Below are positions 1 to 64,000 of a stretch of 64,000 bases of DNA, one piece after another. The notes under the pieces are model-generated. The model was not told the origin of the DNA, searched no databases, and saw nothing but the letters and a program-made list of their open reading frames with translations. Made by a program: the position numbers and the translations under genes. Numbering within the stretch: position 1 is the stretch's first letter; the number at the start of each line of letters is the position of its first letter. Location of the stretch: positions 7,247-71,246 of the forward strand of contig JBGVIN010000023.1 in the NCBI GenBank assembly GCA_045123255.1. The letters are read 5' to 3'. Source of the DNA: Eubacteriales bacterium (lineage in GTDB: Bacteria; Bacillota; Clostridia; Oscillospirales; CAG-272).

Positions 1-50
1 TAATCGTAGATTCCTCGGCAAGCTCGGATGAAGTCGCTTCGCGGTTAATT
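1..50. repeat. Partial hairpin/linker array at the window edge
   Basis: The sequence reads atgaagt-cgcTTCgcg-gttaatt. Its reverse complement, cgcgaagcg-acttcat, matches the first unit of the array at 19980 (cgcgaagcg-acttaat). It is truncated by the window edge. Confidence 0.35.
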
Positions 51-55
51 TACAC

Positions 56-83
56 AAAAAGGGAACAAGCAAAGCCTGTTCCC
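56..83 (-). terminator. Rho-independent terminator of the metalloprotease gene
   Basis: Stem gggaaca/tgttccc, with an A-run at 56-60 on the plus strand (a T-run on the minus strand). Confidence 0.7.
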
Positions 84-115
84 TTAAATTTGATATTCGG
101 TTTTTTCGGTAGCAA

Positions 116-2989
116 TTATTTTGCACTTACGGTTATAGTTGCCGCGCCCTCTCCTAAGCTGTCAACCGTGAAGGTATAGCCAAGAGGTGTGCCAAGGTCG
201 TCCGTTACCGCGCCCAAGGTGTCACCGATTTCAAAAATATAACCGTTTTCGTTCTCTATAAGCTCGATAAGATTGTTTTCTGTGCCATATTTGTCGCTTG
301 GGTCGGTGTTCGTGTTATAAACGTCATAGTAAATTTCACCCTCGTATTCCTCGGAAAAAAGGGAAGCGTTAACGTGATAAACAAGGATGCCCTCGTTTTC
401 AAAGTAGCCGCCCATACCCGAATTTAATTCGCCGTTTGTGTAGTAAACGAGAATGTAATATTCCTGATATACGCCGAGTGAGGGGTCAAAATTGTTTGCA
501 ATTATTAAGGTGTCACCGTTTTTGGAAAACTCCTCAAGCGTTACGGTAATTTCAGTATCGGTTACAACCAAGCGTGAGGATTTAATCCAACCGAAATTGA
601 ATTTTGTGTAGGCGTTGTGGTCGCCAATTTCCGCATCCATAATATCGTTGCCGTCAAGAGGGGACGAGCCTGTGTATCCCGTGTCGTAATAGTCCTCGCT
701 ACCGAGAATATGTCCAAATTCGTGAATGAAGGTGTACGGATTTATAATCTCGGTGTTTGTGTAATCCTTGTTAAGCTCGATGTCCTCGTGAAGGAAGCTA
801 TATGATGCCCAAAGGTAATCGTTTGCGCTCACTCCGTCGTATTCGTAATAATAATCATTTGCGTCCGTATAGGTGTTCCAATATCTGTACGCCCAATAAA
901 AATCCGTTTCCTCGTCAATTTTAAGCGTTGTAACAAGCACAACCGCGTCGATTATTTGGTTTTCGTCGCTGTCAAACTCCGAAAGGTCCATTGTTTTCGA
1001 GAGGTAAGCAAGCGCCTCGTCCATTACCATTTGGTCACCGATAAGCTCGCCGTCCTGCTTTTGATTTGCATAATATGTGCTTGGCTTTGAGGGACGGAAC
1101 CATTCGTCCACCACGGTAATATCAAGCGTTAGCTGACCCATGCTTGATATGTAGTAATAATCGTAAACAGAGTAGTAGTCGGTTTTGCCGTCCTTATAAA
1201 ACGCTTTTTTGATGTTTTCTATATCGTAGCCGTACGTGCTAGCCTGTCTGTCGCTAAATTCAACGGGAATAACCAAAACGCTTGGTGAACCGACAGTTGG
1301 ACAGCCGTCGATGTAGTAGCCCTGGTCGGTTACGTCCTTTATCTTGTCAGCATCCGTAAAATCTATATCGTATATTCCGTCGCCGTCATCCTTCGGCAGA
1401 GACGCACCTGCGTTTGTTATTACGTTTTTGTTTTCCTCGGGCAAATTGCCACCCTCGTTATCGCCCGTGTTGCCACCGTCACCCTCGTCGCTTGCTTCAT
1501 AGTAAGCATCTACGTCAACGTAGTAAGCGCCCTCGTATTCATAGTAGCAAACGTCAACGAAAACGCCGTTTTTTGAATATAAATACCATGTGTCACCGTA
1601 TTCGTCAACCTCCTCACTGTCCTTTGAAAAGTCGGAAAACATTGCAAGATACCACCCGAATGCGGTTTCGCTGTCGCAAAGTGCGGAGTAGTAAACGCCG
1701 ATATAGCCGTCCTCGTCGTACGCTTCTATATAGTAATCGTTATTCGGCAAAAAGGGAATAACAAATCCTATATATTCATTGTAGGTTGATTTTTCCTCGG
1801 CGGTAAAGCCGTAATATAAATGCTCGCCGTCCGTTTCCCCACCGGGGTTTTCTCCGCCGTCGGGATTTTCATCTCCGCCGCTCTCGCTCGCCTCTTTATA
1901 CGCATCAACGTCAACGTAAGAAACGCCCTCGTATTCATAGTAGCAAATATCTATATAAACGTTGCCTCTTGAAAAGAGATACCAAACGTCGCCGTACTCG
2001 TCCTTTTCTTCACCGTCGCTTACGTATGAGGAATACGCCATAAGGTAGCCGTCAAATTCATCTCTACTTCCGCAAACGGCAGAGAGGTAAACACCGCGGT
2101 ATCCGTCCTCGTCGTAGCCCTCTACGTAGTAATCGTCAGTTGGCAAAAAGGGAATAACGAAGCCTACGTATTCATTGTAGGTTGATTTTTCATCGCTTGT
2201 AAATTCGTTATATATGTATTCGCCGTCCGTGCCGCTATCGGGATTTTCGGGTGTTACTGTGCCCGAGCTTTCTTGTCCTAAGTAAATAACGTCAATAGCT
2301 TCAACGTAGAGCCTGTCGTTTTTGTCAGCTCCGCTAACGGTAACGGTTATCTCGCCTACACCGCTATTTGAAGTAATTGTAAGCGTGTTGCCGCTTTGTG
2401 TCGGCGTGCTGCCGCCCGATACTGTTAGCTTACCGCTTCCGTTTTTACCGTCGGAGAAGGTGATAATTACGGATTTTATTTCGCATCCGTTTTTCGCCAC
2501 AACCGTAAGCGTGCCGCCGTTTTGGTAAATTCTTATCGCACCGCTATATAAAGCAGGCTCAGTGTTGGCACTACCCTTACCAAAGGTAACGAAAATATTG
2601 CTATCAAGCTTTATTTCCTTACCGCTTACAACGTCACCGTTTACACCCTTACCAATGCTTGCTGCCATTTCGTCGGCAGTTTTTGAAGCGGTGATTTCCA
2701 CTGTGCTCGGCGTGTCGCTCGGCTTGTCGGGGTCGTTTCCGTCGCCTGTATTTTCAGACCCTCCGCCCGTTCCGTCGCCTGTATTTGTATCGCCTGTTCC
2801 GCCGCCCTCGCCTGTGCTTGGCGTGTCACTCGGCTTGTCCGTATCGGTGCTATCCCCGCTCGGCTTTTCCGTATCGGTATTACCGCCCACGTCGGTTGAC
2901 GTGTCCGTGTCCGTGCCGCTCGGTACGCACGCGGCAAGCGTTGCCACCACCAAAAGCAGCACTAAAATTATGCCCAAAAGCTTTTTCAT
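116..2989 (-). CDS. Secreted lipoprotein, M6 (immune inhibitor A-like) zinc metalloprotease with tandem-repeat region
   Basis: ORF 116..3076 trimmed to the ATG at 2989 (GAGG about 6 nt upstream). N-terminus MKKLLGIILVLLLVVATLAAC is a signal peptide plus lipobox Cys. It has a G/T/D/S/P-rich linker and two 132-aa tandem repeats. The C-terminal half carries VLVIPVEFSD and HEFGHILG (HExxH) motifs typical of M6 peptidases. Confidence 0.8.
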   Translation of the reverse strand: MKKLLGIILVLLLVVATLAACVPSGTDTDTSTDVGGNTDTEKPSGDSTDTDKPSDTPSTGEGGGTGDTNTGDGTGGGSENTGDGNDPDKPSDTPSTVEITASKTADEMAASIGKGVNGDVVSGKEIKLDSNIFVTFGKGSANTEPALYSGAIRIYQNGGTLTVVAKNGCEIKSVIITFSDGKNGSGKLTVSGGSTPTQSGNTLTITSNSGVGEITVTVSGADKNDRLYVEAIDVIYLGQESSGTVTPENPDSGTDGEYIYNEFTSDEKSTYNEYVGFVIPFLPTDDYYVEGYDEDGYRGVYLSAVCGSRDEFDGYLMAYSSYVSDGEEKDEYGDVWYLFSRGNVYIDICYYEYEGVSYVDVDAYKEASESGGDENPDGGENPGGETDGEHLYYGFTAEEKSTYNEYIGFVIPFLPNNDYYIEAYDEDGYIGVYYSALCDSETAFGWYLAMFSDFSKDSEEVDEYGDTWYLYSKNGVFVDVCYYEYEGAYYVDVDAYYEASDEGDGGNTGDNEGGNLPEENKNVITNAGASLPKDDGDGIYDIDFTDADKIKDVTDQGYYIDGCPTVGSPSVLVIPVEFSDRQASTYGYDIENIKKAFYKDGKTDYYSVYDYYYISSMGQLTLDITVVDEWFRPSKPSTYYANQKQDGELIGDQMVMDEALAYLSKTMDLSEFDSDENQIIDAVVLVTTLKIDEETDFYWAYRYWNTYTDANDYYYEYDGVSANDYLWASYSFLHEDIELNKDYTNTEIINPYTFIHEFGHILGSEDYYDTGYTGSSPLDGNDIMDAEIGDHNAYTKFNFGWIKSSRLVVTDTEITVTLEEFSKNGDTLIIANNFDPSLGVYQEYYILVYYTNGELNSGMGGYFENEGILVYHVNASLFSEEYEGEIYYDVYNTNTDPSDKYGTENNLIELIENENGYIFEIGDTLGAVTDDLGTPLGYTFTVDSLGEGAATITVSAK
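1480..2240 (-). repeat. In-frame tandem duplication (2 x 396 nt) inside the metalloprotease gene
   Basis: The 18-mer cattgtaggttgattttt occurs at 1777 and 2173, a period of 396 nt (132 aa). The protein repeats run EKSTYNEY[VI]GFVIPFLP...YYEYEG..YVDVDAY. Confidence 0.85.
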
Positions 2990-3315
2990 AAAAACCTCAT
3001 TTCCGCCGCCCAAGCAGCCGCTTTTTGCACGCCACCCAAGCAACATTTTTCCGCGCCGTTTTCCCTCTCGGCGCATCTTACACCTAAATTATACCATACG
3101 CTAATTCGTTTTTCAAATAAAATATTAAAATTAAGAAGTGAACAAGCTAATAAATTGTTGATGTTAAAATATTTTTTATTTTGTAAGGGATTTGTTATAT
3201 ATGCCTTGCCTTGTTTGACAACAAATAAAAACGGTGAACATTTTTTATAGTTGAAAGACAACGAATTTTATGGTACACTGTCTTTATGAAGATACACAAA
3301 TGGGAGGAAGCTTTT

Positions 3316-4524
3316 ATGGATGGGTTTATTACAATGGCTGCATACGACACCACGGACGAAATAAAGGCAAAGGCTGATGTAGTGTGCTCAGGAAAAAACG
3401 ACGAGCAAACTTTTCAAAAAACAGTAGATGAATGTGTAAAGCAGGGGAAAAATATTTATTTATTCAATGGTACATACGTAATAGATGCGTTTTATGAGTT
3501 GAAGGATAATGGACCTAAATGTGCCGTTTGTTTCCCAAATTGCAAACGAGAAATATCTATATTTGGTCAAAATCTTACCTATGGAAAAAAGGGAAACGGC
3601 GTTATTTTTTACGTAACAAAGGAAGCACTTGATACCGTAGGTGACGAGGGCGCAGACGTTTTAAGAACGACGTGGACAGATTACGGGCTTGGTAATGGAT
3701 CGTGTTTGAGAATGGAGAATATTCAAATATTACTTTCTCACAATCAAAAGCCCGTTCGCTCTATTGATTTGAGAAGATGCGACCGTCCGGAATTAAAAAA
3801 CATTCGGTTAAATGCCTTTGGGGATATCAATGCAGGATTTGGAAATCCTCCTCCAATTGCAGTAAAAAATTGTATAGGACTAACTATGACTGACGGTAGC
3901 AACAATTCCTTCAGTAATTATACCAATGTGTTTGCCACGGGATTTTACGAAGGAATTCAAGTTGGCGGTGAGCATGTTGTTATGATCAACTGTGGCGCCA
4001 TTATGTGTTATTACGGGCATACGTTTGGAAATTATAAGCTGAATTGCGGTGCCAATCATCCAATCACTCTTATCAACTGTATGGATGAAAGAAATGTAAA
4101 TCTGCCACTCTTTAACGATTGTGGCGACGGTGACGGTCGCGGAGGCAGACTGCACGGTGAGCAGGAAGTAACTATGATAAGCTTTAATATTGAACGCTTG
4201 GCGGAGCAAACCCCCGGCGGTGTATTAGGCGACTTAATGCGTGAGGTCACTCCCGGTACCTTTAAGGGACAAATTGATTTTACAGCTCAACCTGCTTGGT
4301 GTCACACCAACGAAAAGAATTTTCAGCTTTGGGAGAATGACGGATCGGGAAAAGGCTTCAAGACAAGAAACAGCTGTCACAAGCTTGTTTGCGACACAAA
4401 AGAAAGATTAAGCTATTATCCGATGCTCGGTCAACAAATTTTCGATACCGACCTTAACAAAATGCTGATATGCATAGACCCTGCCACAAAGAAATGGGTC
4501 GATTTCAACGGCAACGAAATCTAA
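3316..4524 (+). CDS. Hypothetical protein, probable right-handed beta-helix (pectate-lyase fold), no signal peptide
   Basis: ORF 3286..4524. The preferred start is the ATG at 3316, preceded by GGGAGGAA. The N-terminal pattern DEQTFQKTVDECVKQGKNIYLFNGTYVI resembles the start of Pectate_lyase_3-type beta-helix proteins. The function is not established. Confidence 0.5.
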   Translation: MDGFITMAAYDTTDEIKAKADVVCSGKNDEQTFQKTVDECVKQGKNIYLFNGTYVIDAFYELKDNGPKCAVCFPNCKREISIFGQNLTYGKKGNGVIFYVTKEALDTVGDEGADVLRTTWTDYGLGNGSCLRMENIQILLSHNQKPVRSIDLRRCDRPELKNIRLNAFGDINAGFGNPPPIAVKNCIGLTMTDGSNNSFSNYTNVFATGFYEGIQVGGEHVVMINCGAIMCYYGHTFGNYKLNCGANHPITLINCMDERNVNLPLFNDCGDGDGRGGRLHGEQEVTMISFNIERLAEQTPGGVLGDLMREVTPGTFKGQIDFTAQPAWCHTNEKNFQLWENDGSGKGFKTRNSCHKLVCDTKERLSYYPMLGQQIFDTDLNKMLICIDPATKKWVDFNGNEI

Positions 4525-4631
4525 GAGAATACATTTTAATTTATTCCATTTTGTCAAAAATGGTGTTAAGGCTGGTATAACAAAAGGCGTTAAGCTCACT
4601 ACCAAGAAAAGCACAGACTTAAAGCAGAAAT

Positions 4632-4666
4632 AAAAAGACCAGCCCTTAATTGAGCTGGTCTTTTTT
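4632..4666. terminator. Bidirectional terminator between convergent genes
   Basis: aaaaa-gaccagc-(loop)-gctggtc-tttttt. Confidence 0.8.
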
Positions 4667-4745
4667 GTAAAATTATCAGTATATATTTTTTGACTATATG
4701 ATTTTCAACACTATTAAACTTGATTTCTATCATAACAACGAAAAA

Positions 4746-6221
4746 CTATATTTTAAACACACTTTGACCCTTTGGTACATCTATTTCGACAGGGTACCAA
4801 AGGTACTTTGTTACCACCTTCAGCTTAAATGGCTTTTGTGCTTCCACCTTTACGGTGGTTTGCCCCTTAAATGGATGGTATTCGGTGCATACTATGCTTA
4901 CAAGATTGGAATTAAAAATCATATTTTCTATTCCGCATTTTTCACGGTTGTTTAGGTGGAAGGTGACTTGATTTTTATGTGCATCAAATTCAAGACCGAT
5001 AATGTTTTCAATAAGCATAGTTATTGGCGCAATTCCACTCCAGCCTACAAATTCGTCACGGGACAGCGTGTTATATTCAGTGGTGGCGGGGCGATAAGCG
5101 TCCGGGGCATAGCATTCCCAAATGCTGCCGTACGCTACATCGTTTGCAACCTTGCACATGCCGTCAAGATACTTTATGGCAGCTTCCCTTGCGTATTCGT
5201 GATATCCGTTTTTACAAAGTCCCTTTATAGCGCACAGGTTAGTTGGCGCCCATACTCCGCCAAGCCAATAGCCACCGGCAGTATCGTAATTTGGGTCATC
5301 CTTTGACAGTGTGGCAAAGGGGATTTTTGTGTAAAATTCGTTTTCGTTCATCATGTGCGCTACTACCGAGCGAAGTCTTTCGCCATATGCAACCCCTGAT
5401 ACAAGTGTCCAAAAGGTGGCGGCAGTTTTTGAGTTTATAAACTTAACCCTATCGCCTTTCCATGTGCGGGTAAAGAAATTAAAATACCAACCTGCTTTTT
5501 CGCTATAATGAAGCTTGTTTATGTTGTCGCAAATGCGCACGTGCTCATTTTCATAATGCTCCGCCTTTTCATTTAAGCCAAGCTGACTACATATATAAGA
5601 TATACAAAGGGCACTAAGTGATTGCTGACAGGCAAGGTCAACAAAGCAAGTGTCACTTCCGTCAACGTGCTTAGCTCCATATCCACTAACAGGGGAATTA
5701 TCCATTCCGCTGGAGCCTGTATCTTCAAAATAGTAAAGGTCGCAGCTTTCTCTTTTTCTATTTTTCTCAATAAAATTATAAATCCCCTCAAGTGCAGGCA
5801 AGACGCGCTCAAAGCGTGAGGAGTCACCCGAAATCAAATAGTGCTCCCATTCTGCCCAAGCCATAAGAGGCGGGTTTATTCTATCGCCATAAGTAGGCTC
5901 GCCATCATCAAGGTTATACGCCATAGCCATAAAGCCATCGTTCTTGCGCCTTAGCATATATAGATTGTCAAGATTATTCAAAGCACTTAATGTGCCGTTT
6001 GAATAATTGGTAATAAAGGTCATTATGCAGGAGTCCCATTGCCACATGATGCCCACTCCGGGCATACAGGTTAAAATGTCCTTCCAGCCATCCTTTTCTA
6101 TATATTCCACATTTTTAAAGGCAAGCTCCCAGGCTTGATAGTAAAGATTTATAAAGTCATCACGTCCATCTAAAATAGGACGGGGCAAGCTTTCCTTGTT
6201 GTAAATATAGCGGTTTTCCAT
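4746..6221 (-). CDS. Six-hairpin (alpha/alpha)6 glycoside hydrolase, GH63/MGH1/trehalase-like
   Basis: A 491-aa ORF with AAAGGAG upstream. Overall resemblance to cytoplasmic (alpha/alpha)6-barrel glycosidases (WQWDSCIMTF, GGYWLGGVWAPTN). Family assignment is from memory only. Confidence 0.6.
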   Translation of the reverse strand: MENRYIYNKESLPRPILDGRDDFINLYYQAWELAFKNVEYIEKDGWKDILTCMPGVGIMWQWDSCIMTFITNYSNGTLSALNNLDNLYMLRRKNDGFMAMAYNLDDGEPTYGDRINPPLMAWAEWEHYLISGDSSRFERVLPALEGIYNFIEKNRKRESCDLYYFEDTGSSGMDNSPVSGYGAKHVDGSDTCFVDLACQQSLSALCISYICSQLGLNEKAEHYENEHVRICDNINKLHYSEKAGWYFNFFTRTWKGDRVKFINSKTAATFWTLVSGVAYGERLRSVVAHMMNENEFYTKIPFATLSKDDPNYDTAGGYWLGGVWAPTNLCAIKGLCKNGYHEYAREAAIKYLDGMCKVANDVAYGSIWECYAPDAYRPATTEYNTLSRDEFVGWSGIAPITMLIENIIGLEFDAHKNQVTFHLNNREKCGIENMIFNSNLVSIVCTEYHPFKGQTTVKVEAQKPFKLKVVTKYLWYPVEIDVPKGQSVFKI

Positions 6222-6475
6222 ATTCGCTCCTTTAAGGTTTATACCTTGATTTTACCACACCGCCACGCTTTTTGCAATAAAAAAAGGGAATCGGTTTCCC
6301 AAATTCCCTTTATGTATTAAATATAAAAAGATTTCAACCCGAGTGACGTTTCCATCGAGTTCCTGTAAACAAAGTACAGGCATTGGCTGAAATCTTGATA
6401 TTATTATATACCACAAAATGAACTTTGTCAACACCAAAATAAAAGGGCAGAAAATTCTGCCCTATGTATTTTATA

Positions 6476-6529
6476 TTACTTCTTGAAGTATCTGTTGAGC
6501 AAACCTTCAAAAGCTTTTCCGTGTCTTGC
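6476..6529 (-). pseudogene. Orphan rubrerythrin 3'-end remnant (copy A)
   Basis: The minus strand reads [17 protein letters not shown], matching the last 16 residues of the intact rubrerythrin at 8459..9004. It has no upstream coding body. Confidence 0.75.
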
Positions 6530-6592
6530 CTTGCTATTGAAATTCTCTTGGCTTAGTGCTATAATATAACAAAAGACTATTAAGGAGTTTTT

Positions 6593-7621
6593 ATGAAAGC
6601 AAAGCAAAGTGTTTTTCCAAGGTGGCGTGGATTTAATCTGCTTGGAATGTTTTGCTCCGAAACCTCGGAGTATAGAGATTTTCGTTCTCCGGGGTACTAT
6701 ACCGAAGAGGACTTTAAAATGATACGTGATTGGGGATTTGACTTTGTCCGTTTGCCCCTTTCGTATAGACTTTGGAGCGATGTGAACAATCCATACGAAA
6801 TTGAAGAAAGCAAAATCGCACCGCTTGATGAGGCGGTTTATTTTTCGGAAAAATATGGACTACATACAAATATAGCAATGCATCGATTACCTGGTTATTG
6901 TGTAAATCAAGATGAGAAAATCGAGGAAAAGGAAAGCTTGTGGACAGACAAGAATATGCTTGACGCGTCCGCTTATCAATGGGCGGAAATTGCAAAAAGA
7001 TACAAAGGCATATCCTCTGACAAGCTGAGCTTTAATGTTATAAACGAACCCGATAGAAACATTACTTCTGCGCAATATAAGGCAGTTAGCGAGCGAGTTA
7101 TCAATGATGTGCGAAAAATATCCCCTGATAGACTTTTTATACTTGACGGTATTTGTTACGGGGATATTCCACCGGTTGATGCTATGAGGTATTTTGAAAA
7201 CTGTGGATATAGCTGTCGAGGCTATGAGCCAAGAAGATTAACTCACTATTTTGGTGGGGAAAATGAGGAAAAGCCAAAATGGCCCGATATGAGAAGATTT
7301 GACAATAACGGAGATTTTACGCTTCGTGACAGAGCCGACCTTGAACAGTTTTTCGGTATGTGGGCGGACCTTTCACAACGGCTAAACGTTGGAGTGCATT
7401 GTGGCGAAATGGCAGTATATCATAAATGCCCACACGATACCGCAATGCGTTGGCTTGAGGATACCTTGGATGTGCTAAAGTCATATAATATCGGCTGGGC
7501 TTTCTGGAACTTGCGTGGAAAGTTCGGTATTATGGATAATGGAAGAAGCGATATAGAAATGACCGACTTTCACGGCCACAAATTAGACATAAAAATGTTA
7601 AAGCTCCTACAAAAATATTAA
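6593..7621 (+). CDS. Glycoside hydrolase family 5 (cellulase/mannanase-type), no signal peptide
   Basis: A 342-aa ORF with AAGGAG upstream. The GH5 acid/base motif FNVINEPD is present, and the nucleophile region is GVHCGEMAVY. Confidence 0.75.
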   Translation: MKAKQSVFPRWRGFNLLGMFCSETSEYRDFRSPGYYTEEDFKMIRDWGFDFVRLPLSYRLWSDVNNPYEIEESKIAPLDEAVYFSEKYGLHTNIAMHRLPGYCVNQDEKIEEKESLWTDKNMLDASAYQWAEIAKRYKGISSDKLSFNVINEPDRNITSAQYKAVSERVINDVRKISPDRLFILDGICYGDIPPVDAMRYFENCGYSCRGYEPRRLTHYFGGENEEKPKWPDMRRFDNNGDFTLRDRADLEQFFGMWADLSQRLNVGVHCGEMAVYHKCPHDTAMRWLEDTLDVLKSYNIGWAFWNLRGKFGIMDNGRSDIEMTDFHGHKLDIKMLKLLQKY

Positions 7622-7626
7622 CCTTC

Positions 7627-7657
7627 GCCCTGTTAACTCCTCTTAACAGGGCTTTTT
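7627..7657 (+). terminator. Terminator of the GH5 gene
   Basis: gccctgttaa-(loop)-ttaacagggc followed by ttttt. Confidence 0.8.
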
Positions 7658-7675
7658 CATAAAAATGCAAGAGCT

Positions 7676-7850
7676 AAAATTCCATAAAAATTCCATATTT
7701 TTGTGGAAAAAGTGCAACAAAAAAGGGAACAAGTCAGACCTGCTCCCTCTTATGTATTAAGTTCTAAAAATCCTTGTGCTGTAAGGCTTTACAATATTAT
7801 TTAAAGTATCTATTAAGAAGTCCTTCAAATGCCTTGCCGTGTCTTGCCTC
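7676..7850. repeat. Direct repeat copy B (rubrerythrin 3' end + 3' UTR hairpin + terminator + ttccat region)
   Basis: About 80-85% identical by eye to 8339..8512 along its whole length. It contains the remnant at 7797..7850. Confidence 0.8.
7797..7850 (-). pseudogene. Orphan rubrerythrin 3'-end remnant (copy B)
   Basis: The minus strand reads [17 protein letters not shown], identical to the C-terminus of the intact gene. It overlaps the stop codon of the 121-aa ORF in another frame. Confidence 0.8.
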
Positions 7851-8214
7851 ATTCCTTGCATTTGCCATCCATAAAAAGCAGTACATCCTTGATTGCTTCC
7901 TCTGTGTCTGAAGGGTGCCAATGCGTGTAGGTGCCATCATTTTTATCTACATCAAAAACGATATATAACCCGTTATCATATAGAAAAAATTTTCCTACCG
8001 ATGATTCGCCACATAGAACTTGAAAATCTTCACCATAGTCTTCCTCTCCGTTTTCCAAGGCGAATGTATTTGTTAAAACTACAGGATATTTGCTCTTGAC
8101 TTGGCGGTACACCTTGTTTATATCCAGTTTTGTTCGCTCTGCCATATAACGATTAATTCTTTGACTAAAATCAGCAACATCCGCATTGGCTCTATCCAAA
8201 AAATCTTTTTCCAT
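7849..8214 (-). CDS. Hypothetical 121-aa protein
   Basis: An ORF with GGGGGG upstream of the ATG. It sits between two copies of the rubrerythrin 3' module. I recognise no family. Confidence 0.55.
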   Translation of the reverse strand: MEKDFLDRANADVADFSQRINRYMAERTKLDINKVYRQVKSKYPVVLTNTFALENGEEDYGEDFQVLCGESSVGKFFLYDNGLYIVFDVDKNDGTYTHWHPSDTEEAIKDVLLFMDGKCKE

Positions 8215-8338
8215 AAATTACCCCCCAAAAAACCTATTCATCAACTAAATTATACAATAAAACTGAATATATTTCAACTAAAAACTTTCCAAAATTTTAA
8301 TTTCCACTTTTTGCGCTTTTTCAAAAATCGACACATCT

Positions 8339-8512
8339 AAAATTCCATAAAAATTCCACTATTTTGTGGAAAAATAAGCAATTTAAGCAAACAAAAAGGG
8401 AACAGATTTTTCTGTCCCCTATGTATCAAAAGTCCTTGTGCTGTAAGGCTTTACAGGATTATTTGAAGTATCTATTCAAAAGTCCCTCAAATGCTTTTCC
8501 GTGTCTTGCCTC
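8339..8512. repeat. Direct repeat copy C (functional 3' end and terminator of rubrerythrin)
   Basis: Parent copy of the repeats at 7676..7850 and 6437..6530. Confidence 0.8.
8393..8419 (-). terminator. Terminator of rubrerythrin
   Basis: The minus strand reads ggggacag-aaaaat-ctgttccc followed by ttttt. Confidence 0.65.
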
Positions 8513-9004
8513 GTCGCGTGCCATTTCGTGAACGGTGTCGTGGATTGCGTCGAGGTTAAGCTCCTTTGCGCGCTTTGCAAGGTCGAACTTGCCCATTGTT
8601 GCGCCGTTTTCTGCTTCAACTCTCATTTCGAGGTTCTTCTTTGTTGAGTCTGTTACAACCTCGCCGAGAAGCTCTGCAAACTTTGCAGCGTGCTCAGCCT
8701 CTTCCCAAGCTGCCTTTTCCCAGTAAAGACCTATCTCAGGGTAGCCCTCACGGTGTGCAACTCTTGCCATTGCAAGGTACATACCAACCTCTGTGCATTC
8801 GCCCATATAGTTAGCGCGAAGGTCCATAATGATGTCCTCTCTTGCACCTTGTGCAACACCTACAACGTGTTCAGCAGCCCAATAACGGTTTTCCTCTACA
8901 ACCTCGTTGAACTTTTCAGCAGGAACCTTGCATTGTGGGCATCTTTCAGGAGCGCTATCTCCCTCGTGAACGTAACCGCAAACAGAACATACAAACTTTT
9001 TCAT
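8459..9004 (-). CDS. rbr: Reverse rubrerythrin (N-terminal rubredoxin-like CxxC...CxxC domain + ferritin-like diiron domain)
   Basis: N-terminus [28 protein letters not shown] is followed by the diiron ExxH motifs EEAEHAAKF and [18 protein letters not shown] is upstream. Confidence 0.9.
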
Positions 9005-9045
9005 AATTTTTTAACTCCTTATATAAATAAAATTTTTTAACTTTT

Positions 9046-9420
9046 TTAGTGTGCAAGCTTTGCACAGTCGCTACATAAGCCGTAGCAAACAAGCCTTTCG
9101 GTATTTACTCTAAATCCCGATTTCTTCATTTCCTCAGTCATACCACTCGGCATATCAAAATCAAAAATGCCCTTGCAGCCGTGACAGACAAAGTGCGCGT
9201 GGTCAGCTATAAATCCATCGTAGAAAACGCATTTATCACTCGTTTCAACCGATATAATTTCACCACTTTCTATGAGTGCGCCAAGGTTTCTATACACCGT
9301 GCCAAGCGAAATGCTTGGAATTTTTTCCCTAACTGCATCATATATTTGAATTGCGCTGTAATGCTGACGCCTTGAACGAAGAAATTCGAGTATCGCCGTT
9401 TTTTGCTTTGTTTCTCTCAT
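9046..9420 (-). CDS. perR: Fur-family repressor, PerR-like
   Basis: A 124-aa protein with the winged-helix segment LGTVYRNL. Metal ligands HAHFVCHGC and CYGLCSDC are present. It lies upstream of, and is co-oriented with, rubrerythrin. Confidence 0.85.
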   Translation of the reverse strand: MRETKQKTAILEFLRSRRQHYSAIQIYDAVREKIPSISLGTVYRNLGALIESGEIISVETSDKCVFYDGFIADHAHFVCHGCKGIFDFDMPSGMTEEMKKSGFRVNTERLVCYGLCSDCAKLAH

Positions 9421-9440
9421 TTTCGTTCACCATCCTTATC

Positions 9441-9453
9441 AGTAATGATTACT
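9441..9453. promoter_or_regulatory. Candidate Fur/PerR box
   Basis: A perfect 6-1-6 inverted repeat, AGTAAT-g-ATTACT, lies about 20 nt upstream of the perR start. It resembles the AT-rich 7-1-7 Per/Fur box architecture. Confidence 0.4.
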
Positions 9454-9699
9454 ATTATCATTATAGCAAAAAAATTTGATTTGTCAATAGCTTTTTTTAA
9501 TTTTTTTGAAATTTTTTTGATTTTTTGTAAAATCGAATTTTGTCGCAAAATTTTCATAATTTCGTATTGAAAATATCTAATTATATGATATAATTAAAAT
9601 AGAGTAGCGAAGTCTTTCGCTCCTGCATACGGCGCGTTCCCAAAAAAGTATATTTGAAGGAGCAGCCGTGCCCCTATTTTTTTATATAAGGAGCAAAAA

Positions 9700-10629
9700 A
9701 TGGCAATAAAAAATATGAATTCAAAACGCTTTTTTATCGCTTGGGTTCTGCTTGTCGGAGTTTGGGCGAGCATCATTACGGCAATTATAGGCACGCTTTG
9801 CTGTCTTTCAATTGTCGGCATTCCGTTTGGAATTAAGCATTTCAAATTTATTCCTATTATATTTATGCCGAGCGGTAAAACGGTTGTGTATAGACCCACT
9901 CCAAAGCGCAGAGTAGTAAACGCCTTATGGTCGCTTTTCGGTGGATACGGAGCAAGAATTTGCTATTCACTTCTTGCATTTATTTTAAGAATAACGGTTA
10001 TCGGTGTGCCGCTTGCACTCCAGATTGACAGAATTTACGCATACTTGAAGGGTCCGTACGGTTCTGAGGTTGTTGAATACGGTAAATACACACCCCAAAG
10101 AAGTACGATGTATGACTACACTCTTCTTCAACGCAAAATTTGCAAAAATCCCGATATTTTAGTTTTCGACGATACGAAGGGACGCGAGGTTACGGTGAAA
10201 AAATATCTTTCTCGCATAGAGGAGGAAATTTTCACAATAAAGAGAAATTCTCAAATCGCAATTTTCCTCTCCTTGGCTCTTGTCCTTTTCGGTATTGCGA
10301 GCTTAGCAATCAATCTTTTACTCGGTATTATGCTTATCGTCTTTGGCTCTGTTGTTTGTATCGTAATGACGGAGTATCGTTCATTTCAATACCAAAGGTT
10401 TTACGACAAGCATATGCGCCGTCTTTTCAAGCTTTACCCGGAGGGGGCAGAATACGACCCACTTCCTGCGGGAATTAAGCCGTACTACGCATTTGAATAT
10501 CTTTCAAAGCTGAGAGAGCAGAAGAAGCGCCGCTCAATTGCCAAGGCCGCTGAGCGCACGAACAGGCTGCACGAGCTTGAAGAAGCAAAAAAGAAGGAAG
10601 AAGAAGCAAAGAAAAGCAATAAAAAATAA
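9700..10629 (+). CDS. YccF-domain membrane protein with C-terminal TM/coiled region
   Basis: Two YccF-like segments (CLSIVGIPFGIKHFKF and ITVIGVPLALQ) and a Lys/Glu-rich tail. AAGGAG is upstream. Confidence 0.6.
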   Translation: MAIKNMNSKRFFIAWVLLVGVWASIITAIIGTLCCLSIVGIPFGIKHFKFIPIIFMPSGKTVVYRPTPKRRVVNALWSLFGGYGARICYSLLAFILRITVIGVPLALQIDRIYAYLKGPYGSEVVEYGKYTPQRSTMYDYTLLQRKICKNPDILVFDDTKGREVTVKKYLSRIEEEIFTIKRNSQIAIFLSLALVLFGIASLAINLLLGIMLIVFGSVVCIVMTEYRSFQYQRFYDKHMRRLFKLYPEGAEYDPLPAGIKPYYAFEYLSKLREQKKRRSIAKAAERTNRLHELEEAKKKEEEAKKSNKK

Positions 10630-10635
10630 TTCAAA

Positions 10636-10662
10636 AGTCCTCGCTTATGCGGGGGCTTTTTT
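10636..10662 (+). terminator. Terminator
   Basis: agtcctcgc-ttat-gcgggggct followed by a T-run. Confidence 0.75.
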
Positions 10663-10712
10663 GTTTACAATACATATAATAAATAATGTAGCTTTTTGTT
10701 TTTGGAGGAAAT

Positions 10713-12044
10713 ATGGGAAAATATTTTGGAACGGACGGCTTTCGCGGCAAGGTGGGCAAGGAACTTTGCGCCGCCCACGCATATAAGATAGGAAAATATT
10801 TATCAAAGAGCGGTGACGGGGTAAAGATTTTAGTGGTAAAGGACACGCGCCTCTCCTCAGGCATGCTTGAATGTGCGCTTAGTGCTGGTATTGCAAGCGG
10901 TGGCGGAAATGCATATCTTTTAGGCGTTAGTACAACCGCGTGCGCTTCATATTTAACCTACGAATGTGGCTTTGATTACGGCGTGATGATTTCGGCAAGT
11001 CACAATCCATATTACGACAACGGAATTAAGATTTTCGACCGATTTGGCGAGAAATTGAGCGACGAGGAAACCGAAAAAATCGAGGCGTATTTAGATGAAA
11101 AAACAGACACGTCCCCCGACAAAACGGGAAAAGAGATAGGAAAAGTGGTCGATTTTTATAAGGGTGCTGAAAAATATACCGACTTTTTGATAAGCACCGC
11201 AGAAACAAAGCTAAATGGCTTGACGGTAGGACTTGACACCTCAAACGGAAGTGCGTTTTCGGTTGCACGCGAGGTCTTTGAGTCCTTGGGTGCGACTGTA
11301 TATCAAATAGGCGGTGAGCCGAACGGAACGAATATAAATTTTGAGTGCGGCTCAACAAATATCGAGGTGCTTTCGCGCTTCGTTAAAGAAAAAAATCTCG
11401 ACCTCGGCTTTGCCTATGACGGAGATGCGGACAGGTGCATAGCAGTTGGCAGGGGTGGTGAAATAATCAGCGGTGACGGAATTTTGTTTATTTTAGGCAA
11501 AGAGCTTAAAAGAAACGGCGAGTTATCAAAAAATACCGTTGTGACAACGGTGATGACAAATTCTGGCGCGTGGGACTCCTTTGAAAAAGCGGGGATAAGT
11601 GTCGAAAAAACGCAGGTAGGCGACCGCTTTGTTTACGAAAAAATGAAGGAGTGCGGCTATTCACTCGGTGGCGAGGACTCAGGGCATATTATTATAAGCA
11701 AGTATGCAAAAACGGGTGACGGAATTTTGACCTCAATAAAATTAAGTGAGCTTGCACACAAAAACGGAAACGAGCTCGACGGTCTTTTAGATGGTTTTTC
11801 TGTTTTTCCGTCGGTACAGGGTGGCGTTTTGGTAAAGAATAAAGAAAAAACGATAAGCAATCCGCGCATATGGGAAAAGGTCAATTATTACGAAAAGGTC
11901 TTAGGGAGTGGACGAATTTTAGTGCGTGCAAGTGGCACAGAGCCAAAAATCCGCGTGCTTACAGAGGGAAAAAGCATCACCCTTTGCCGTGAAATTTGCG
12001 CGGAGCTTCAAAATTTAATTTCGGAGTGTGACAATGAACGATAA
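10713..12044 (+). CDS. glmM: Phosphoglucosamine mutase
   Basis: MGKYFGTDGFRG is at the N-terminus. The active-site segment is SASHNPYYDNGIKIF. Length is 443 aa. Confidence 0.93.
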   Translation: MGKYFGTDGFRGKVGKELCAAHAYKIGKYLSKSGDGVKILVVKDTRLSSGMLECALSAGIASGGGNAYLLGVSTTACASYLTYECGFDYGVMISASHNPYYDNGIKIFDRFGEKLSDEETEKIEAYLDEKTDTSPDKTGKEIGKVVDFYKGAEKYTDFLISTAETKLNGLTVGLDTSNGSAFSVAREVFESLGATVYQIGGEPNGTNINFECGSTNIEVLSRFVKEKNLDLGFAYDGDADRCIAVGRGGEIISGDGILFILGKELKRNGELSKNTVVTTVMTNSGAWDSFEKAGISVEKTQVGDRFVYEKMKECGYSLGGEDSGHIIISKYAKTGDGILTSIKLSELAHKNGNELDGLLDGFSVFPSVQGGVLVKNKEKTISNPRIWEKVNYYEKVLGSGRILVRASGTEPKIRVLTEGKSITLCREICAELQNLISECDNER

Positions 12045-12708
12045 GCTGCTAACCAAGGAATTTTTCCAAAACGGAGAATCAATTGCATTTGATAAAATTT
12101 GCAGATGCAAATACGTGTGGCAATCGGTTGCAAAAATAAAGGAAATAGTGCGTGAAATAATTCCAACGTTAGATGATAATTTTGAGAAAATAGGCGAGGG
12201 AGTGTACGTTTTTCGCGGTGTCTATATTCCAAAAAGCGCGGAAATTGTCGGGCCTGCTATAATCGATGAGGGAGCAGAGATACGCCACGGAGCTTATATT
12301 CGCGGTAACGTTATAATAGGGCGCGGATGCGTTCTTGGCAATAGCTGTGAAATAAAGGACTCAATTCTTTTTGACAATGCAACTGTGCAGCATTTTAACT
12401 ACGTTGGCAATTCCATTCTCGGCAAGGGCGCACACCTTGGCGCAGGAGCAATAATCTCCAATTTGAAGGGTGATAAATCAAACGTAAAAATCCGCTATAA
12501 AAACGAAATTATCGACACAGGGTTAAGAAAATTCGGCGCGGTCATAGGAAATGGCGTAGAGGTCGGCTGTGGCACTGTCCTAAACCCCGGCACGATTATA
12601 TTAAAGGGCGCGCAAATTTACCCTCTATCCTCCGTTCGCGGAGTTATTGACGAGAATGTGATTTATAAATCACACACGGAAATTATCAAAAGAGCGTCAT
12701 TCAATTAA
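12034..12708 (+). CDS. Hexapeptide-repeat (left-handed beta-helix) transferase-like protein
   Basis: ORF 12028..12708. The preferred start is the ATG at 12034 (GGAG 7 nt upstream), overlapping the glmM end. Repeated [LIV]G-x4 hexapeptides are present (IRGNVIIGRGCVLGNSCEI, VGNSILGKGAHLGAGAII). Confidence 0.65.
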   Translation: MNDKLLTKEFFQNGESIAFDKICRCKYVWQSVAKIKEIVREIIPTLDDNFEKIGEGVYVFRGVYIPKSAEIVGPAIIDEGAEIRHGAYIRGNVIIGRGCVLGNSCEIKDSILFDNATVQHFNYVGNSILGKGAHLGAGAIISNLKGDKSNVKIRYKNEIIDTGLRKFGAVIGNGVEVGCGTVLNPGTIILKGAQIYPLSSVRGVIDENVIYKSHTEIIKRASFN

Positions 12709-12966
12709 GAAAAGTGAGGTTGCAAGCATATAACCCTTATAAAACGCTTGCTTTTCTGTTGCATCCTCGTACTCAATTTCAAGCTCCTCAATTTTCTCAA
12801 AAATTGCGCGTTGCTCTTTGGTTAACGTTTTTGCAAAAGCATCTGTTAATTCATCAATCTGTTCAATAGCAGTAAGCTGCTTGCTTTTGAAAAGTGGCGA
12901 CTCAAATTCGTCCGCCAATCCCGAATTAAATGCTTTTTCCGTAAATTTTTCGTAATTAAATTTCAT
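12697..12966 (-). CDS. Small helical hypothetical protein (89 aa), divergent partner of XRE genes
   Basis: An ORF with an AAAGGAGAA-type RBS. It matches 27019..27288 in length and architecture. Confidence 0.55.
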   Translation of the reverse strand: MKFNYEKFTEKAFNSGLADEFESPLFKSKQLTAIEQIDELTDAFAKTLTKEQRAIFEKIEELEIEYEDATEKQAFYKGYMLATSLFLIE

Positions 12967-12984
12967 AATTTTCTCCTTTACTTT

Positions 12985-13057
12985 GCATATATTCGTATGC
13001 TTTTATCTATATTTTAGCATACATATGTATGCATTACAAGAGCATACAAACATATGC
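12985..13057. promoter_or_regulatory. Three candidate operator sites, GCATA-N6-TATGC
   Basis: GCATATATTCGTATGC (12985), GCATACATATGTATGC (13017, a perfect palindrome) and GCATACAAACATATGC (13042) lie in the divergent promoter region. Confidence 0.45.
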
Positions 13058-13100
13058 GTGATAAAATCAAGTTGATTTTATCTAAAAAGTGGGGAAAACA

Positions 13101-13319
13101 ATGATTTATTATCAAAGATTGAAGGATTTAAGAGAGGATAACGATAAAACGCAAGAGGAAATTGCCGCGCTTCTTGGCATTTCAAGACAGCATTATTCTC
13201 TTTACGAGCGTGGATTAAGAGAGCTACCAATGCACCATTTTGTCACCCTTGCAAAATATTATAACGTTTCTCTTGACTATATTTCGGGCATTTTACAAAC
13301 ACCGAAAAAATTGTATTAA
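13101..13319 (+). CDS. XRE-family helix-turn-helix regulator (72 aa)
   Basis: MIYYQRLKDLREDNDKTQEEIAALLGISRQHYSLYERG. The ATG at 13101 follows GGGGA. Confidence 0.8.
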   Translation: MIYYQRLKDLREDNDKTQEEIAALLGISRQHYSLYERGLRELPMHHFVTLAKYYNVSLDYISGILQTPKKLY

Positions 13320-13342
13320 AACGAACAGGGGGAGTGATTTGG

Positions 13343-13561
13343 TTGTATAATTATCAACGGTTGCGCGATTTGCGTGAGGATTTAGATAAGACACAAGCAG
13401 ATATTGCAGAAGTATTAGGCATCGCACCTCAGCAATATCAATTGTACGAAAGCGGCAAAAGAGAAATGCCGATGCACCATTTTATCACTCTTGCCAAATT
13501 TTACGACGTATCGCTTGACTATATTTCGGGTATTTTACAAACACCGAGAAAACTGTACTAA
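13343..13561 (+). CDS. XRE-family helix-turn-helix regulator (72 aa), tandem paralog
   Basis: (M)YNYQRLRDLREDLDKTQADIAEVLGIAPQQYQLYESG. The TTG at 13343 lies 9 nt after GGGGGA. The tail SLDYISGILQTPRKLY matches its neighbour. Confidence 0.72.
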   Translation: MYNYQRLRDLREDLDKTQADIAEVLGIAPQQYQLYESGKREMPMHHFITLAKFYDVSLDYISGILQTPRKLY

Positions 13562-13585
13562 AATAGAAAAGTGACGAACTATACT

Positions 13586-13616
13586 AAAAAACAGCCACGT
13601 GTGTGGCTGTTTTTCT
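13586..13616. terminator. Bidirectional terminator
   Basis: aaaaa-acagccac-gtgt-gtggctgt-tttt. Confidence 0.75.
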
Positions 13617-13630
13617 TGTTTTTTATTAAA

Positions 13631-14866
13631 TTACGCTTCTTTTCCAAACGTTAAAACGTCCTTTGGTTCGCGCGTTTTGTATGCGCCGCGGGTGAAATCG
13701 GGAATTGCCTGCGGTGCGCCGTTTTGCTTAATTGACTGCTCGCTAAGGCAAGAAACAACCATCCAGGCTGCCGCGTCATAAACGTCGCAAAGCATTTCGC
13801 CGCCGTCCTTTATGCGGTCAATAAATTCACGAAGCTCAACGTAGTCCATGCCGCCGTGACCTGCTTCAAGCGCTTCCTTAGTGATGATTTTCCACTCGTG
13901 TGGGAGAAGCTCCTTATATTCCTCTGCCGTGTTTGCATATTTGTTTATGTAATCAAGGCTTGACCAAAATTCGGGTTGACCGTCAAAATAAACGCTGTTT
14001 GACACCTGCTCGTACATACCCTTCGTGCCGCGAATTGTGAACTCTCTGTTGTATGAGCGTGGGAGTGAGGTATCAAGGCGTAAGGTCATTGTTTCGCCGT
14101 TTTCGCAGGTGATAATAGTGTTTACAACGTCGCCCTGCTTAAAATCAACGCCGATAAGGTCCTTGTTTACGATAGTGTCCTTTTTGCCGTCAACGTACGC
14201 TTCCATACCGAACGAGCCTGATGCAACTGAAACAAGTGAGGTCATACGGTTGCCGCGGTTGATGTTAAGCACCTTAGCCATAGGGCCAAGCTCGTGCGTT
14301 GGGTAGTTTTCACAGTTTCTGTTCAGGTATTCGTTTAGACGGTAGTGTCTGTTTTCCTTGCCACCCGTTACCTCGCCGCGAAGGTCGTGTGCGTATGCAC
14401 CGCTTAGGTGAACTATTCTGCCGAATTTGCCCGTACGTGCAATTGCGGTAGCCAAAAGCTCGTCACGGTTGTAGCAGCAGTTTTCCATAAACATAAACGG
14501 TGTGCCCGTCTTTTCCTGTGCATCAACAAGCGCCCAGCAGTCCTCAACCGAGTAAGCGCCGCCAACCTCAAGTGCGGTTGCTTTGCCTGCATATAAAGCA
14601 TCTATTGCAATAGGGAAGTGCATATTCCAGTCGGTTGCGATATAAACCGCATCAACGTAGTCGAGCGCTAAAAGCTCCTTATAGTTAGTTGTGCCGAAGG
14701 GAACGTTGCCGCGTCTTGCTTCAACTCTTTTCTTCGCGTTTTCAACTCTGTCCTCATATTTATCACAAACTGCCACGATTTCAACGTCGTCAAATCCGAG
14801 CAAAATTTCGTTCATACCGTATGCGCGGCAGCCAAATCCAATTAAACCAACTCTAACCTTTTCCAT
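13631..14866 (-). CDS. Gfo/Idh/MocA-family NAD-binding oxidoreductase (GH109-like architecture)
   Basis: The ORF is trimmed to the ATG at 14866 (GGGGG upstream). The Rossmann N-terminus is MEKVRVGLIGFGCRA. Length is 411 aa. Confidence 0.78.
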   Translation of the reverse strand: MEKVRVGLIGFGCRAYGMNEILLGFDDVEIVAVCDKYEDRVENAKKRVEARRGNVPFGTTNYKELLALDYVDAVYIATDWNMHFPIAIDALYAGKATALEVGGAYSVEDCWALVDAQEKTGTPFMFMENCCYNRDELLATAIARTGKFGRIVHLSGAYAHDLRGEVTGGKENRHYRLNEYLNRNCENYPTHELGPMAKVLNINRGNRMTSLVSVASGSFGMEAYVDGKKDTIVNKDLIGVDFKQGDVVNTIITCENGETMTLRLDTSLPRSYNREFTIRGTKGMYEQVSNSVYFDGQPEFWSSLDYINKYANTAEEYKELLPHEWKIITKEALEAGHGGMDYVELREFIDRIKDGGEMLCDVYDAAAWMVVSCLSEQSIKQNGAPQAIPDFTRGAYKTREPKDVLTFGKEA

Positions 14867-15019
14867 AATACCCCCAAGGTAGTAAAAATTTGTTAATATG
14901 ATTGTATCAAAAATCGCGTGTAAAGTCAACCAAAAAATAAAATATTGACAATAAAATAATATAATGATAAAATTAAATTAAAGATAAATATAAAATTACG
15001 CAAAAAAGGAGCATTTATT

Positions 15020-15760
15020 ATGAAAAAAATTTTATCAGTTGCGCTTTTAGTTCTTTTGTGCTGTGCGCCGCTTTGCGCCTGCTCAACTGATTTTAGCGAG
15101 CCTATAAACGAAACGATGGACGGTCTTTACCAAACGCTTTACGACGCGCTTGAGCTTTTCTTCAAAAAGACAGGCGTTGAAAACGGCGACGAAAATAACG
15201 AAAACGGTGGAAATAGCGGAAACGAGGGTGGATCAAATGAAGATAGCAAGCCTGACGATATTATTCCCGAGCCGTTACCCGAGGAAAAATACGAAATAGG
15301 TACTCGTGTCGGTCAAAAGCTTCCTTCCTACTCGGTTGAAATTTTTGACGAAAACGGCGTTAGCGGTGAATTTATCGACCCAAGCGACCTCGGCAAGGTA
15401 ACGGTTATCAACTTTTGGGGCACCTGGTGCACGCCATGCATGGAAGAGCTTCCCGAATTTTCAGAGGTGGCAACGGAATATAAGGACACAGTAACAATTG
15501 TTGCAATTCACTCAGTTGACTACTTTACGTCAAACGCAGTTTCACACATCAAAAACAATTTTAGTGACTCGGACATTATTTTTGCAAGAGATATTAAGAC
15601 GGGTGAGGGCTATGACGAATGCTACGAAGCACTTGGCGGCAACGGCTACTACCCATACACTATAATTCTCAATGAAAAGGGCGTTATCACCTACGCAAAA
15701 GAGGGCGCGCTTTCAGAATTTCAGCTCAAAGCACAGTTAGAGATTGCACTTGGCAACTAA
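15020..15760 (+). CDS. TlpA/ResA-like thiol-disulfide oxidoreductase lipoprotein
   Basis: A signal peptide with the lipobox LCAC-S, and the thioredoxin motif FWGTWCTPC. Confidence 0.8.
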   Translation: MKKILSVALLVLLCCAPLCACSTDFSEPINETMDGLYQTLYDALELFFKKTGVENGDENNENGGNSGNEGGSNEDSKPDDIIPEPLPEEKYEIGTRVGQKLPSYSVEIFDENGVSGEFIDPSDLGKVTVINFWGTWCTPCMEELPEFSEVATEYKDTVTIVAIHSVDYFTSNAVSHIKNNFSDSDIIFARDIKTGEGYDECYEALGGNGYYPYTIILNEKGVITYAKEGALSEFQLKAQLEIALGN

Positions 15761-15761
15761 G

Positions 15762-16571
15762 ATGACTTTACAAGAAATAATTGATAAATTAATCTCGTAC
15801 GGTGTAGAAAACCCGCGCGAGGAAGCACTTCTTATTTTAGAGGAAACGCAAGGAATAAGTCGCGCAAAAATAATGCTTGACGCGCAAAAATCATACACAG
15901 GGTCGCGTATTTTTGAGATTTTAGAAAAACGCAGGGAGCGCGTCCCCTTACAGTATATTCTCGGTAAATGGGAGTTTATGGGCAAGGAATTTTTCGTTTC
16001 TCCCGATTGTCTAATACCGCGCCCAGACACCGAAATTTTGGTTGAAAAAGCACTTAATTTTATAAAAAAAGGCGACCACGTGGCTGATTTATGCACAGGA
16101 AGCGGTTGTATCGGCATTTCCTTATCGTTATACAGGTCGGGTATTAACCTTACTTTGATGGATATTTCAAGCGGCGCACTTAAAATGGCACAAAAAAACG
16201 CTAAGAAGCACGGCGTGGACGCAAGATTTATCCTTGGTGATATAACAAAGGACTTGCCGAATGAAAAATTTGATTTAATCATTTCAAACCCACCGTATAT
16301 TCCAAGCGCTGATATAAATAATCTTTCCCCCGAGGTAAAAAAAGAGCCGCTATTGGCACTTGACGGCGGAGATGACGGACTTAACCTTGTAAGATTTTTG
16401 GTAAACGACGGTGTTTCTTACCTAAACGACGGCGGTAAAATGATAGTTGAGTTCGGCTACGACCAAGAAAACGCAATTCGCGCGCTGCTTGATAGCGCAC
16501 GCGGATTTGAAGGCTACGAGATTTTATACGATTACGGTAAAAATCCGCGCGCTTTCGTAATTTATAAATAA
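15762..16571 (+). CDS. prmC: Release-factor glutamine N5-methyltransferase
   Basis: NPPY motif (IISNPPYIPS) and SAM-binding segment DLCTGSGCIG. The ATG at 15762 is preferred over the TTG at 15744. Confidence 0.88.
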   Translation: MTLQEIIDKLISYGVENPREEALLILEETQGISRAKIMLDAQKSYTGSRIFEILEKRRERVPLQYILGKWEFMGKEFFVSPDCLIPRPDTEILVEKALNFIKKGDHVADLCTGSGCIGISLSLYRSGINLTLMDISSGALKMAQKNAKKHGVDARFILGDITKDLPNEKFDLIISNPPYIPSADINNLSPEVKKEPLLALDGGDDGLNLVRFLVNDGVSYLNDGGKMIVEFGYDQENAIRALLDSARGFEGYEILYDYGKNPRAFVIYK

Positions 16572-16655
16572 AATAATATTTACTATTGAAATTTACGCGC
16601 TCATATGTTAAAATATTAGTTGCGAAACAGCAAAAATTCTATTTTTGAAGGACAA

Positions 16656-17093
16656 ATGATGAAAAAAAGAACGCTTGGTGTGGACTTTGGTGATGCACGC
16701 ACAGGTCTTGCTCTTTCCGATTTAAGCGGCTTTTTGGCAAGCGGCTGCGGCACTATAAAAAGCAAAAGCTTTAAGGAAACGGGCGACGGAGTGGTTGAAA
16801 TTGCCAAAAAAAATGACGTTGGCTTAATTGTGCTTGGTCATCCGATAAATATGAACGGCACAGAGGGTCCGCGCTCAGAAAAAATCAAGGCGTTTGCAGA
16901 TTATCTGCGTGAAAAATCGGGCATAGAGATTATTCTTTATGACGAGCGATTATCAACGGCAAACGCACACGTTATGCTCAATATAACGGGTACGCACGGA
17001 CAAAAGCGCAAGGAAATCATTGACGAAATGTCTGCTTGCCTAATTTTGCAAAGCTATCTTGATTCACCATCTTCAATTTATAAAGTTAAATAG
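16656..17093 (+). CDS. ruvX: Putative pre-16S rRNA nuclease / Holliday junction resolvase-like YqgF
   Basis: MMKKRTLGVDFGDARTGLALSD. GAAGGA is upstream of the ATG at 16656. Confidence 0.85.
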   Translation: MMKKRTLGVDFGDARTGLALSDLSGFLASGCGTIKSKSFKETGDGVVEIAKKNDVGLIVLGHPINMNGTEGPRSEKIKAFADYLREKSGIEIILYDERLSTANAHVMLNITGTHGQKRKEIIDEMSACLILQSYLDSPSSIYKVK

Positions 17094-17130
17094 CATCACA
17101 CCCCGTGTGGTTGACAAACAGGAGGATATA

Positions 17131-18276
17131 ATGGACAGAAATTCAAACCTCGTAAACCGTCACAATAAGGTTGGCGGTCAAGCCGTTATTGAAGGCGTTA
17201 TGATGAAAAATGACGAGCGCGTTTCAATTGCGGTTCGTAAGGAGGACGGAAGTGTTGAAATTAAAAACACGGAATTCAAGTCTCCAAGAAAGAAAATCAG
17301 ACTTTTCAACAAGCCAATTATAAGAGGCATTATTGCTTTCTTTGAATCGTTAGTGCTTTCGTTTAAGACACTCAGCCGTTCAACAGATATGCTTGACCTT
17401 GAGGAGGACAAGAAAAACGGTAAGAAAAAGAGCGGTGCATCAACCGTGCTTGTTATGATTGTTTCACTCGTGCTCGGCCTTTGCCTCTCCCTCGTGCTTT
17501 TCTCGGTTTTGCCGACTTATATTGCACAGTGGGTTGCAGACTTTTTCCAAATGACAACAGAAAAGTTTTGGCAATTTTCAATTTTTGCTCTTATAGAGGG
17601 CGGACTTAAAATAATAATTTTTATTGCTTATCTTTTAGTAGTTTCACTTATGAAGGACATTCGCCGTACCTTTGAATATCACGGTGCGGAGCATAAAACC
17701 ATCGCTTGCTTTGAATCAGGACACGAGCTTACCGTTAAAAACGTTAGAAAATGCTCACGCTTCCACCCACGCTGCGGCACATCGTTTATGTTCGTTATGA
17801 TTCTTTTGAGCATTTTAGCAGGCTGCTTCATTCCGTTTACAGGCTTTACAAGAATTGTTGCAAAGATAATAGTTCTTCCGCTCGTTATGGGCATCGGCTA
17901 CGAATATATTATGTACGCAGGCAAGAACGAAAACGGTATTACCAAGGTTCTTTCAGCTCCGGGTCTTTGGATGCAAAGAATTACAACACGTGAGCCAAGC
18001 GACGACCAAATCCAAATCGCTATCTGTGCAGTTAAAGCATCCGTTCCCGAGCTTTACCGCGCACCGAACGTAGAGGAATACAAGATTACGGTTGCTCAAA
18101 ACAGACACCACATTGCAAACATCGGCAAGAAGCTTCCAAAGGAAGAGCCGCTTTATAAGGTTACTGATAATAACGCAGAGCTTTATCAAAGAGAGTCAGA
18201 GCTTGAAACGTTTGACGCTCCAATTAAGGCAGGCGGCAAGGACGTAAAGGTTACTCTTAAAAAATACACGAAATAA
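17131..18276 (+). CDS. DUF1385 (YqhQ-like) membrane protein
   Basis: GGQAVIEGVMMKN and EYHGAEHKTI motifs. AGGAGG is upstream of the ATG at 17131. Confidence 0.8.
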   Translation: MDRNSNLVNRHNKVGGQAVIEGVMMKNDERVSIAVRKEDGSVEIKNTEFKSPRKKIRLFNKPIIRGIIAFFESLVLSFKTLSRSTDMLDLEEDKKNGKKKSGASTVLVMIVSLVLGLCLSLVLFSVLPTYIAQWVADFFQMTTEKFWQFSIFALIEGGLKIIIFIAYLLVVSLMKDIRRTFEYHGAEHKTIACFESGHELTVKNVRKCSRFHPRCGTSFMFVMILLSILAGCFIPFTGFTRIVAKIIVLPLVMGIGYEYIMYAGKNENGITKVLSAPGLWMQRITTREPSDDQIQIAICAVKASVPELYRAPNVEEYKITVAQNRHHIANIGKKLPKEEPLYKVTDNNAELYQRESELETFDAPIKAGGKDVKVTLKKYTK

Positions 18277-18283
18277 TAATTAA

Positions 18284-18310
18284 AGCTCCGCTGAATGCGG
18301 GGCTTTTCTT
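18284..18310 (+). terminator. Terminator
   Basis: agctccgc-tgaat-gcggggct followed by tttt. Confidence 0.75.
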
Positions 18311-18597
18311 ATATATATAATATATAGTAGAGTTTTACGCGCGTAGGCGCGATTAACTGTGGCGTGTGCAATATTTGCGCGTAGGCGCGAGTATTTACGC
18401 AAATTATTTACTTATTATAAAATTAGGCTACATTTTTACTCATTTTTCGCAAAAATTGTAAATTTTTTTTGAATTTTCCCTCTTTTTATATATATTTTTA
18501 TATATAATATATTGCAATTTCAAAAATAGTATGGTAAAATATGCATAAATGAGGATGGTTTAACCAAACTCGATATTTTGTAAGGGGGTATACTGAA

Positions 18598-18819
18598 ATG
18601 GCAGAATTCAAGTATGATATCGTTAAAACATTTGGTAATGTTTCTGACAGCGAGAGTGGTTGGGTTAAGGAAGTTAACCTTATCAGCTGGAACGAGCGCG
18701 AGCCTGTTTATGACATTCGTGTTTGGCAAGAGGGCCACGAAAAGCTTGGTAAGGGCATTACTCTTACCGAAGCTGAAATTAAGAACCTCAAAGAGCTTCT
18801 TAATAAGATGGACATCTAA
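18598..18819 (+). CDS. YdbC-like PC4-type single-stranded DNA-binding protein (73 aa)
   Basis: The pattern GWVKEVNLISWN...YDIRVWQEGHEKLGKGITLT resembles the Lactococcus YdbC / PC4-fold family as I recall it. GGGGG is upstream. Confidence 0.55.
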   Translation: MAEFKYDIVKTFGNVSDSESGWVKEVNLISWNEREPVYDIRVWQEGHEKLGKGITLTEAEIKNLKELLNKMDI

Positions 18820-18958
18820 TGAACCGATTTTAGGTTTAGCTTGAAAATTTAACTACATAAAAAGCATCGATTTCGGTGCTTTTTTTGTTTATAATATTGA
18901 ATATTCCGTGCGCGTATGATAAAATAAAAATACAAATATATTTTGTGAGGACAAATTT

Positions 18959-19918
18959 ATGAATATTGAAATTTGCAAATACAAAAACGGTGCGCCCTGT
19001 GCCTTTTCGTTTACCTTTGACGACGGATGCTACTATGATTCTACCTGTGAGGTTATCGAGAAATTTGAGGACGTGTACGAAAAGACGGGTGTTAAAATTA
19101 AAGCAACCGTTGGAATTACCGTTGGCTTTATGCACGAGCGCTTAATAAATATGTGGAAGGACGCTATTTCCAAGGACTATTTTGATATAGCATCACACAC
19201 AATAGGACACGACGTTGCGTTTTGCTCCGAAACACCTTATGAAAAGAGAAAGGGCGATGCCGAGGGCGCACAGTTAAAGCTGCGTGAGATGTTCCCGGGA
19301 CAGGACGTTAAGACGTTTATTTTTGCAGGCGGTGCGCGCGACGAGGAAGGAACGAAGCCGCTTGATGAGCATTATATCGCTTGCCGTGCGGGCGAACACG
19401 GTGTAAACCAACCCGGTAAAATTGATTGGCTCGACGTTAACTGTCTTACAGCTAAGCTTGCTATGGACTTAGATTATTACAAGGATTATATCGACCAAAC
19501 GGTTAGCGAATGTGGCTGGGGCGTTCAAATGAACCACTGGATTACCCACAAGACAGAGGACGTTCACCACTCACAAAACGCGGAGCAATTTAAGGTTGAA
19601 TGTGACTATCTTGCTAAAAAAGCTCAGGGTGGCAAAATTTGGACAGGCTCGTTTGAGGAGGTTGCCTCGTACATTAGAAAATATGAAAACAGCACGCTTT
19701 CAGTTAGTGAGGAAAACGGAAAATTAAAGGTGGAAATTCTTACAAATAGCGACACTCCGTCAGCTATTTTAGACACTCCCCTCACTATTTCCATTGAAAG
19801 TGAGTCAGATATTTTGGTTTACAGCGAAAACGAAGATACCAAGCGCGTATCTCCAAATAAAGACGGCAAAATTTACTTAGACGTGGTAAAATCCGTTATT
19901 TTCGAGCCTATTAAATAA
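18959..19918 (+). CDS. Polysaccharide deacetylase (CE4)-like protein, no signal peptide
   Basis: FTFDDG and ASHTIGHD motifs. Confidence 0.7.
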   Translation: MNIEICKYKNGAPCAFSFTFDDGCYYDSTCEVIEKFEDVYEKTGVKIKATVGITVGFMHERLINMWKDAISKDYFDIASHTIGHDVAFCSETPYEKRKGDAEGAQLKLREMFPGQDVKTFIFAGGARDEEGTKPLDEHYIACRAGEHGVNQPGKIDWLDVNCLTAKLAMDLDYYKDYIDQTVSECGWGVQMNHWITHKTEDVHHSQNAEQFKVECDYLAKKAQGGKIWTGSFEEVASYIRKYENSTLSVSEENGKLKVEILTNSDTPSAILDTPLTISIESESDILVYSENEDTKRVSPNKDGKIYLDVVKSVIFEPIK

Positions 19919-19924
19919 TCTTTT

Positions 19925-19959
19925 AATCCCTCTTTGGTTACTCCAAGGAGGGATTTTTT
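19925..19959 (+). terminator. Terminator of the CE4 gene
   Basis: aatccctc...gagggatt followed by ttttt. Confidence 0.75.
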
Positions 19960-19979
19960 ATAAGGGATGGCAACACAAC

Positions 19980-20048
19980 CGCGAAGCGACTTAATCCACC
20001 AAAGGCGGACTTAATCCATTTATGGACTTCATCGCGTAAGCGATTTCA
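19980..20048 (+). repeat. Hairpin/linker array A (linkers ACTTAAT, ACTTAAT, ACTTCAT, ATTTCAT)
   Basis: The hairpins cgcGAAgcg, ccaccAAAggcgg, ccatTTatgg and cgcGTAAgcg are each followed by a 7-nt linker. Confidence 0.7.
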
Positions 20049-20174
20049 TTTTCCATTATCCCCCTCCCGTTTGTTTGGTACGTACCGTTTGGGCGGGAGG
20101 CAGGTTGCCTCCCCTACAAGGTGCCGAACATTCCCCCTTGTCATTCCGAGCCTGTCGAGAAATCTCAAAGCGGA

Positions 20175-20406
20175 CAACCAATGGTTGCCCCTATATCCAT
20201 CAACCGCAGGTTGCATATCATCACACATAGTGTGCATATCACCAATGCAAAGCATTGTATATCATCACCGCAGGTGTATATCATCAAGGCATTCGCCTTG
20301 TATGTTCCTCACGCACCATAGGTGCATATCACGTGGCTGAGCCACATATCACGCCTTGCTTACAAGGTTATATCACGTGCCCACGCACATATCACGTCCG
20401 CAGGAC
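20175..20406 (+). repeat. Hairpin/linker array B (11 hairpins, linker [CT]ATATCA[CT])
   Basis: The 11 hairpins are caaccAATggttg, caaccGCAggttg, cacacATAgtgtg, caatgcAAAgcattg, caccGCAggtg, aaggcATTCgcctt, gcaccATAggtgc, gtggcTGAgccac, ccttgCTTAcaagg, gtgcCCACgcac and gtccGCAggac. They are separated by catatcat, catatcac, tatatcat and atatcac linkers. Confidence 0.8.
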
Positions 20407-20530
20407 ATAAAGTCCTCTTTTGTGTTGGTTTTATGAAAATTTAATTTTTTTATAAAAAGGTCTTTTATTTTAGAAAAATGTGTGCTATAATAGGCACGCT
20501 AAATTTTTTATTATATTAAGGACGGATGAA

Positions 20531-22351
20531 ATGCTTAGAGAAGATTTAAGAAACGTTGCAATCATTGCCCACGTTGACCACGGAAAAACAACCCTCGTTG
20601 ACGGCCTTTTGGAGCAGGGCGGCGCATACCACGAAAATCAATCCACTACCGACCGTGTAATGGACTCAAACGCACTCGAAAAGGAGCGCGGCATTACTAT
20701 CTTGGCAAAAAATACAGCTATTCGCTACGGCGATAAGAAAATAAACGTAATTGACACCCCCGGCCACGCGGACTTTGGCGGTGAGGTTGAAAGAATTCTC
20801 AAAATGGTTAACGGCGTTATTTTGCTCGTTGACGCGGCAGAGGGTCCTATGCCTCAAACTCGCTTCGTGCTTCGCAAGGCTATGGAATTAAATCACAGAA
20901 TTATCGTTGTTGTTAATAAGATTGACCGCCCCGACGCTCGTGTGCACGAGGTTATCGACGAGGTTTTGGAGCTTCTTATCGACTTAAACGCAACGGACGA
21001 GCAGCTTGACTCACCTATGCTTTTCTGCTCGGGCAGAGCAGGCACAGCATCCTTCTCACCTGACGTAGAGGGCAAGGACTTAAAGCCGCTTCTTGATACT
21101 ATCATCGACTATATTCCCGAGCCTGAGGGAGAAGAGGACGAGGATTTACAGCTTCTCGTTTCCGCGATAGACTATAACGAATACGTTGGTAAGATCGGTA
21201 TCGGTAGAATTGAGCGCGGTACGTTGAAGGTAAACCAAGAGGTTTCCGTTTGTAACTACCACTCAGATGCTTCACCTAAGCGTGCAAAAATTGTTTCAAT
21301 CTATCAGTTTGAGGGTCTTTCACGTCAACCCGCAACAAGCGCAACGGTTGGTGATATCGTTTGCTTTGCAGGTGTTGAGGACCTTTCAATCGGTGATACG
21401 CTTTGCTCGGTTAATAACCCTGAGCCACTTGAATTTGTTAAGGTTTCCGAGCCGACAATGGAAATGACGTTTAGTGTAAACGATAGCCCATTTGCAGGCA
21501 AGGAGGGTAAGTTTGTTACCTCACGTCAAATCCGCGACCGTCTTTATAAGGAAACACTTAAGGACGTTTCACTCCGTGTAACTGACGGCGACACAACCGA
21601 CTCATTTAAGGTTGCGGGCAGAGGCGAAATGCACTTATCAATTCTTATCGAAACAATGCGCCGCGAGGGCTACGAGCTTTGCTGCTCAACTCCGCGTGTG
21701 CTTTATAAGACAATTGACGGCACACTTCACGAGCCGATGGAAAGAGTTTCAATTGACGTTCCAGATGAAAGCGTTGGCGCAGTCGTTCAAAAGCTCGGCT
21801 CTCGTAAGGGTGAGCTGCTTGAAATGAATAAGGCAGGCACAAGAACACGTCTTGAATATTTAATTCCGTCAAGATGCTTATTCGGTTACAGAAGTGAATT
21901 TATGACCGACACCAAGGGTGAGGGTATTCTCAACACCTTGTTTGACGGCTATCAACCCTTCAAGGGCGACGTTATCACAAGATACACAGGCTCACTTATC
22001 GCATCAGAGGACGGCGAGGCAACCTCATACGGTCTTTTCAATACACAGGACAGAGGTGCTATGTTTATCGGCGTTCAAACTCCTGTTTACGAGGGAATGA
22101 TCGTTGGTGAATGTCCAAAAATGGAGGATATCGTTGTTAACGTTTGTAAGAAAAAGCACTTAACCGCTATTCGTTCAAAGGGTGCGGACGAGGCTCTTAT
22201 CTTAACTCCACCAAGACAAATGTCACTTGAACAGGCAATTGAGTATATTGCTGAGGACGAGCTTATTGAGGTTACTCCAAAGTCACTTCGTTTAAGAAAG
22301 AAAATTCTTAATACTCAATTAAGATTAAAGGCATACGCAAAATTGAAATAA
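20531..22351 (+). CDS. typA: Translational GTPase TypA/BipA
   Basis: RNVAIIAHVDHGKTTLVD, DTPGHADFGGEVER and NKIDR motifs. Trimmed to the ATG at 20531. Confidence 0.93.
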   Translation: MLREDLRNVAIIAHVDHGKTTLVDGLLEQGGAYHENQSTTDRVMDSNALEKERGITILAKNTAIRYGDKKINVIDTPGHADFGGEVERILKMVNGVILLVDAAEGPMPQTRFVLRKAMELNHRIIVVVNKIDRPDARVHEVIDEVLELLIDLNATDEQLDSPMLFCSGRAGTASFSPDVEGKDLKPLLDTIIDYIPEPEGEEDEDLQLLVSAIDYNEYVGKIGIGRIERGTLKVNQEVSVCNYHSDASPKRAKIVSIYQFEGLSRQPATSATVGDIVCFAGVEDLSIGDTLCSVNNPEPLEFVKVSEPTMEMTFSVNDSPFAGKEGKFVTSRQIRDRLYKETLKDVSLRVTDGDTTDSFKVAGRGEMHLSILIETMRREGYELCCSTPRVLYKTIDGTLHEPMERVSIDVPDESVGAVVQKLGSRKGELLEMNKAGTRTRLEYLIPSRCLFGYRSEFMTDTKGEGILNTLFDGYQPFKGDVITRYTGSLIASEDGEATSYGLFNTQDRGAMFIGVQTPVYEGMIVGECPKMEDIVVNVCKKKHLTAIRSKGADEALILTPPRQMSLEQAIEYIAEDELIEVTPKSLRLRKKILNTQLRLKAYAKLK

Positions 22352-22356
22352 TTTCG

Positions 22357-22389
22357 ACACAGGCAAGGAAATATCTTTGCCTGTGTTTC
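22357..22389 (+). terminator. Probable terminator of typA
   Basis: acacaggcaa-(loop)-ttgcctgtgt followed by a short T tract. Confidence 0.55.
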
Positions 22390-22416
22390 ACAAATAACTT
22401 AAAAAGGTTTTATAAA

Positions 22417-23661
22417 ATGTTTTCAGAAAAATTACTTAAAATTGCAAGTGAGGCAGAGGCAGCGCTTAGCGATATTTATAAAAAGATAGACGAAATTTCA
22501 TATAAAAACACCGCGCGCGTGCTTGAATTTTTCCGTGAAAATAGAGTTAGCGACAGTATGTTTTCGGGCACAACAGGCTACGGCTACGACGATATCGGCA
22601 GAGACACACTTGATAAGGTTTACGCCGACGTTTTCGGTGCAGAGGCAGCGTTTGTGCGCCACACAATTCCAAACGGCACAACCGCGCTTACAATAGGTCT
22701 TTTCGGCTTACTCCGTCCAAACGACGTGCTTCTTTCCGTAACCAACGAGCCGTACGATACGCTTTGTGAGGTTATTGGCTTAAAGGGTGCAAACGGTGAC
22801 GGCTCACTTGCCGACTTTGGCGTATCCTACGACCAAGTAAACTTTAAGGACGAAAAAATTGACTTTGAGGAAATTGAAAAGAAGCTAAACGAATACGGAA
22901 GCCGCGTTAAGGTTGTGTTTATTCAACGCTCAAAGGGATATCTTAACCGTCCGACGCTTACAATTGACCAAATCGGCGAAATTTGTGACTTCGTTCACAA
23001 AAGAAGCGGCGCATACGTTGTGGTTGACAACTGCTACGGCGAGTTTTGCGAAACACGCGAGCCAACACACGTTGGTGCAGATATGATTATCGGCTCACTT
23101 ATCAAAAATCCGGGTGGCGGAATTGCAGAAAGTGGCGGCTATATTGCAGGCACGAAAAGAGCAGTTGAGCTTGCCTCATACCGCTTAACCTCTGTTGGCA
23201 CAGGCTGTGAGGTTGGTGCTTCCCTTGGTCAAAACAGAAATCTTTTCAAGGGATTTTTCCTCGCCCCTCACGTTGTTGCACAGGCAATAAAGACCGCACA
23301 TTTTGCCGCATACGTGCTTGAAGCACTCGGCTTTGACGTTTACCCAAAATATAACGAAATGCGCTCTGATATAATCCAAACGGTTAAGTTTGGTTATGCG
23401 GACGGACTTATAAAATTTTGTCAAGGAATTCAAGCCGCAAGCCCCGTTGACTCATACGTTACTCCTATGCCGTGGGCAATGCCAGGCTATCAGGACGAGG
23501 TAATTATGGCGGCAGGCGCGTTTACACAAGGCTCATCAATTGAGCTTTCCTGTGATGGCCCTGTGCGCCCACCGTACACCGCATTTTTCCAAGGCTCACT
23601 AACCTACGAAAGCGGAAAATTAGCAATTTTAAGCGCAGCTGAAAAGCTTATTAACGAATAA
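22417..23661 (+). CDS. PLP-dependent methionine gamma-lyase-family protein (YnbB / aluminium-resistance-like)
   Basis: N-terminus ...FRENRVSDSMFSGTTGYGYDDIGRDTLDKVYADVFGAEAA is typical of the YnbB family. Length is 414 aa. Confidence 0.78.
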   Translation: MFSEKLLKIASEAEAALSDIYKKIDEISYKNTARVLEFFRENRVSDSMFSGTTGYGYDDIGRDTLDKVYADVFGAEAAFVRHTIPNGTTALTIGLFGLLRPNDVLLSVTNEPYDTLCEVIGLKGANGDGSLADFGVSYDQVNFKDEKIDFEEIEKKLNEYGSRVKVVFIQRSKGYLNRPTLTIDQIGEICDFVHKRSGAYVVVDNCYGEFCETREPTHVGADMIIGSLIKNPGGGIAESGGYIAGTKRAVELASYRLTSVGTGCEVGASLGQNRNLFKGFFLAPHVVAQAIKTAHFAAYVLEALGFDVYPKYNEMRSDIIQTVKFGYADGLIKFCQGIQAASPVDSYVTPMPWAMPGYQDEVIMAAGAFTQGSSIELSCDGPVRPPYTAFFQGSLTYESGKLAILSAAEKLINE

Positions 23662-23668
23662 TTTTTCG

Positions 23669-23715
23669 CCTTCCCTAGCAGGGAAGGGGGACCACGACAG
23701 TGGTGGATGAGTAGA
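23669..23715. repeat. Left terminal inverted repeat of the DUF559 cassette
   Basis: ccttccctagcagggaagg ... gatgagtaga. The reverse complement of 24114..24158 matches it at the outer 19 nt and inner 10 nt. Confidence 0.75.
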
Positions 23716-23732
23716 TAATTTAATAAATAGCA

Positions 23733-24101
23733 ATGAGTTATAAGTATGATAAAAACCTTGTTCCTTTTGCACGAGATTTAAGAAAAAATATGACGCCCGA
23801 GGAAAAACACCTTTGGTATGACTTTCTTAAAAAGCTACCAATCACCGTCAACCGTCAAAAAAATATCGGTAATTATATTGTTGATTTTTTTATTTCGACA
23901 AAAAATATAGCCATTGAGCTTGATGGAAAAGGGCACGGCGAAAAGGAACAGCTTGAAAAAGACAAGGCTCGCGACGAGGAATTATATAAAATCGGCATTA
24001 CGGTTTTGCGGTATCAAAACACAGAAATAAACAAAAATTTTAATGGAGTATGCAGAGATATTTTAAGTAAGCTCGAAATAAAGGAAGAAAGCTTGAAATA
24101 A
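23733..24101 (+). CDS. DUF559 (Vsr-like endonuclease fold) protein
   Basis: ARDLRKNMTPEEKHLWYDFLKKLPITVNRQKNIGNYIVDFF...IELDG, a typical DUF559 N-terminus and core. Confidence 0.8.
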   Translation: MSYKYDKNLVPFARDLRKNMTPEEKHLWYDFLKKLPITVNRQKNIGNYIVDFFISTKNIAIELDGKGHGEKEQLEKDKARDEELYKIGITVLRYQNTEINKNFNGVCRDILSKLEIKEESLK

Positions 24102-24113
24102 CTCTTTTAGTGT

Positions 24114-24158
24114 TCTACTCATCCGTCGGCAAGCCGACACCTTCCCTGCTAGGGAAGG
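24114..24158. repeat. Right terminal inverted repeat of the DUF559 cassette
   Basis: tctactcatc ... ccttccctgctagggaagg. The loop tgcta is the reverse complement of the left-copy loop tagca. Confidence 0.75.
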
Positions 24159-24185
24159 CAAGAAGTAAGCACTATTGTTTAATCT

Positions 24186-24668
24186 ATGCTAAACGTAAAA
24201 ATTATTGCAACGGGAAACTTAAAGGAAAGCTACCTTCGTTCGGCGGCGGACGAATACAAAAAGCGACTTGGCGCGTGGGCAAGGGTAGAGGAAATTGAAT
24301 TAAAGGAAGAAAAGCTGCCCGAAAATCCAAGCCAAAGCCAAATTGACTTAGCGCTTGAAAAGGAAGCTAAAGCAATTTTTGAAAAAATTTCAAATAAATC
24401 GTACGTTATTGCTATGTGCGTTGAGGGCAAGCAGCTTTCAAGCGAGGAGCTTGCCGCAAAAATAAACGAGATAACGACGCTCGGCAAGAGCGAAATTTGC
24501 TTCATCATCGGCTCGTCCTTTGGTCTTGCCCCATCGGTAAAGCAAAGGGCGGACTACAAGCTGTCAATTTCAAAATTGACGTTTCCGCATCAGCTGCTTC
24601 GCGTTATTTTATACGAAACAACATACCGTTCACTCTCTATTGTAAACGGTACGAAGTATCATAAATAA
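24186..24668 (+). CDS. rlmH: 23S rRNA (pseudouridine1915-N3)-methyltransferase
   Basis: A 160-aa SPOUT protein with MLNVKIIATGNLKESYL...FIIGSSFGL...LSISKLTFPHQL. Confidence 0.9.
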   Translation: MLNVKIIATGNLKESYLRSAADEYKKRLGAWARVEEIELKEEKLPENPSQSQIDLALEKEAKAIFEKISNKSYVIAMCVEGKQLSSEELAAKINEITTLGKSEICFIIGSSFGLAPSVKQRADYKLSISKLTFPHQLLRVILYETTYRSLSIVNGTKYHK

Positions 24669-24710
24669 GATAGAACCACTGTTAGGTGTATGAGAAAGGA
24701 GTAACTAACT

Positions 24711-26588
24711 ATGTCTTATAATATTGACGTTGCCGTTGTCGGCGCAGGACACGCGGGAATTGAAGCCGCACTTGCAAGCGCAAGAATGGGACTTAACACG
24801 GTTTTATTTACAATGTCACTTGATGCCGTTGCAAATTTACCCTGTAACCCGTCGATTGGCGGCACAGCCAAGGGTCATTTGGTTTACGAAATTGATGCAC
24901 TCGGCGGTGAAATGGGAAAAAGCGCGGATTTGGTTACTTTGCAAGCAAGAACCTTAAATCTCGGCAAGGGTGCGGCGGTTTATTCAAAGAGAATTCAAGC
25001 CGACCGTATGAAATACCGCTCTATTATGAAGGGCGTACTTGAAAATACACCAAACTTACGCCTCGTTCAAGCGGAAATTTGCGATATAAAAACCGTTTCA
25101 GACGGTGAGGGTAAGCGTATTGACAGTGTTATAACAAGACTTGGCGAGGAATATAAATGCCGTGCGGCTATTTTATCTACAGGCACTTACTTAAACGCCA
25201 CGGTGCATACAGGCGATATTTGCTATCATAGCGGTCCTGACTCACTTATGCACGCTTCATTTTTAACAGATGCACTCCTTCGCGAGGGCATTGCAATGAT
25301 GCGCTTTAAGACAGGCACGCCTGCAAGAATTCACGCAGACTCAATTGACTACTCGCGTCTTGAAATTCAAGAGGGCGAGGAAGGCTCGTTCCCGTTTTCT
25401 TGGCAAACAAGCGAGGAAAATTATCCTATCAAGGAGCAGGTGCCCTGCTACATAGCATACACAAACTTAAATACACACGAAATTATAAAAAATAACCTAA
25501 AAAGAAGCGCGATGTACTCGGGAAATATTCACGGTACAGGTCCGCGCTATTGCCCCTCAATTGAGGACAAAATAGTGCGCTTTGCAGATAAGGAGCGCCA
25601 CCAACTGTTCCTTGAGCCAACGGGTGCTGATACGAAGGAAATGTATCTTCAGGGCTTTTCAACCTCGATGCCAATCGAGGTACAAATGGAAATGCTACAT
25701 TCGCTCAGCGGCTTTGAAAATGCGGTTGTTATGAGATACGCATATGCAATAGAGTACGATTGTACAGACCCACAGGAGCTGCTTGCCACACTTGAATACA
25801 AGAAAATTTCGGGTCTTTACGGCGCAGGACAGTTTAACGGCACCTCGGGCTATGAGGAGGCGGCAGCGCAGGGACTTGTCGCAGGAATTAACGCCGCTCT
25901 GAAAATAAAAGGACGCGAGCCGATGATTTTACCGCGCTCCTCGTCCTATATCGGCACGCTTATTGACGACCTTGTAACAAAGGGCACGCACGAGCCGTAC
26001 CGTATGATGACCTCACGCAGTGAATACCGCTTGCTCCTTCGTCAGGACAACGCCGACCTTCGTTTAACTCCGATTGGTCGCGAGGTTGGACTTGTAAGTG
26101 ACTCTCAATGGGCGCATTTTGAAAAGCGCAGAAACCAAATTAACGACGAAAAGAACCGTCTTGCAAAGGTTATAATTCACCCAACAGACGAAGTAAACAA
26201 GATAATTGAAGCGTCGGGAACAACACCTATTTCAACTCCGATTTCACTTGCCGACCTTATAAAAAGACCTCAGCTTGACCTTAGTATGTTTGAAAACTTA
26301 GACACAGGTAGGGCTAATTTGCCAAAAAGCGTAGTTTTCACCGCACAAACGGACATAAAATACGACGGCTACGTAAGAAAGCAATTAAACGAGGTTGCAA
26401 GGGCAGAAAAGATGGAAGCAAAGCCACTTGACCCCGACCTTGACTATTCAACCGTCAAGGGTCTACGCATTGAAGCGGTTCAAAAATTAAATAAGGTAAA
26501 GCCGCTCACCCTCGGTCAAGCATCACGCATTTCAGGCGTATCTCCTGCCGATATTTCAGTGCTTATTATTTATCTTTCAACTAAATAA
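24711..26588 (+). CDS. mnmG: tRNA uridine 5-carboxymethylaminomethyl modification enzyme MnmG (GidA)
   Basis: DVAVVGAGHAGIEAALASARMG, GPRYCPSIEDK and a C-terminal GQASRISGVSPADISVL segment. Confidence 0.95.
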   Translation: MSYNIDVAVVGAGHAGIEAALASARMGLNTVLFTMSLDAVANLPCNPSIGGTAKGHLVYEIDALGGEMGKSADLVTLQARTLNLGKGAAVYSKRIQADRMKYRSIMKGVLENTPNLRLVQAEICDIKTVSDGEGKRIDSVITRLGEEYKCRAAILSTGTYLNATVHTGDICYHSGPDSLMHASFLTDALLREGIAMMRFKTGTPARIHADSIDYSRLEIQEGEEGSFPFSWQTSEENYPIKEQVPCYIAYTNLNTHEIIKNNLKRSAMYSGNIHGTGPRYCPSIEDKIVRFADKERHQLFLEPTGADTKEMYLQGFSTSMPIEVQMEMLHSLSGFENAVVMRYAYAIEYDCTDPQELLATLEYKKISGLYGAGQFNGTSGYEEAAAQGLVAGINAALKIKGREPMILPRSSSYIGTLIDDLVTKGTHEPYRMMTSRSEYRLLLRQDNADLRLTPIGREVGLVSDSQWAHFEKRRNQINDEKNRLAKVIIHPTDEVNKIIEASGTTPISTPISLADLIKRPQLDLSMFENLDTGRANLPKSVVFTAQTDIKYDGYVRKQLNEVARAEKMEAKPLDPDLDYSTVKGLRIEAVQKLNKVKPLTLGQASRISGVSPADISVLIIYLSTK

Positions 26589-26717
26589 TTTAAGGGGCTG
26601 TTGCAATAAGAACCTGCTACGCAGAACCTTGTTACTTGCGTAATAAGCACAGAACAAAAACAGACACATTCTCGTCTAAAACCATAATATATATTGATTT
26701 CAAAGCGGTTTATTGTT

Positions 26718-26754
26718 GAGAACTTGCAAAAATTGCAAGTTCTCTTCATTTTTT
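26718..26754 (+). terminator. Strong terminator downstream of mnmG
   Basis: gagaacttgcaa-aaa-ttgcaagttctc followed by ttcatttttt. Confidence 0.8.
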
Positions 26755-26985
26755 GTGTCTGTTTTTTAGACGCGACCTCGCACGCCCCAAGGGCTCCCGT
26801 TAAAATCTGTCAAGATTTTTGGGAATGGGCTTGCCGTACTAAGTACGCCCACGCGAACCCCCAAACCTCATTCTTCGGTTTTAGGAACCCCTATACGTGT
26901 ACGAGTTCACGCCTCCCCGAGGGTTCCTTGAAATTGAGTGCAATTTCAGGGAGTGGGTCAACACTCATTTCACTATCCCCTACTA
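26755..26985. other. GC-rich non-coding island with dense local hairpins (candidate structured RNA, unassigned)
   Basis: The only ORF is TTG-initiated, lacks an RBS and has odd composition. Stems include ggaaccc...gggttcc (enclosing about 30 nt), cgtacTAAgtacg, gagtgGGTCAAcactc and an imperfect ccttgaaatt...aatttcaggg pairing. The island is bounded by terminators at 26718 and 26985. Confidence 0.3.
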
Positions 26986-27020
26986 AAAAGAGGCGTCGCT
27001 AATGCGACAGCCTCTTTTTT
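26985..27020. terminator. Bidirectional terminator
   Basis: aaaaagaggc-gtcgctaatgcgac-agcctctttttt. Confidence 0.8.
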
Positions 27021-27288
27021 AATCGCTTTTTAACAGTTCAATAGCAAAATTAAAACCTAAGCGGAAGGAATATTCAAACATTTCCTTTTCATTTAATGCA
27101 ATTATATCTAAATTACACTCCTCATAATTTTCAAACAACTCAATTTGCTTCTTATTAAAGTCAGTAGTAATTTTGTCATATAAATCGCTTCTTTTTTTAA
27201 CAAGCTCCTTTTTTTCTTTCGTATTTTTGTAATAATCAGAGCAAGGATTTATATTTCCGTACCATAATTCTTCTAAAATTTTATTCAT
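27019..27288 (-). CDS. Small helical hypothetical protein (89 aa), paralog of 12697..12966
   Basis: The ORF is trimmed from the GTG at 27330 to the ATG at 27288 (AAAGGA upstream). The protein starts MNKILEELWYGNINP. It is divergent from an XRE gene. Confidence 0.55.
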   Translation of the reverse strand: MNKILEELWYGNINPCSDYYKNTKEKKELVKKRSDLYDKITTDFNKKQIELFENYEECNLDIIALNEKEMFEYSFRLGFNFAIELLKSD

Positions 27289-27323
27289 TTTTCTTGTCCT
27301 TTCTTTTTCACTGTTTTTATTAT

Positions 27324-27339
27324 AGTTCACTTATGAACT
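27324..27339. promoter_or_regulatory. Candidate operator palindrome AGTTCA-N4-TGAACT
   Basis: A perfect 6-4-6 palindrome lies in the divergent region. A further AGTTCA half-site lies about 30 nt downstream. Confidence 0.35.
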
Positions 27340-27419
27340 AATTTCAAGTGTATTTAGTTCATTTATGATATAATCTACATATTGAACAAAATATATGCCT
27401 GAAGGAGATTTTGTAAATT

Positions 27420-27641
27420 ATGCAATATTCACAAAGATTAAAGGATTTAAGAGAAGATAGTGATTTAAGCCAAGAAGCAGTTGCTAAAATTTTATGTACA
27501 AGTCAGTCATACTATGCTCAATATGAAAACGGAAAAAGAGAGCTTCCATTTAGCCGAGCAATTATTCTTGCTAAATTCTATAACGTTTCGCTTGATTATA
27601 TTGCAGGAATTACAAGCATTCCAAAAAAACTTAATAAATGA
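27420..27641 (+). CDS. XRE-family helix-turn-helix regulator (73 aa)
   Basis: MQYSQRLKDLREDSDLSQEAVAKILCTSQSYYAQYENG...SLDYIAGITSIPKKL. It is a paralog of the 13101 and 13343 genes. Confidence 0.8.
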   Translation: MQYSQRLKDLREDSDLSQEAVAKILCTSQSYYAQYENGKRELPFSRAIILAKFYNVSLDYIAGITSIPKKLNK

Positions 27642-27653
27642 TTTGGTGATACT

Positions 27654-28055
27654 ATGGGATTTTGGATTTTTATGAGTCTTATGGTGCTTCTTATGCCCGT
27701 TATGCTTATCGTAATTGGCGTAATCTATATGAAAAAGGCACCGTCTGAAATAAATAATTTATCGGGCTATCGCACACGCCGTTCAATGAAAAATAAAGAA
27801 ACGTGGGATTTTGCACACCGCGTTTACGGCAAGGCTTCACTTATTATCGGTGCTGTTTCAGCTCCACTGTTTTTCATTCCTATGCTTTTCTTTATAAACA
27901 AAGACAATAATGCAGTAAGCGTAGCCGCACTTGTGATTATTTCAATTGAAATGATACCACTTTTTCTTTCGTTTATTCCCGTTGAAATTTCGCTTAAGAA
28001 AAATTTTGACGAAAACGGAAATAAAATCGAAGTGCCAAAAAATGAAAACAAATAA
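27654..28055 (+). CDS. SdpI/YhfL-family membrane protein
   Basis: Multiple TM segments, and GYRTRRSMKNKETWDFAHRVYGK typical of the SdpI family. Confidence 0.62.
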   Translation: MGFWIFMSLMVLLMPVMLIVIGVIYMKKAPSEINNLSGYRTRRSMKNKETWDFAHRVYGKASLIIGAVSAPLFFIPMLFFINKDNNAVSVAALVIISIEMIPLFLSFIPVEISLKKNFDENGNKIEVPKNENK

Positions 28056-28057
28056 TT

Positions 28058-28084
28058 AAAACCGAGGTGCGCCTCGGTTTTTTC
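28058..28084 (+). terminator. Terminator
   Basis: aaaaccgagg-tgcg-cctcggttttttc. Confidence 0.8.
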
Positions 28085-28149
28085 TTGCTTTTTTTATTAT
28101 TTAATGATATAATATAAATTAGATAACTATGTGATGGGGAGGCAAAATT

Positions 28150-28758
28150 ATGGCGCTTGAAAATAAATTAGGTATTGAAAGCTCGGTGGAGCTTGCAGAT
28201 GTTGAAGAAAAAATAACGAAAAAACGCGCGCTTGAAATTTATGAAAGCGGATTTCTTGACACGCTTGAAAGTGGCACTTTTTCCTCCTTATCTAAAATTC
28301 ACAAATACCTTTTCGGTGATATTTACGAATTTGCGGGCAAAATACGCGAGGTTAATATTGCAAAGGGAAATTTCCGCTTTGCACCTCTTATGTATCTTAA
28401 TGAGAGCTTAAAAAATATTGATAAAATGAAGCAGTCAAGCTTTGATGAAATCATTGAAAAATACGTTGAAATGAACATTGCTCACCCATTTAGGGAAGGA
28501 AACGGTCGCTCTACGCGCATTTGGCTTGACTTAATCTTAAAAAAGGAGCTTGGCTACGTTGTTGACTGGTCTCTTGTTGACAAGGAGGACTACCTTTTGG
28601 CAATGGAAAGAAGCCCTGTGCGCGATATTGAAATTAAGCACGTTATTAAAAACGCTTTGACGGATAAGATAAACGACCGCGAGATATTTATGAAGGGCAT
28701 TGACAACAGCTATTTTTACGAAGGCTATAAATCATATAAAACTGAAGATTTAATTTAA
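28150..28758 (+). CDS. fic: Fic-domain protein (AMPylase-type), class III with C-terminal inhibitory helix
   Basis: Fic motif HPFREGNGRSTR. The C-terminal SYFYEG fits the (S/T)xxxE(G/N) inhibitory motif. Confidence 0.85.
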   Translation: MALENKLGIESSVELADVEEKITKKRALEIYESGFLDTLESGTFSSLSKIHKYLFGDIYEFAGKIREVNIAKGNFRFAPLMYLNESLKNIDKMKQSSFDEIIEKYVEMNIAHPFREGNGRSTRIWLDLILKKELGYVVDWSLVDKEDYLLAMERSPVRDIEIKHVIKNALTDKINDREIFMKGIDNSYFYEGYKSYKTEDLI

Positions 28759-28783
28759 CAAATTTAATTTAACGGAGATAATT

Positions 28784-30022
28784 ATGAAAAACGTAAACGT
28801 AAGAGATTTCGGTGCGATAGGCGACGGTGCAACTCTTGACACGGTAGCTATTCAAAAGGCAATTGACGCGTGCGAGGCGGGCGATACGCTCGTTTTTGAC
28901 GGCAAGGGATTTTTCCTTTCAGGCACGCTAAGATTAAAGGGCGATATGAAAATTTATATTGAAAAGGGCACAGAGCTTTGTGGCTCGCGTAACCTTAACC
29001 ACTACTATGTGAACGAGTTTTACCACAACGAAATGGTAAAAACTATTTCGCTCCTTTACGCGCTTGACTCCAACAATATCGAAATGTACGGTGGCGGTAA
29101 AATCATTTTAAGCGGTGATGCTTTTGCAAACTTTAGTTGCGGCTCACCCGAATTTATGCGCGACGAAAACCAAACCTTAAAATACGAGGAGCAAACGGTA
29201 ATAGGGCCTGATGACAAAATTGCGCGTCCTACACAGCCGATTTTCTTTAACAACTGTAAAAATATACATATTCATGACCTTCAAATATTTAATTCACCCT
29301 GCTGGACGTTTACGTTCTCCAACTGTGAAAATATCGTTTTTGAGCGTTGCTACGTAGACAACCACAACCGTATTGCAAACAATGACGGCGTTCATTTTTC
29401 CGCATCGAAAAACATCATAGTTCGTGACTCAACCTTCCTTTGCGGTGACGACTGCTTTGCGGCAACCTGCATTACAAACACCGAAGGTGTGTGCGAAAAT
29501 ATGGAAATCAGTAACTGCTTAATGTCCTCGCGCTCAGCCGCGATTCGCTTTGGACACCTTTACAGTAAGGTTAGAAACGCGACTATTAAAAACGTTGAAA
29601 TTTTGCCCTCAAACCGTGCAATTTCAATCTTTACAGGCGACGACGGAATAGTTGAAAATATTAAAATTGAAAACGTAAGAGCTAAAACTCAAATACACGC
29701 CGGCTGGTGGTGGGGCAAGGGCGAGGGCTTCGTTATCTGCGCTAAAAACACAACAGGTAAAATTAAAAATATTGAAATCAAAAATTGCTCCTTTACAGAG
29801 GAAAACCCGTCAATTATCGTTGGTGACGGTGAAAACCTTGACGGCGTAACAATTGAAAATTGCTCCTTCAAGTACGAAAAGGGCGACACACATCCATACT
29901 ACTACGGAAAAATGGATATTCAACCAAACGTGCCCGAAATTTTTGAGGCACCGTTCAAAACGGGCGACCTGCTTTATAAGGAAGGCGCGAAAAACGTATA
30001 CGTTGACGGCAAAAACATCTGA
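28784..30022 (+). CDS. GH28-like pectate-lyase-fold glycoside hydrolase, no signal peptide
   Basis: N-terminus VRDFGAIGDGATLDTVAIQKAIDAC, with NNDGVHF and CGDDCFA motifs. Confidence 0.72.
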   Translation: MKNVNVRDFGAIGDGATLDTVAIQKAIDACEAGDTLVFDGKGFFLSGTLRLKGDMKIYIEKGTELCGSRNLNHYYVNEFYHNEMVKTISLLYALDSNNIEMYGGGKIILSGDAFANFSCGSPEFMRDENQTLKYEEQTVIGPDDKIARPTQPIFFNNCKNIHIHDLQIFNSPCWTFTFSNCENIVFERCYVDNHNRIANNDGVHFSASKNIIVRDSTFLCGDDCFAATCITNTEGVCENMEISNCLMSSRSAAIRFGHLYSKVRNATIKNVEILPSNRAISIFTGDDGIVENIKIENVRAKTQIHAGWWWGKGEGFVICAKNTTGKIKNIEIKNCSFTEENPSIIVGDGENLDGVTIENCSFKYEKGDTHPYYYGKMDIQPNVPEIFEAPFKTGDLLYKEGAKNVYVDGKNI

Positions 30023-30058
30023 CCCTGTGTCTGAATTTTAATAAAAAAAGGAATATTT

Positions 30059-31342
30059 ATGGCTTTAACTAACGAAAAAATAATTGCCTACACAAGCATC
30101 TTAAAGGAAGAGCTTATTCCCGCTATGGGCTGTACTGAGCCTATCGCTATTGCTTATGCCGCGTCTATTATCTCTCACGCACTCGCCTCTTACCCAAATG
30201 AAATAAAAATAGGTCTTAGCGGAAATATAATTAAGAACGTAAAAAGCGTGATAGTTCCGAAAACAGGCGGTATGCACGGCATAAATTCCGCGGTTTGTGC
30301 AGGTATTGTTTCAGCGTCCCCAAGTAAGAAATTAGAGGTGTTATCCTCAATTAAACCCGAGGACGTGTCTAAAATTCGCGATTTTCAGAATAGTGCAAGC
30401 ATTGAAATTTACGAGCTTGACGGCTCAGCCCCGTTTGAAATTTACATTGAGGGCTTCCTTGGCTCACAGAGTGCAAGCGCACATTTACTAAAGCGCCACA
30501 CTAATTTAGTGTCAGCTTGCTTAAACGGACAGGACGTAACCTTAAATTATCAGTCACCCGACGATATTGTAGAGAAGGAAGCAACCGACCGCTCGTCCCT
30601 TAACGTTGAGGAAATTTTAGAGTTTGCCGAAACGGTTAGCCTTGACGAGCTTGCCCCTATACTTGAAATGCAGCTTGAATACAATATGGCGATTGCAAGG
30701 GAAGGAATTTCGCGCGATTTTGGCGCGTCAATAGGTCGTACTCTATATCTCAATTCAAACGGCGATACAAGGACGCTTGCGCGTGCTTATGCGGCGGCGG
30801 GGTCTGATGCAAGAATGAACGGTTGTGAGCTTCCTGTGTGCATTATTTCGGGTAGCGGCAACCAAGGTATTACCGCATCCGTTCCACTTTACATTTACGC
30901 CGAAAAGCTTGGCTCATCAAGGGAAGAGCTTTTGCGCGCACTTATCGTTTCGGACTTAATTACTATCCATCAAAAAACAGGCATCGGCTGTCTTTCCGCG
31001 TACTGCGGTGCTATCTCTGCAGGCGTTGGCTCGGGCTGCGGTATTTGCTATCTTTACGGCGGCAGATACTACGAAATTGCCCATACGCTTGTTAACGCGG
31101 TTGCAATCCTTTCAGGCACTATTTGCGACGGCGCAAAATCCTCTTGTGCGGCTAAAATTTCAATGGCTGTCGAAGCAGGCATTATGGGCTATGAAATGGC
31201 AAAAAGCGGCCATCAATTCTACTCGGGTGAGGGAATTGTAACAAAGGGCGTTGAAAAAACTATTAAAAACGTCGGACGCTTGGCATCTGTCGGAATGAGC
31301 GGAACTGACAAGGAAATTATAAAAATTATGCTGGGTAAATAG
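30059..31342 (+). CDS. UPF0597/YhaM-family protein (L-cysteine desulfidase-like)
   Basis: AMGCTEPIAIAYAA near the N-terminus, plus GSGNQGITASVP and ICDGAKSSCAAK motifs. Confidence 0.72.
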   Translation: MALTNEKIIAYTSILKEELIPAMGCTEPIAIAYAASIISHALASYPNEIKIGLSGNIIKNVKSVIVPKTGGMHGINSAVCAGIVSASPSKKLEVLSSIKPEDVSKIRDFQNSASIEIYELDGSAPFEIYIEGFLGSQSASAHLLKRHTNLVSACLNGQDVTLNYQSPDDIVEKEATDRSSLNVEEILEFAETVSLDELAPILEMQLEYNMAIAREGISRDFGASIGRTLYLNSNGDTRTLARAYAAAGSDARMNGCELPVCIISGSGNQGITASVPLYIYAEKLGSSREELLRALIVSDLITIHQKTGIGCLSAYCGAISAGVGSGCGICYLYGGRYYEIAHTLVNAVAILSGTICDGAKSSCAAKISMAVEAGIMGYEMAKSGHQFYSGEGIVTKGVEKTIKNVGRLASVGMSGTDKEIIKIMLGK

Positions 31343-31507
31343 TTTTTTGAAGATAATTTTTCGTTAAAAAATCAGTCAGATAATAAAAAAATAATTAACA
31401 AAAAGAGTAAAATTTTGGGATTTTTTTCTTAAATTTTGCTCTTTTTTATTTTATATATGTAAATTTTCTATTAACAAATATTACAAAAAACACTTGTTTT
31501 TATAGTT

Positions 31508-31582
31508 TTTTCCACACAATAAGTTGAAAATGTATATATAATAAAGAAGAAATTTTTCATTTTTTCTTGACAGTTTTCCACA
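31508..31582 (+). promoter_or_regulatory. Two DnaA boxes upstream of dnaA (oriC left part)
   Basis: TTTTCCACA at 31508..31516 and 31574..31582 (1 mismatch to TTATCCACA), in a very AT-rich 368-nt spacer. Confidence 0.65.
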
Positions 31583-31710
31583 CCTGTGCTATACTATATA
31601 TAATTATAATTATATGTATAACTATATTTAGGCGCATTTTTTACATATTTTGCGCTTTTAACTTCTCGCGCGTGCGCTATACGTGCGCGTATGAGTATGA
31701 AAGGAGCTTT

Positions 31711-33099
31711 ATGAATCTCAATTCTCTTGACCTTGAGGGCATTCGTGCAATGCTTATTGAAATGCTTCTTATGGACAACTCGTCAACCGCGGTTAATTTA
31801 TGGTTTGGCGACCTAAAGCTTGCATCACTTGATGAAAACGAAGCGATTTTCGTTTCACCGACTGACTTAAAAAAGAAAATTATTCAGCAGCGCTTTGCTA
31901 TTTCAATGGCAGACAAGCTTAATGAAATTTTAGGCTTTGAGCCATCGGTTGTTATTTATTCCTCGGAGCACGGTGAGGTTGACCTCTCACTTAAAAATCC
32001 GCAGCCACAGCCAGAAGCGATTAGCGCACCGTCGCAAGCATTAAATCAACCGATCAGCGCACAGGACAGCTTCCGCTCGGAATATACTTTTGAAAACTTC
32101 GTTGTCGGCGCTTCAAATAAGTTTGCTAACTCTGCCGCAGTTGCGGTTGCAAGCCAAAACTTCGACGGATTTAGTAAAAAGGACTACAACCCACTCTTTA
32201 TTTACGGCCCTAGCGGTGTCGGCAAAACGCACTTACTTTACGCTGTGGTAAACAAGATTTTATCATCCTATCCGAATAAAAAAATTATTTACGTTAAGGG
32301 TGAGGAATTTGCAAATCAGCTCTTTACCGCGATAAGAAAGCACTCAACAGAGGAGTTTAAGAATAAGTACAGAGATGCAGACGTTTTGCTTATCGACGAT
32401 ATCCACTTCGTTGCAGGTAAGGAAACGCTTCAGGAGGAGTTTTTTAACACCTTCAACGCAATTTACGATGCGAATAAGCAAATGATTTTTACCTCTGACC
32501 GTCCGCCGCACGAGATGAAATCGCTTGAGGACAGGCTCCGTACAAGATTTATGGCAGGACTTATCGTTGACATTCAGCTTCCCGACTATGATTTAAGATG
32601 CGCTATTTTACAGCAAAAGGCGCTCATAAATCATCTTCAAATTTCAAGCGATATAATAAGCTACCTTGCAGAAAACGTTACCTCGTCGATAAGACAGCTT
32701 GAGGGTGTTATTAAAAAGCTCGGTGCTATTCAGCTTCTTGAGGGCGGCGATATCAGTATGGAAAGAGTTAAAAGCTCAATAAACGAGTTTGTACCGAAGA
32801 AGGACTCAGACCAAAAGAAGATGGACGATATCATTTTGGCGGTTTCTAAAAAGTTCGGCATTTCACGCGACGATATTTTATCAACGAAAAGAAATAAGGA
32901 AATTGCAATTCCAAGACATATTTGCGTTTACGTTGCACGCCAATGCACCAACCTTTCACAGTCGCAAATCGGTAAGGCAATTAACCGCGACCGTACAACC
33001 GTTATTTCAAGTGAGAGCTTCGTTAAGGAAACAATGGAAAACGACAGCTCCTTTAAGTACGAGGTTAACAGCATTATAAGAGAAATTTCATCTACATAA
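31711..33099 (+). CDS. dnaA: Chromosomal replication initiator DnaA
   Basis: YTFENFVVGASNKFA, Walker A GPSGVGKTHL, IDDIHF, and the C-terminal DNA-binding segment KEIAIPRHICVYVARQCTNLSQSQIGKAINRDRTTV. AAGGAG is upstream of the ATG at 31711. Confidence 0.95.
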   Translation: MNLNSLDLEGIRAMLIEMLLMDNSSTAVNLWFGDLKLASLDENEAIFVSPTDLKKKIIQQRFAISMADKLNEILGFEPSVVIYSSEHGEVDLSLKNPQPQPEAISAPSQALNQPISAQDSFRSEYTFENFVVGASNKFANSAAVAVASQNFDGFSKKDYNPLFIYGPSGVGKTHLLYAVVNKILSSYPNKKIIYVKGEEFANQLFTAIRKHSTEEFKNKYRDADVLLIDDIHFVAGKETLQEEFFNTFNAIYDANKQMIFTSDRPPHEMKSLEDRLRTRFMAGLIVDIQLPDYDLRCAILQQKALINHLQISSDIISYLAENVTSSIRQLEGVIKKLGAIQLLEGGDISMERVKSSINEFVPKKDSDQKKMDDIILAVSKKFGISRDDILSTKRNKEIAIPRHICVYVARQCTNLSQSQIGKAINRDRTTVISSESFVKETMENDSSFKYEVNSIIREISST

Positions 33100-33110
33100 T
33101 TTTTCTTATC

Positions 33111-33198
33111 TTTTCCACATTTTATCAACACGCGAAAAATCCCTTAAAATCAAGGGCTTGTCCGTCTTTTCCACCTCGTTTTTTTCAACGGTGGAAAG
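33111..33198. promoter_or_regulatory. Three DnaA boxes downstream of dnaA (oriC right part)
   Basis: TTTTCCACA at 33111, TTTTCCACC at 33167, and GGTGGAAAG at 33190 (the reverse complement of CTTTCCACC). Confidence 0.6.
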
Positions 33199-33339
33199 AA
33201 TGTTTCTAAGTTTTGGCAATTTTGGGTAAAATTTTATTTACGGCTTTTTCAAAATTACCAACATTTTTCAACAGGGGTGAGTGAATAAAATTTCCTCAAA
33301 ACGGTTATACTATATAGCTTTACAGGGCTTTTCAACGTA

Positions 33340-33415
33340 TTAACCACCCCCTACTACTACAACTACTACAATATATAAATATAAATTAAAATAAAAGAAA
33401 AATAAAAGAAAAAAT
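33340..33415 (+). promoter_or_regulatory. Origin unwinding module: DnaA-box-like 9-mer, GC cluster, DnaA-trios, AT-rich DUE
   Basis: TTAACCACC (33340), then CCC. Next come seven trinucleotides, CTA CTA CTA CAA CTA CTA CAA (33351..33371), with complement 3'-GAT-5'. A 44-nt pure A/T tract follows (33372..33415). This is the same layout as the Bacillus subtilis dnaA-dnaN incC unwinding element. Confidence 0.7.
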
Positions 33416-33452
33416 CCATTTTCGTTTTTTTGGATTTTGAAAGGATTTTACA

Positions 33453-34607
33453 ATGATTGCTATTTTTGATAAGGACGCGCTTCTTTCAGCTATCGGTCCT
33501 ATTATGAATACCGTTTCGGGCAAAAACACAATGGCTTGCATTGAGGGTATTTTAATTGAATGTAACCAAGAGGATAATATTTGTACTCTCACCTCGTACG
33601 ACCTTGAAAAGGGAACGAGAACTCAGCTTGACTGTAACGTTATTGAAAGAGGTAAATGCATTATAAATGCTAACAAGCTTCTTCAAATTATAAGAACGAT
33701 GCCGAAGGGTCCTATCAAAATTTCCGTTGATACCTCATACCGCACGGTAATAGAAAGTGAAAACGGCTTATCTCACTTTGACTTTAAGGCACTTTCAGCC
33801 TCAGAGTTTCCAACCCTTCCCGAGCTTCGCGCAGACCGCGGCTTCAAAATTCCGCAATACCTTTTTAGAAAGTTCGTTAACAGAATTTTGTTTGCAATAG
33901 GACAAAACGATACCCGTCCCGTATTCAACGGTGCTTATTTTGAAATCAGAGATAAGAAAATGACTATTGTTTCATGCGACGGCAACCGCTTGGCTCATCT
34001 TGAATACGAGGCTGAGCTTGAAAACGCAAACGACTCTAAGGCTCCGCTTTATATTCTCTTTATCGTTCCGGGTAAAACCTTGGTTGAGCTGCTCAAGCTC
34101 GTTAAGGACACTGAGGAAACGATGGAAATCCGCGTTGCTAACCGTCAGCTTATTTTCAAGGTTGGCAAATACGTGCTTTTCTCAAAGAAAATTGAGTCAG
34201 CCTATATTGACTACGAAAGAATTATGCCAAAGCAATCAAATATCGAATTTTATCTTAACTGTGAGGAGTTAAGAGGCGCTTTTGAAAGATCTGCACTTAT
34301 CATTGAGGACAATCTTGCGGGCACACTCCGTCCTTACGTTAAGTTTACAATTGACGAGGTGCTTTCAATCTCAACGCTTTCCTCAAACGGAAACGTATAC
34401 GACGAGATTGAAATTGAAAAGATTAAGGGAGACGAGCTTGTTATCGCGTTTAACTGCAAGTTTTTCCTCGATGCATTAAAGGTATGTGATGGCGGCAAGG
34501 CAAAATTAAGCTTTGTTAACCCACTCACAGGCGTTTTGATTGAGCCGCAAAATACGGACGAGGGTAAATTTACTTACTTCATTATGCCAATGAGAATGAC
34601 GCACTGA
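33453..34607 (+). CDS. dnaN: DNA polymerase III beta sliding clamp
   Basis: 384 aa, immediately downstream of dnaA. It has the DTRPVFNGAYFEI motif and the C-terminal YFIMPMRM. Confidence 0.93.
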   Translation: MIAIFDKDALLSAIGPIMNTVSGKNTMACIEGILIECNQEDNICTLTSYDLEKGTRTQLDCNVIERGKCIINANKLLQIIRTMPKGPIKISVDTSYRTVIESENGLSHFDFKALSASEFPTLPELRADRGFKIPQYLFRKFVNRILFAIGQNDTRPVFNGAYFEIRDKKMTIVSCDGNRLAHLEYEAELENANDSKAPLYILFIVPGKTLVELLKLVKDTEETMEIRVANRQLIFKVGKYVLFSKKIESAYIDYERIMPKQSNIEFYLNCEELRGAFERSALIIEDNLAGTLRPYVKFTIDEVLSISTLSSNGNVYDEIEIEKIKGDELVIAFNCKFFLDALKVCDGGKAKLSFVNPLTGVLIEPQNTDEGKFTYFIMPMRMTH

Positions 34608-35794
34608 TGAACGTTACTAAAATTGAATTTACCTCGTTTCGTAATATAGAAAGCGAGATTATTGAATTTAATGACGGTATTAACGTTATTTACGGTGAAA
34701 ACGCGCAGGGCAAAACGAATATCTTAGAGGGAATTTACCTCTTTGCAAGAGGAAAGAGCTTTCGTGCCTTCAAGGACAAGGAGCTTGTGAATTTTGAAAG
34801 TAGCGTTGCCTATGCAGTTCTTGACTTTAATACGAGAGATGAAAAAACGAGGCTCGGTGTTGAAATTTCAAAATCCTTGCCGAAAAAGTTTTACAGAAAC
34901 AACGTTAAAATAAATAAAACCTCGGAGATTATAGGTGAATTCCGTGCGGTTTTGTTTTGTCCGTCACACCTCGGCATTATAAAGGACGCACCTGCGGTAA
35001 GAAGAAAGTTTATTGACGTGGCAATTTCTCAGCTAAGACCCGTTTATCTTAAAATGATGACAAGATACAACCAGGTTTTGGAGGAAAGAAACACTATTAT
35101 AAAAATGACTCCGCAGGAAAGGGAGGCTAACGAATCCTTGCTTGACGTTTACAGTGAGGAGCTTGCTTCGCTTTGCTGTGATATTGCCGATATAAGAAAC
35201 GAATATATAAAAAAGCTCGACTACTGGGTTAAGATTTTCTTTAATGAAATGACAAGCGGTAAGGAAATTCCGAAAATCACCTACGAATCAAACGGAGACG
35301 ATGGTGATTTTGAAAGCAGAGAAGCGTTAAAGCAAAGATATTTACATCTTTTGACCGACTATAAGGAAAGAGAATATAAATACGGTGCAACTCTTTTCGT
35401 AATTCACAAGGACGACCTAAAAATAGAAATTAACGGCCGTGATTCACGCCTTTATTCCTCACAGGGACAGCAGCGCTCGCTTGCCTTGGCTATGAAAATG
35501 GCAGAGGGTGAAATTTCCCGCGAGGGCAAGGGTGAATATCCCGTGTTTCTTTTCGACGACGTATTATCCGAGCTTGACGATACACGAAAAAAATATATTT
35601 TATCAAATATAAAGGGCAAGCAGGTTATTATAACCGCTTGCGACAAAAGCGTTTTTGAAAATAACGAGGGATGCCACTTTATAAATATCAAAAACGGAAA
35701 AAAAGGCGAAATTTTAAGCGATTTTTCAGTAGATAACAGTGATAAGTGCGAAAACAGTGAAATGAGCGAAAAAACGCCCGAAACGGAGCTATAA
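34607..35794 (+). CDS. recF: DNA replication and repair protein RecF
   Basis: FRNIES..IEFNDGINVIYGENAQGKTNILEGIY (Walker A), SQGQQRSLALAMK (signature) and FLFDDVLSELD (Walker B). Confidence 0.9.
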   Translation: MNVTKIEFTSFRNIESEIIEFNDGINVIYGENAQGKTNILEGIYLFARGKSFRAFKDKELVNFESSVAYAVLDFNTRDEKTRLGVEISKSLPKKFYRNNVKINKTSEIIGEFRAVLFCPSHLGIIKDAPAVRRKFIDVAISQLRPVYLKMMTRYNQVLEERNTIIKMTPQEREANESLLDVYSEELASLCCDIADIRNEYIKKLDYWVKIFFNEMTSGKEIPKITYESNGDDGDFESREALKQRYLHLLTDYKEREYKYGATLFVIHKDDLKIEINGRDSRLYSSQGQQRSLALAMKMAEGEISREGKGEYPVFLFDDVLSELDDTRKKYILSNIKGKQVIITACDKSVFENNEGCHFINIKNGKKGEILSDFSVDNSDKCENSEMSEKTPETEL

Positions 35795-36025
35795 ATGTAT
35801 ATACATATAGGAAATAACAAGGTCGTTAAAAAATCTATGATTTTAGGCATATTTGACCTTGACTCATCAACCGTTTCAGTTAAAACGAGGAGCTTTTTAA
35901 GTCAGGCACAAAAGGAAAAAAGAGTTATTACCCTTTCTTACGAGCTTCCGAAATCATTTATTATATTAAACAATAACGAGGTATATCTTTCCCCGCTTAA
36001 TACCTCATCAATAATTAAGGGATAA
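35795..36025 (+). CDS. DUF370 (RemB/YaaB-like) small protein
   Basis: 76 aa, MYIHIGNNKVVKKSMILGIFDLD. It holds the conserved position between recF and gyrB. Confidence 0.72.
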   Translation: MYIHIGNNKVVKKSMILGIFDLDSSTVSVKTRSFLSQAQKEKRVITLSYELPKSFIILNNNEVYLSPLNTSSIIKG

Positions 36026-36053
36026 ATTAGCCAAACGAATATTATTTGGCTAA

Positions 36054-37994
<1,941 letters not shown>

Positions 37995-38026
37995 TCAATC
38001 GAAAAATAGATTGAGGAGTAAATAAA

Positions 38027-40600
38027 ATGAGTGAAAAAGATATAAATACTTTAGATTATGAAAATACCGAGCAAATGATAGTTGGCAGAACTATTGAATC
38101 AAGAGTGCCCGAGGCATTCCTTGAATATTCAATGTCAGTTATCGTTTCCCGTGCGCTCCCTGACGTGCGTGACGGTATGAAGCCCGGTCAAAGGCGCGTT
38201 ATGTACGCGATGTACGAGGACCACTTAACGAGTGACAAGCCGTTTAGAAAATCCGCAACGACAGTTGGTAACGTGCTTGGTAGATACCATCCGCACGGTG
38301 ACCAGTCCGTTTACGGCACTATGGTTAGAATGGCACAGCCCTTCTCACTCAGATACCCACTCGTTGACGGCCATGGTAACTTCGGTAACGTTGACGGTGA
38401 CGGTGCGGCTGCTTACCGTTATACAGAGGCAAGAATGTCAAAGCTCGCAAACGAGCTTATGAGCGATATTGAAAAGGACGTTGTTGACTTCGTTCCTAAC
38501 TTTGATAACTCGCGCAAGGAGCCGACTGTGCTTCCCTCACGCTTTCCTAACTTTTTGGTAAACGGTAGCGTTGGTATTGCGGTTGGTATGGCAACGAACG
38601 TGCCGCCTCACAACCTTGGTGAGGTTATTGACGGTACTATTCACTTAATCGACAACCCCGACTGTACGGTTGCCGACTTAATGGAGCATATCAAGGGTCC
38701 TGACTTTCCGACAAGCGCGACAATTTACGGCAAGCGCGGTATAATCGAAGCATACGAAACGGGTCACGGACGCGTTATGGTTCGTTCAAAGGCAAAGATT
38801 GAGGAGGACCACCACCGTATTATCATTACCGAAATTCCTTATATGGTAAACAAGAGCCAACTCGTTGAAAGAATTGCCGACCTCGTTAAGGAAAAGCGCG
38901 TTGAGGGCATCTCGGGCATCCGTGATGAATCGGGACGTGCAGGAATGAGAATAGTAATTGAATATAAGCGTGATGCAAACGCACAAATTATATTAAACAC
39001 TCTTTACAAAAATACACAGCTTCAGGACACCTGTGCCGTTAATATGCTTGCTCTCGTTAATGGCGAGCCGAAAACGCTTAACCTAAAGCAGGTGCTTGAA
39101 AACTACGTTGAGTTCCAAGAGGAGGTTGTGCTTCGCCGTACTAAGTTTGAACTCGCAAAGGCTAAGGCGGAGGAGCATATTTACGAGGGCTACAAGATTG
39201 CACTTGATAATATCGACGAGATTATTGCAATTATCAGAAGCAGTGCAAGCACACCCGAGGCAAAGGAAAGATTGAAGGAAGCGTTTAATCTCTCCGACGA
39301 GCAGGCGCAGGCAATCGTTGAAATGACTCTCGGCCGTCTTTCGGGACTTGAGCGTCAAAAGATTGAGGAGCGCTTACTCAAGCTTCAGGAAACAATTAAG
39401 GAATTAAACGAAATTATTACAAATCCCGAAAAATTAAAGTCACTTATTAAGGAAGAGCTTTCCGAGATTAAGAGAAAATTTGCAGATCCTCGCCGCACCG
39501 ATATTATCGACAGTGAGGAGGAAATCGACATTGAGGACTTAATTGAGCGTCACGAGTGTGTAATTACGCTTACAAATTCGGGCTATATTAAGAGAATTCC
39601 CGCAGATACCTACTCTGCACAAAAGCGCGGCGGCAAGGGTCTTATCGCAATGCATACAAAGGACGAGGACTTTATTGAAAAGGTTCTTGTTGCAAATAGC
39701 CACGACTACTTACTTATGTTCACCGACAACGGTAAAATTTTCGTTCGTAAGGTATATAGAATTCCCGAGGCTTCAAGAACGGCAAAGGGCTCTAACCTTA
39801 TCAACTTAATTGAGCTTGAAAAGGGCGAGCGCGTAACCGCTATGGTAACGCTTTCCGAGTTTATACACGGCGAATACCTCACTATGGTAACGAAGAACGG
39901 TATTATTAAGCGTACCGATATTGCAGAATACGAATATCAGCGCAAGGGCGGTAAGATTGCAATCAATCTCGACGAGGGTGACAAGCTTATCTTCGTTGGA
40001 CATACAGACGGCACACGCCATATTCTTATTGCTACAAAGAACGGCTATGCAGCACGCTTTGATGAAAACAAGGTTTCAGTAGTTGGCAGAACAGCACGCG
40101 GTGTACGCGGAATTGATTTGCGCGAGGGTGATATAGTTTGCGGTGCGGTTATCGTTGATAACGACAAGCAGCTTCTTACAATTACCGAAAACGGCTACGG
40201 CAAGAAGAGTAATTTTGACGAGTTTGAGCCAAGAAACCGCGGTATTTTGGGTGTAATAGCTCATAATATCAACGAAAAGACAGGCTTGCTTGCTTCTATT
40301 GCCTGCGTTGACGAAACGAAGGACGTAATGCTCATTACAAATGAGGGCGTTATTATAAGAACAGCAACTGACGTTATTCCAACCTACAAGAGAAGCACGA
40401 CGGGCGTTAAGATTATGCGTCTTGACGACGGTGCAATTGTTGCAAACACAACTCTTGTTGATAAGGAAGAGGAAGGCGAAGAGTGCGAGACTGACGAAAA
40501 TTCAGTAGCTACCGAAAGCGTGCAAGAGGTATCGTCAGAAAATGAAGCGGTAGCTGAAAATACCGAAAAAACAGACACTCCTCAAGATGAAAATGAATAA
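38027..40600 (+). CDS. gyrA: DNA gyrase subunit A
   Basis: YSMSVIVSRALPDVRDGMKPGQRR, HPHGDQSVYGTMVRMAQ and AAAYRYTEARMS motifs. It has an acidic C-terminal tail. Confidence 0.97.
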   Translation: MSEKDINTLDYENTEQMIVGRTIESRVPEAFLEYSMSVIVSRALPDVRDGMKPGQRRVMYAMYEDHLTSDKPFRKSATTVGNVLGRYHPHGDQSVYGTMVRMAQPFSLRYPLVDGHGNFGNVDGDGAAAYRYTEARMSKLANELMSDIEKDVVDFVPNFDNSRKEPTVLPSRFPNFLVNGSVGIAVGMATNVPPHNLGEVIDGTIHLIDNPDCTVADLMEHIKGPDFPTSATIYGKRGIIEAYETGHGRVMVRSKAKIEEDHHRIIITEIPYMVNKSQLVERIADLVKEKRVEGISGIRDESGRAGMRIVIEYKRDANAQIILNTLYKNTQLQDTCAVNMLALVNGEPKTLNLKQVLENYVEFQEEVVLRRTKFELAKAKAEEHIYEGYKIALDNIDEIIAIIRSSASTPEAKERLKEAFNLSDEQAQAIVEMTLGRLSGLERQKIEERLLKLQETIKELNEIITNPEKLKSLIKEELSEIKRKFADPRRTDIIDSEEEIDIEDLIERHECVITLTNSGYIKRIPADTYSAQKRGGKGLIAMHTKDEDFIEKVLVANSHDYLLMFTDNGKIFVRKVYRIPEASRTAKGSNLINLIELEKGERVTAMVTLSEFIHGEYLTMVTKNGIIKRTDIAEYEYQRKGGKIAINLDEGDKLIFVGHTDGTRHILIATKNGYAARFDENKVSVVGRTARGVRGIDLREGDIVCGAVIVDNDKQLLTITENGYGKKSNFDEFEPRNRGILGVIAHNINEKTGLLASIACVDETKDVMLITNEGVIIRTATDVIPTYKRSTTGVKIMRLDDGAIVANTTLVDKEEEGEECETDENSVATESVQEVSSENEAVAENTEKTDTPQDENE

Positions 40601-40615
40601 TTCCCGAGGCAAAAG

Positions 40616-41245
40616 ATGGGAAAATTAACTAAAAAATTAACTAAAATAGCTTCGATAGCCCTTATATGTATATTCGTATTTGGGCTAACGGGCTGTACTA
40701 AAAAGCTAAGCAAAAACGAGGCAACAGAAAAGGTTGCAGAGCTTGTTGATGAGTCTTATGAATTAAACGAGATAGTATTCGGCAAGGGACTTGAGTATAT
40801 AGAGACCGAGGAGTTCAAAAACGCAAAATACGCACTCGTTAAGGAAAATAGCAAGTATAACTCCATAAACGATATTCGAGTAGCACTTGACAAGGTTTTT
40901 TCCGAGGATTATTCATTTATTATGAAAACAACGGCGTTTGTCGGTCAAAGCGGCGGTGTTGATTTAACGAGCGTGCCACCGAAATATATCGAAAACGAGC
41001 AGGGCTTTTTGGTGCTTAAAAACGATATCGTGCTTGACGGTAACGTAAGCGTAAACGGAGATAAGCAGGAAATTTCATATAACGGCTTTAAGGTTTATAA
41101 ATACGACACCTCAACCATTGAAATTAAAAAAATATCAAGGCGCTTTATTGAGGCTTATATTACCTCAGAGGGCGGCGAGCAAACAATTTTGGTAACTCTT
41201 ATTTTAGAGGAAAACGGTTGGAGAATTGATTCACCGACGTATTAA
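40616..41245 (+). CDS. Hypothetical lipoprotein
   Basis: A signal peptide with the lipobox LTGC. No recognised family. Confidence 0.6.
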
Positions 41246-41268
41246 AAGTCAATTTGAAGGAGAATAAA

Positions 41269-42372
41269 ATGGCAAAAAAGGCTACAAAGGTAACAAAGGC
41301 AGAGCCTGCCGGAAACGATCAAGAAAAGAAAAAGGCTCTTGAAACCGCACTTTCACAGATTAAAAAGGAATGCGGCGAGGAGTCAATTAGACGTCTCGGT
41401 GACAAGGCAGATATTCAAATAGGTGCAATTTCAACAGGCTCACTTACACTTGACCTTGCCCTTGGCGTTGGCGGACTTCCAAAGGGAAGAATTGTAGAAA
41501 TTTACGGCCCTGAATCATCAGGTAAGACAACTATTGCACTTCACGCAGTAGCGGAAAGCCAAAAGCTTGGAGGCACAGCTGCATTTATCGATGCTGAGCA
41601 TGCACTCGACCCCGTATATGCTAAGGCAATAGGCGTTAATATTGACGAGCTTTTGGTTTCTCAGCCCGACAACGGAGAGCAAGCACTCGAAATTACAGAG
41701 AAGCTCGTTTCCTCGGGTGCGGTTGATATTATAGTCGTTGACTCCGTTGCGGCACTCGTGCCAAGACAGGAAATTGAGGGCTCAATGGGCGACTCCCATA
41801 TGGGACTTCAAGCGCGTCTTATGTCACAGGCACTTCGTAAGCTCTCGGGCGCTATTGCAAAGACAAACTGTATTGTAATTTTTATTAACCAGCTTCGTGA
41901 AAAGCTTAACGTAATGTACGGTAACCCTGAAACGACAACGGGCGGACGCGCCTTAAAGTTCTATGCGTCGGTTAGAATTGACGTAAGAAAGGCGGACACG
42001 CTTAAAAACGGCACGGTTGCATACGGTAATCACGTAAAATGCAAGGTTGTTAAAAACAAGGTTGCACCGCCGTTTACGGTTGCAGAGTTCGATATGATTT
42101 ACGGAAAGGGTATTTCAAAATCCTCCGAAATTATCGATATTGCGCTTGAGCTTGGACTCGTTATAAGAAGCGGCTCTTGGTTCTCATACGAGGGCTCAAA
42201 GATTGCACAGGGCAAGGACAATGCAAGAAAGTATTTTGAGGACAATCCTGAGATTATGGCTGTTCTTGAAGAAAAAATCAAAGAAAAGATGACCAATGGA
42301 GAAGCCACACCCGAAGAGGATTTCGATATCGACAGTGACGATTTCGACCTCGATTCACTTAATTTGGATTGA
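41269..42372 (+). CDS. recA: Recombinase A
   Basis: [25 protein letters not shown] and VVDSVAAL motifs. GAAGGAG is upstream of the ATG at 41269. Confidence 0.97.
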
Positions 42373-42374
42373 TT

Positions 42375-43031
42375 ATGGAAGATAAAATCTATTATAAAGT
42401 TGAGAAAATAAAAAAGACACCCGCAGGCAGAATTTTTTGCATAAAGTCAAATATGGGCACTGTTTTTGAAATGCTTGTTTCAAACGAGCAGTACGAAAGA
42501 TTTGATATTGAAGAGGGCGAGATAATAGATGACGAGCATTTTCTTAGAATAAGAGAGGAAATGCTGTTTGATAACGCTCGTCGCGCGGCATTTTCAATTC
42601 TTTCCTGCGGAGAAAACAACAAAAAGGCACTTACAACAAAGCTTCAAGCTCGCGGTTATTCCTACGAGCTTAGTAAAAACGTCTCCATTTATATGGAGCA
42701 TAGAGGATATATTGACGAGAAAAAGCAAATTAAGCTTCTTTGTCAAAACTACCTTAAAAAGAAGTATGGCAAGCTTAAAATTATAAACGAGCTTGTTGCC
42801 CACGGCTATCAGCGCGAGGACGTGCAGGAGTTTGTAAAGAAAAATCTTGAAAAGGTTAATTTTGCGGAAAACTGCGCCTATATTATCGAAAACAAGTTTA
42901 TGCCGATATCGGGTAATTCCGACGACGTAAAGAAAATGATGGGCACACTCCTTCGCTACGGCTACAATATCGGCGAAATTAAGGACGGAATAAAAATTGC
43001 TATTTACAGGAGCAAGGGCCAAAATGAGTAA
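42375..43031 (+). CDS. recX: RecX-like regulatory protein
   Basis: It lies immediately after recA, with repeated helical RecX-type modules. The ATG at 42375 is preferred over the TTG at 42369. Confidence 0.75.
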   Translation: MEDKIYYKVEKIKKTPAGRIFCIKSNMGTVFEMLVSNEQYERFDIEEGEIIDDEHFLRIREEMLFDNARRAAFSILSCGENNKKALTTKLQARGYSYELSKNVSIYMEHRGYIDEKKQIKLLCQNYLKKKYGKLKIINELVAHGYQREDVQEFVKKNLEKVNFAENCAYIIENKFMPISGNSDDVKKMMGTLLRYGYNIGEIKDGIKIAIYRSKGQNE

Positions 43032-44349
43032 GATAGGATTTGTTTCACTCGGTTGTCCTAAAAATCAGCTTGATACAGAGGTTATGCTCGCTCATTTATA
43101 TAAGGCAGGCTACGAAATAACACCCGAATCAACTGAGGCTGATATTATAATAATTAACACCTGCGCCTTTATCGGTGATGCAAAAAAGGAGTCAATTGAC
43201 AATATTTTAGATATTGCGTGGCTTAAAGAAAACGCAAATCTTAAAGGTATTGTGGTAACGGGCTGTTTGTCCGAAAGATACCGTGATGAGCTGCTTACCG
43301 AATTTCCCGAGGTTGACGCGGTGCTTGGCACAGGAAGCGTACACTCAATAGTTGAGGCGGTTAAAAGGGTAGAGAGCGGCGAGCGCTATTCGGAATATAA
43401 GGACAAAAACGAGGTAGCCTTGGGTGGCGACAGAGCCGTTTTAACAGAGGATAAGGCGTATGCTTACCTTAAAATTTCCGAGGGCTGTAACAACCGCTGC
43501 ACCTACTGTGCAATCCCTTTAATTCGCGGAAAATTCCGCTCACGTCCTATGGACGAAATTATAGAGGAAGCAAAATCGCTCGTTTCTATGGGCATTAAGG
43601 AGCTTATAGTTATAGGTCAGGACACAACCGCATACGGTATTGACCTTTACGGTGAATATAAGCTTGCCGAGCTTCTTTCGCGCTTAGCAAAGGAAACGGA
43701 CGTAAAGTGGCTTCGCATACTTTATTGCTACCCAGATAAGATAACGACGGAGCTTATAAACGAGCTTAAAACAAATGAAAAGCTCGTAAAATACATAGAT
43801 ATTCCCGTACAGCATATAAGCTCAGCGGTATTAAAAAGAATGAACCGCAAGGGTGACGGCGCGCTGATACGTGACGTTATGAAAAAATTGCGCGAAATTG
43901 ACGGTATTGCAATTCGTTCAACGGCGATTGTCGGCTTCCCGGGTGAGAGCGAAGAGGATTTTAACGAGCTTTGCGAGTTCATTCGTGAGGTGAAATTTGA
44001 CCGCTTCGGCGCGTTTACCTATTCGCGCGAGGAGGACACCCCCGCATATAATTTTCCCGATCAAATCGACGAGCAAATTAAGCAGGACAGATACGATATT
44101 TTAATGCGTGAGCAGCTTGCCGTTATAGATGAATATAACGAAAAGAGAATAGGCAAGGAAATTACCGTATTGGTTGAGGACTATGACAAGGTAGAAAAAA
44201 TCTACGTTGCAAGGAGCGAGCACGATGCCCCCGATATTGACGGAAAGATATTCTTTACCGCCAAAAAGCGACACAGGGCAGGAGATTTTGTCAACGTTAA
44301 AGTAATTGAGGTTCTCGATGACTTTGATTTTTTGGCAGAGAAAATCTGA
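43024..44349 (+). CDS. rimO: Ribosomal protein S12 methylthiotransferase RimO
   Basis: MSKIGFVSLGCPKNQLDTE, radical SAM segment EGCNNRCTYCAIP, and a C-terminal TRAM domain. Confidence 0.88.
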   Translation: MSKIGFVSLGCPKNQLDTEVMLAHLYKAGYEITPESTEADIIIINTCAFIGDAKKESIDNILDIAWLKENANLKGIVVTGCLSERYRDELLTEFPEVDAVLGTGSVHSIVEAVKRVESGERYSEYKDKNEVALGGDRAVLTEDKAYAYLKISEGCNNRCTYCAIPLIRGKFRSRPMDEIIEEAKSLVSMGIKELIVIGQDTTAYGIDLYGEYKLAELLSRLAKETDVKWLRILYCYPDKITTELINELKTNEKLVKYIDIPVQHISSAVLKRMNRKGDGALIRDVMKKLREIDGIAIRSTAIVGFPGESEEDFNELCEFIREVKFDRFGAFTYSREEDTPAYNFPDQIDEQIKQDRYDILMREQLAVIDEYNEKRIGKEITVLVEDYDKVEKIYVARSEHDAPDIDGKIFFTAKKRHRAGDFVNVKVIEVLDDFDFLAEKI

Positions 44350-44490
44350 AATTTTTAATAAAAAAACCGTTTTACAGAAAAAAGTGGCACCCTGTGTCTG
44401 AATTTCAACCTCGTGTGCAACATCATTTTGATTAAATTAAATACGGTAGTGTGAAATTTTACAATCACACGCTCCGTGAAAGGAAAAAAT

Positions 44491-45102
44491 ATGAATGTAC
44501 CAAATATTTTAACTATTTTAAGGGCGCTTCTCGTTCCTGTTTTTATAGGCGTGCTTATTTATCTTGAGCCGTTTCCGATAGCTTGCGGACTTATTGCGGC
44601 GGCTGTTTTCGGCATTACCTCACTCACAGATATGCTTGACGGCAAGATTGCAAGAAAGTATAATCTTGTAACAACCTTCGGTAAGGTTATGGACCCACTT
44701 GCAGACAAATTTATGGTTTTCTCTGCTATGATTTCAATTACCGTTAAGTTCTTTGTTTTAGCAAATAAGACTACCTCAGGCGTAAACGAAAAAATTCTTG
44801 CAAACGTGCTTCTTTGGGTAACGACAATTGTTGTCCTCCGTGAGCTTGCAGTAACGTCAGTTCGTCTTGTTTCCGCACAGGGTGGCGGCGGTGTTATCCC
44901 CGCAAACTTCTTCGGCAAGGCAAAGACCGTAACTCAAATTATCGCAATTCTTATCGTTTTACTTGAATATGCGGTAAACGTTGGCTTCGGTGTAAATACG
45001 CTTTGGATTTTAAGCTACGTTTCACTCTTCTTAATGACCTTTATGACAGTGGCGTCGGGTGTAAATTATTTTGTATTAAACGCAAAGTACTTCAAGTCTT
45101 AA
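44491..45102 (+). CDS. pgsA: CDP-diacylglycerol--glycerol-3-phosphate 3-phosphatidyltransferase
   Basis: PNILTILRALLVP and DMLDGKIARKYNLVTTFGKVMDPLADK (CDP-alcohol phosphatidyltransferase motif). Confidence 0.88.
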   Translation: MNVPNILTILRALLVPVFIGVLIYLEPFPIACGLIAAAVFGITSLTDMLDGKIARKYNLVTTFGKVMDPLADKFMVFSAMISITVKFFVLANKTTSGVNEKILANVLLWVTTIVVLRELAVTSVRLVSAQGGGGVIPANFFGKAKTVTQIIAILIVLLEYAVNVGFGVNTLWILSYVSLFLMTFMTVASGVNYFVLNAKYFKS

Positions 45103-45110
45103 TAAATATT

Positions 45111-45137
45111 AAAAGGGACGGCTCAGCCGTCCTTTTT
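45111..45137 (+). terminator. Terminator of pgsA
   Basis: aaaagggacggc-tca-gccgtccttttt. Confidence 0.8.
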
Positions 45138-45290
45138 AGTACTTGGTATTATTGATTTTATCAAAATTGCAAAGTACAACAAAAATTTACAAATAAAGAC
45201 CTTTTTCATATATTGACAATAAAATAGTGCGGTGATATAATAATTTCACAGATAAATTTTTTCTGAAAAAAGCGAAAGGAAGGGCGAAAA

Positions 45291-46223
45291 ATGCAAGATA
45301 TTTTCGAGCAAAGAGAGCAGCTAAACGAGCTTTCAAACAAGGTCGAGGAATACAAAACGTGCCACAAGGACGTTTTGACAAGTAAGGATGAGTATATTGC
45401 CCTTCGCGTAAAAAAGCCACAGGAAAAGGCAATCAAGGACGAAAAAGAACCGTTTTCGACAACGCCTATTAGAATAGGACTTCTCGTCTTACTTCTTTTG
45501 TGCGTGTCAATTTGCGTTTTCGGCTTGGTTGCTTACTGGATTTTACAGCTAATAGGCGTTATTTTGCCTGTTATCAGTATTGTAATAATAGTTTTATCGG
45601 TCATCACTTTAATTATAGGCTTGCTCGGTGCATACGGCGTTTCCTCGTTTGCATTCTTGTTAACTATCGAGGTTGCATATACCTTTATTTCGAGGCAAAT
45701 TTATAAAAAGCGCTTGCAAAAAAACAAGGAAAACAGAGAATTTAACGAAAAGGAATTTCCAATTTTGTGGCAGGAGTATCAAAACGAGGTTGAAAATTTA
45801 ACCCACGAATACGAAAAAACTGTGGCAAGAGCATACCAAAAAATTGACGAGGACGAAGCTTACTTTGAGGAAAACAAGGGTATTATCAATAAAAAATATT
45901 ACCGTGACCTTGACAGAATTATCTCCGTTATCGACGACCAACGCGCGTATAAGCTAAGCGACGCGATAAATCTCGTTATACGCGATAAGCGCCTTGAACG
46001 CACAACATCAAGGGTGAGAAGCCATCACGAAAACGACGTTGGACTTTACCCACTCGATATTGAAAAGAGAATGACAGTGCGCCAATATAACTGTCAGGCG
46101 TGTCCAAAAAAATGCACCTGCATTAAGCTATACTGCCGTATGAACGAATTTTTCGACAAAAAAGAGGACGAAGAAATCGAGGCAGTAATCAGAGAAGCGC
46201 ACCTGACAAACACTTGTCTATAA
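45291..46223 (+). CDS. Hypothetical membrane protein with Cys-rich C-terminus
   Basis: An ORF with AAAGGAAGG upstream, hydrophobic segments (about 3) and the tail YNCQACPKKCTCIKLYC. No recognised family. Confidence 0.5.
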   Translation: MQDIFEQREQLNELSNKVEEYKTCHKDVLTSKDEYIALRVKKPQEKAIKDEKEPFSTTPIRIGLLVLLLLCVSICVFGLVAYWILQLIGVILPVISIVIIVLSVITLIIGLLGAYGVSSFAFLLTIEVAYTFISRQIYKKRLQKNKENREFNEKEFPILWQEYQNEVENLTHEYEKTVARAYQKIDEDEAYFEENKGIINKKYYRDLDRIISVIDDQRAYKLSDAINLVIRDKRLERTTSRVRSHHENDVGLYPLDIEKRMTVRQYNCQACPKKCTCIKLYCRMNEFFDKKEDEEIEAVIREAHLTNTCL

Positions 46224-46229
46224 TACTAC

Positions 46230-46257
46230 AAAAAGCACCGATTGTCGGTGCTTTTTT
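46230..46257 (+). terminator. Terminator
   Basis: aaaaagcaccga-ttg-tcggtgctttttt. Confidence 0.8.
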
Positions 46258-46365
46258 AGTTAAAACGGGATTATAAAAAGAAAATTCTTGGCTTTTGGTT
46301 CTTTTAATATAGTAGTTAATTAGCTAACGAAATCATGATATTATGATATCAAAATTTGATAAAAG

Positions 46366-46396
46366 AAAAGGGCTTCACGAGAAGCCCCTTTTTTAT
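46366..46396. terminator. Bidirectional terminator
   Basis: aaaagggcttc-acga-gaagcccctttttt. Confidence 0.75.
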
Positions 46397-46428
46397 GATT
46401 GTGCCTTAATGTGTCAGCCCTTTTGTTA

Positions 46429-49400
46429 TTAAGCGTTGTATGAGATTACAACGTTACCTCTGTCGGGAACTGCGTTAACGTAAACGAAGCCGTTTTTAAC
46501 GAAGAACTCAACCGCTTCACCGTTTTGTGTAGCTGTGATGTTTTCCTCTGTCCAGGAGTCGTCAACGTCAACCTCGACTGTAAGTGCGTAGTTATACATA
46601 ATGTCGTCGAGTGTATCTGTAAGGTTGAATACAACCTCGCTTTCGCTGCGTGAAATTGTTTCAACGGTTGCACTGAGCTGCTCCTTCATATACTGAATAA
46701 GCTCGGTATATGAGCATACCCAAATGCCTGTTTGTGAAAGGTACTTAAACTTAGAGTTTGTTGAAGCATAAGTTGACCAAATTGTACCGCCTTGACCTAT
46801 CTCGTGCAAGCACTCAACTGTCATACCGCCAACGGTAAGAATTTCGTTGATACCCTTTTCGTATGAGCCAAGAGCTGTGTGGTTCATCTTGTATTGACCG
46901 CCGTCGTCGTTTCTAAATACGAACTCGCCGCCAACTAAGTCGTATGAGCCAACCTCAACCCACTCAAAGTAGTTGTCAAGGAGCTTACCGTTTTCATCTC
47001 TTAATTCAACGTACTTATAAGTGCCCGAGGTAATTCCAACGTCTTTAAGACGGTTAGATTCCGTATCGTAAACGTAGTTTGTGCCAACCTTAGAGTTTTC
47101 AACGTAAACGTATTCGTTTGGAAGCTTGATAAGTGAGTGCGTGCCGCCGTTTTCAACAAACGTGTATTTACCGTTATCATAAGTATATCCGCCGTCTGTT
47201 TTTTCATATTGAGCTTTAGAAAGCTTTTCCCAAACGAGGTTGCCGTTTTCGTCAACCTTTTGCTCGCCTGTTGCTTCGTCAATTACAGGAATTTCAGTAA
47301 CAGCCTTATATTTTTGGCTTGCAATCTTACCGTCCTTAGTAACGAATACGTAAGGACCCTCTGTTTGGTCTGCCTTGGAGATATATGAGTTGAAGTTACC
47401 CCAAGCGCGTCTTGTTGAAATCCAAACAGGCTCGCCTGTTGAGGTGAGAGTATCCTGAGTAAAGATAACCTCGCCTGTTTCAGGGTCAACAGTGATTGAA
47501 CCAACGTAAGCGGATTGACCGTAGCCGTTTGTCTTTAATTCGTCAATTATGTTGTAGAAGTATTTTGAGTTACCGCCGTTACGTGCAGATGCCATAATAC
47601 CCGTTACAAACTCTGAGGTGCTAACTGACGTTGCACCGTTAGGTGTAGCGAATGCGAGAAGTCTTTGACCTGCAAACTTGCTCATAAACCAGTAGTGAGC
47701 GTTGTGTACGTCGGAGATAAGTGAGTTTTCACTGATAACGCCCGAGTAGTAGCCACCGTGAGTATATGAGTGTGAGCCGAGGTCGAGAACGCCTGTCTTG
47801 AAGTATTCCTGCCAGTTTTCAACGTATGCGTCGCAGAAGGTGATTGAAAGAACCGCAGTTGCCTTCCAGCCGTAGTGCTGAAGCTTAGGAATTAACCATT
47901 CGTAAGTGCCGATATAGTTACCGTCGTCAAACGTTTGTGCCCAAGCCGCAGGCGCGTTGTTCTTGTAGGTTGTGATGTTTATATCCTTATACTCGTTATA
48001 GTAATTGGTAATTCTTTCAGCATCACAGTCTGGCTTTAGGCAAACTGAATGCTTTGTGCCTGCATCCGTGCCGCTTGCCGCCGTCAAAATTTCATACTCA
48101 CCCCAAAGGTGTCCGTATGAGTCAATAGCGTCGGTCTTGGTTTGAAGACCGCAGCCATAGCACTCAACGAGTGTGTAGCCTGCATCTGTACAGTTAGGTG
48201 AAACTGTTTCAACTGTCTTAAATGAACCGTGCTTACAGCCTGAGTATTGCTCAATGCCGTTTGGATTTGATGGTGAGCTGATTACCGCTTGCTCAACTGC
48301 TGTAAATGCGGTAAATTCGTAAACGTAGCTCGTCCAATATTCTGCCTCGTGAGCAACAACGAGCTTTATTGATGATGTAAAGCGTTCAATATCAACAGTA
48401 AATATAGCGCGGCTTTCGTTAGCTGTTCCGTTTTTAACGGTTATAATTTCGCCGCTTGCATTCAAGTCACCGCTTGTTCTTGTGGTAATTTCCTTACCTC
48501 TAACAACCTCACAGGTGCTGCCCTTAACCCATTCGCCGTTTTCATCTAAATAATAGATTTCAAACTTCTTATTGTTGTTTCCGGGAACGGCAAATTGAAC
48601 TGCTGCTATGAACATATCCTCAGGAAGAGTAATAGTTGCGAAAACGTCACCTGAGCCGCCCTTTTGGTTGTAGTCGGTCTGCCAATACGTTAAAAGGCTT
48701 CCGTCATAAATCTTTTCACCGCCCGGTGCCCAAGAATTGTACTTACCCGATACGCTATATGAGGATGAGCTTACAAGGTCGGTTACAACGCGCTCGGTAT
48801 TTTCAACGTGAGCCATAACCGAGATATCGTAAATCATAGCAGGAGTATAGCGTGATGAATTCTTAACGGTAAAGCGGAGTGCATCTGTGTTAACAGGAGT
48901 ATCAAGCTCGTATGCAACCGTACCGTTAACGCCTGCAGATACAGCGTTCTTGTCTGAAAGGTTAGCAACGAAAACCCATTCGCCGTCGATAAGTGCCTCA
49001 AGGTCGTAGGAAACGTAGCAGTCCTCACCAAGCTCCCAAGAGTAGTAGTAAGGCACTATCATGCTAATCATACCGATATCAAATTTTTGAGCGAAAGAAA
49101 GCGTAATCGTGTCACCGCTAAAGCTTGCGCCGTCAGCCAAGGTGTCAGCGCACCAGAACGTGCTGGCACTGTTGTCAATTGCCTTGTCAATAGAGCAAAC
49201 GGTATAGTAGGAGGTTGCAAAAATGCCTGCTGTTTTCGCAATATCAACGAATGAAGCGTCAACGTACTTACCGCCTGTATAGGTGTAGTTACCGATGTTG
49301 ATTTCCCAAAGTAAATCCTCCATTTCGGAAACAGGTGGAATATCAAAAATTTGTTGCTTGCCGCAAACGTCGCAAATCTTTGCCTCTTGTCCACCGGTGT

Positions 49401-50022
49401 ACTTTGTAGGCTCAATTATTGAAACGTATTGGTTGCCGTATTGATGTATGCCTGTTGCAGGAACCTGTGCAAAGGTTCTGTCATGTCCGCATCCGCGAGT
49501 GCAATATTCGTGTGAATATCCGTCCTCGGCACAGGTAACGGGATATACGTCTACCTTTAGGTCGTGGCCGAGCTTTGTGATATTAGTAAACGTTTCGAGT
49601 CCGCATTTTACGCACTTTGTGGTTTCTCTACCGTTTTTGTCACAGGTTGCAGCGTAGGATTTTTCCGCAACAACGTAAGTTTCCTCGTGCTGACAATATC
49701 CACCGCCTCCCGCATACCAAGCGGTAAGGGTGATATTTTCAGTTACAGTGCCTGTTTCAAAATTCCATTTAGAGCTTGAGGATTTACCTGCATACCAGCC
49801 GGAGAAGATAGCTCCGTTTTTGGTAGGCTTCGATGGCTCGGGAATTTTGTCACCTTCCTTAACCTCAATTGTCAAGCTGCCACTAAATTCACCGCCGTTA
49901 GGATTGAACGTAACGGTATATGATGGACGGCCGTCATCACCGCCTCCGTCACAGGATGCGAGGATGAAAACGGAGAGAAGACAAACGAGTATCAAGGAAG
50001 CTATAAGTAATTTCTTTTTCAT
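46429..50022 (-). CDS. Large surface lipoprotein: Listeria-Bacteroides repeat, Cys-rich modules, two discoidin-like domains, CE4 deacetylase-like domain
   Basis: Signal peptide plus lipobox (ILASC). YTVTFNPNGGEFSG...FSGWY is the Listeria-Bacteroides (Flg_new-type) repeat. Repeated C-x(n)-C-x2-CG...GH modules are present. Also TFWCAD/TYWQTD discoidin-like segments, and TFDDGNY...GSHSYTHG CE4 motifs. Confidence 0.8.
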   Translation of the reverse strand: MKKKLLIASLILVCLLSVFILASCDGGGDDGRPSYTVTFNPNGGEFSGSLTIEVKEGDKIPEPSKPTKNGAIFSGWYAGKSSSSKWNFETGTVTENITLTAWYAGGGGYCQHEETYVVAEKSYAATCDKNGRETTKCVKCGLETFTNITKLGHDLKVDVYPVTCAEDGYSHEYCTRGCGHDRTFAQVPATGIHQYGNQYVSIIEPTKYTGGQEAKICDVCGKQQIFDIPPVSEMEDLLWEINIGNYTYTGGKYVDASFVDIAKTAGIFATSYYTVCSIDKAIDNSASTFWCADTLADGASFSGDTITLSFAQKFDIGMISMIVPYYYSWELGEDCYVSYDLEALIDGEWVFVANLSDKNAVSAGVNGTVAYELDTPVNTDALRFTVKNSSRYTPAMIYDISVMAHVENTERVVTDLVSSSSYSVSGKYNSWAPGGEKIYDGSLLTYWQTDYNQKGGSGDVFATITLPEDMFIAAVQFAVPGNNNKKFEIYYLDENGEWVKGSTCEVVRGKEITTRTSGDLNASGEIITVKNGTANESRAIFTVDIERFTSSIKLVVAHEAEYWTSYVYEFTAFTAVEQAVISSPSNPNGIEQYSGCKHGSFKTVETVSPNCTDAGYTLVECYGCGLQTKTDAIDSYGHLWGEYEILTAASGTDAGTKHSVCLKPDCDAERITNYYNEYKDINITTYKNNAPAAWAQTFDDGNYIGTYEWLIPKLQHYGWKATAVLSITFCDAYVENWQEYFKTGVLDLGSHSYTHGGYYSGVISENSLISDVHNAHYWFMSKFAGQRLLAFATPNGATSVSTSEFVTGIMASARNGGNSKYFYNIIDELKTNGYGQSAYVGSITVDPETGEVIFTQDTLTSTGEPVWISTRRAWGNFNSYISKADQTEGPYVFVTKDGKIASQKYKAVTEIPVIDEATGEQKVDENGNLVWEKLSKAQYEKTDGGYTYDNGKYTFVENGGTHSLIKLPNEYVYVENSKVGTNYVYDTESNRLKDVGITSGTYKYVELRDENGKLLDNYFEWVEVGSYDLVGGEFVFRNDDGGQYKMNHTALGSYEKGINEILTVGGMTVECLHEIGQGGTIWSTYASTNSKFKYLSQTGIWVCSYTELIQYMKEQLSATVETISRSESEVVFNLTDTLDDIMYNYALTVEVDVDDSWTEENITATQNGEAVEFFVKNGFVYVNAVPDRGNVVISYNA

Positions 50023-50118
50023 TTTTTCTCCTTGTCTTGTACGGAAAACCGTACGGGAATGTGCTGTTTTACAAAAGTTCCCCCGAAAAATATTTTTCGA
50101 GGGAACAAGTCAGTCTTA

Positions 50119-51324
50119 TTATTGTGGAACTACGAGAATAGCGATTTCGCTCCAGTAGTCTGTACCGTTTGAAGGTGATGGCTGAGTTACAACAATCTTT
50201 GTAACCTCTTTGCCGTACTTGCCAACGTCAAATGACTTTGTTGCACCGTCGCCTGAACCGAACGCACCAACACCGAGGTCTTGTTGAGTACCGTCGCTAA
50301 AGAATACAACTACGTTATAAGCAGCTGCGCCGAAGCCTGTAACTGCAATAAGGTCAACCTTTGTTGCTTGCTTTGCGTTAATTGTAACTGTCAAAGCACC
50401 TGTACCCTTACCTGCGATAGGTCTATCTGTGTAGTTGTTATCGAAAAGGTTTGCACCCTTGTCGCCGCCCCAGCAGTCGCCGTCAACGATAGGTGTATTA
50501 AATGAGCCGTATGCGATGTTTTCGAGCGGATCTGCTTCCTTTTCATCACATTCTACGCAAATACGTGAACGTACCATACCGTTATCTGATGCAGCGATAA
50601 TCCAGTTACCGAACTTATGTCCTGTAGCAGGTTGAGTTATGTTATATTCTGTATGACCGCAAATGCCGCAAACTCTTGATGATGTAGCGTCTTGTGTACA
50701 GGTTGCTTCTGTAGCCTCCTGCCAAGCGTTCCATGGGTGGTTTTCTGTTCCGTCGTAGCAGTAAATGATTTGCTCCCAAGTTGGTGTAAGAACTATATCG
50801 CCATCAATCTTTGATGTGATAGTGATTGTGTTGTTGTTTTGGTCCTTCCAGCCCTTGAACTTGTAGTCAGGACGGGTAGCATATGGCATTGAGTTAATAA
50901 CGGTTGAAATTCTTTCACCCTTAACAACCTCTACGAAGAGGTCGCCAACGAGCTGCTCGCCAAGACCCTCAGAAACTGAGAACTCAACTGTAACAAGGTC
51001 GCCCTTAGGTGCCCAAAGAGCAACGATTTCCATATCGTATTCTGCCTTTGTTCTACGGTCAACTTCCCATCTTTCGTTACCGTCCTCGTACCAGCCGAGG
51101 AATTCGTAACCGCCTCTTGTAGGAGTTGGAAGCTTACCGATTGATTCGCCGATAGCAACTTCAAATTCGTCTGATTCGTTAGCACCGAGAGTGCCGCCGT
51201 TTGGATCAAGGTAAATAGTAACCTTTTCAACGTCGTCCTGTCCGCCTGTACAAGCAACAAGCGTAAGAGCGAAGATAGAAACGAGAACTAAGAGAACTAC
51301 CTTAATAAGTGTGTTTCTTTTCAT
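50119..51324 (-). CDS. Surface lipoprotein: two Listeria-Bacteroides repeats, Cys-rich module, discoidin-like C-terminus
   Basis: Lipobox LVAC. IYLDPNGGTLG...FLGWYED and FKGWKD repeats. CTQDATSSRVCGICGHTEY...GHKF module. Confidence 0.75.
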   Translation of the reverse strand: MKRNTLIKVVLLVLVSIFALTLVACTGGQDDVEKVTIYLDPNGGTLGANESDEFEVAIGESIGKLPTPTRGGYEFLGWYEDGNERWEVDRRTKAEYDMEIVALWAPKGDLVTVEFSVSEGLGEQLVGDLFVEVVKGERISTVINSMPYATRPDYKFKGWKDQNNNTITITSKIDGDIVLTPTWEQIIYCYDGTENHPWNAWQEATEATCTQDATSSRVCGICGHTEYNITQPATGHKFGNWIIAASDNGMVRSRICVECDEKEADPLENIAYGSFNTPIVDGDCWGGDKGANLFDNNYTDRPIAGKGTGALTVTINAKQATKVDLIAVTGFGAAAYNVVVFFSDGTQQDLGVGAFGSGDGATKSFDVGKYGKEVTKIVVTQPSPSNGTDYWSEIAILVVPQ

Positions 51325-51471
51325 TTTGTTATTCCTTTCGAAAATGATATTTTGACGCGCCCGCGTATAGGCGCAATCTTTTGCCTAATAATTATAACAA
51401 AAAAACGGCGCAAAGTAAATAGGCAAGTGGCTAAATTGCCCATTTCTACATTTTGCACAAAAACGAGAGCG

Positions 51472-51509
51472 AAAAAAGAAAATGCACAACGCTTAAATTG
51501 TGCATTTTC
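51472..51509 (-). terminator. Terminator downstream of array C and the DUF4886 gene
   Basis: A 12-bp stem gaaaatgcacaa/ttgtgcattttc, followed on the minus strand by a T-run. Confidence 0.75.
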
Positions 51510-51526
51510 ACTATATTATAAATAAA

Positions 51527-51705
51527 ATGAATTGAAGCAAAGCTTCATAAATTGTAACTATGTTACATAAATTGCGCCGTTGGCATATGTATTGTCGCAA
51601 AGCAACATTAAAAATGACGTTAGTCAATTCATGGCGTTTGCCAATTCATGTTTCGCAGAAACAATTCATGACGAAGTCAATTCATGTTTCAAAGAAACAA
51701 TTCAT
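51527..51705. repeat. Hairpin/linker array C (10 hairpins; ATGAATT-like linkers, then AATTCAT x5)
   Basis: The 10 hairpins are gaagcAAAgcttc, gtaacTATgttac, gccGTTggc, gtcgcAAAgcaac, gacGTTAgtc, ggcGTTTgcc, gtttcGCAgaaac, gacGAAgtc and gtttcAAAgaaac, with gccGTTggc set in gcgccgttggca. The last linker contains the TGA stop of 51702..52421. Confidence 0.85.
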
Positions 51706-52421
51706 CCCTTGTAGGTCAGGTCGCGGGCAATTTCCTTTAGCTTTTGGCAAATTTCGGGGTCTGTGTCCTCGGGCTCGTAGGAAACAAGTGTTGCGTCATT
51801 ACCTGTGAAGAAGCCGTACATAGTTAAGCCGGCGAGATATCTGCCGTAGTCAAGAGAGAGGTGAAAGCCGTCGCGGTTGATGTTTCTTTCACCTTGAAAT
51901 TCGGGCAAATCACGTGCTGCCTCAATTGCTTCACCGTTTGGAATTACCTCTAAGCCGTGCTTAGCTGCAAAGAAATTGCTCGTTTCTATAATAGCCGCAA
52001 TCATTTTCTTACGGTTGTTATCATAATTTACAAAGCCTGCGTGTGTGCTTTTGTCGTCGTACGCCCAGGTTCTGTGGAAAACTATTCTTGCTTTCGGGCA
52101 TTTTTCCTTTATAAATTCCAAAATGTTAGTAAGAAATGGCTCATAGGTCTCGGGCATACCCGAAAAATGGCTAACCTGCTGAACGGTTATAAAATCCCAT
52201 TTTTTCTTTGTGAGCGCATCATTTATAGACATCATTTTGAGCATTCTGCCGTTTTTTTGCCATTCGTAGTCGGCGCGAGCTTCGACAATATTATTCCAAT
52301 GAGTTTCAAGAGAGCAGCCGCCAATATAAAGGTTGCGTACGTAAATTTCCTCATTTGAAATCTGATGTAAATATCTCGTTGAGTCCTGCGAAAAGCTGTT
52401 TCCTATACAAAGTACGTTCAT
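51702..52421 (-). CDS. DUF4886-like SGNH/GDSL-fold hydrolase
   Basis: The ORF is trimmed to the ATG at 52421 (AAAGGAGAA upstream). N-terminus MNVLCIGNSFSQDSTRYL. The longer ORF extension runs through array D. Confidence 0.7.
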   Translation of the reverse strand: MNVLCIGNSFSQDSTRYLHQISNEEIYVRNLYIGGCSLETHWNNIVEARADYEWQKNGRMLKMMSINDALTKKKWDFITVQQVSHFSGMPETYEPFLTNILEFIKEKCPKARIVFHRTWAYDDKSTHAGFVNYDNNRKKMIAAIIETSNFFAAKHGLEVIPNGEAIEAARDLPEFQGERNINRDGFHLSLDYGRYLAGLTMYGFFTGNDATLVSYEPEDTDPEICQKLKEIARDLTYKG

Positions 52422-52443
52422 ATTAGTTCTCCTTTTAGTCGAA

Positions 52444-52645
52444 ATGAATTGTGCCAATGGCACATGAATTGTTGCGAAGCAACATGAAATGAAGCAGAGC
52501 TTCATAAATTGTGACAAAGCACATTAATTGTTTTTCTGAAACATGAATTGGCTCCGCCATGTTCTTTTAATGCCAACGGCAATTCATGACACATTGTGTC
52601 AATTCATGTCCGTAGGACAATTCATGATGCCACGCATCAATTCAT
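52444..52645. repeat. Hairpin/linker array D (10 hairpins; ATGAATT-type x6, centre, AATTCAT x4)
   Basis: Left hairpins are gtgccAATggcac, gttgcGAAgcaac, gaagcAGAgcttc, gtgacAAAgcac, gtttTTCTGaaac and ggcTCCgcc. After the centre come gccAACggc, gacacATTgtgtc, gtccGTAggac and gatgcCACgcatc. The last linker contains the TGA stop of the radical SAM gene. Confidence 0.85.
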
Positions 52646-53598
52646 GTGTCAACACGTATCCCTTGATACGTGCCGCGCTTTAGTAGCTCCTTGTCAATAT
52701 CGTTTATTACCGTTACCTTTTTTCTTGACCATTCGGGGGCGAGAAGCGTGCTTGCAATTCCGTCACCCGTCACTCGCTCGATAACTATATCGTCAGGGAG
52801 CAGCTCAATTTGGTCGCAAACGGTATCAATATACTCCTGCCTGTCGATGGGCGTATATTCGCCTCTTTCGTACATTTTGGCGAGGGGAGTGTCTGAAATT
52901 ACGTGTAAAAGGTGAATTTTAACAAGGTCGGGATGCAAATTTCGTACACGTATCGCGGTATTTTTCATATCCTCGCGTCCCTCACCCGGCAAGCCGTTTA
53001 TAATGTGTATGCCGATTTTTACGTCGGGCGCTCCGCGCCTGAGGCGATTAAAGCCGTCAACGAAGGCTGCAAAATCGTGTCCGCGGTTGATTAGCTTGGC
53101 GGTTTTATCGTTCGCGGTTTGAAGTCCAAGCTCAACCGTTAGCGGTATTTTTTGCGAAATTTCATTCAAAACGGAAATTATTTCGTCGCTAAGACAGTCC
53201 GCGCGCGTTGCGACGTCAACCATCACGCAACCCTCAAATTTAGACACGTGGTCCAGGATTTTTCTTAAATTATCGGGGGACGTGTGCGTATTTGTGTATG
53301 CTTGCAGATAGGGAATGAAGCTTTTTGTTTGCCATTTCTTGCTCAAAACCGCAATTCCCTCACGGTATTGCTCCGAAAGCGGTAGGCAAGCGCGAGAAAG
53401 CCCTGCGCCGCTTCCACCCGAGCAGTAAATACAGCCGCCTGTTCCAACAGTACCGTCAATATTCGGACAGCTAAAGCCACAGTCAAGCGGAATTTTTGCA
53501 CATTTTTCGCCAAAGCGGTGCTTTAAGTAGTAGTCATAGGTGTGATATCGCTTGTTCGTATCGCTATACTTGAAAGGATTTTTGTCAACCTGTGAAAT
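52642..53598 (-). CDS. TIGR01212-family radical SAM protein (YtqA-like), non-canonical start
   Basis: The reading frame is open from 53673 down to the stop. The part upstream of the track ORF encodes NKRYHTYDYYLKHRFGEKCAKIPLDCGFSCPNIDGTVGTGGCIYCS (family N-terminus and Cys cluster). There is no ATG/GTG/TTG before 53346. ATT codons at 53596..53601 follow GGGGGCGG. Confidence 0.7.
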   Translation of the reverse strand: MSQVDKNPFKYSDTNKRYHTYDYYLKHRFGEKCAKIPLDCGFSCPNIDGTVGTGGCIYCSGGSGAGLSRACLPLSEQYREGIAVLSKKWQTKSFIPYLQAYTNTHTSPDNLRKILDHVSKFEGCVMVDVATRADCLSDEIISVLNEISQKIPLTVELGLQTANDKTAKLINRGHDFAAFVDGFNRLRRGAPDVKIGIHIINGLPGEGREDMKNTAIRVRNLHPDLVKIHLLHVISDTPLAKMYERGEYTPIDRQEYIDTVCDQIELLPDDIVIERVTGDGIASTLLAPEWSRKKVTVINDIDKELLKRGTYQGIRVDT

Positions 53599-53726
53599 AA
53601 TACCGCCCCCTTGACTTAAAAAATTTTCGCGCTTCGCGCTATAAGGATATTTTACAACAAAGGCAAGGCGAAATCAAGGCAAATGGAAAAATAAAAACAA
53701 AAATCGACAGGCAAAGCCTGTCGATT

Positions 53727-53802
53727 TGGAGCTACTAATCGGAATCGAACCGATGACCTCATCCTTACCAAGGATGTGCTCTACCAACTGAGCCATAGTA
53801 GC
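53727..53802 (-). tRNA. tRNA-Thr (anticodon GGU), CCA encoded
   Basis: The minus strand reads GCTACTA-TG-GCTC-AGTTGGTA-GAGC-A-CATCC-TTGGTAA-GGATG-AGGTC-ATCGG-TTCGATT-CCGAT-TAGTAGC-T-CCA. This gives a canonical 76-nt cloverleaf. Confidence 0.9.
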
Positions 53803-53813
53803 ATTGCGAAAAT

Positions 53814-53842
53814 ATTATAGCAAATAGAAATGTGTTTGTCAA
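53814..53842 (-). promoter_or_regulatory. Sigma-A-type promoter of tRNA-Thr
   Basis: The minus strand carries TTGACA, a 17-nt spacer and TATAAT. The -10 element ends about 11 nt before the tRNA 5' end. Confidence 0.7.
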
Positions 53843-54109
53843 GCGATTTTTTGAAATCAAGAAAAATAAATCTGTCAAGCTATGTATTGACTTGATTTCA
53901 TTTTTGATTATCGCTCTTGCCGACTATTTTAATAATCGCCGAGATAAATAAAAAAAGAAAAACCGCCCAGCGTCCAAACTAGCGGTTAATTCTTTAATCG
54001 TTTTAGAGGAGGCAGCCGTCATCGGTGCTCTCCGTTATTATTATACCTCTTTGGCATCATAATGTCAATACTTTATAAAAATTTTGTTCTACCGCCGCTA
54101 TTGCGCCCT

Positions 54110-54589
54110 CTAAAGAATGAAGTCGTCGGGAACAGGAGACTTCACCTCAAGTCTCTTTTTGAGGTTATACTCACTGCGTGGGTTTATAAGCTCACGGTAG
54201 TCAAGGTCGCCGCGCTCAAGTGCGGTAACGATTGTTTCTGCGGTTGCGATATTCGTTGCAAGCAACGTGTTATGCACGTCGCAAAGGCGCAAAAGGTTTT
54301 GCTCAACCGCTAAGTGACCGCTATAATATGAATCGTTATGCGGTGAGGTTGAACGGAAATAGAAAAGAATGTCTATTTCGTCATACGCAATACGTGAAGC
54401 GATTTGCTGCTCACCTCCGAGCGCACCCGAAAGAAGCTTTTCTATTTTAAGCCCCGTTGCCTCGGAAATATACTGTCCTGTTGTGCTTGTGGCACAGATA
54501 GAGTGCTTACTTAAAATTCCGCAATAAGCAATACAAAACTGCGTTATCAGCTCTTTTTTAGTGTCGTCTGCAATGATGGCGATTTCCAT
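54110..54589 (-). CDS. mgsA: Methylglyoxal synthase-like protein
   Basis: MEIAIIADDTKKELITQFCIAY...ICATSTTG...LSGALGGEQQIA...LLRLCDVHNTLLATNIATAE. It has a short insertion relative to the canonical MgsA as I recall it. Confidence 0.8.
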   Translation of the reverse strand: MEIAIIADDTKKELITQFCIAYCGILSKHSICATSTTGQYISEATGLKIEKLLSGALGGEQQIASRIAYDEIDILFYFRSTSPHNDSYYSGHLAVEQNLLRLCDVHNTLLATNIATAETIVTALERGDLDYRELINPRSEYNLKKRLEVKSPVPDDFIL

Positions 54590-54843
54590 AGGTAAACACC
54601 TCCTAAAATTTTCGTAAGCCTCGCTTCTTTTTTATAATACCACAATCAAACGGCGTTGTCAATAAAAACGGCAATATTTTTGTATTTTTTGCCCAAAAGC
54701 GTGCTAAAATTTATATCTTAAAAATGACCTTTTCGTCATTATAGCCAAAAATCAAGCACTTAATTCTATTAAATGCACAAAAAATCTTTTTTTGCGCTAC
54801 TATTATTTATACAATATTTTGTTAAAAAATATGACGAATAATA

Positions 54844-54872
54844 TTGACAAATTAGATATGTTTTGATATAAT
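54844..54872 (+). promoter_or_regulatory. Sigma-A-type promoter of the pyr operon
   Basis: TTGACA (54844), a 17-nt spacer and TATAAT (54867), about 30 nt upstream of the pyrC ATG. Confidence 0.65.
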
Positions 54873-54900
54873 ATTAAAAATATTTAAGGAGGACTTACAA

Positions 54901-56097
54901 ATGAAGCTTTACACACCGTTTAAGGTTAATGAAAATTTTGTAAGTGATGCTCTTTTCGGTACCACCGTTTTCGGTAATGATAATATCGTTATTTTTCCCG
55001 GTTTTTGTGATGTGCACGTTCACTTCAGAGAGCCGGGCTTTTCTTATAAAGAAACGGTAAAAACGGGCTCACTCGCGGCGTCGAACGGCGGCTATACGGA
55101 CGTTTGCACAATGCCAAACCTAAAGCCCGCACCCGACACAAGGAAAAATTTAGAGGTTCAGCTCGATATAATAAAAAAGGACGCAAAAATCGGCGTACAT
55201 CCGCTCGGCACGATAACCAAGGGTCAAGGCGGTGACGAGGTTGCGGATTTTGAAAAAATGAAGGATTTGGCTATCGCCTTTTCCGACGACGGCCGCGGCG
55301 TGCAGAGCGATACGGTAATGGCGCTTGCAATGCAAAAGGCAAGGGAGCTTGACAAAATTATCGTTGCACACTGTGAGGTTAACGATTTACTAAACGGCGG
55401 CTACATTCACGACGGAGAGTTTTGCCAAAAAAACGGAATGAAGGGCATTTCGTCCGAGAGTGAATGGGCGCAGGTTAAGCGCGATATAGAATTAGTTAAG
55501 AAAATAGGCTGTAAATATCACGTTTGCCACATTTCAACGAAGGAAACGGTTGAGTTAATTAGACAGGCAAAGCGCGACGGCGTTGACATCACCTGTGAAA
55601 CAGGACCGCACTACTTAGTTCTTAACGATATGCAAATTAAGGACGAGGGACGATTTAAGATGAACCCGCCGATAAGGAGCGAGAGCGACCGCTTAGCACT
55701 TATCGAGGGAATAAAGGACGGCACGATAGATATGATTGCCACCGACCACGCGCCACACTCAAAGGAGGAAAAGAGCAAGGGTCTTAGCGGCAGCAACATG
55801 GGTGTTGTCGGACTTGAAACCGCATTTGCGGTAATGTACACACACCTTGTAAAAACGGGTGAGATTACCTTGGAAAAGCTACTTGACCTTATGTGCTACA
55901 ATCCAAGAAAGCGCTTTGGAATTGAGCTCGGCGAGTCATATACGGTCTTTGACCTTAGCAAAAAATTCACCGTCGACCCCGAAAAATTCCTTTCTATGGG
56001 CAAAGCAACTCCATTTGAGGGCTGCGAGCTGTACGGAGAGTGCTTGCTAACAGTCAAGGACGGCAAAATAGTTACACTAAACGGCAAAGAAAATTAA
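54901..56097 (+). CDS. pyrC: Dihydroorotase
   Basis: FCDVHVHFREPG, ATDHAPH and related motifs. AAGGAGG is upstream. Confidence 0.92.
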   Translation: MKLYTPFKVNENFVSDALFGTTVFGNDNIVIFPGFCDVHVHFREPGFSYKETVKTGSLAASNGGYTDVCTMPNLKPAPDTRKNLEVQLDIIKKDAKIGVHPLGTITKGQGGDEVADFEKMKDLAIAFSDDGRGVQSDTVMALAMQKARELDKIIVAHCEVNDLLNGGYIHDGEFCQKNGMKGISSESEWAQVKRDIELVKKIGCKYHVCHISTKETVELIRQAKRDGVDITCETGPHYLVLNDMQIKDEGRFKMNPPIRSESDRLALIEGIKDGTIDMIATDHAPHSKEEKSKGLSGSNMGVVGLETAFAVMYTHLVKTGEITLEKLLDLMCYNPRKRFGIELGESYTVFDLSKKFTVDPEKFLSMGKATPFEGCELYGECLLTVKDGKIVTLNGKEN

Positions 56098-56185
56098 TCG
56101 GTAAAAATAAGAATTTACATAAATAACGAAAAAACAAGAGTAAAGAAAAAAGAGCTGTAAAGTTCAATTGGAAAAGGAGTAAAAA

Positions 56186-59100
56186 ATGGCAAAAAGAACA
56201 GACATCAAAAGAGTTATGATTATCGGCTCAGGTCCAATTATTATCGGACAAGCCGCAGAATTTGACTATGCGGGCACACAGGCGTGTCTTGCGCTCAAGG
56301 AGGAGGGCTACGAGGTTATTCTCGTTAACTCTAACCCTGCAACAATTATGACTGACACTACTATCGCGGACAAGGTGTATATGGAGCCGCTTACTCTTGA
56401 ATACGTTGCAAAAATCATTCGCCACGAGCGTCCCGATGCAATTGTACCGGGCATTGGCGGTCAAACAGGTCTTAACCTCGCTATGCAGCTTGAAAAGAAG
56501 GGTATATTAAAGGAAAACGGAGTTGAGCTTCTCGGCACGTCCTCAAAGAGCATTGAAAGAGCAGAGGACAGAGAGCTTTTCAAGGAGCTTTGCCAGGAAA
56601 TCGGCGAGCCTGTTATTCCTTCCGAGATTGCAAACAATATGGATGAGGCTATGGCGGCTATTGAAAAAATCGGCTTCCCCGTTGTTTTGCGTCCTGCATT
56701 TACTCTTGGCGGCACAGGCGGCGGCTTTGCTTACAATATGGAGGAATACAAGCTTTTGGCAGAGGGCGCGCTCGTTGCTTCACCCGTTCACCAGGTGCTT
56801 GTTGAAAAGAGCGTAAAGGGCTACAAGGAAATCGAGTTTGAGGTTATGCGTGACGGCGAGGACAACGCAATTACAATTTGCGGTATGGAAAACATTGACC
56901 CCGTTGGCGTTCACACAGGTGACTCACTCGTTGTTGCTCCTATCTTGACCCTTAATGAGCACGACCACAAGATGCTTAACGATAGCGCGATCAAGCTTAT
57001 CAAGGCACTTAAAATTTCGGGCGGCTGTAACGTTCAGTTCGCACTCAATCCCGAAACGAGCGAATATTATCTTATCGAGGTTAACCCACGCGTTAGCCGT
57101 TCCTCAGCTCTTGCTTCAAAGGCAAGCGGATATCCTATCGCAAGAGTAACTGCTAAGGTTGCGCTCGGTATGACACTTGACGAGATTGAGGTTGCAGGCA
57201 CAAAGGCTTCACACGAGCCAAGCCTTGACTATATCGTTGCAAAATTCCCACGCTTCCCATTTGATAAATTTACAACCGTTCCAAACAAGCTTGGCACTCA
57301 AATGAAGGCAACGGGCGAATGTATGGGCATTGGCTCAAACCTTGAAGAATGTCTTTTGAAGAGTGCAAGAAGCCTCGAAATCGGCGTTTGCCACCTTCAT
57401 ATGGCTAAGTTTGACGAAAAGTCAACCGATGAAATCGTTGAATACATAAACGAGTTCCACGACGATAACGCGTTTGCCGTTTGCGAGCTTCTTCGCCGCG
57501 GTATGACAACTGCTGAGCTTCACGAGATTACAAAAATCACGGAATATTTCCTAAAATCCTTTGAAAAAATCGTTAAGATGGAAAAGAAGCTTTCCGAAAA
57601 CGTAAAGAATGCAGAAGCTGTAAAGGCGGCTAAGGAAATGGGCTTTAGCGATAAATATATTGCAAAGCTTTGGGGCACCTCTGAAAAGGAGGTTTACTCG
57701 TTCCGCCACGAAAACGGAATTATCCCTAACTTCAGAATGGTTGATACCGCCCACGTTGGCGCATATACACCTTATTTCTATTCATCGTATGAAGGACAAA
57801 ATCAGTCCGTACTCACAGACAGAAAGAAAATTATCGTTCTCGGTGCAGGCCCTATCCGTATCGGTCAGGGTGTTGAGTTTGACTACTCAACCGTACACGC
57901 GGTAACGACAATTAAAAAGTGTGGCTACGAGGCTATTATTATAAACAACAACCCCGAAACCGTTTCAACCGACTACACAACCTCAGACAAGCTCTACTTT
58001 GAGCCGCTTACCGTTGAGGACGTTATGGAGGTTATCGAATTTGAAAAGCCTGACGGCGTTATTGCATCTCTTGGCGGACAAACCGCAATTAACTTAGCCG
58101 CTCCGCTTTACGAGCGCGGCGTTAAGCTTATCGGTACTGACTGTCAAGCAATCGACCGCGCGGAAAACCGCGATACGTTTGAAAAAATCCTTGAGGAGCT
58201 TAATATTCCTCAGCCAAAGGGTCAAGCGGTTACTAACATCGAGGACGGCGTGCGCGTTGCAAAGGAGGTTGGATACCCTGTTCTCGTTCGTCCATCCTTC
58301 GTGCTTGGCGGCCGTGCAATGCAGCTCGTATATAACGAGGAGCAATTAAGACATTATTTAAGAACTGCCGTTGAAATCGACGAGGACAAGCCTGTATTGG
58401 TTGACCACTACATAAGAGGTAAAGAGGTAGAGGTTGATGCAATTTGCGACGGACGTGACGTTTTCGTTGCGGGCATTATGGAGCTTGTAGAAAGAACAGG
58501 CGTTCACTCAGGCGACTCTATAAGCGTTTACCCATCATTCTCGATTTCAGATAAGGTCAAGGGCAAAATTTTAACCTATTCAAAGAAGCTCGGTCTTGGT
58601 ATCGGCATTATTGGTTTATTTAACATTCAGTTTATCGTTGACTCAAACGATGACGTTTATATCATTGAGGTTAACCCACGCTCATCAAGAACAGTTCCGT
58701 TCCTTTCAAAATCAACGGGCTACTCCCTTGCGGACATCGCAACAGAGGTTATCCTCGGCAAGAGCCTCAAGGAGCTTGGCATTTTCGACCTTTACCCACA
58801 GGAAAAGAAGCGCTGGTACTGCAAGGTGCCTGTGTTCTCATACAAGAAAATCAGCGGTGTTGACGCATACCTTTCACCTGAAATGAAGTCAACGGGTGAG
58901 GCAATAGGCTACGATGACTCCTTGAACCGCGCATTCTATAAGGCACTTCAGGCATCGGGCATGCAGGTTCAAAACTACGGCACAGTGCTTGTTACGGTTG
59001 CGGACAGCGACAAGGAGGAGGCACTTCCGTTAATTCGCCGCTTCTATAACCTCGGCTTCAATATTGAAGCAACTGAGGGCACAGCTAAGTACTTCAAGGA

Positions 59101-59359
59101 AAACGGCATAAGAACGAGAGTTAAGCGCAAAATCGGCGACGGATCGAGCGATATTCCCGAAACTATGCGTCAGGGCCATATTGCGTACGTAATAAACACA
59201 TCCGACCTCGACACCGACCAAGGTAAGAAGGACGGATATCAGATTAGACATTTGGCGATTGAAAACAATATCTCGCTCTTCACCTCACTTGATACGGTAA
59301 GAATTTTGCTTGACGTTTTAGAGGAAATCACAATTACAATTTCAACTATTGATGCTTAA
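56186..59359 (+). CDS. carB: Carbamoyl-phosphate synthase large subunit
   Basis: 1057 aa with duplicated ATP-grasp halves (IIGSGPIIIGQAAEFDYAGTQA and VLGAGPIRIGQGVEFDYSTVHA) and a C-terminal MGS-like domain. Confidence 0.97.
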   Translation: MAKRTDIKRVMIIGSGPIIIGQAAEFDYAGTQACLALKEEGYEVILVNSNPATIMTDTTIADKVYMEPLTLEYVAKIIRHERPDAIVPGIGGQTGLNLAMQLEKKGILKENGVELLGTSSKSIERAEDRELFKELCQEIGEPVIPSEIANNMDEAMAAIEKIGFPVVLRPAFTLGGTGGGFAYNMEEYKLLAEGALVASPVHQVLVEKSVKGYKEIEFEVMRDGEDNAITICGMENIDPVGVHTGDSLVVAPILTLNEHDHKMLNDSAIKLIKALKISGGCNVQFALNPETSEYYLIEVNPRVSRSSALASKASGYPIARVTAKVALGMTLDEIEVAGTKASHEPSLDYIVAKFPRFPFDKFTTVPNKLGTQMKATGECMGIGSNLEECLLKSARSLEIGVCHLHMAKFDEKSTDEIVEYINEFHDDNAFAVCELLRRGMTTAELHEITKITEYFLKSFEKIVKMEKKLSENVKNAEAVKAAKEMGFSDKYIAKLWGTSEKEVYSFRHENGIIPNFRMVDTAHVGAYTPYFYSSYEGQNQSVLTDRKKIIVLGAGPIRIGQGVEFDYSTVHAVTTIKKCGYEAIIINNNPETVSTDYTTSDKLYFEPLTVEDVMEVIEFEKPDGVIASLGGQTAINLAAPLYERGVKLIGTDCQAIDRAENRDTFEKILEELNIPQPKGQAVTNIEDGVRVAKEVGYPVLVRPSFVLGGRAMQLVYNEEQLRHYLRTAVEIDEDKPVLVDHYIRGKEVEVDAICDGRDVFVAGIMELVERTGVHSGDSISVYPSFSISDKVKGKILTYSKKLGLGIGIIGLFNIQFIVDSNDDVYIIEVNPRSSRTVPFLSKSTGYSLADIATEVILGKSLKELGIFDLYPQEKKRWYCKVPVFSYKKISGVDAYLSPEMKSTGEAIGYDDSLNRAFYKALQASGMQVQNYGTVLVTVADSDKEEALPLIRRFYNLGFNIEATEGTAKYFKENGIRTRVKRKIGDGSSDIPETMRQGHIAYVINTSDLDTDQGKKDGYQIRHLAIENNISLFTSLDTVRILLDVLEEITITISTIDA

Positions 59360-59543
59360 TGACGCAAACGCGTCAATGAAATGAATCCCCAAGGATTCTT
59401 GAAATGACCTTTCGGTCATGAAATGATTGCTGTGCAATCGTGAAATGCTCTTTTGAGCATAGGATTCATTTTATTTCATGATATTGTAAATATCATTTCA
59501 AGACAAGCTTGCTTGTCATTTCAAGTGCGAAAGCACATTTCAT
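59360..59543. repeat. Hairpin/linker array E (8 G...C hairpins; ATGAAAT-type x4, centre, ATTTCAT/ATTTCAA x4)
   Basis: It starts 1 nt after the carB stop. See the findings for the unit list. Further hairpins (ttttgccAAggcaaaa, gcttgcTTGgcaagc) extend to 59614. Confidence 0.85.
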
Positions 59544-59633
59544 CATATCATCACTTTTGCTTTGCAAAACCAAAGCTTTTGCCAAGGCAAAATCATAACG
59601 CTTGCTTGGCAAGCTTATAGTTAAAGGATTTAT

Positions 59634-60362
59634 ATGAAGGACGTATTATTTACAATAATAAAGAACGAAAAAATCGCAAAAAACACCTACGAAACGGTGC
59701 TTTCGGGCGACACAGAGGGAATACGCGCAGGCGCTTTTGTAAACCTAAAGCTTGACGGCTTTTTCCTGCGCCGTCCTATCTCGGTTTGCGAGGTTGAGGG
59801 CGACAAATTGACCCTTATTTACAAGGTTGTCGGCAAGGGCACGGAAAAGATGTCAGAAATGGGCGCGGGCGAAAAGATATGGACGCTCACAGGCCTTGGC
59901 AACGGCTACGACACCTCAAAGAGTGGTGAAAATCCGCTTCTTGTCGGCGGTGGCGCGGGAGTGCCGCCTATGTACGAGCTTTGCAAGCAGCTAATAAAAG
60001 AGGGCAAGCACCCAAGCGTTATCCTCGGCTTCGGCTCAAAGGACGAGGTTTTTTACGAGGACAAGTTTAAGGCTCTTGGCGCTGACACGTACGTTACAAC
60101 CGTTGACGGCTCGTACGGAATACGCGGCTTCGTCACCGATGCGTTTGATGCGGTTCATTATACCTACGTTTATACCTGCGGCCCTGAGCCAATGTTAAAG
60201 GCGGTATATAATAAGAGCGCAACAAGCGGTCAATTTAGCTTTGAGGAGCGAATGGGCTGTGGCTTCGGCGCTTGTATGGGCTGCTCGTGCAAGACGAAAT
60301 ACGGAAATAAGAGAATTTGCAAGGACGGCCCCGTGCTTGAAAAGGAGGAAATCATATGGTAA
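59634..60362 (+). CDS. pyrK: Dihydroorotate dehydrogenase B electron-transfer subunit
   Basis: An FAD/NAD-binding fold with RRPISV, and the C-terminal 2Fe-2S cluster CGFGACMGCSC. Confidence 0.9.
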   Translation: MKDVLFTIIKNEKIAKNTYETVLSGDTEGIRAGAFVNLKLDGFFLRRPISVCEVEGDKLTLIYKVVGKGTEKMSEMGAGEKIWTLTGLGNGYDTSKSGENPLLVGGGAGVPPMYELCKQLIKEGKHPSVILGFGSKDEVFYEDKFKALGADTYVTTVDGSYGIRGFVTDAFDAVHYTYVYTCGPEPMLKAVYNKSATSGQFSFEERMGCGFGACMGCSCKTKYGNKRICKDGPVLEKEEIIW

Positions 60363-61267
60363 GCTTGAAAACAGAGCTTTGCGGCATAGAGCTTGATAAC
60401 CCCTTAATTCCTGCAAGCGGTACGTTTGGCTTCGGCTACGAATTTGCGGAAATTTACGATATAAACTGTCTTGGCTCGTTCTCGTTTAAGGGAACGACGA
60501 AGGACGCGCGCTTCGGCAACCCAACCCCGAGAATTGCCGAGTGTGAAAACGCTATGATAAATTCCGTGGGACTTCAAAATCCGGGCGTTGAAAACGTAAT
60601 TAAAAACGAGCTTCCAAAGCTAAGAAAATGCTTTCATAAGCCTGTTATGGCAAACGTTAGCGGCTTTTCGGTTGAGGAATACGTTCATACGGTTGAAATG
60701 CTTGACAAGGAGGAGGGCATTGGCTGGTTCGAGGTTAATATCAGCTGTCCGAACGTTCACGGAGGAGGCATGTCCTTTGGCACGTCCCCCGAGGCGGCGG
60801 CAGAGGTAACGCGCGCTTGCCGTGCGGTTACAAAAAAGCCGCTTATAATTAAGCTTTCACCGAACGTAACGGATATTGTCGCAATAGCGAAGGCGTGCGA
60901 GGAGGCAGGGGCTGACGGCATAAGCCTTATAAACACGCTTCTCGGTATGAAAATAGACCTAAAGACAAAAAAGCCTGTAATTGCAAACAAAATGGGCGGC
61001 TTTTCAGGCCCTGCAATTAAGCCTGTGGCAATAAGAATGGTTTATCAGGTTTACGAGGCAGTTAAAATTCCTATTGTTGGCGGCGGCGGCGTTGCAAGCG
61101 CCGAGGACGTAATTGAAATGATGCTCGCAGGAGCGAGTGCGGTTGAAATAGGCGCGCAAAACTTGGTTGACCCAATGGCTTGTCCAAAGATTATTGCAGA
61201 CTTGCCGCGCGTTATGGAAAAATACGGTATAAAAAATCTTAAGGATATAATAGGAGGTGCCCACTAA
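60356..61267 (+). CDS. pyrD: Dihydroorotate dehydrogenase B catalytic subunit
   Basis: NPLIPASGTFGFG, NISCPNV and GGFSGPAIKPVA motifs. It overlaps the pyrK end. Confidence 0.93.
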   Translation: MVSLKTELCGIELDNPLIPASGTFGFGYEFAEIYDINCLGSFSFKGTTKDARFGNPTPRIAECENAMINSVGLQNPGVENVIKNELPKLRKCFHKPVMANVSGFSVEEYVHTVEMLDKEEGIGWFEVNISCPNVHGGGMSFGTSPEAAAEVTRACRAVTKKPLIIKLSPNVTDIVAIAKACEEAGADGISLINTLLGMKIDLKTKKPVIANKMGGFSGPAIKPVAIRMVYQVYEAVKIPIVGGGGVASAEDVIEMMLAGASAVEIGAQNLVDPMACPKIIADLPRVMEKYGIKNLKDIIGGAH

Positions 61268-61965
61268 TGGGAAAGGACGTAATTGTAGCTTGTGACTTTG
61301 CAAGCAAGGAAGAGGTTTTTGCATTTCTTGACAAATTTGAAAATGAAAAGCCATTCGTTAAGATTGGTATGGAGCTTTTTAATGCGGAAGGACCCGATAT
61401 CGTACGCGAAATTAAGAAAAGAGGTCACAAAATATTCCTCGACTTGAAGCTTCACGATATTCCAAACACGGTTAAAAAGGCAATGGCTGTGCTTTCACGC
61501 CTTGACGTAGATATGACAAACGTACACGCAAGCGGCACTATTGCAATGATGGAGGCGGCGCTTGAGGGTCTTACACGTGAGGACGGCACCTGCCCACTTT
61601 TAATAGCTGTTACTCAGCTTACCTCAACGAGTGAGGAAAGAATGAAAAATGACCTACTTATCAACGAGCCAATGGACAAGGTTGTTATGCACTATGCATC
61701 TAACGCAAAGAAAGCAGGCCTTGCAGGTATCGTTTGCTCACCGCTTGAGGCAGAAAAGGTACACGAGGTGTGCGGCAAGGACTTTGTAACCGTAACTCCG
61801 GGTGTGCGCTTTGCAGACGGTGACAAGGGCGACCAGGTTAGAGTTATGACACCGCAAGAGGCAAAGAAGATAGGCTCAGACTATATCGTAGTTGGCAGAC
61901 CTATTACGGCAGCGGCAGACCCTGTGGCGGCGTACCGTAGATGCGTAAACGAGTTTGTGGACTAA
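61267..61965 (+). CDS. pyrF: Orotidine 5'-phosphate decarboxylase
   Basis: VACDF..., KIGMELF, FLDLKLHDIPNTV and IVVGRPIT motifs. Confidence 0.92.
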   Translation: MGKDVIVACDFASKEEVFAFLDKFENEKPFVKIGMELFNAEGPDIVREIKKRGHKIFLDLKLHDIPNTVKKAMAVLSRLDVDMTNVHASGTIAMMEAALEGLTREDGTCPLLIAVTQLTSTSEERMKNDLLINEPMDKVVMHYASNAKKAGLAGIVCSPLEAEKVHEVCGKDFVTVTPGVRFADGDKGDQVRVMTPQEAKKIGSDYIVVGRPITAAADPVAAYRRCVNEFVD

Positions 61966-61976
61966 GCCACCAACTC

Positions 61977-62061
61977 GAATTAAATCTTGCTTCGCAAGAA
62001 TAAATCCCTTTGGGATGAAATCACATTGTGATGAAATCCACGCAAGCGTGGGTTGAAAAAT
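61977..62061 (+). repeat. Hairpin/linker element F (after pyrF)
   Basis: GAATTAAAT-cttgcTTCgcaag-AATAAAT-cccTTTggg-ATGAAAT-cacATTgtg-ATGAAAT-ccacgCAAGcgtgg-GTTGAAAAAT. Confidence 0.85.
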
Positions 62062-62125
62062 AGACAAACAAGGGCAATAAGCCCTCCCCTTTGTTTGGAG
62101 GAGAAGCCTTGAAAAGGAGTTAAAA

Positions 62126-62776
62126 ATGGAACAATACAAGAGAGAATTTATACAGTTTTTACAAAACGCAGGCGTTTTGAAGTTCGGTGATTTCACCGCG
62201 AAGAGTGGCAGAAAAATCCCGTATTTTATCAACGCAGGCGAGATTAAAACAGGCGAAAACATCGCAAAATTGGGCGAATTTTACGCAAAAGCGTACTTCG
62301 ACAAATTAGGAAAGAAGGAAGCTGCACTTTACGGCCCTGCATACAAGGGAATTTCAATTGCGGTTGCAACGTCGGTTGCTCTTGCAAGGGAAGGCTTAAA
62401 TCTTCCGTTCTTCTTTAACCGCAAGGAGGTTAAGGACCACGGAGAGGGCGGCGTTTTCGTTGGCTATAAGCCAAAGGCAGGCGAGGAGGTAGTTATCGTT
62501 GAGGACGTAATTACCGCAGGCACTGCAATTCGCGAAACGATGGAAATTATGAAGAGCGTTGACGGCATAAAGGTTGCCGCTTGCTTCGTTATGGTTGACC
62601 GCAAGGAAAAGGGTCAGGGCGAAAAGGGCGCAATGGTTGAAATTGAGGAGGAGTTTGGCTTCCCTGTATACTCCGTTGTTGACGTTTACGATATTATCGA
62701 GTACCTCGAAGAGGACGAAGCGAACAGAGAAAACGTTGAAAGAATAAAGAAGTACCGCGAGGTTTACGGAGCGTAA
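62126..62776 (+). CDS. pyrE: Orotate phosphoribosyltransferase
   Basis: FGDFTAKSGRKIPYFIN and the PRPP-binding segment VVIVEDVITAGTA. Confidence 0.92.
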   Translation: MEQYKREFIQFLQNAGVLKFGDFTAKSGRKIPYFINAGEIKTGENIAKLGEFYAKAYFDKLGKKEAALYGPAYKGISIAVATSVALAREGLNLPFFFNRKEVKDHGEGGVFVGYKPKAGEEVVIVEDVITAGTAIRETMEIMKSVDGIKVAACFVMVDRKEKGQGEKGAMVEIEEEFGFPVYSVVDVYDIIEYLEEDEANRENVERIKKYREVYGA

Positions 62777-62880
62777 GCATAAGCGAGCTTATGCAATTAA
62801 ATCCAAGCAAGGCTTGGAATAAATCCCTGCGGGATGAAATCGCAAAACGATGAAATCCGCGCAACCGCGGACTGAATAAT
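62777..62880 (+). repeat. Hairpin/linker element G (after pyrE), paralog of F
   Basis: gcataagcGAgcttatgc-AATTAAAT-ccaagcAAggcttgg-AATAAAT-cccTGCggg-ATGAAAT-cgCAAAAcg-ATGAAAT-ccgcgCAACcgcgg-ACTGAATAAT. Confidence 0.85.
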
Positions 62881-63122
62881 TCCACCGTCAGAAAAGCGTA
62901 CAGTTGGGCTTTAGATGGCGAGGGAAAAAGTGCGAGTGACATCTCGTCGGCGTACTATCGTACGGTAGGGATGTCAGTCGCGATTAGAAAAGCAAAGGAG
63001 ATTTTGTTAAAAATCTCTACCTTAAAAGGTTCGATGGCGTCTTGACGGTTAAAAATATGAGCATAAAATTGCTTTTCGGTTTCACCGTCATATAAAGTCC
63101 GAATAAAAAAGGAGAAATTCGA

Positions 63123-64000
63123 ATGAGAAGTCTAATAGATATTAAAGAGCTTAGCGTTGAGGAAATCGACGCGCTTATAGAAAAGGCTCTTGATATAATT
63201 GAAAATCCGACGAAATATAGCGAAAAGTGCAGAGGAAAGAAGCTTGCAACGCTTTTCTTTGAGCCATCGACAAGAACGCGCCTTAGCTTTGAGGCGGCAA
63301 TGTACGAGCTTGGCGGCAACGTGCTTGGCTTTTCATCTGCTGACAGCTCGTCAAGTGCAAAGGGCGAGAGCGTTAGCGACACCGCTAAAATGATTTCCTG
63401 CTACGCAGATATAATTGCTATGCGTCACCCAAAGGAGGGTGCGCCGCTTGTTGCGGCTATGAACGCATCAATCCCTGTTATCAACGCAGGTGACGGCGGA
63501 CACAATCACCCAACGCAAACGCTTACTGACTTGCTCACCATAAAGCGCAAGAAGGGCAGATTTACAAATTTAACCGTCGGTCTTTGCGGCGACCTTAAAT
63601 TTGGCAGAACCGTTCACTCACTTATTAACGCGTTAAACCGTTACGAGGGAATTAAGTTCGTGCTTATCTCCCCCGAGGAATTAAAGGTGCCGAGCTACGT
63701 AAAGAATGAAATTACAAAATCAGGCAGAGAATACATCGAAACCAAGGACTTAGTAGGTGCTTTGCCCGAGCTTGACATTCTTTATATGACCAGAGTACAA
63801 AAGGAGCGCTTCTTTAACGAGGAGGACTACCTGCGCTTAAAGGACAGCTACATTCTCGACCCTGAAAAGCTCACTTATGCAAAAGAGGACCTTTCAATTA
63901 TGCACCCACTTCCACGCGTAAATGAGATAAGCGTAAAGGTTGACTCCGACCCACGCGCACACTATTTTGACCAGGCGTTAAACGGCAAATACGTGCGTAT
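63123..64000 (+). CDS. pyrB: Aspartate carbamoyltransferase catalytic subunit (3' end outside window)
   Basis: Not in the ORF track because no stop lies within the window. My own translation from the ATG at 63123 (AAAGGAGAA upstream) gives [22 protein letters not shown]...[14 protein letters not shown]...HPTQ...HPLPRV. Confidence 0.9.

Follow-up and report, generated by a model that had tools for sequence, protein, structure and literature searches.

The window analysed here is a 64,000-nt stretch of clostridial DNA in which short hairpins alternate with AT-rich linkers at eight non-coding loci. The initial annotation had described this architecture at every one of them, and reading of the sequence confirmed it at 8 of 8. 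The arrays, with bit scores against the Rfam family Gut-1 RNA, are as follows.

1–50, plus strand: array A, two units with an ATGAAGT linker by sequence reading, truncated by the window edge; on the far side of the terminator of the gene at 116–3076 (minus strand)
19980–20048, minus strand: array B, four hairpins; linkers ACTTAAT, ACTTCAT and ATTTCAT, the reverse complement of the ATGAAAT type; just past an intrinsic terminator at 19925–19955
20175–20406, minus strand: array C, about 11 units; linker (C/T)ATATCA(C/T), the reverse complement of GTGATAT; between an upstream terminator and the typA promoter region; Gut-1 matches on the minus strand at 20321–20397 (33.0 bits) and 20210–20286 (23.5 bits)
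51527–51705, no single strand: array D, bipartite, ATGAATT/ATAAATT units followed by AATTCAT units; 3' UTR of a DUF4886 gene, between its stop codon (in the last linker) and the terminator at 51509–51478 (minus strand); 19.1 bits
52444–52645, no single strand: array E, bipartite, six units of the ATGAATT type, a centre and four to five AATTCAT units; intercistronic, between a radical-SAM gene and a DUF4886 gene
59360–59543, no single strand: array F, full-length Gut-1-type element in the carB/pyrK gap; 49.3 bits (plus), 29.7 bits (minus)
59376–59451, plus strand: left half of array F, four times NTGAAAT plus hairpin
59452–59472: centre of array F, GC-ATAGGATTCATTTT, complementary to 59379–59388, AAATGAATCC
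59473–59543: right half of array F, three hairpins, linker ATTTCA(A/T)
59558–59614, plus strand: appendage of array F, three more perfect hairpins with other linkers; stems TTTTGC-TTT-GCAAAA, TTTTGC-CAAG-GCAAAA and GCTTGC-TTG-GCAAGC
61977–62061, plus strand: array G, four units (AATTAAAT, AATAAAT, ATGAAAT, ATGAAAT) in the pyrF/pyrE gap; 29.3 bits
62777–62880, plus strand: array H, beginning right behind the pyrE stop codon; 27.4 bits

Array A is weak alone, and its assignment leans on similarity to array B. Array F is present over the span first given for it (59360–59543) but runs on, with the three hairpins of the appendage, to about 59614; orthologous as well as paralogous copies of it occur in L001 and L005. 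Array H is a paralogue of array G, with the same order of linkers and with hairpins that differ yet remain paired. The reported association with stop codons was borne out; at arrays D and E, the TGA in the first linker is the actual stop of the upstream gene.

Linkers, palindromes and family membership

To judge from its sequence, the repeating module is a 7-nt linker followed by a perfect palindrome of 3–7 bp with a 3–4-nt loop. The linkers, at first regarded as locus-specific and unrelated, are at all loci variants of one consensus, N-Y-G-A-W-A-T (that is, N-[T/C]-G-A-[A/T]-A-T), or its reverse complement, with ATGAAAT, ATGAATT, GTGATAT, CGATAT, GCTAAAT and others in use. Spacers measure 9–23 nt, stems are mostly 3–7 bp, loops have 3 nt (59) or 4 nt (40), and 73 of 112 hairpins have G-C or C-G as their outermost pair, all in agreement with the hairpin statistics reported at the outset. 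The linker had been put at 7–8 nt; an AT-rich 7-nt linker is indeed present, but because stems often reach 1–2 bp into it (AT...AT), only 3–5 nt are truly unpaired. Likewise, the hairpins are mostly variable but not, as had been supposed, unrelated: stems such as GATTGC/GCAATC are common to arrays with different linkers, and there are 28 shared-stem pairs where 2.75 would be expected.

A strict census of the stems counted 521 Watson-Crick pairs, 3 G·T and 3 A·C, and a linker-anchored census counted 669 Watson-Crick, 7 G·T, 10 A·C and 6 other pairs, with 121 of 158 spacers perfect. By comparison, G·U pairs make up about 10% in an RNA-like structured element from these intergenic regions. By this measure the stems are palindromes of the DNA type, without an excess of wobble pairs. 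Linkers are better conserved than hairpins (0/34 changes against about 9/42), which suggests that the linkers are read by something, and TTC loops accompany the strand that bears the GAA linker.

The initial annotation could match the arrays to no known repeat or RNA family, and had named a database hit of that kind as what would overturn this claim. It falls by that standard, because an Rfam search matches the arrays to RF01706 (Gut-1 RNA), with array F at 49.3 bits, just below the cut-off of 50 bits, and the other arrays at 19–33 bits; arrays in related MAGs score 53–67 bits, above the curated cut-off. Gut-1, a motif without an assigned function, was described from uncultured gut bacteria by Weinberg et al. 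(2010, Genome Biol 11:R31), who graded it 'certainly RNA' from covariation; in its consensus, three sequence-variable hairpins are set between linkers that are conserved as GUGAAAU (or GUGAUAU). As these matches indicate, the eight loci represent a single repeat family, in copies and derived forms; Rfam lists it as Gut-1 RNA, and it is thus already catalogued as an orphan family of gut bacteria.

The short length of each unit is all that speaks for chance or an assembly artefact, to which we attach negligible probability. A strict scan (7-mer with ≤1 mismatch, ≥3 copies, spacing of 14–32 nt, spacer closing as a stem of ≥3 bp) found 8 chains in the window as against 0–1 per dinucleotide shuffle (20 shuffles), and the pattern TGAAAT-N9-19-TGAAAT-N9-19-TGAAAT has 4 matches where 0.01 are expected. 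The architecture recurs in independent assemblies of several studies, and also in the 2007-era human-gut sequences of the Gut-1 seed. Chance and artefact are refuted by the shuffle controls together with the independent assemblies. The distribution of the arrays is patchy, multi-copy and confined to certain lineages: they were found in animal-hindgut Clostridia MAGs (Oscillospiraceae and relatives), equal linker spacing elsewhere was rarely hairpin-bearing (none of 227 ATGAAAT-pattern matches in viral contigs), and no true array occurred in the roughly 350 kb of pyr loci covered in more distant relatives.

The full-length element

In the bipartite arrays D, E and F, the right half bears the reverse complement of the left-half linker, and left and right linkers are always complementary. 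The complete element, of which array F is a full copy, is ~170 nt long and consists of four modules, a centre and three modules in inverse orientation, the centre being the reverse complement of the linker plus the 5' arm of hairpin 1. Loci other than F are expanded, truncated or partly inverted versions of it. This 4 + 3 hairpin architecture is kept across at least six lineages, with the 5'-complementary centre realised in five different sequences, and in L315 as well as in the F-type copies the stem of hairpin 1 is less well preserved than the complement between 5' end and centre.

The two halves of bipartite arrays match Gut-1 on opposite strands, and bipartite flanks like those in the window are also present in the original Gut-1 seed rows. 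What is new, on this sequence evidence, is that Gut-1 is merely the left half of the ~170-nt element. Whereas Gut-1 was described as a stand-alone three-hairpin sRNA from the human gut only (Weinberg 2010), we find the left half of a bipartite element, as well as arrays of 2 to about 11 units with several linker variants, located inside operons and 3' UTRs, in animal-hindgut Clostridia MAGs, and inverted, expanded or lost between strains.

Strain variation and the origin of the arrays

Ten strains that have one common PyrE protein differ widely in their intergenic regions. In strain L091, array G differs by one loop base and is otherwise identical, and array H is missing; array E is missing in L302 and unidirectional in L303, and array D is missing in L306. 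Array D of the window is inverted whole relative to strains L302 and L303, with collinear flanks, the distal part of array E runs opposite to its counterpart in L303, and L015 holds exact inverted copies 8.4 kb apart. Blocks and whole arrays invert between oppositely oriented linkers, interconverting unidirectional and bipartite arrays; by our own count, in which cases are not independent, unidirectional arrays are mostly sense (about 15 vs. 4). Within stems, matched indels affect both arms (GCTTTGC-TTTC-GCAAAGC vs. GCTTGC-TCAC-GCAAGC; CAAC-TTC-GTTG vs. CAC-TTT-GTG), one loop is inverted between strains (ATTT to AAAT), and a G:C pair has flipped to C:G with linkers unchanged, at 97.7% pyrE nucleotide identity and with an identical PyrE protein.

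The gain and loss of units between strains falls exactly at linkers: one strain has units A,B,C,D where others have A,C,D or A,B,D, a 4-unit array in one strain corresponds to a 3-unit array in another, two gaps between strains are of unit size (17–18 nt), and a block duplication A-B-C-A-B was seen. The initial annotation had offered, as one explanation, the repeated insertion of new, unrelated small palindromes with duplication of a 7-nt target, which would fit the direct linker repeats flanking every hairpin and the uniformity of linkers within an array. Its appeal to dynamics at the level of DNA stands, but neighbouring units are diverged duplicates of each other, and an extra unit resembles its neighbour (CAACTTCGTTG vs. 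CACTTTGTG; GCTTTGC... vs. GCTTGC...; the A-B-C-A-B block). Because new units resemble their neighbours, units would arise by duplication at linkers; since, in addition, stems recur between arrays and the linkers of all loci form one family and not arbitrary targets, we consider palindrome insertion very improbable.

We give roughly even credence to a REP/BIME-like palindromic repeat at the level of DNA, whose remodelling is due to slippage, inversion and template switching and whose transcription is passive. This reading is favored because the arms are perfect without an excess of G·T, the pattern is independent of orientation, the two arms change together, and arrays are present or absent between strains; the family resembles a palindromic, fast-changing DNA repeat, possibly one that colonizes intergenic gaps, more than it does a small RNA gene. 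Each hairpin would draw its flanking 7-nt direct repeats together, such that slippage in replication, or unequal exchange between the repeats, would lead to unit turnover. Template switching within or between palindromes, a single event of which is documented to compensate at several sites, extend a stem and invert a loop (PMC8794818), would keep the arms perfect while flipping loops and blocks. Against this reading, a conserved 4 + 3 full-length architecture is also expected of a selected structured RNA, and the greater conservation of linkers than of hairpins, the sense bias of unidirectional arrays, the strand association of TTC loops with GAA linkers and the sense-only, helix-extending G·U in F-type copies all tell against it; moreover, no mobilizing enzyme was found in the window, and slippage and template switching are themselves inferred.

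A functional structured RNA, an extended Gut-1 of ~170 nt, is possible, though we doubt it. In one fold, a 10–13-bp long-range helix would close a domain containing hairpins 2–4; in the other, four 7-bp linker-linker rungs would form a ladder with three perfect four-way junctions between them. Function would reside in the AU-rich linkers, exposed or paired, which would bind an RNase or a protein or serve as an RNA scaffold, and the shorter arrays, as degenerate or modular forms, would act in cis on the processing and stability of operon mRNA. Such an RNA module had also been proposed initially, and it gains from the complementary linkers and from a ladder that beats the hairpins-only fold by 10–18 kcal/mol and matches the 4 + 3 count exactly. 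Also in its favor are the covariation grading of Gut-1, the combination of conserved linkers, covarying stems and free loops, a perfect 9–11-nt 5'-to-centre complement in 13 elements (5 different sequences), a folding z-score of −7.1 for array F, the sense-biased orientation, a conserved G·U in five F-type copies that would lengthen the long-range helix, though solely on the sense strand, and the recurrence of the full-length element at a syntenic tRNA-terminator locus across species. However, a wobble excess is absent (7 G·T vs. 10 A·C), half of every bipartite element is of the antisense type, close strains differ by the inversion of an entire array inside a 3' UTR, and strains can dispense with arrays altogether. 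Arrays B and C, furthermore, are placed terminator-to-promoter, the genes downstream are unrelated, the ladder is not the minimum-free-energy fold, and linker covariation is inconsistent position by position. It is unlikely, in turn, that the arrays depend on a dedicated structure-specific DNA enzyme from another part of the genome, for which they would serve as a non-autonomous mobile element or as a substrate for inversion. Such an enzyme, either an invertase or a HUH transposase of the RAYT or IS200/IS605 type that works on hairpins in single-stranded DNA, would recognize any hairpin plus the YGAWAT linker. Many copies at unrelated loci, presence and absence between strains, a full-length unit of fixed architecture with inverted outer ends, inversion bounds at linkers of 7–11 nt, short for homologous recombination, and conservation greater in linkers than in stems would all accord with such an element, but none of the 48 window ORFs scanned has a transposase, HUH or recombinase domain, element ends lack a consistent target-site duplication or target motif, and unit gains resemble local duplications.

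The arrays have known counterparts, each with differences. Hairpins maintained by template switching (Monttinen and Loytynoja 2022, PNAS, PMC8794818) likewise have perfect stems, undergo simultaneous compensating changes, lengthen their stems by matched insertion and invert their loops, but they are single hairpins in rRNA and microRNA genes, unlike these tandem arrays with conserved linkers. CsrB/RsmZ sponge RNAs and ToxI type III antitoxin arrays share a short tandem motif on or between hairpins; unlike the window arrays, CsrB has its GGA motifs in loops, read by one known protein, and ToxI has identical repeats adjoining a toxin gene. MITEs and palindrome-associated elements (Correia, RUP, PATE) are also small, non-coding and multi-copy, with inverted ends, strong secondary structure, insertion polymorphism and landings in gene 3' ends, but the arrays showed neither a target-site duplication nor a constant terminal sequence, and the modular hairpin/linker interior and unit-number variation of the window arrays are foreign to MITEs. 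REP/BIME elements of enterobacteria and pseudomonads are, similarly, short extragenic palindromes arrayed with short linkers after stop codons or between cistrons, in many strain-variable copies per genome; in REPs, however, the palindrome is conserved and orientation alternates per unit, whereas here conservation lies in the linker, the palindromes vary and each array changes orientation a single time, and no RAYT gene was seen in the window. The arrays live at the 3' ends of genes, in intercistronic gaps and in spacers between terminator and promoter, a habitat that appears analogous to that of REP/BIME or MITEs.

REP hairpins shield upstream mRNA from 3' exonucleases. Arrays inside an operon would be passively transcribed, and their RNA, in either orientation, would fold into a string of hairpins or a ladder; the most plausible consequence would resemble that of REPs, with the array as an exonuclease barrier and a spacer between cistrons. 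Where an array lands in the 3' end of a gene, its TGA/TAA-rich linkers would provide stop codons.

Array loci and their genomic setting

Direct reading of the sequence showed that each of the eight loci singled out in the initial annotation (designated A to H) is built of short hairpins separated by AT-rich linkers of 7-8 nt. Their positions, the gene clusters around them and, where there was a match, their scores against the Rfam family Gut-1 RNA are:

1-50: array A, two units only, the array being cut by the window edge
19980-20048: array B, after a strong terminator
20175-20406: array C, before the typA promoter region; Gut-1, 33.0 and 23.5 bits, minus strand
31.6-40.6 kb (31343-40600): dnaA-dnaN-recF-gyrB-gyrA cluster
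51527-51705: array D, between the stop codon of a DUF4886 gene and that gene's terminator; Gut-1, 19.1 bits
52444-52645: array E, between a radical-SAM gene and the DUF4886 gene
54.9-64 kb: pyr operon, pyrC-carB-pyrK-pyrD-pyrF-pyrE-pyrB
59360-59543: array F, between pyr cistrons, reaching ~59614 with three extra hairpins; Gut-1, 49.3 bits (E = 4.6e-8) for the left half and 29.7 bits, minus strand, for the right half
61977-62061: array G, between pyr cistrons; Gut-1, 29.3 bits
62777-62880: array H, between pyr cistrons; Gut-1, 27.4 bits

The window is a bacterial chromosome segment with recA and typA, and its nearest relatives are MAGs of uncultured Clostridia (Oscillospiraceae and neighbours) recovered from the guts of ruminants, birds and humans. 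Operons or a 3' UTR host five of the eight arrays, the other three being placed after a terminator and ahead of the next promoter, and no dedicated promoter or terminator for the arrays is evident in the window. Arrays start 11-30 nt from the upstream stop codon or overlap it; at D and E, the stop codon of the upstream gene is the TGA in the first linker.

The alternation of linkers and hairpins is not a chance occurrence: A mechanical scan for 7-mers (up to one mismatch) present in at least three copies at 14-32-nt spacing, with a spacer stem of at least 3 bp, returned eight chains in the window against 0-1 per dinucleotide shuffle (n = 20), and a pattern test of linker spacing gave 4 matches where 0.01 were expected. 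Among viral contigs, none of the 227 sites where ATGAAAT occurs three times at suitable intervals had hairpin spacers, whereas the scan with GTGAAAT linkers did reveal hairpin arrays. True arrays were absent from ~350 kb of pyr loci in more distant relatives. A metagenome scan with PyrE, for which there is no exact match to the window protein on record, recovered relatives of at most 82% identity, all array-free, which served as a negative control.

Hairpin dimensions were much as originally described, with spacers of 9-23 nt (106 of 112 distinct), stems mostly of 3-7 bp and loops of 3 or 4 nt. Because stems often run 1-2 bp into the linker, only 3-5 nt are left unpaired. The hairpin sequences had been considered essentially unrelated to one another, which is not wholly so: There are 28 shared-stem pairs between arrays against 2.75 expected. 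Linkers across loci are variants of a single consensus, N-[T/C]-G-A-[A/T]-A-T, and D, E and F have two parts, the linker of the right half being the reverse complement of that of the left (bipartite arrays).

Gut-1 RNA and the full-length element

At the gathering threshold, Rfam detected only a tRNA in the window; matches to Gut-1 RNA (RF01706, curated cut-off 50 bits) emerged solely from a permissive search on short stretches. No window array reaches the gathering score, and related MAGs contain arrays of like architecture that exceed it (53.1-67.2 bits); the copies in the window are therefore relatives that have diverged or that fall just short of the threshold. The Gut-1 consensus reads hairpin, GUGAAAU, hairpin, GUGAAAU, hairpin, and the arrays share its features: at least three hairpins in succession with a conserved (G/A)UGA(A/U)AU linker between them (from the consensus alignment and reading), stems that vary yet remain paired (521 of 527 stem pairs are Watson-Crick), and relatives that are MAGs of uncultured gut bacteria. 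In a MAFFT alignment of the array segments, the hairpin regions were too poor for a covariance model.

Gut-1 was defined from 43 examples, all in human-gut metagenomes, and was rated as certainly RNA and not cis-regulatory, with no function given (Weinberg et al. 2010, PMC2864571); its Rfam type is 'Gene; sRNA'. The literature searched contained no later work on Gut-1, and nothing relevant on hairpin arrays, tandem hairpins, Clostridia REP or Oscillospiraceae repeats. In the original seed rows, reverse-complement AUAUCAC units are already present in the unmodelled flank. The initial annotation held that the arrays match no known family; they match Gut-1 repeatedly, the kind of database hit that it had itself named as a refutation, and that view was wrong. 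The arrays are real and abundant; as members of the Gut-1 family, they are not categorically new: What is new beyond Gut-1 as described is a larger architecture, several linker variants, arrays within operons, a taxonomic home and the DNA-level dynamics.

The larger architecture is apparent when F, a full-length copy, is compared with copies in the related contigs L001, L005, L038 and L061 and at eight loci from a viral collection. The full-length element, of ~165-180 nt, consists of linker 0, hairpin 1, three linker-hairpin modules, a centre, and three further hairpins spaced by reverse-complement linkers, and 13 elements, drawn from six or more lineages, have this 4 + 3 hairpin layout. In every case the centre carries a 9-11-nt perfect complement to a stretch made up of the end of linker 0 and the 5' arm of hairpin 1, and five different sequences fill this role; a 9-11-nt inverted repeat brackets the left half (sequences of the complement: AAATGAATCC, GAAATTTGCCC, GAAATCCACCC, GAAATAAATCC and GATATAAATCC). 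The stem of hairpin 1 is kept less well than this long-range complement in contig L315 and in four of five F-type copies (the window's own excepted). Rfam Gut-1 thus represents the left half only of the full-length element.

Complementarity between left and right linkers holds for seven distinct linker families (ATGAAAT/ATTTCAT, ATGAATT/AATTCAT, ATATCGT/ACGATAT, GCTAAAT/ATTTAGC, TCGATAT/ATATCGA, GTGAAAT/ATTTCAC and ATGATGT/ACATCAT), and the first base of the linker, which is variable, can pair with its nested counterpart in most cases, not all. The commonest loops are TTC and GAA (as GC-TTC-GC and GC-GAA-GC), with TTC loops on the strand of the GAA linkers and GAA loops on that of the other type, so the right half behaves as a true inversion of the left. 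A number of canonical elements immediately follow a tRNA gene and its terminator, with unrelated genes downstream. The order tRNA gene, terminator AAAAAGCACTTGC-NNNN-GCAAGTGCTTTTT, full-length Gut-1-type element recurs in contigs L333, L358, L411, L417, L422 and L038, and some contigs with this order are filed as viral in IMG/VR.

Variation among strains and the nature of the arrays

Comparison of intergenic regions in close relatives, a check proposed at the outset, revealed that units are gained and lost at linkers. Ten strains that share a PyrE protein have or lack entire units, the boundaries falling exactly at linkers: The four units of L005 (A, B, C and D) appear as A, C, D in L212 and as A, B, D in L213 and L215, and the unit number of one array is four in L215 and three in L213. 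Neighbouring units in these ten strains are duplicates that have diverged, with indels matched between the two arms, and there is one exact loop inversion. Strains L001 and L003, whose PyrE proteins are identical (97.7% nucleotide identity), differ at none of 34 linker positions and at ~9 of 42 hairpin positions, the changes including a G:C to C:G flip and a loop replacement.

Whole arrays also vary. L091 (96% identity) has kept G, and H is missing together with the neighbouring leader; L306 is without D. At the DUF4886 locus of L302 (93.6% identity), E is wholly absent and D is oppositely oriented between collinear flanks, its inverted alignment giving 73% identity overall (91% once two unit-sized gaps are set aside), compared with 60% for the collinear alignment. 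In L303, E is unidirectional, its distal units being the reverse complement of the right half of the window copy. L015 has two Gut-1 arrays with identical hairpins, exact reverse complements 8.4 kb apart (175-250, minus strand; 8595-8670, plus strand), that bracket part of the pyr region. Elsewhere, the pyrF-pyrE spacer of L214, L218 and L220 (~2585-3001) measures 416 nt against 127 nt in sister strains, has direct repeats of ~40 nt at its flanks (GGGCGGACAGGCAAGCATAGAACAAAGGGCAAGGGTTAAA), and contains the leader-like element in reverse together with a partial Gut-1-type element, of which the right half alone is present.

The arrays resemble REP/BIME elements in forming extragenic clusters after stop codons and between cistrons; however, REP/BIMEs have a single conserved palindrome per genome, whereas here the hairpins differ and the linkers alone are conserved. 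As in MITEs, which have terminal inverted repeats and a target-site duplication, the outer linkers are inverted copies; no consistent flanking duplication was found at the 13 full-length elements. Array D, found both ways round between strains with collinear flanks, might be an inverton, a segment that occurs in both orientations between inverted repeats. CRISPR arrays, which have ~23-50-nt repeats, unique non-palindromic spacers and adjacent cas genes, differ on each count and were rejected, in that the conserved part here is 7 nt, the 'spacers' are 9-23-nt palindromes and cas domains are absent from the window. Also rejected were tandem intrinsic terminators (there are no U-tracts), iterons or phased protein-binding sites (the period is 16-30 nt and unphased), transposon-excision footprints (the linker is not part of the palindromes), integron attC arrays, type III antitoxin RNA and PyrR binding sites.

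Neutral decay of a DNA palindrome produces G·T and A·C mismatches equally, whereas an RNA under selection should tolerate G·U and not A·C. The array stems are Watson-Crick palindromes with almost no imperfections: A strict census of stem pairs counted 521 Watson-Crick, 3 G·T and 3 A·C, and a linker-anchored census counted 669, 7 and 10, respectively, with 6 other (121 of 158 hairpins being perfect). In contrast, a structured element at 62903-63008, from the same intergenic regions, has ~10% G·U pairs. The arrays occur in many copies, are dispensable and independent of orientation, are remodelled at their short direct and inverted repeats, and have arms kept perfect on both strands. In this they behave like a DNA-level palindromic repeat family, which we take as the best explanation, at about even probability. 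Units would then come and go by slippage or unequal exchange at linkers, and hairpins might be rewritten by template switching, which during replication has been documented to generate multiple compensating changes in one step, matched insertions in stems and inverted loops (PMC8794818); such a family may have REP-like effects on transcripts. The initial annotation had also entertained a process inserting unrelated palindromes with duplication of a 7-nt target, a model not borne out by the strain comparison and now disfavoured because gained units resemble their neighbours.

A serious rival to the DNA-repeat reading, possible if clearly less probable, is that the arrays are a selected structured RNA, for which speak the fixed 4 + 3 architecture, a 5'-to-centre complement that covaries, the conserved linkers, conservation of the element at the tRNA locus, and a sense-orientation bias of ~15 to 4 (counts that are not independent). 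A ladder fold, with linkers paired as four rungs and three four-way junctions, is 10-18 kcal/mol better than hairpins alone (six elements, explicit structures); it is the minimum-free-energy structure in none of the six, and that of F uses the 5'-to-centre helix. The ~170-nt element could constitute a new architectural class, with four 7-bp linker rungs and three perfect four-way junctions bearing two arbitrary hairpins each, that might toggle with the 5'-to-centre-helix state and act either as a functional RNA scaffold or switch or as the substrate of an unknown structure-specific recombination system actively expanding and flipping arrays, a proposal we consider unlikely. That a dedicated structure-specific enzyme drives the arrays seems quite improbable; a Pfam scan of 48 window ORFs found no transposase, HUH or recombinase domain, and no RAYT, the Y1 HUH transposase associated with REP/BIME elements.

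The Gut-1 family, listed by Rfam from 2010 onward as an orphan 'small RNA' and represented by human-gut reads only, can now be assigned to identifiable MAGs of gut Clostridia (Oscillospiraceae and relatives); the motif as catalogued makes up one half of a larger, two-part element, long arrays also occur inside operons, and the family appears to evolve by unit slippage, matched two-arm changes and inversion. Concrete tests of Gut-1 as a functional RNA versus a selfish or neutral palindromic DNA repeat are now possible, and the arrays offer a natural system for hairpin maintenance by template switching and for inversion at short inverted repeats. They also serve as a warning that DNA palindromes, if judged by covariation alone, can be mistaken for RNA genes.

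Other elements in the window

The ~100-nt conserved element upstream of pyrB (62903-63008, plus strand; GGGCTTTAGAGGGCGAGGGAAAA...GTCGGCGTAC..GTACGGC...GATTAGAAAAGCA) folds as a long hairpin with covariation and ~10% G·U pairs, has no match in Rfam, and may represent either a hitherto undescribed leader associated with pyr genes or a further repeat. It occurs in both orientations near the pyr genes of relatives (L217, 2712-2824; L015, 2695-2808, minus strand; L010, 3934-4040 and 1688-1782; L005, 12338-12450, minus strand). The motif CCTCCC(G/C)TTTGTTTGG is found twice (20063-20078 and 62083-62098, plus strand; 0.09 expected by chance), ~15-25 nt downstream of arrays B and G within a C-rich/G-rich hairpin.

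A DUF559 gene, of a very-short-patch-repair-like endonuclease family (ORF 23733-24101), sits between near-identical hairpins at 23669-23687 and 24139-24157 (CCTTCCCT-agc-AGGGAAGG and CCTTCCCT-gct-AGGGAAGG), and the gene and its flanking hairpins may form a small mobile cassette; DUF559 genes adjoin Gut-1-type arrays in L002 and L015 as well. The AT-rich spacers flanking the dnaA-dnaN-recF-gyrB-gyrA cluster (31343-40600) contain DnaA boxes (TTTTCCACA-like), and a replication origin is probably within the window; GC skew tracks gene orientation, with no switch at the dnaA cluster and no clear origin, and replication strand is not separable from transcription strand in it. On reading only, short unannotated ORFs with very similar helix-turn-helix-like sequences are present as two tandem copies in the spacer at 12709-13630 and one in that at 27003-27653.

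Follow-up and report, generated by a model that had tools for sequence, protein, structure and literature searches.

A close described counterpart of the repeats analysed here is Gut-1, an almost unstudied class that has reportedly been in Rfam since 2010 with a description of one sentence. Gut-1 was rated as certainly an RNA on the basis of covariation, and the published description states just its occurrence in human-gut sequences, with neither a function nor strand evidence (Weinberg et al., 2010; PMC2864571). The DNA motifs c(GNA)g and c(GNNA)g form extra-stable mini-hairpins that resist nucleases, bind SSB poorly and are found at primase and ssi sites (PMC13037366), and the stability of such hairpins depends on the closing pair (PMC3201870). 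REP, BIME and REPIN elements, whose RAYT proteins (TnpA_REP) are Y1 HUH enzymes, are short extragenic palindromes in which GTAG lies beside a GC-rich imperfect palindrome. Integron attC sites act as folded single strands, and CRISPR loci combine repeats of 23-50 nt with unique, non-palindromic spacers and cas genes.

The window analysed here is a stretch of 64,000 nt from an uncultured ruminant-gut Clostridia bacterium, in which the spacer between a gene for a CE4-like protein and typA contains tiny hairpin-forming units strung on a fixed seven-letter tag. The typA-spacer arrays belong to the Gut-1 repeat class, and the best explanation of the spacer is that extragenic palindromic repeats form a mosaic bounded by a terminator and a promoter, with a GTAG-type REP doublet and a Gut-1-class array on each side of it. 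The upstream gene (18959-19918, plus strand) encodes a CE4-like polysaccharide deacetylase homologue of 319 amino acids that has no Pfam match of its own and many homologues with PF01522. Exact-protein look-ups with this protein and with TypA gave no match, and a scan of JGI metagenomes with the CE4-like protein gave no relative. The gene is followed by an intrinsic terminator with a 13-bp stem and a T run (19925-19959, plus strand), which is kept in the relatives L002, L134 and L138. The typA/bipA gene (20531-22351, plus strand) was recognized by Pfam GTP_EFTU, BipA_C and other families. Upstream of it, a conserved block (20427-20499, plus strand) with an extended -10 element (TGcTATAAT, 20483-20491) is the predicted typA promoter, judging from consensus and conservation, and is also present in array-less relatives. 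The placement of this block agrees with the possibility, raised in the preliminary description, that typA transcription starts downstream of the array. No promoter was found within the spacer array on either strand. Because close relatives do without the array, it is not a specific regulator of typA or of the CE4-like gene.

As the preliminary description had stated, the spacer holds two arrays with different linkers. A tagged unit consists of a variable, perfectly paired stem of 4-6 bp, a loop and an AT-rich tag of 7-8 nt. Array A (19980-20049, plus strand) comprises four mini-hairpins, each followed by an AYTTMAT tag: cgcgaagcg (cgc.gaa.gcg, 19980-19988) and ccaccaaaggcgg (ccacc.aaa.ggcgg, 19996-20008), both with ACTTAAT; ccatttatgg (ccat.tt.atgg, 20016-20025) with ACTTCAT; and cgcgtaagcg (cgc.gtaa.gcg, 20033-20042) with ATTTCAT, which ends at 20049. 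Units 1 and 4 resemble a duplicate pair. Array B has 11 hairpins with ATATCAY tags and is divided into two parts. Six C...G-closed hairpins with YATATCAY tags, the first tag being degenerate, make up B1 (20175-20300, plus strand; hairpins at 20175-87, 20201-13, 20222-34, 20243-57, 20266-76 and 20285-300). An odd junction linker, TATGTTCCTCAC (20301-20312, plus strand), leads into B2 (20313-20406, plus strand), whose five hairpins (20313-25, 20333-45, 20354-67, 20377-88 and 20396-406) have ATATCAC tags and the G...C closure reported earlier. The ATATCA tag is present in exact form eight times in array B, spaced by 21, 23, 19, 48, 20, 24 and 19 nt; the degenerate tag CCCCTATATCCAT and the junction come in addition. 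All 11 stems are different and all 11 are paired. The tag is uniform inside an array and differs between arrays, which bears out the idea that the linker is set per array. The right edge of the array is formed by a weak terminator-like hairpin, AGGACATAAAGTCCT plus CTTTTGTGTT (20402-20425, plus strand), and the T-rich word after the last hairpin also occurs in L001 and L002.

The block of larger GC-rich hairpins previously noted between the arrays proved to be a GTAG-type REP element that lies outside them (20095-20117, minus strand). Its minus strand reads GTAG followed by GGGAGGCA-ACC-TGCCTCCC, and the GC hairpin GGGAGGCAGGTTGCCTCCC (20095-20113) falls within it. Alignments revealed the stump of an inverted REP partner, reduced to one arm, ccccctcccg, at 20060-20069; the complete form, GTAGGGGAGGATATCATCCTCCC, is kept in L138. 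REP copies number three in L138 (including an inverted pair), one in L002 and one in L142. A conserved post-REP tail beginning aaggtgccgaacatt and a segment, gtcattccgagcctgtcgagaaatctcaaagcgga, that runs into array B occupy 20118-20174 (plus strand) with about 91% identity to L138.

Perfect hairpins with a stem of 4 bp or more number 11 in array B, compared with 2.67 +/- 1.31 in dinucleotide shuffles (maximum 7 in 1000). The same control upheld array B and failed to do so for array A alone (2 vs. 0.63 +/- 0.71, not significant); array A was accepted as real because of its homologous units in L134/L135, L138 and L002 and not because of shuffle statistics. Fold z-scores were -5.7 for plus-strand DNA, -5.6 for plus-strand RNA and -3.0 for minus-strand RNA, and ATATCAY occurred 33 times in the window compared with 11.9 expected. 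The open reading frames called here (20071-20340, 20121-20321, 20046-20255 on the minus strand and 20255-20410) matched no Pfam family at E values up to 1, except for one chance match of 12.5 bits. These results and the complete lack of the block in some relatives confirm that the region is non-coding and the reading frames artefactual. A degraded coding sequence was rejected on the same grounds, namely no protein homology, units of 19-24 nt and a block that is missing as a whole in relatives.

In a search of 711 nt, the Gut-1 model (RF01706) aligned over its full length (1-77) to B2 (33.0 bits, E 1.6e-4, minus strand 20321-20397) and to B1 (23.5 bits, E 0.038, minus strand 20210-20286), both scores being below the gathering score of 50 bits; at the gathering threshold there was no match anywhere in the whole window. 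Array B and Gut-1 both originate from gut metagenomes and share tandem small hairpins with unrelated complementary stems, C:G-closed loops of 3 nt and a constant RUGAAAU-type heptamer. Covariation of stems was also found, in the form of 11 different paired stems and one compensatory change relative to L138. The typA-spacer copy differs from Gut-1 in a linker that is one base off (GUGAUAU or AUGAUAU where Gut-1 has GUGAAAU), in having 11 units in array B vs. three in the model, in its sub-threshold score and in its position outside any evident transcription unit. ATATCAC had been regarded as unrelated to the ATGAAWT linkers, and this view no longer holds. Its reverse complement, GTGATAT, differs from the Gut-1 linker by a single base, and the array can be aligned to the Gut-1 model; ATTTCAT and ATATCAC share one array in L048 and at window position 59530; the coupling of tag and loop orientation is identical for both tag types; and ACTTAAT/ATTTCAT is itself the complement orientation of ATGAAAT.

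The array units are oriented, and the AWWTCAY strand carries GNA/GNNA loops closed by C:G, a combination that marks extra-stable DNA mini-hairpins. A set of 27 arrays or half-arrays yielded 109 distinct hairpins; their triloops on this strand were GNA in 26 cases and TNC in one (p = 4e-7), the tetraloops were GNNA in eight cases and TNNC in none, and the closing pair was 5'C-G3' in 86 of the 109. The same-strand tag consensus for GNA loops was AWWTCAY, which takes the form ATATCAY or AYTTMAT at the typA spacer. Ten independent metagenome loci gave the same pattern: of the 24 loops flanked by ATATCAY, 15 were G..A and none T..C, and of the 24 flanked by RTGAKAT, none were G..A and 16 were T..C. 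GCA was found in 3 of the 11 loops of array B, and the GNA bias was absent from the TATGGAAT-type sister arrays. The units thus combine a GNA/GNNA loop, 5'C-G3' closure and one defined strand. The GNA strand is the plus strand in arrays A and B and the minus strand in the arrays at 62.0 and 62.8 kb, and across the window arrays point in either direction with respect to genes and GC skew. No rule connected array orientation with replication direction as inferred from GC skew; consequently, a simple model in which the hairpins serve on the lagging-strand template fails for single-orientation arrays. Stems were nearly all Watson-Crick, and G.T was not favoured among the rare mismatches, where few cases were informative for G.T vs. 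A.C. In GTGAWAT-type arrays, the stem-adjacent bases can add an A:U plus U.G pair on the opposite strand only. Rfam draws Gut-1 in this way, and such a closure is an RNA-like signature.

The tagged arrays resemble REP, BIME and REPIN elements in being short extragenic palindromes that form mosaic clusters in intergenic spacers after stop codons and terminators, in occurring in either orientation and as inverted doublets and in varying from strain to strain, and the typA-spacer mosaic includes a genuine GTAG-REP. GTAG beside a GC-rich imperfect palindrome was found in the GC block only (minus strand, GTAG plus GGGAGGCAACCTGCCTCCC, 20095-20117); the tagged mini-hairpins are without GTAG. They also differ in that their stems are very short and of many sequences (109 distinct hairpins in 27 arrays) vs. 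one or a few conserved palindromes per genome, that an AT-rich heptamer on the 3' side of the hairpin takes the place of a 5' GTAG as the constant word, and that units follow one another head to tail up to 16 times. The DNA mini-hairpins d(GCGAAGC) and d(GCGNNAGC), found at the single-strand initiation signals of phage G4/St-1 (complementary-strand origins) and RSF1010 (ssiA), share the loop grammar c(GNA)g/c(GNNA)g with the arrays (PMC13037366). GCGAAGC is found inside unit 1 of array A, and both systems are strand-dependent. The initiation signals, however, are single sites with one to three hairpins on replicons that have a ssDNA stage (PMC13037366), whereas here chromosomal tandem arrays carry a constant tag. 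In attC sites, as in the arrays, structure is selected or recognized over stem sequence and short conserved core words lie at the base of variable hairpins, but attC sites are 57-141 bp long and accompany a gene cassette and an integrase; the units here are about 20 nt and have neither cassettes nor an integrase. A constant word that alternates with variable segments recalls CRISPR, but here the repeated word measures 7-8 nt and the segments between are palindromes of 11-17 nt; neither cas genes nor a leader were found, and a CRISPR repeat search gave no match above noise. CRISPR, attC and type III antitoxin-repeat readings were all rejected. Folding back of one half of an array, with its tags pairing to complementary tags of the other half, was rejected as well since arrays A and B both face the same way and the ATGAGATA variant is unpaired; this variant is conserved in five metagenome copies without a compensating partner. 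The fold-back idea does account for per-array tags in mirror elements.

Conservation was measured between the window and one orthologue, L138, in which 9 of the 11 array B units are kept. Loops drift while tag sequence and stem pairing stay conserved. Differences fell on 1 of 76 tag positions, 3 of 84 stem positions and 9 of 28 loop positions (loop vs. stem, p = 1.6e-4; loop vs. tag, p = 2e-5). Two of the three stem differences form a compensatory pair, 20378 T>C with 20387 A>G, which converts T:A to C:G. The adjoining non-array spacer differed at 15 of 173 positions and the four-fold sites of the neighbouring gene at 52 of 102. The array units are inherited, and the C/T pattern of the array B tags and the odd junction linker are the same, letter for letter, in L138, so homogenization is not the cause. 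Divergence over the entire spacer is lower than at synonymous sites, and the conservation of the spacer could in part reflect recent exchange and not constraint.

Arrays change as entire units are lost or gained at the repeated tags. Array A has four units in the window, three in L002, one in L134/L135 and one, followed by a REP, in L138. Array B has 11 units in the window and nine in L138, and a variant in Logan contigs seems to retain only one unit of the first sub-array. The whole block is missing in L136/L137, L142/L143 and L004-L007. Copy number thus varies among strains and species, a possibility raised in the preliminary description. The window and L138 differ by two indels of exactly one unit each, both located precisely at tags. 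The sole polarizable indel is a deletion (a cacac unit present in the window and L002 and lost in L138), and no unit insertion was observed in the compared relatives. Whole arrays have also been replaced by other arrays of the family with shared unit repertoires. At the same point L001 has an AATTCAT array of 16 units, at least three of which are identical in stem and loop to units of the window arrays at 51.5 and 52.5 kb (confirmed for stems of at least 5 bp). Two further L001 units seem by eye to be identical to window units. Units with identical stem and loop occur at unrelated loci, and multi-unit blocks recur in the same order at other loci, which indicates that arrays move or recombine as blocks. 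Blocks are duplicated internally in L001 and L011. Identical stems turn up in different metagenomes and a limited repertoire recurs between loci, with the same slots filled by different stems in metagenome copies. Tags are shared by organisms of very different GC content (L048).

We tentatively favour, at a little short of an even chance, the explanation that the arrays work in single-stranded DNA form, as an element of the REP/BIME kind. Once replication or an enzyme active on ssDNA has opened the duplex, its tagged strand would snap into c(GNA)g mini-hairpins. With their exceptional stability, nuclease resistance and weak SSB binding, these hairpins would present the tag to a hypothetical reader as a single-stranded, sequence-specific handle, by analogy with REP/BIME elements and their HUH (RAYT) enzymes or with hairpin-marked single-strand initiation signals. 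A broader proposal, which we regard as doubtful, is that Gut-1-class arrays in general are not RNAs but a widespread ssDNA signal system of gut Clostridia and their phages. Oriented units would be kept by selection in one or both orientations, and the exposed strand would show SSB-free, nuclease-proof hairpins with a readable tag, an analogue of REP/BIME or ssi with a putative reader protein. If the ssDNA explanation is true, abundant uncultured gut Clostridia and phages carry a REP-like feature of a different design with a hypothetical enzyme. The alternative that the arrays are structured RNA, either a Gut-1 ncRNA or a UTR element whose hairpins and single-stranded tags would soak up protein like a sponge, serve in processing or stability, or insulate in the manner of a terminator, appears rather unlikely to us. 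The minus-strand Gut-1 alignments (33 and 23.5 bits) and the covariation-based rating of Gut-1 as certainly an RNA (PMC2864571) argue for it, but both scores are under the gathering threshold of 50. The R that opens RTGAWAT permits the A:U plus U.G closure only in the RNA of that strand, and the last hairpin with its T run (20402-20425) resembles a weak terminator; against this, the GNA loops, a motif notable for DNA stability, lie on the strand opposite the Gut-1 RNA strand, and stems are almost purely Watson-Crick with G.T not favoured among the rare, seldom informative mismatches. The array at 59.4 kb is transcribed as an intergenic part of an operon, with metatranscriptome contigs (run X26) that extend across it into the flanking genes, and some arrays lie inside phage structural operons. 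Array B, however, follows a strong terminator and precedes a promoter, and four low-depth metatranscriptomes that showed fragments of both flanking genes gave no RNA contig over 19368-20420. The flanking genes would transcribe the strand opposite to the RUGAAAU strand, orientation relative to transcription is mixed, and a GTAG REP occurs within the same mosaic. The strand-specific grammar at the typA locus makes the RNA-vs.-ssDNA question for Gut-1 directly testable.

Neutral tandem repeats, produced by slippage at tags and by template-switch 'quasi-palindrome correction' of the stems and functionless for host or element, would be consistent with whole-unit indels precisely at tags, the internal duplications in L001 and L011, presence or absence among close relatives and the apparent duplicate pair in array A. 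We consider this improbable given that tags and stems are far better kept than loops and better than the flanking spacer, that the junction and the tag C/T pattern are unchanged in L138, that tag and loop orientation are strictly coupled across unrelated samples and that the same stems occur in different metagenomes. It is very improbable that each mini-hairpin is a tiny insertion that duplicated a 7-nt target, the reiterated target duplication suggested earlier. Each unit does amount to a hairpin with a single tag, and relatives differ by indels of exactly one unit, but target duplication is not visible as a source of array change: orthologous units are inherited, the polarizable indel is a deletion with no insertion observed, array A tags differ (ACTTAAT, ACTTCAT, ATTTCAT), identical units and same-order blocks occur at unrelated loci, and organisms of very different GC content have the same tags. 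An iteron-like array that binds protein as double-stranded DNA would suit units that lie on average about 21 bp apart, nearly two turns of the helix, directly upstream of the typA promoter; we give this almost no credence, as the spacing ranges from 19 to 24 nt, the same promoter serves array-less relatives, family arrays occur at many unrelated sites, and the variable parts, being perfect palindromes with a compensatory change, indicate a folded single strand.

The arrays also have a practical side in that they break short-read assemblies and yield spurious ORF calls. BLAST of the spacer against cultured-phage and plasmid collections gave no match. Most matches in pattern scans of viral contigs were unrelated tandem repeats, those of giant viruses among them, and about ten loci had true hairpin arrays. 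The orientation of these arrays relative to flanking open reading frames was mixed and followed no rule, and their gene contexts varied, including portal and structural genes, lysis genes, a reverse-transcriptase-like open reading frame and tRNA clusters.

In the 612-nt spacer between the CE4-like gene (18959-19918; PF01522 in homologues) and typA (ATG at 20531), the first element is a strong intrinsic terminator at 19925-19959, and the next is array A (19980-20049), with the units cgc.gaa.gcg, ccacc.aaa.ggcgg, ccat.tt.atgg and cgc.gtaa.gcg and, in that order, the tags ACTTAAT, ACTTAAT, ACTTCAT and ATTTCAT. Between it and array B (20175-20406) come the one arm left from a lost palindrome (20060-20069), a hairpin rich in GC at 20095-20117 (on the minus strand, GTAG-GGGAGGCA-ACC-TGCCTCCC) and a conserved tail of 57 nt. 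The 11 hairpins of array B form two sub-arrays, B1 (20175-20300; stems closed C...G, tags YATATCAY) and B2 (20313-20406; stems closed G...C, tags ATATCAC), joined by the odd linker TATGTTCCTCAC. Beyond lie a weak terminator-like hairpin with a T-rich word (20402-20425) and an AT-rich block with the extended -10 TGcTATAAT (20483-20491). The GC block, (T)GTAG plus a GGGAGG-arm-loop-arm on the minus strand, is by its sequence a REP/REPIN-type element, and in this the spacer resembles a BIME-like mosaic. A REP-like word, the palindrome cgcgcGTAGgcgcg with GTAG in its loop, occurs twice in the next spacer upstream (18330-18395), past the terminator of the DUF1385 gene. An RNA contig of a related strain (metatranscriptome run X24) has a REP (CGGGAGGGAAAACCCCTCCCCTACA) after the typA stop; the window has no REP there (22351). 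The segment cattccgagcctgtcgag... at 20133-20166 aligns with three mismatches to a contig of metatranscriptome X23 (755 nt, depth 51) whose flanks repeat 'CATTCCGAG'; the segment may be a separate repeat abundant in another organism's RNA.

Dinucleotide shuffles, a control of the kind proposed in the preliminary description, never reached the 11 perfect hairpins of array B (2.67 ± 1.31, maximum 7 in 1000). The fold z was -5.7 (DNA) and -5.6 (RNA) for the plus strand and -3.0 for minus-strand RNA. Array A alone is too short for significance; its units are homologous to those of relatives. The ORFs called in the repeat, earlier regarded as artefacts, are indeed non-coding: none of the four spacer-overlapping ORFs contains a Pfam family, and the whole block is missing in several close relatives. 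These results, with unit lengths of 19-24 nt, ruled out a decayed gene.

Hairpin and tag form one oriented module, because loop orientation followed tag orientation in two sets of arrays. When 27 arrays or half-arrays from the window, six related MAG loci and nine viral contigs were turned so that the tag read AWWTCAY, triloops were present in 63 of 109 distinct hairpins, with GNA in 26 vs. its complement TNC in one (p = 4e-7). Tetraloops in this set were GNNA in eight hairpins and TNNC in none, and a 5'C-G3' pair closed 86/109. In an independent set of 10 metagenome contigs retrieved by the pattern TATATCATC, loops flanked by ATATCAY were G..A in 15/24 and T..C in 0/24, and loops flanked by RTGAKAT were G..A in 0/24 and T..C in 16/24. 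The units share this c(GNA)g / c(GNNA)g grammar with "mini-hairpin DNA" (GCGNAGC, GCGNNAGC), and GCGAAGC itself is present in unit 1 of array A. Mini-hairpin DNA has extraordinary stability, nuclease resistance and poor SSB binding, and occurs at the G4/St-1 complementary-strand origins and RSF1010 ssiA (PMC13037366); the closing pair strongly affects d(GNA) stability (PMC3201870).

Array B was compared with its orthologue in L138, a relative's locus, over the nine units common to both. In this one orthologous pair, tags differed at 1/76 positions (in the degenerate first tag), stems at 3/84 and loops at 9/28, several of the latter to or between GNA loops (loop vs. stem p = 1.6e-4; loop vs. 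tag p = 2e-5). The stem changes 20378 T>C and 20387 A>G convert a T:A pair to C:G. The two loci have the same odd junction linker and the same C/T pattern in their tags, and this excludes homogenisation within the array as the cause. Two exact one-unit indels (20222-20234 and 20333-20345, each with one tag) separate the loci, and at least one, the cacac unit, is a deletion in L138 because relative L002 retains it. The adjacent non-array spacer differed at 15/173 positions vs. 52/102 four-fold sites of the CE4-like gene, so divergence in the spacer as a whole is lower than at synonymous sites, possibly because the terminator and REP are under constraint or because exchange was more recent. The window and L002 differ at 42% of four-fold sites in the CE4-like gene and at 27% of those in typA. 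The contrast of loops with stems and tags inside the array is independent of this synonymous-site calibration.

The content of the spacer varied widely among MAGs and contigs of ruminant-gut Clostridia (percentages are CE4-like protein identity). L003-L007 (56-68%) are without arrays; the spacers of L004-L007 (~150-170 nt) hold a terminator and the same promoter block and nothing else, and that of L003 is longer, with other hairpins. Of the closer relatives, L136/L137 (82%) have a 95-nt spacer without terminator, REP or array, and L142/L143 (78%) only REP and terminator. A one-unit array A and the same truncated REP as in the window occur in L134/L135 (89%), and the order A (one unit)-REPx3-B in L138/L139 (82%), the three REPs of L138 being an inverted pair and a third copy. 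L002 (84%) has A (three units)-REP and then an array tagged TATGGAAT, whose hairpins 1-2 match hairpins 2-3 of window array B, the first two with full ATATCA tags. L001 (86%) carries a 16-unit AATTCAT array at that same position in the spacer, immediately 5' of tcttttgtgtt...ttatgaaaattt. At least three of its units have the same stem and loop as units in the window arrays near 51.5 and 52.5 kb, as confirmed where stems have at least 5 bp, and two more look the same by eye. In L011, TATGGAAT and TATATCAT arrays alternate, preceded by a leader that recurs and by the same first hairpin. This higher-order repeat (1-430) has the leader cggcgacccgttatcaa, the hairpin cacgca.ttta.tgcgtg and then a TATGGAAT- or TATATCAT-tagged array in turn; the GNA loop bias is absent from the TATGGAAT arrays of L011 and L002. 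Logan contigs from the source sample and a bovine sample hold a variant with the REP followed directly by tcaaccgaaggttg-tatgttcc, which would be B1 cut down to one unit. These differing contents indicate that the spacer is a hot spot where arrays are swapped as blocks among dispersed family members. The copy-number variation among strains that the preliminary description had raised was found, with 1, 3 or 4 units in array A and the whole block missing in some relatives.

The locus belongs to a catalogued kind, the orphan motif Gut-1 (Rfam RF01706), for which its authors report only occurrence in human-gut sequences (Weinberg et al., 2010; PMC2864571); our literature search on Gut-1 found only a benchmarking paper. 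The Rfam model, three hairpins linked by GUGAAAU, aligned from end to end with the minus strand, scoring 33.0 bits (E 1.6e-4) on B2 and 23.5 bits on B1, both under the gathering threshold of 50 bits. ATATCAC has the complement GTGATAT, one base away from GTGAAAT, and the ATTTCAT/ACTTAAT tags of array A are the complement orientation of the ATGAAAT/ATGAATT tags at window 51.5, 52.5, 59.4, 62.0 and 62.8 kb. ATTTCAT and ATATCAC share one array of L048, a GC-rich viral contig, and adjoin at window 59530. The earlier view that ATATCAC is unrelated to the ATGAAWT linkers is thus contradicted. New at this locus are the tag variant GUGAUAU/ATATCAY and AYTTMAT; the strand coupling of tag and loop and the constraint pattern from orthologues are added to knowledge of Gut-1.

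The promoter block is kept in relatives without arrays, so the typA promoter presumably lies downstream of array B; a strict sigma-70 scan gave no promoter within the spacer on either strand. The hairpin GTGTGC-TATAATAG-GCACGC at 20480-20499, then TAAATTTTTT, overlaps the predicted typA -10 and is kept in every relative, array-less ones included; it could be a leader/attenuator-like element or a promoter-embedded structure. Four bovine-gut metatranscriptomes contained low-depth fragments (at least 95% identity) of both flanking genes and none over 19368-20420; low depth and the plausibility of DNA carry-over preclude a firm conclusion on transcription. In one of these runs (X26), contigs extend from the upstream gene into the 59.4 kb array and from the array into the downstream gene, which argues that arrays in operons are transcribed passively. 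Across the window, GC skew is positive and genes lie mostly on the plus strand; the GNA strand is plus for arrays A and B and minus for those at 62.0 and 62.8 kb. Three window arrays are mirror elements, and in viral contigs the arrays face either way with respect to the flanking genes.

The units are oriented, with conserved tags and stem pairing and drifting loops, and turn over by unit indels and array replacement. We tentatively put first, at somewhat under an even chance, a function as folded single-stranded DNA in which the tag would serve as a sequence-specific handle, a role likened to REP/RAYT and mini-hairpin ssi signals. This reading is suggested by a loop and closing-pair grammar special to DNA, the avoidance of wobble pairs in stems, array orientation that takes no account of transcription, the position of the CE4-typA copy outside a transcription unit, and the REP within the same mosaic. 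The main rival, a role as RNA, is rather unlikely; in its favour are the Gut-1 model, the A:U plus U.G closure possible on the opposite strand and the fact that other arrays are passively transcribed. Neutral slippage repeats are a poorer match to the data and improbable. Reiterated target duplication, offered in the preliminary description, fares worse and is very improbable: the indel that could be polarised is a deletion in L138, and turnover proceeds by unit indels and array replacement. A duplex protein-binding array, also a poorer fit, is the least probable.

The canonical TATATCAT element of metagenomes consists of a tRNA gene, terminator, hairpin X, three TATATCAT-hairpin units, a partial inverted X and three ATGATATR-hairpin units; array B, long and one-way, is an atypical member. 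Five metagenome contigs (L362, L377, L302, L340 and L370) have TATATCAT-type elements directly after a tRNA gene terminator. Their tRNA-proximal half has the same stems across samples, with changes only in loops, and their distal half has different hairpins with the same tags. In L048 (3755-4405), a phage contig, a 98-aa ORF lies between two ATATCAC arrays, with a portal gene on one side and the next structural gene on the other; its motif 'EGHAG...DLICCSAS' makes it, by look, a candidate Prp-type protease. Contig L257 has a mirror GTGAAAT/ATTTCAC array (540-700) ~1 kb from a reverse-transcriptase-like 505-aa ORF (1711-3228) with a YVDD motif.

Follow-up and report, generated by a model that had tools for sequence, protein, structure and literature searches.

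On balance, we read the two repeat arrays that flank a DUF4886 gene in the stretch of DNA analysed here (the window, 64 kb) as local members of a lineage-wide, REP/BIME-like family whose units join a short tag to a mini-palindrome of the form TG...CA. The arrays would be later additions to their spacers, would matter as hairpins at the level of DNA, and have probably spread by a Y1/HUH route. Their neighbours are a radical SAM gene, the DUF4886 gene and a Flg_new gene. The TIGR01212-like radical SAM gene (52642-53601, minus strand; Pfam Radical_SAM_C and Radical_SAM) has an uncertain start, and frame analysis finds its reading frame open over 343 codons. Array D (52444-52645) lies at its stop codon, contains no terminator, and leads directly into the AAAGGAG ribosome-binding site (52429-52436, minus strand, read from the sequence) of the DUF4886 gene (51702-52421, minus strand; ATG at 52421; Pfam PF16227, E = 1.5e-66). 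The 240 codons given for this gene in a preliminary description hold if the stop is counted, the product being 239 amino acids long. Array C (51527-51705) is found between the DUF4886 stop and the intrinsic terminator of the radical SAM-DUF4886 unit (51509-51478, minus strand), a stem of 13 bp followed by a T-run, which is kept in two related loci (L001 and L002). The same description had made array D the intercistronic spacer and array C part of the 3' UTR, with a terminator behind DUF4886 and with the stops of both upstream genes inside tags. The sequence bears this out: the terminator is real, and the minus-strand TGA codons at 52642-52644 and 51702-51704 each fall within a tag. An Rfam scan of the window brings only a tRNA-Thr to the gathering score, and at permissive E-values the best matches in the array region (E at least 0.1) are far under threshold. 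The arrays were also considered as an intrinsic terminator or a terminator cluster, and this was rejected: the units have no T-runs, the true terminator lies 3' of array C, and array D gives way to a ribosome-binding site and a gene.

Both arrays are head-to-tail strings of units of about 20 nt. In the best parse, each unit consists of a 5-nt tag or linker (on the plus strand, TGAAT on the left side of the array and ATTCA on the right) and a variable perfect palindrome TG...CA. In array C, the terminator-proximal block (51527-51614) has four hairpin units, two of them imperfect, and its TGAAT-type tags on the plus strand degenerate inward (ATGAATT, ATAAATT, ATAAATT, ATATGTATT, ATTAAAAA). The stop-proximal block (51615-51705) has five hairpins and five exact ATTCA tags on the plus strand (TGAAT on the coding strand), the last of which supplies the DUF4886 stop. 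Array D begins beside the DUF4886 ribosome-binding site with six hairpins (52444-52559; TGAAT-type tags on the plus strand, ATTCA on the coding strand), switches tag orientation at its centre, tgttcttttaa (52560-52570), whose GCATTAAAAG core is common to the window and L001, and ends with a stop-proximal block (52571-52645) of four hairpins and four to five exact ATTCA tags on the plus strand (TGAAT in the coding direction), the final one supplying the radical SAM stop. Next to array D, inside the radical SAM coding sequence, there is also a palindrome, gtgtcaacac (52646-52655).

The motif AATTCAT-N9-14-AATTCAT occurs eight times, always within arrays C and D, where 100 shuffles lead one to expect none. 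Array D forms ten perfect hairpins with stems of at least 4 bp (mean 4.2 and maximum 8 in 500 dinucleotide shuffles) and seven with stems of at least 5 bp (mean 1.7 and maximum 4 in 500 such shuffles); array C has seven perfect hairpins and two to three degenerate ones. The near-identical units previously reported for the two arrays were found: tgaagcAAAgcttca plus TAAAT (51533-51552) corresponds to tgaagcAGAgcttca plus TAAAT (52490-52509), and gtcgcaaagcaac, with one C.A mismatch, to gttgcgaagcaac. The reported linker switch from ATGAATT to AATTCAT is likewise present in both, although the degenerate tags in the left half of array C blur it there. The reading of an entire array as a MITE with terminal inverted repeats was rejected, as left-half and right-half units do not correspond. 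Long-range pairing of the halves, tag on tag, is favoured by the RNAfold minimum-free-energy structure; it was rejected because the halves have unequal numbers of units, because FR arrays are no commoner than RF arrays or those with a single orientation, and because covariation backs local hairpins.

The window contains six arrays in total, with about 45 units. Array A (20201-20406) has ten hairpins with the tag (C/T)ATATCA(C/T) in a single orientation throughout. Array B (59360-59543), which begins 1 nt past the stop of a 1057-aa ORF, passes from (A/G)TGAAAT tags to ATTTCA(A/T) tags. Array F (61985-62051) has four hairpins with tags ATAAA, TGAAA and TGAAAT, and array E (62777-62871), directly after a stop at 62776, has five with tags AATTAAA, ATAAAT and GAAAT. 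The exact tag is also present on more than 120 metagenome contigs, a set that was chosen by this tag and may include redundant strains. The general form of the tag is RTGAWWT / AWWTCAY. Units measure 16-22 bp (mode 20) with stems of 4-7 bp, and up to 14 of them follow one another with no spacer; the conserved part of a unit is 5-9 nt long, the variable part is a palindrome of 11-17 nt, and a limited vocabulary of units is common to the arrays. Block orientation per array is F only in 53 cases, R only in 41, FR in 13 and RF in 11. Since blocks occur in either orientation, the “mirror” is no rule: the earlier statement that either strand reads ATGAATT first is true of arrays B, C and D and does not extend to the family. 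Between co-directional genes, TGAAT is on the sense strand in 25 arrays and ATTCA in 15, a ratio relative to transcription that is too even to serve as a guide to replication.

Most arrays (97/118) lie outside long ORFs. Their start is typically no more than about 20 nt past the stop of the upstream gene, and they often run up to the ribosome-binding site that follows; of 170 TGAAT blocks, 23 provide the stop codon for an ORF of 100 codons or more. A “three-frame stop module”, with one TGA per tag and a period of about 20, was dismissed as a general function, many arrays having the stop-less ATTCA strand as sense. All-against-all clustering of 2514 ORFs from 127 loci yielded no recurrent neighbour protein family except an ABC-transporter-like family in eight loci. 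Seven matches came from viral contigs, one of which (L065) is a plain tandem repeat; on viral contig L069, the match has no hairpin. A description of such tagged arrays was not found in the literature searched, and although absence there is no proof of novelty, this family of tandem tagged mini-hairpins, widespread in gut Clostridia, is apparently undescribed.

Within a unit, pairing is preserved while the paired bases change. Among 97 distinct units, 91.6% of cells are paired, against 64.3% in shuffles (none of 500 reaches the observed value), and the three central stem pairs use all four Watson-Crick types. The block of array D beside the DUF4886 ribosome-binding site is orthologous to L001, unit for unit. 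Between the window and L001, identity is 56/61 in stems and 27/30 in tags, against 195/325 at four-fold sites (Fisher p = 3e-7 for the stems in this comparison); loops, with 13/23 identical, show no difference from neutral. Between L005 and L008, tags are kept and stems are replaced with full compensation. These comparisons show tag sequence and stem pairing as under constraint, with the identity of the central base pairs free over longer times. Whole arrays also fold better than shuffles, with z = -3.6 to -5.4.

The loops suggest which nucleic acid does the folding. On the TGAAT strand, TGC loops number 93 versus 0 for GCA, TTC 70 versus 1 for GAA, and TAC 13 versus 1 for GTA; the tetraloops are TGAC, TTAC and TTGC, and 388 of 426 units close with a C-G pair. 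In the family as a whole, c(GNA)g or c(GNNA)g loops lie on the ATTCA strand, no matter which way transcription runs. The bias is equal in both transcriptional orientations, and the asymmetry tracks the tag and not the sense strand. In arrays C and D, agreement with the GNA loop rule is weak, at about 5 of 19 loops. G.T occupies 9 of 582 cells, not above other mismatch types. The loop pattern matches the DNA mini-hairpin motif GCGNAGC/GCGNNAGC, and d(GCGAAAGC) melts at 76.5 C, compared with 39 C for its RNA version (PMC13037366). Because such extra-stable DNA loops are placed on the ATTCA strand regardless of transcription, and because G.T is not favoured, we infer that the folded form that matters is DNA, single-stranded or extruded, and not mRNA. 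A palindrome nevertheless forms its hairpin in a transcript of either orientation, so that the hairpins themselves may also have a role in RNA.

The bracketing of DUF4886 had suggested that a single older array took in the gene, or was duplicated along with it, and was thereby split into C and D; a single array was looked for where the gene is absent. Two near-identical units and the same tag polarity in C and D would agree with this, as would the related arrays at both junctions of L001. The relatives make it very improbable. The gene order radical SAM-DUF4886-Flg_new is kept in about 22 related MAG loci, and in six relatives (L005, L003, L006, L010, L017 and L008; 57-79% identity) the radical SAM/DUF4886 spacer is an array-free 3-32 nt. 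The closest relative by DUF4886 (L002, 92% aa) has an unrelated spacer of 91 nt in place of array D; the outcome named beforehand as refuting the insertion, DUF4886 at the radical SAM junction without an array and with an unrelated spacer, is thus what the relatives display. Where a relative lacks DUF4886 behind its radical SAM gene, that junction is free of arrays. The same spacer has in addition been colonised independently by different tag subfamilies: GTGATAT in L009, GTGAAAT then TATATCAT in L011, CTGATAT in L004 and ATATCGC in L024. Given the conserved synteny with tiny array-free spacers in many relatives, and the array-free junction where DUF4886 is missing, sequence comparison shows the radical SAM-DUF4886 adjacency as ancestral: the gene pair is old, and its transcribed spacers acquired the arrays secondarily.

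The similarity of C and D is better explained by the copying of blocks between neighbouring spacers than by gene insertion. The two arrays of L001 have a near-identical 3-unit block in common, and L002 carries the stop-proximal units of array D in another spacer, about 1.3 kb off. On L091, a contig judged to be from Clostridia by its GAPDH, two related arrays enclose another small gene. Free block orientation and copying from one spacer to its neighbour produce both the “mirror” and the “bracketing”. The loci compared also show arrays that gain and lose whole units.

Arrays extend as far as sequence that selection protects: on the coding-end side, the TGA of a tag takes over as stop codon, and on the other side, extension halts at a ribosome-binding site or a terminator. 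A mechanism can be proposed in addition. Units would be gained and lost through replication slippage between tags. If DNA is the folded form, Y1/HUH-type propagation becomes probable, with spread through a single-strand-DNA enzyme of the RAYT or IS200-like type that would recognise hairpin and tag together. In mRNA, the arrays would ride passively, D as an intercistronic string and C as a 3'-UTR string of hairpins. There they would, by analogy, probably act as REPs do, in protection from 3' exonucleases, in segmental mRNA stability, and in termination at a stop codon with a hairpin within 5 nt.

The link to Y1 enzymes comes from Bacteroidota, where hairpins with the 7-nt tag TGAATTG/CAATTCA at their foot lie immediately on the flanks of RayT-type Y1 transposase genes (L128, L190, L192 and L193), and a variant, CAATTGATG, stands beside one in L191; tandem tag-plus-arm repeats are present as well in L128, L190 and L191. 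A search by tblastn with approximate query sequences, and with an HMM built from the matches, found no Y1/HUH gene either in the window or across about 1.5 Mb of Clostridia array-bearing loci. It matched only L128, a contig from Bacteroidota, and L021, a canonical IS200 that lacks the tag. RAYTs do exist in Clostridia (PMC5581495), and the Y1 subclass met in Bacteroidota is reported to be largely confined to Bacteroidetes and Cyanobacteria (PMC6006769). Counted against the REP/BIME-like reading are the missing Y1/HUH gene in Clostridial loci and a Y1 subclass mostly of other phyla, together with stems that vary from unit to unit in a head-to-tail arrangement and the poor agreement of C and D with the GNA loop rule. 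The 92% conservation of stems at orthologous positions agrees no worse with selection for a function in the host than with selfish DNA.

A wider proposal is held here as a tentative possibility. The arrays would form an as yet undescribed superfamily of tagged mini-hairpin arrays in gut and rumen Clostridia, with RTGAWWT tags and with TG...CA palindromes whose c(GNA)g loops are on one DNA strand, kept by selection and acting as single-stranded or extruded DNA, in which a dedicated putative enzyme, possibly a new RAYT-like Y1 lineage having its tag in common with the Bacteroidota subclass, would write, copy and invert units within transcribed spacers and could even re-terminate genes. It is unlikely that the arrays are instead RNA-level cis elements, whose short hairpins and AU-rich single-stranded tags would control segmental mRNA stability, by blocking 3' exonucleases and offering RNase Y/E-type cleavage sites, as well as termination or re-initiation at the operon junction. 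The predicted transcription unit does include both arrays, with C ahead of the terminator and D from stop to ribosome-binding site, and the family-wide positions near stops and ribosome-binding sites agree with such a role. So do the constraint on stems and tags but not loops, a classical signature of selected structure, the folding z-scores, and the mRNA effects known for REPs in E. coli, as cited in PMC6006769. Yet the orientation of the tag relative to transcription is nearly random (25:15), the loop asymmetry goes with the tag, the favoured loops with their C-G closing pair are DNA-stable motifs (GNNA, not GNRA or UNCG), G.U is not enriched over other mismatches, and Rfam gives no match.

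We consider it quite improbable that the arrays are double-stranded or extruded DNA elements that manage transcription-induced supercoiling at gene ends, either as tags phased at roughly two helical turns, to which a nucleoid protein or gyrase would bind, or as a supercoil-sensitive string of cruciforms. This would suit the 16-22 bp period with its mode of 20, the location at 3' ends and between genes, and the independence of orientation from transcription; at phage N4 promoters, c(GNA)g hairpins with 5-bp stems are active in single-stranded DNA form (PMC13037366), and BIMEs are bound by gyrase and IHF, as cited in PMC6006769. But a protein that reads the duplex would need neither palindromic spacers nor a strand-asymmetric loop, a unit length of 16-22 bp makes the phasing loose, and there is no known candidate protein. 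That the arrays encode guide RNAs in the manner of CRISPR or TIGR-Tas, using their variable stems as spacers, has next to no probability, even though short conserved repeats and variable sequence superficially alternate and TIGR “stem-loop arrays” contain variable palindromes too (PMC12045711). The units are 16-22 nt and not 36 nt long, and what varies is 2-4 self-complementary base pairs in place of two unpaired spacers of 8-12 nt. C and D have neither a Nop-domain (Tas) gene nor a cas gene beside them, the 127 loci have no recurrent neighbour bar the ABC-transporter-like family, and the arrays are scattered over housekeeping spacers.

REP/RAYT systems are the main example of persistent and possibly beneficial repeated DNA in bacteria, known mostly from Proteobacteria and with conserved palindromes. 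On the REP/BIME-like reading that we prefer, the Clostridial family would take this biology into the dominant anaerobes of gut and rumen with a different logic: a constant tag and constant pairing, free stems, a strict tandem order and a DNA-specific loop motif. Should the wider superfamily proposal be true, it would be a programmable, array-building form of REP biology and not decaying selfish DNA. The family also offers a natural test bed for the recognition of short DNA hairpins in vivo, and the 7-nt tag that it has in common with Bacteroidota Y1 genes is a concrete handle for finding the enzyme. It explains many MAG genes that end on a TGA inside a repeat (23/170 blocks), and it is a warning for annotation that arrays can truncate or extend ORFs.

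The REP tags of the two described superfamilies are GTAG and CGTC, and described REPs have a palindrome sequence that is constant within a genome, are arranged as inverted doublets or in regular alternation of orientation (REPIN/BIME), and go with a cognate, usually single-copy RAYT gene of the same genome that the repeats flank. The present arrays resemble REP/BIME (REPIN) elements and their RAYT (TnpA-REP, Y1 HUH) system in being short, extragenic, multi-copy hairpin palindromes whose foot bears a conserved tag, and in their high copy number, clustering, 3' UTR and intercistronic sites, use of both block orientations and long persistence. They differ in having TGAAT(TG)/CAATTCA or RTGAWWT variants as tag in place of GTAG or CGTC, and units of 16-22 bp with 4-7-bp stems. 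Their central 2-4 bp vary between units, units run head to tail with orientation changing only between blocks, and the cognate RAYT was not found in the Clostridial loci or the window, whereas the same tag flanks RayT-type Y1 genes in Bacteroidota. CRISPR arrays have identical repeats of 24-48 nt, unique spacers of like size and cas genes, in contrast to the 5-9 conserved nucleotides and 11-17-nt palindromes here. TIGR-Tas arrays, which like CRISPR arrays alternate conserved and variable short segments regularly, have 36-nt units with two unpaired 8-12-nt spacers, edge/loop repeats or box C/D motifs, and an adjoining Nop-domain Tas gene (PMC12045711); units here are 16-22 nt long, without unpaired spacers or an effector gene, and their variable part is self-complementary. 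MAEB and CsrB-type RNAs also place several similar hairpins in tandem in non-coding regions, with conserved loop/stem motifs, a fixed orientation and specific gene sets (PMC1950547), whereas the present arrays are free in orientation and their asymmetry points to DNA.

Closer counterparts exist for separate features of the family. The GTAG-1 REPs of Thauera sp. MZ1T have 5-bp stems, tandem arrays and array-flanked gene clusters, but also a GTAG tag, a proteobacterial host and a conserved stem sequence (Di Nocera et al. 2013, PMC3733652). Y1 subclass 1.2 of Bacteroidetes and Cyanobacteria comprises low-copy, highly conserved genes with the motif YIKNQEEHH, for which no REP association is listed (Quentin et al. 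2018, PMC6006769). Five members are flanked here by hairpin-CAATTCA and TGAATTG-hairpin, with tandem tag-plus-arm repeats in addition; their hairpins have 8-bp stems and TAAA or TTTA loops and stand as singlets or doublets, not in long arrays, in another phylum. The DNA mini-hairpins d(GCGNAGC)/d(GCGNNAGC) of the phage G4 origin, RSF1010 ssiA and the phage N4 virion RNA polymerase promoters, which function as single-stranded or extruded DNA (PMC13037366), have the same C-G closing pair, GNA/GNNA loops on one strand and 4-7-bp stems. The c(GNA)g/c(GNNA)g motif is present family-wide (C-G in 388/426), with compliance in about 5/19 loops of C and D. Known mini-hairpins are single sites for a primase or polymerase; those described here are tagged and stand in tandem arrays over chromosomal spacers.

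The DUF4886 gene (minus strand; coordinates corrected to 51702-52421) lies downstream of a TIGR01212-like radical SAM gene and, as the preliminary description had it, stands between two strings of tags and mini-hairpins. On the plus strand, array D (52444-52645) comprises six TGAAT-type tag-plus-hairpin units, an 11-nt centre, and four hairpins with an exact ATTCA tag after each. In array C (51527-51705), the TGAAT-type tags of four units become more and more degenerate, ahead of a run of five hairpins with five exact ATTCA tags; the tags described for it hold in the ATTCA half and need correction in the degenerate terminator-side half. The cleanest parse of both arrays is a series of palindromes starting with TG and ending with CA, separated by a 5-nt tag. 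AATTCAT-N9-14-AATTCAT occurs eight times in the window, always within C or D, and never in 100 shuffles. Array D holds 10 perfect hairpins (mean 4.2, maximum 8 in 500 shuffles), and the whole-array RNA folds of C and D reach z = -3.6 to -5.4 against shuffles. In keeping with the preliminary description, the minus-strand TGA that ends the radical SAM ORF (52642-52644) and the one that ends DUF4886 (51702-51704) each belong to a tag, and a terminator lies downstream of array C; this terminator (51509-51478) has a 13-bp stem with a T-run. The AAAGGAG ribosome-binding site of DUF4886 directly abuts array D.

The two genes are predicted to form a bicistronic transcription unit, one basis being that a promoter-like site (53677-53649) follows the tRNA-Thr terminator. 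Between this site and 51509-51478 no further terminator was found, and Flg_new, the gene downstream of DUF4886, has a separate promoter-like site (51419-51391). The radical SAM frame (minus strand, window 53346-53680) is open for 343 codons; its part ahead of the CxxxCxxC motif lacks ATG, GTG and TTG, and the first canonical start, a TTG at 53346, lies past that motif. A non-canonical ATT start is suggested by a GGGGG ribosome-binding-like run (53610-53606) ahead of ATT ATT (53601-53596); at the corresponding position, the relative L002 carries a TTG. Another promoter-like match (TTGACA-17-CATCAT, 10/12 plus TG; minus strand, 52652-52624), a consensus match alone, consists of the radical SAM ORF's 3' end together with the first array D units.

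A rival account of this layout, that DUF4886 was inserted into or duplicated with a pre-existing array, is contradicted by the relatives. With the radical SAM protein as query, GTDB species genomes yielded 62 loci; the closest 35 come from MAGs of uncultured Clostridia, Eubacteriales and Oscillospiraceae, many of which (RGIG series) originate from ruminant guts. About 22 related loci retain the order radical SAM-DUF4886-Flg_new. The radical SAM/DUF4886 spacer is array-free in L005 (3 nt) and in L003, L006, L008, L010 and L017 (12-32 nt). In L002, the closest locus by DUF4886 (92% amino acid identity), it is an unrelated 91 nt, with a TGAAT array present downstream of DUF4886; in L001, both junctions carry TGAAT/ATTCA arrays. 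Loci without DUF4886 have an ordinary spacer downstream of radical SAM instead of a single array, and no undivided array was found at the radical SAM junction among the compared loci. Relatives that have DUF4886 next to array-free or unrelated spacers are the outcome named beforehand as speaking against insertion. The conserved order, the array-free spacers and the ordinary spacers where DUF4886 is missing show that the gene pair is old and that the arrays were added late. Different tags in the identical spacer of different lineages (GTGATAT four times in L009; GTGAAAT five times, then TATATCAT four times, in L011; ATATCGC in L024; also L004) indicate that it has been colonised repeatedly. DUF4886 itself is present as two to three tandem paralogues after radical SAM in L003, L006, L019, L023, L024 and L029; the spacers between paralogues in L019 and L024 hold other repeats, such as runs of GGTCAGTGGTCAGTGG and an array of hairpins tagged ATATCGC.

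Constraint in the arrays falls on pairing and on the tag. Window array D and its L001 counterpart are orthologous unit by unit, centre GCATTAAAAG included. In the conserved D block, stems are identical at 56/61 positions, compared with 195/325 four-fold degenerate sites (57-62%) in the flanking genes (Fisher p = 3e-7); tags are identical at 27/30 and loops at 13/23, the neutral rate. In one unit, a C-G pair has changed to T-A by compensation and the loop is inverted (TTC to GAA); the stop-proximal halves have unequal numbers of units (four against roughly one and a half). Between L005 and L008 (four-fold identity 59%), tags are retained and several stems are swapped with full compensation, and the metagenome loci L073/L086 differ from L133 by one unit duplication and one compensated pair.

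Blocks are also copied locally, and arrays encroach on gene ends. Both L001 arrays have in common a near-identical three-unit block. A 10-unit TGAAT array in L002 (5198-5386), between an MGS-like gene and tRNA-Thr (promoter), contains units of the stop-proximal block of window D (TGATGC..GCATCA, GACAC..GTGTC and TGTCCTACGGACA); the window has no array there and L002 none at D's site, which looks like block relocation or differential loss. In the metagenome contig L091, assigned to Clostridia via its GAPDH neighbours, a 135-aa ORF upstream of GAPDH (11097-11504) is bracketed by arrays of 9 and 14 units (10931-11112 and 11674-11956) with common units and a 5-6-unit higher-order duplication. Being flanked by related arrays is thus a recurring side-effect of blocks being copied to nearby sites. 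Encroachment is seen at the radical SAM C-terminus, which reads ...RVDT* in the window, ...RCFAT* in L001, in which the last hairpin is translated and the first tag serves as the stop, and ...NRTK* in L002, where the array is absent.

An exact-pattern scan (ATTCATG-N7-11-CAATTCATG-N7-11-CAATTCATG) matched at least 120 metagenome contigs, some possibly redundant strains, with a GC of 43-62% among the matches listed; selection was by the exact tag, leaving loops and central stems unconstrained. The 118 arrays parsed among these matches comprise 53 with TGAAT blocks alone (F), 41 with ATTCA blocks alone (R), 11 RF and 13 FR. The mirror look noted for C and D is simply two blocks of opposite orientation. 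Among the matches listed, with genes taken from crude ORF calls, arrays usually start no more than about 20 nt from the preceding stop and often run up to the ribosome-binding site that comes next. In the same matches (L070-L189), 23/170 TGAAT blocks supply, through the TGA of tag one, two or three, the stop codon of an ORF that is at least 100 codons long, and 21/118 arrays lie inside long open frames, mostly with the stop-less ATTCA strand in sense, so that annotated proteins may be truncated or extended by arrays. Some GAPDH homologues are 384-479 aa long versus 338 aa. Units have the consensus ATTCA-TG-nnn-C-GnA-G-nnn-CA. Across 97 distinct units, pairing is found in 91.6% of cells versus 64.3% in shuffles (reached by 0/500), and all four Watson-Crick types are used at the three central pairs.

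On the TGAAT strand, among the matches listed, loop TGC occurs 93 times and its reverse complement GCA never; the corresponding counts are 70 and 1 for TTC/GAA, 34 and 6 for TTT/AAA, and 13 and 1 for TAC/GTA. Tetraloops on this strand are TGAC, TTAC and TTGC, and the closing pair is C-G in 388/426 units among these matches. The ATTCA strand therefore bears c(GNA)g and c(GNNA)g loops, the “mini-hairpin DNA” motif GCGNAGC/GCGNNAGC. The melting temperature is 76.5 °C for the oligomer d(GCGAAAGC) and 39 °C for r(GCGAAAGC) (PMC13037366), and the C-G closing pair has a documented role (PMC3201870). In co-directional gene pairs, again among the matches listed, the sense strand is TGAAT 25 times and ATTCA 15 times, and the T..C loop bias is found in both sense classes (39/59 and 25/35). 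G.T pairs fill 9/582 cells and are not commoner than other mismatches. Arrays with other tags show identical loop polarity (L019, L026, L005/L008 and window array A). The strand asymmetry follows the tag and is independent of transcription; since G.T pairs are also unenriched, we infer a constraint or mechanism at the level of DNA in single-stranded or extruded form. The loop rule is followed weakly in arrays C and D (about 5/19 loops), which agrees with the neutral evolution of their loops.

A hairpin-chain scan revealed the same architecture at four more window sites: array A (20201-20406; tag ATATCAC, ten units in a single orientation), array B (59360-59543; tags ATGAAAT, then ATTTCAA), array F (61985-62051; TGAAA(T)) and array E (62777-62871; AATAAAT and GAAAT), with B and E beginning directly after a stop codon. 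The arrays have no Rfam match. Outside the tagged arrays, two G+C-rich palindromes of type CGCGCGTAGGCGCG lie at about 18.34-18.40 kb (18340-18400), and a similar one, GCGCCCGCGTATAGGCGC, lies upstream of Flg_new (51357-51374).

No recurrent protein family adjoins the arrays, and neither the window nor the Clostridial loci contain a Y1 gene. One pattern-selected contig, L128, carries a Y1 transposase (PF01797, E = 2.8e-28; NF033573, 67 bits), and downstream of the gene's stop (338-470) come first a hairpin, then CA-ATTCA-TG plus 3' arm four times in tandem, then an inverted hairpin. This large, highly conserved Bacteroidota family bears the JGI name “REP element-mobilizing transposase RayT”, and its motifs (DHCH, WQ, YIKNQEEHH) are those of subclass 1.2 of Quentin et al., entered without REPs (PMC6006769). 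In L190, L192 and L193, three further members of this Bacteroidota family, the Y1 gene is again flanked by hairpin-CAATTCA and TGAATTG-hairpin; in L191 (1960-2260), a fourth, the variant CAATTGATG takes their place. The hairpins have 8-bp stems, tandem “3' arm + tag” repeats are also found in L128, L190 and L191, and 4/5 Y1 loci have a carboxyltransferase gene on one side and an enoyl-CoA hydratase gene on the other, the same pair each time. Judging by the flanks of L128, L190, L192 and L193, the 7-nt tag of the window arrays is a hairpin-foot tag found beside a RayT-type Y1 gene in another phylum. This common tag, with the reported occurrence of RAYT group 1 in Clostridia (PMC5581495), supports a REP/RAYT-like mechanism for the window arrays, without proving it.

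The arrays thus belong to a secondary, dynamic repeat family under constraint, built of tag plus mini-palindrome. Its units would propagate via single-stranded DNA, in which a putative Y1/HUH-type enzyme would recognise hairpin plus tag, with accompanying slippage between tags; within the mRNA of the bicistronic unit, the arrays may have REP-like consequences. The rival readings see in them an array that stabilises RNA or directs its processing, a structural or protein-binding element in DNA, or guide arrays. The whole-array folds favour the RNA reading, and the loop bias, indifferent to transcription, speaks against it.

The published definition of TIGR-Tas is not matched by the arrays. A literature search found no description of such arrays, although novelty is not thereby proven. 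The closest known kind is REP/BIME-RAYT, repeated palindromes with Y1 HUH transposases. Membership in the described REP superfamilies fails because the tag differs from GTAG and CGTC, the palindrome sequence is not conserved and there is no doublet organisation. The nearest published picture is that of the Thauera GTAG-1 REPs, which are short-stemmed, arranged in tandem, and flank gene clusters (PMC3733652).
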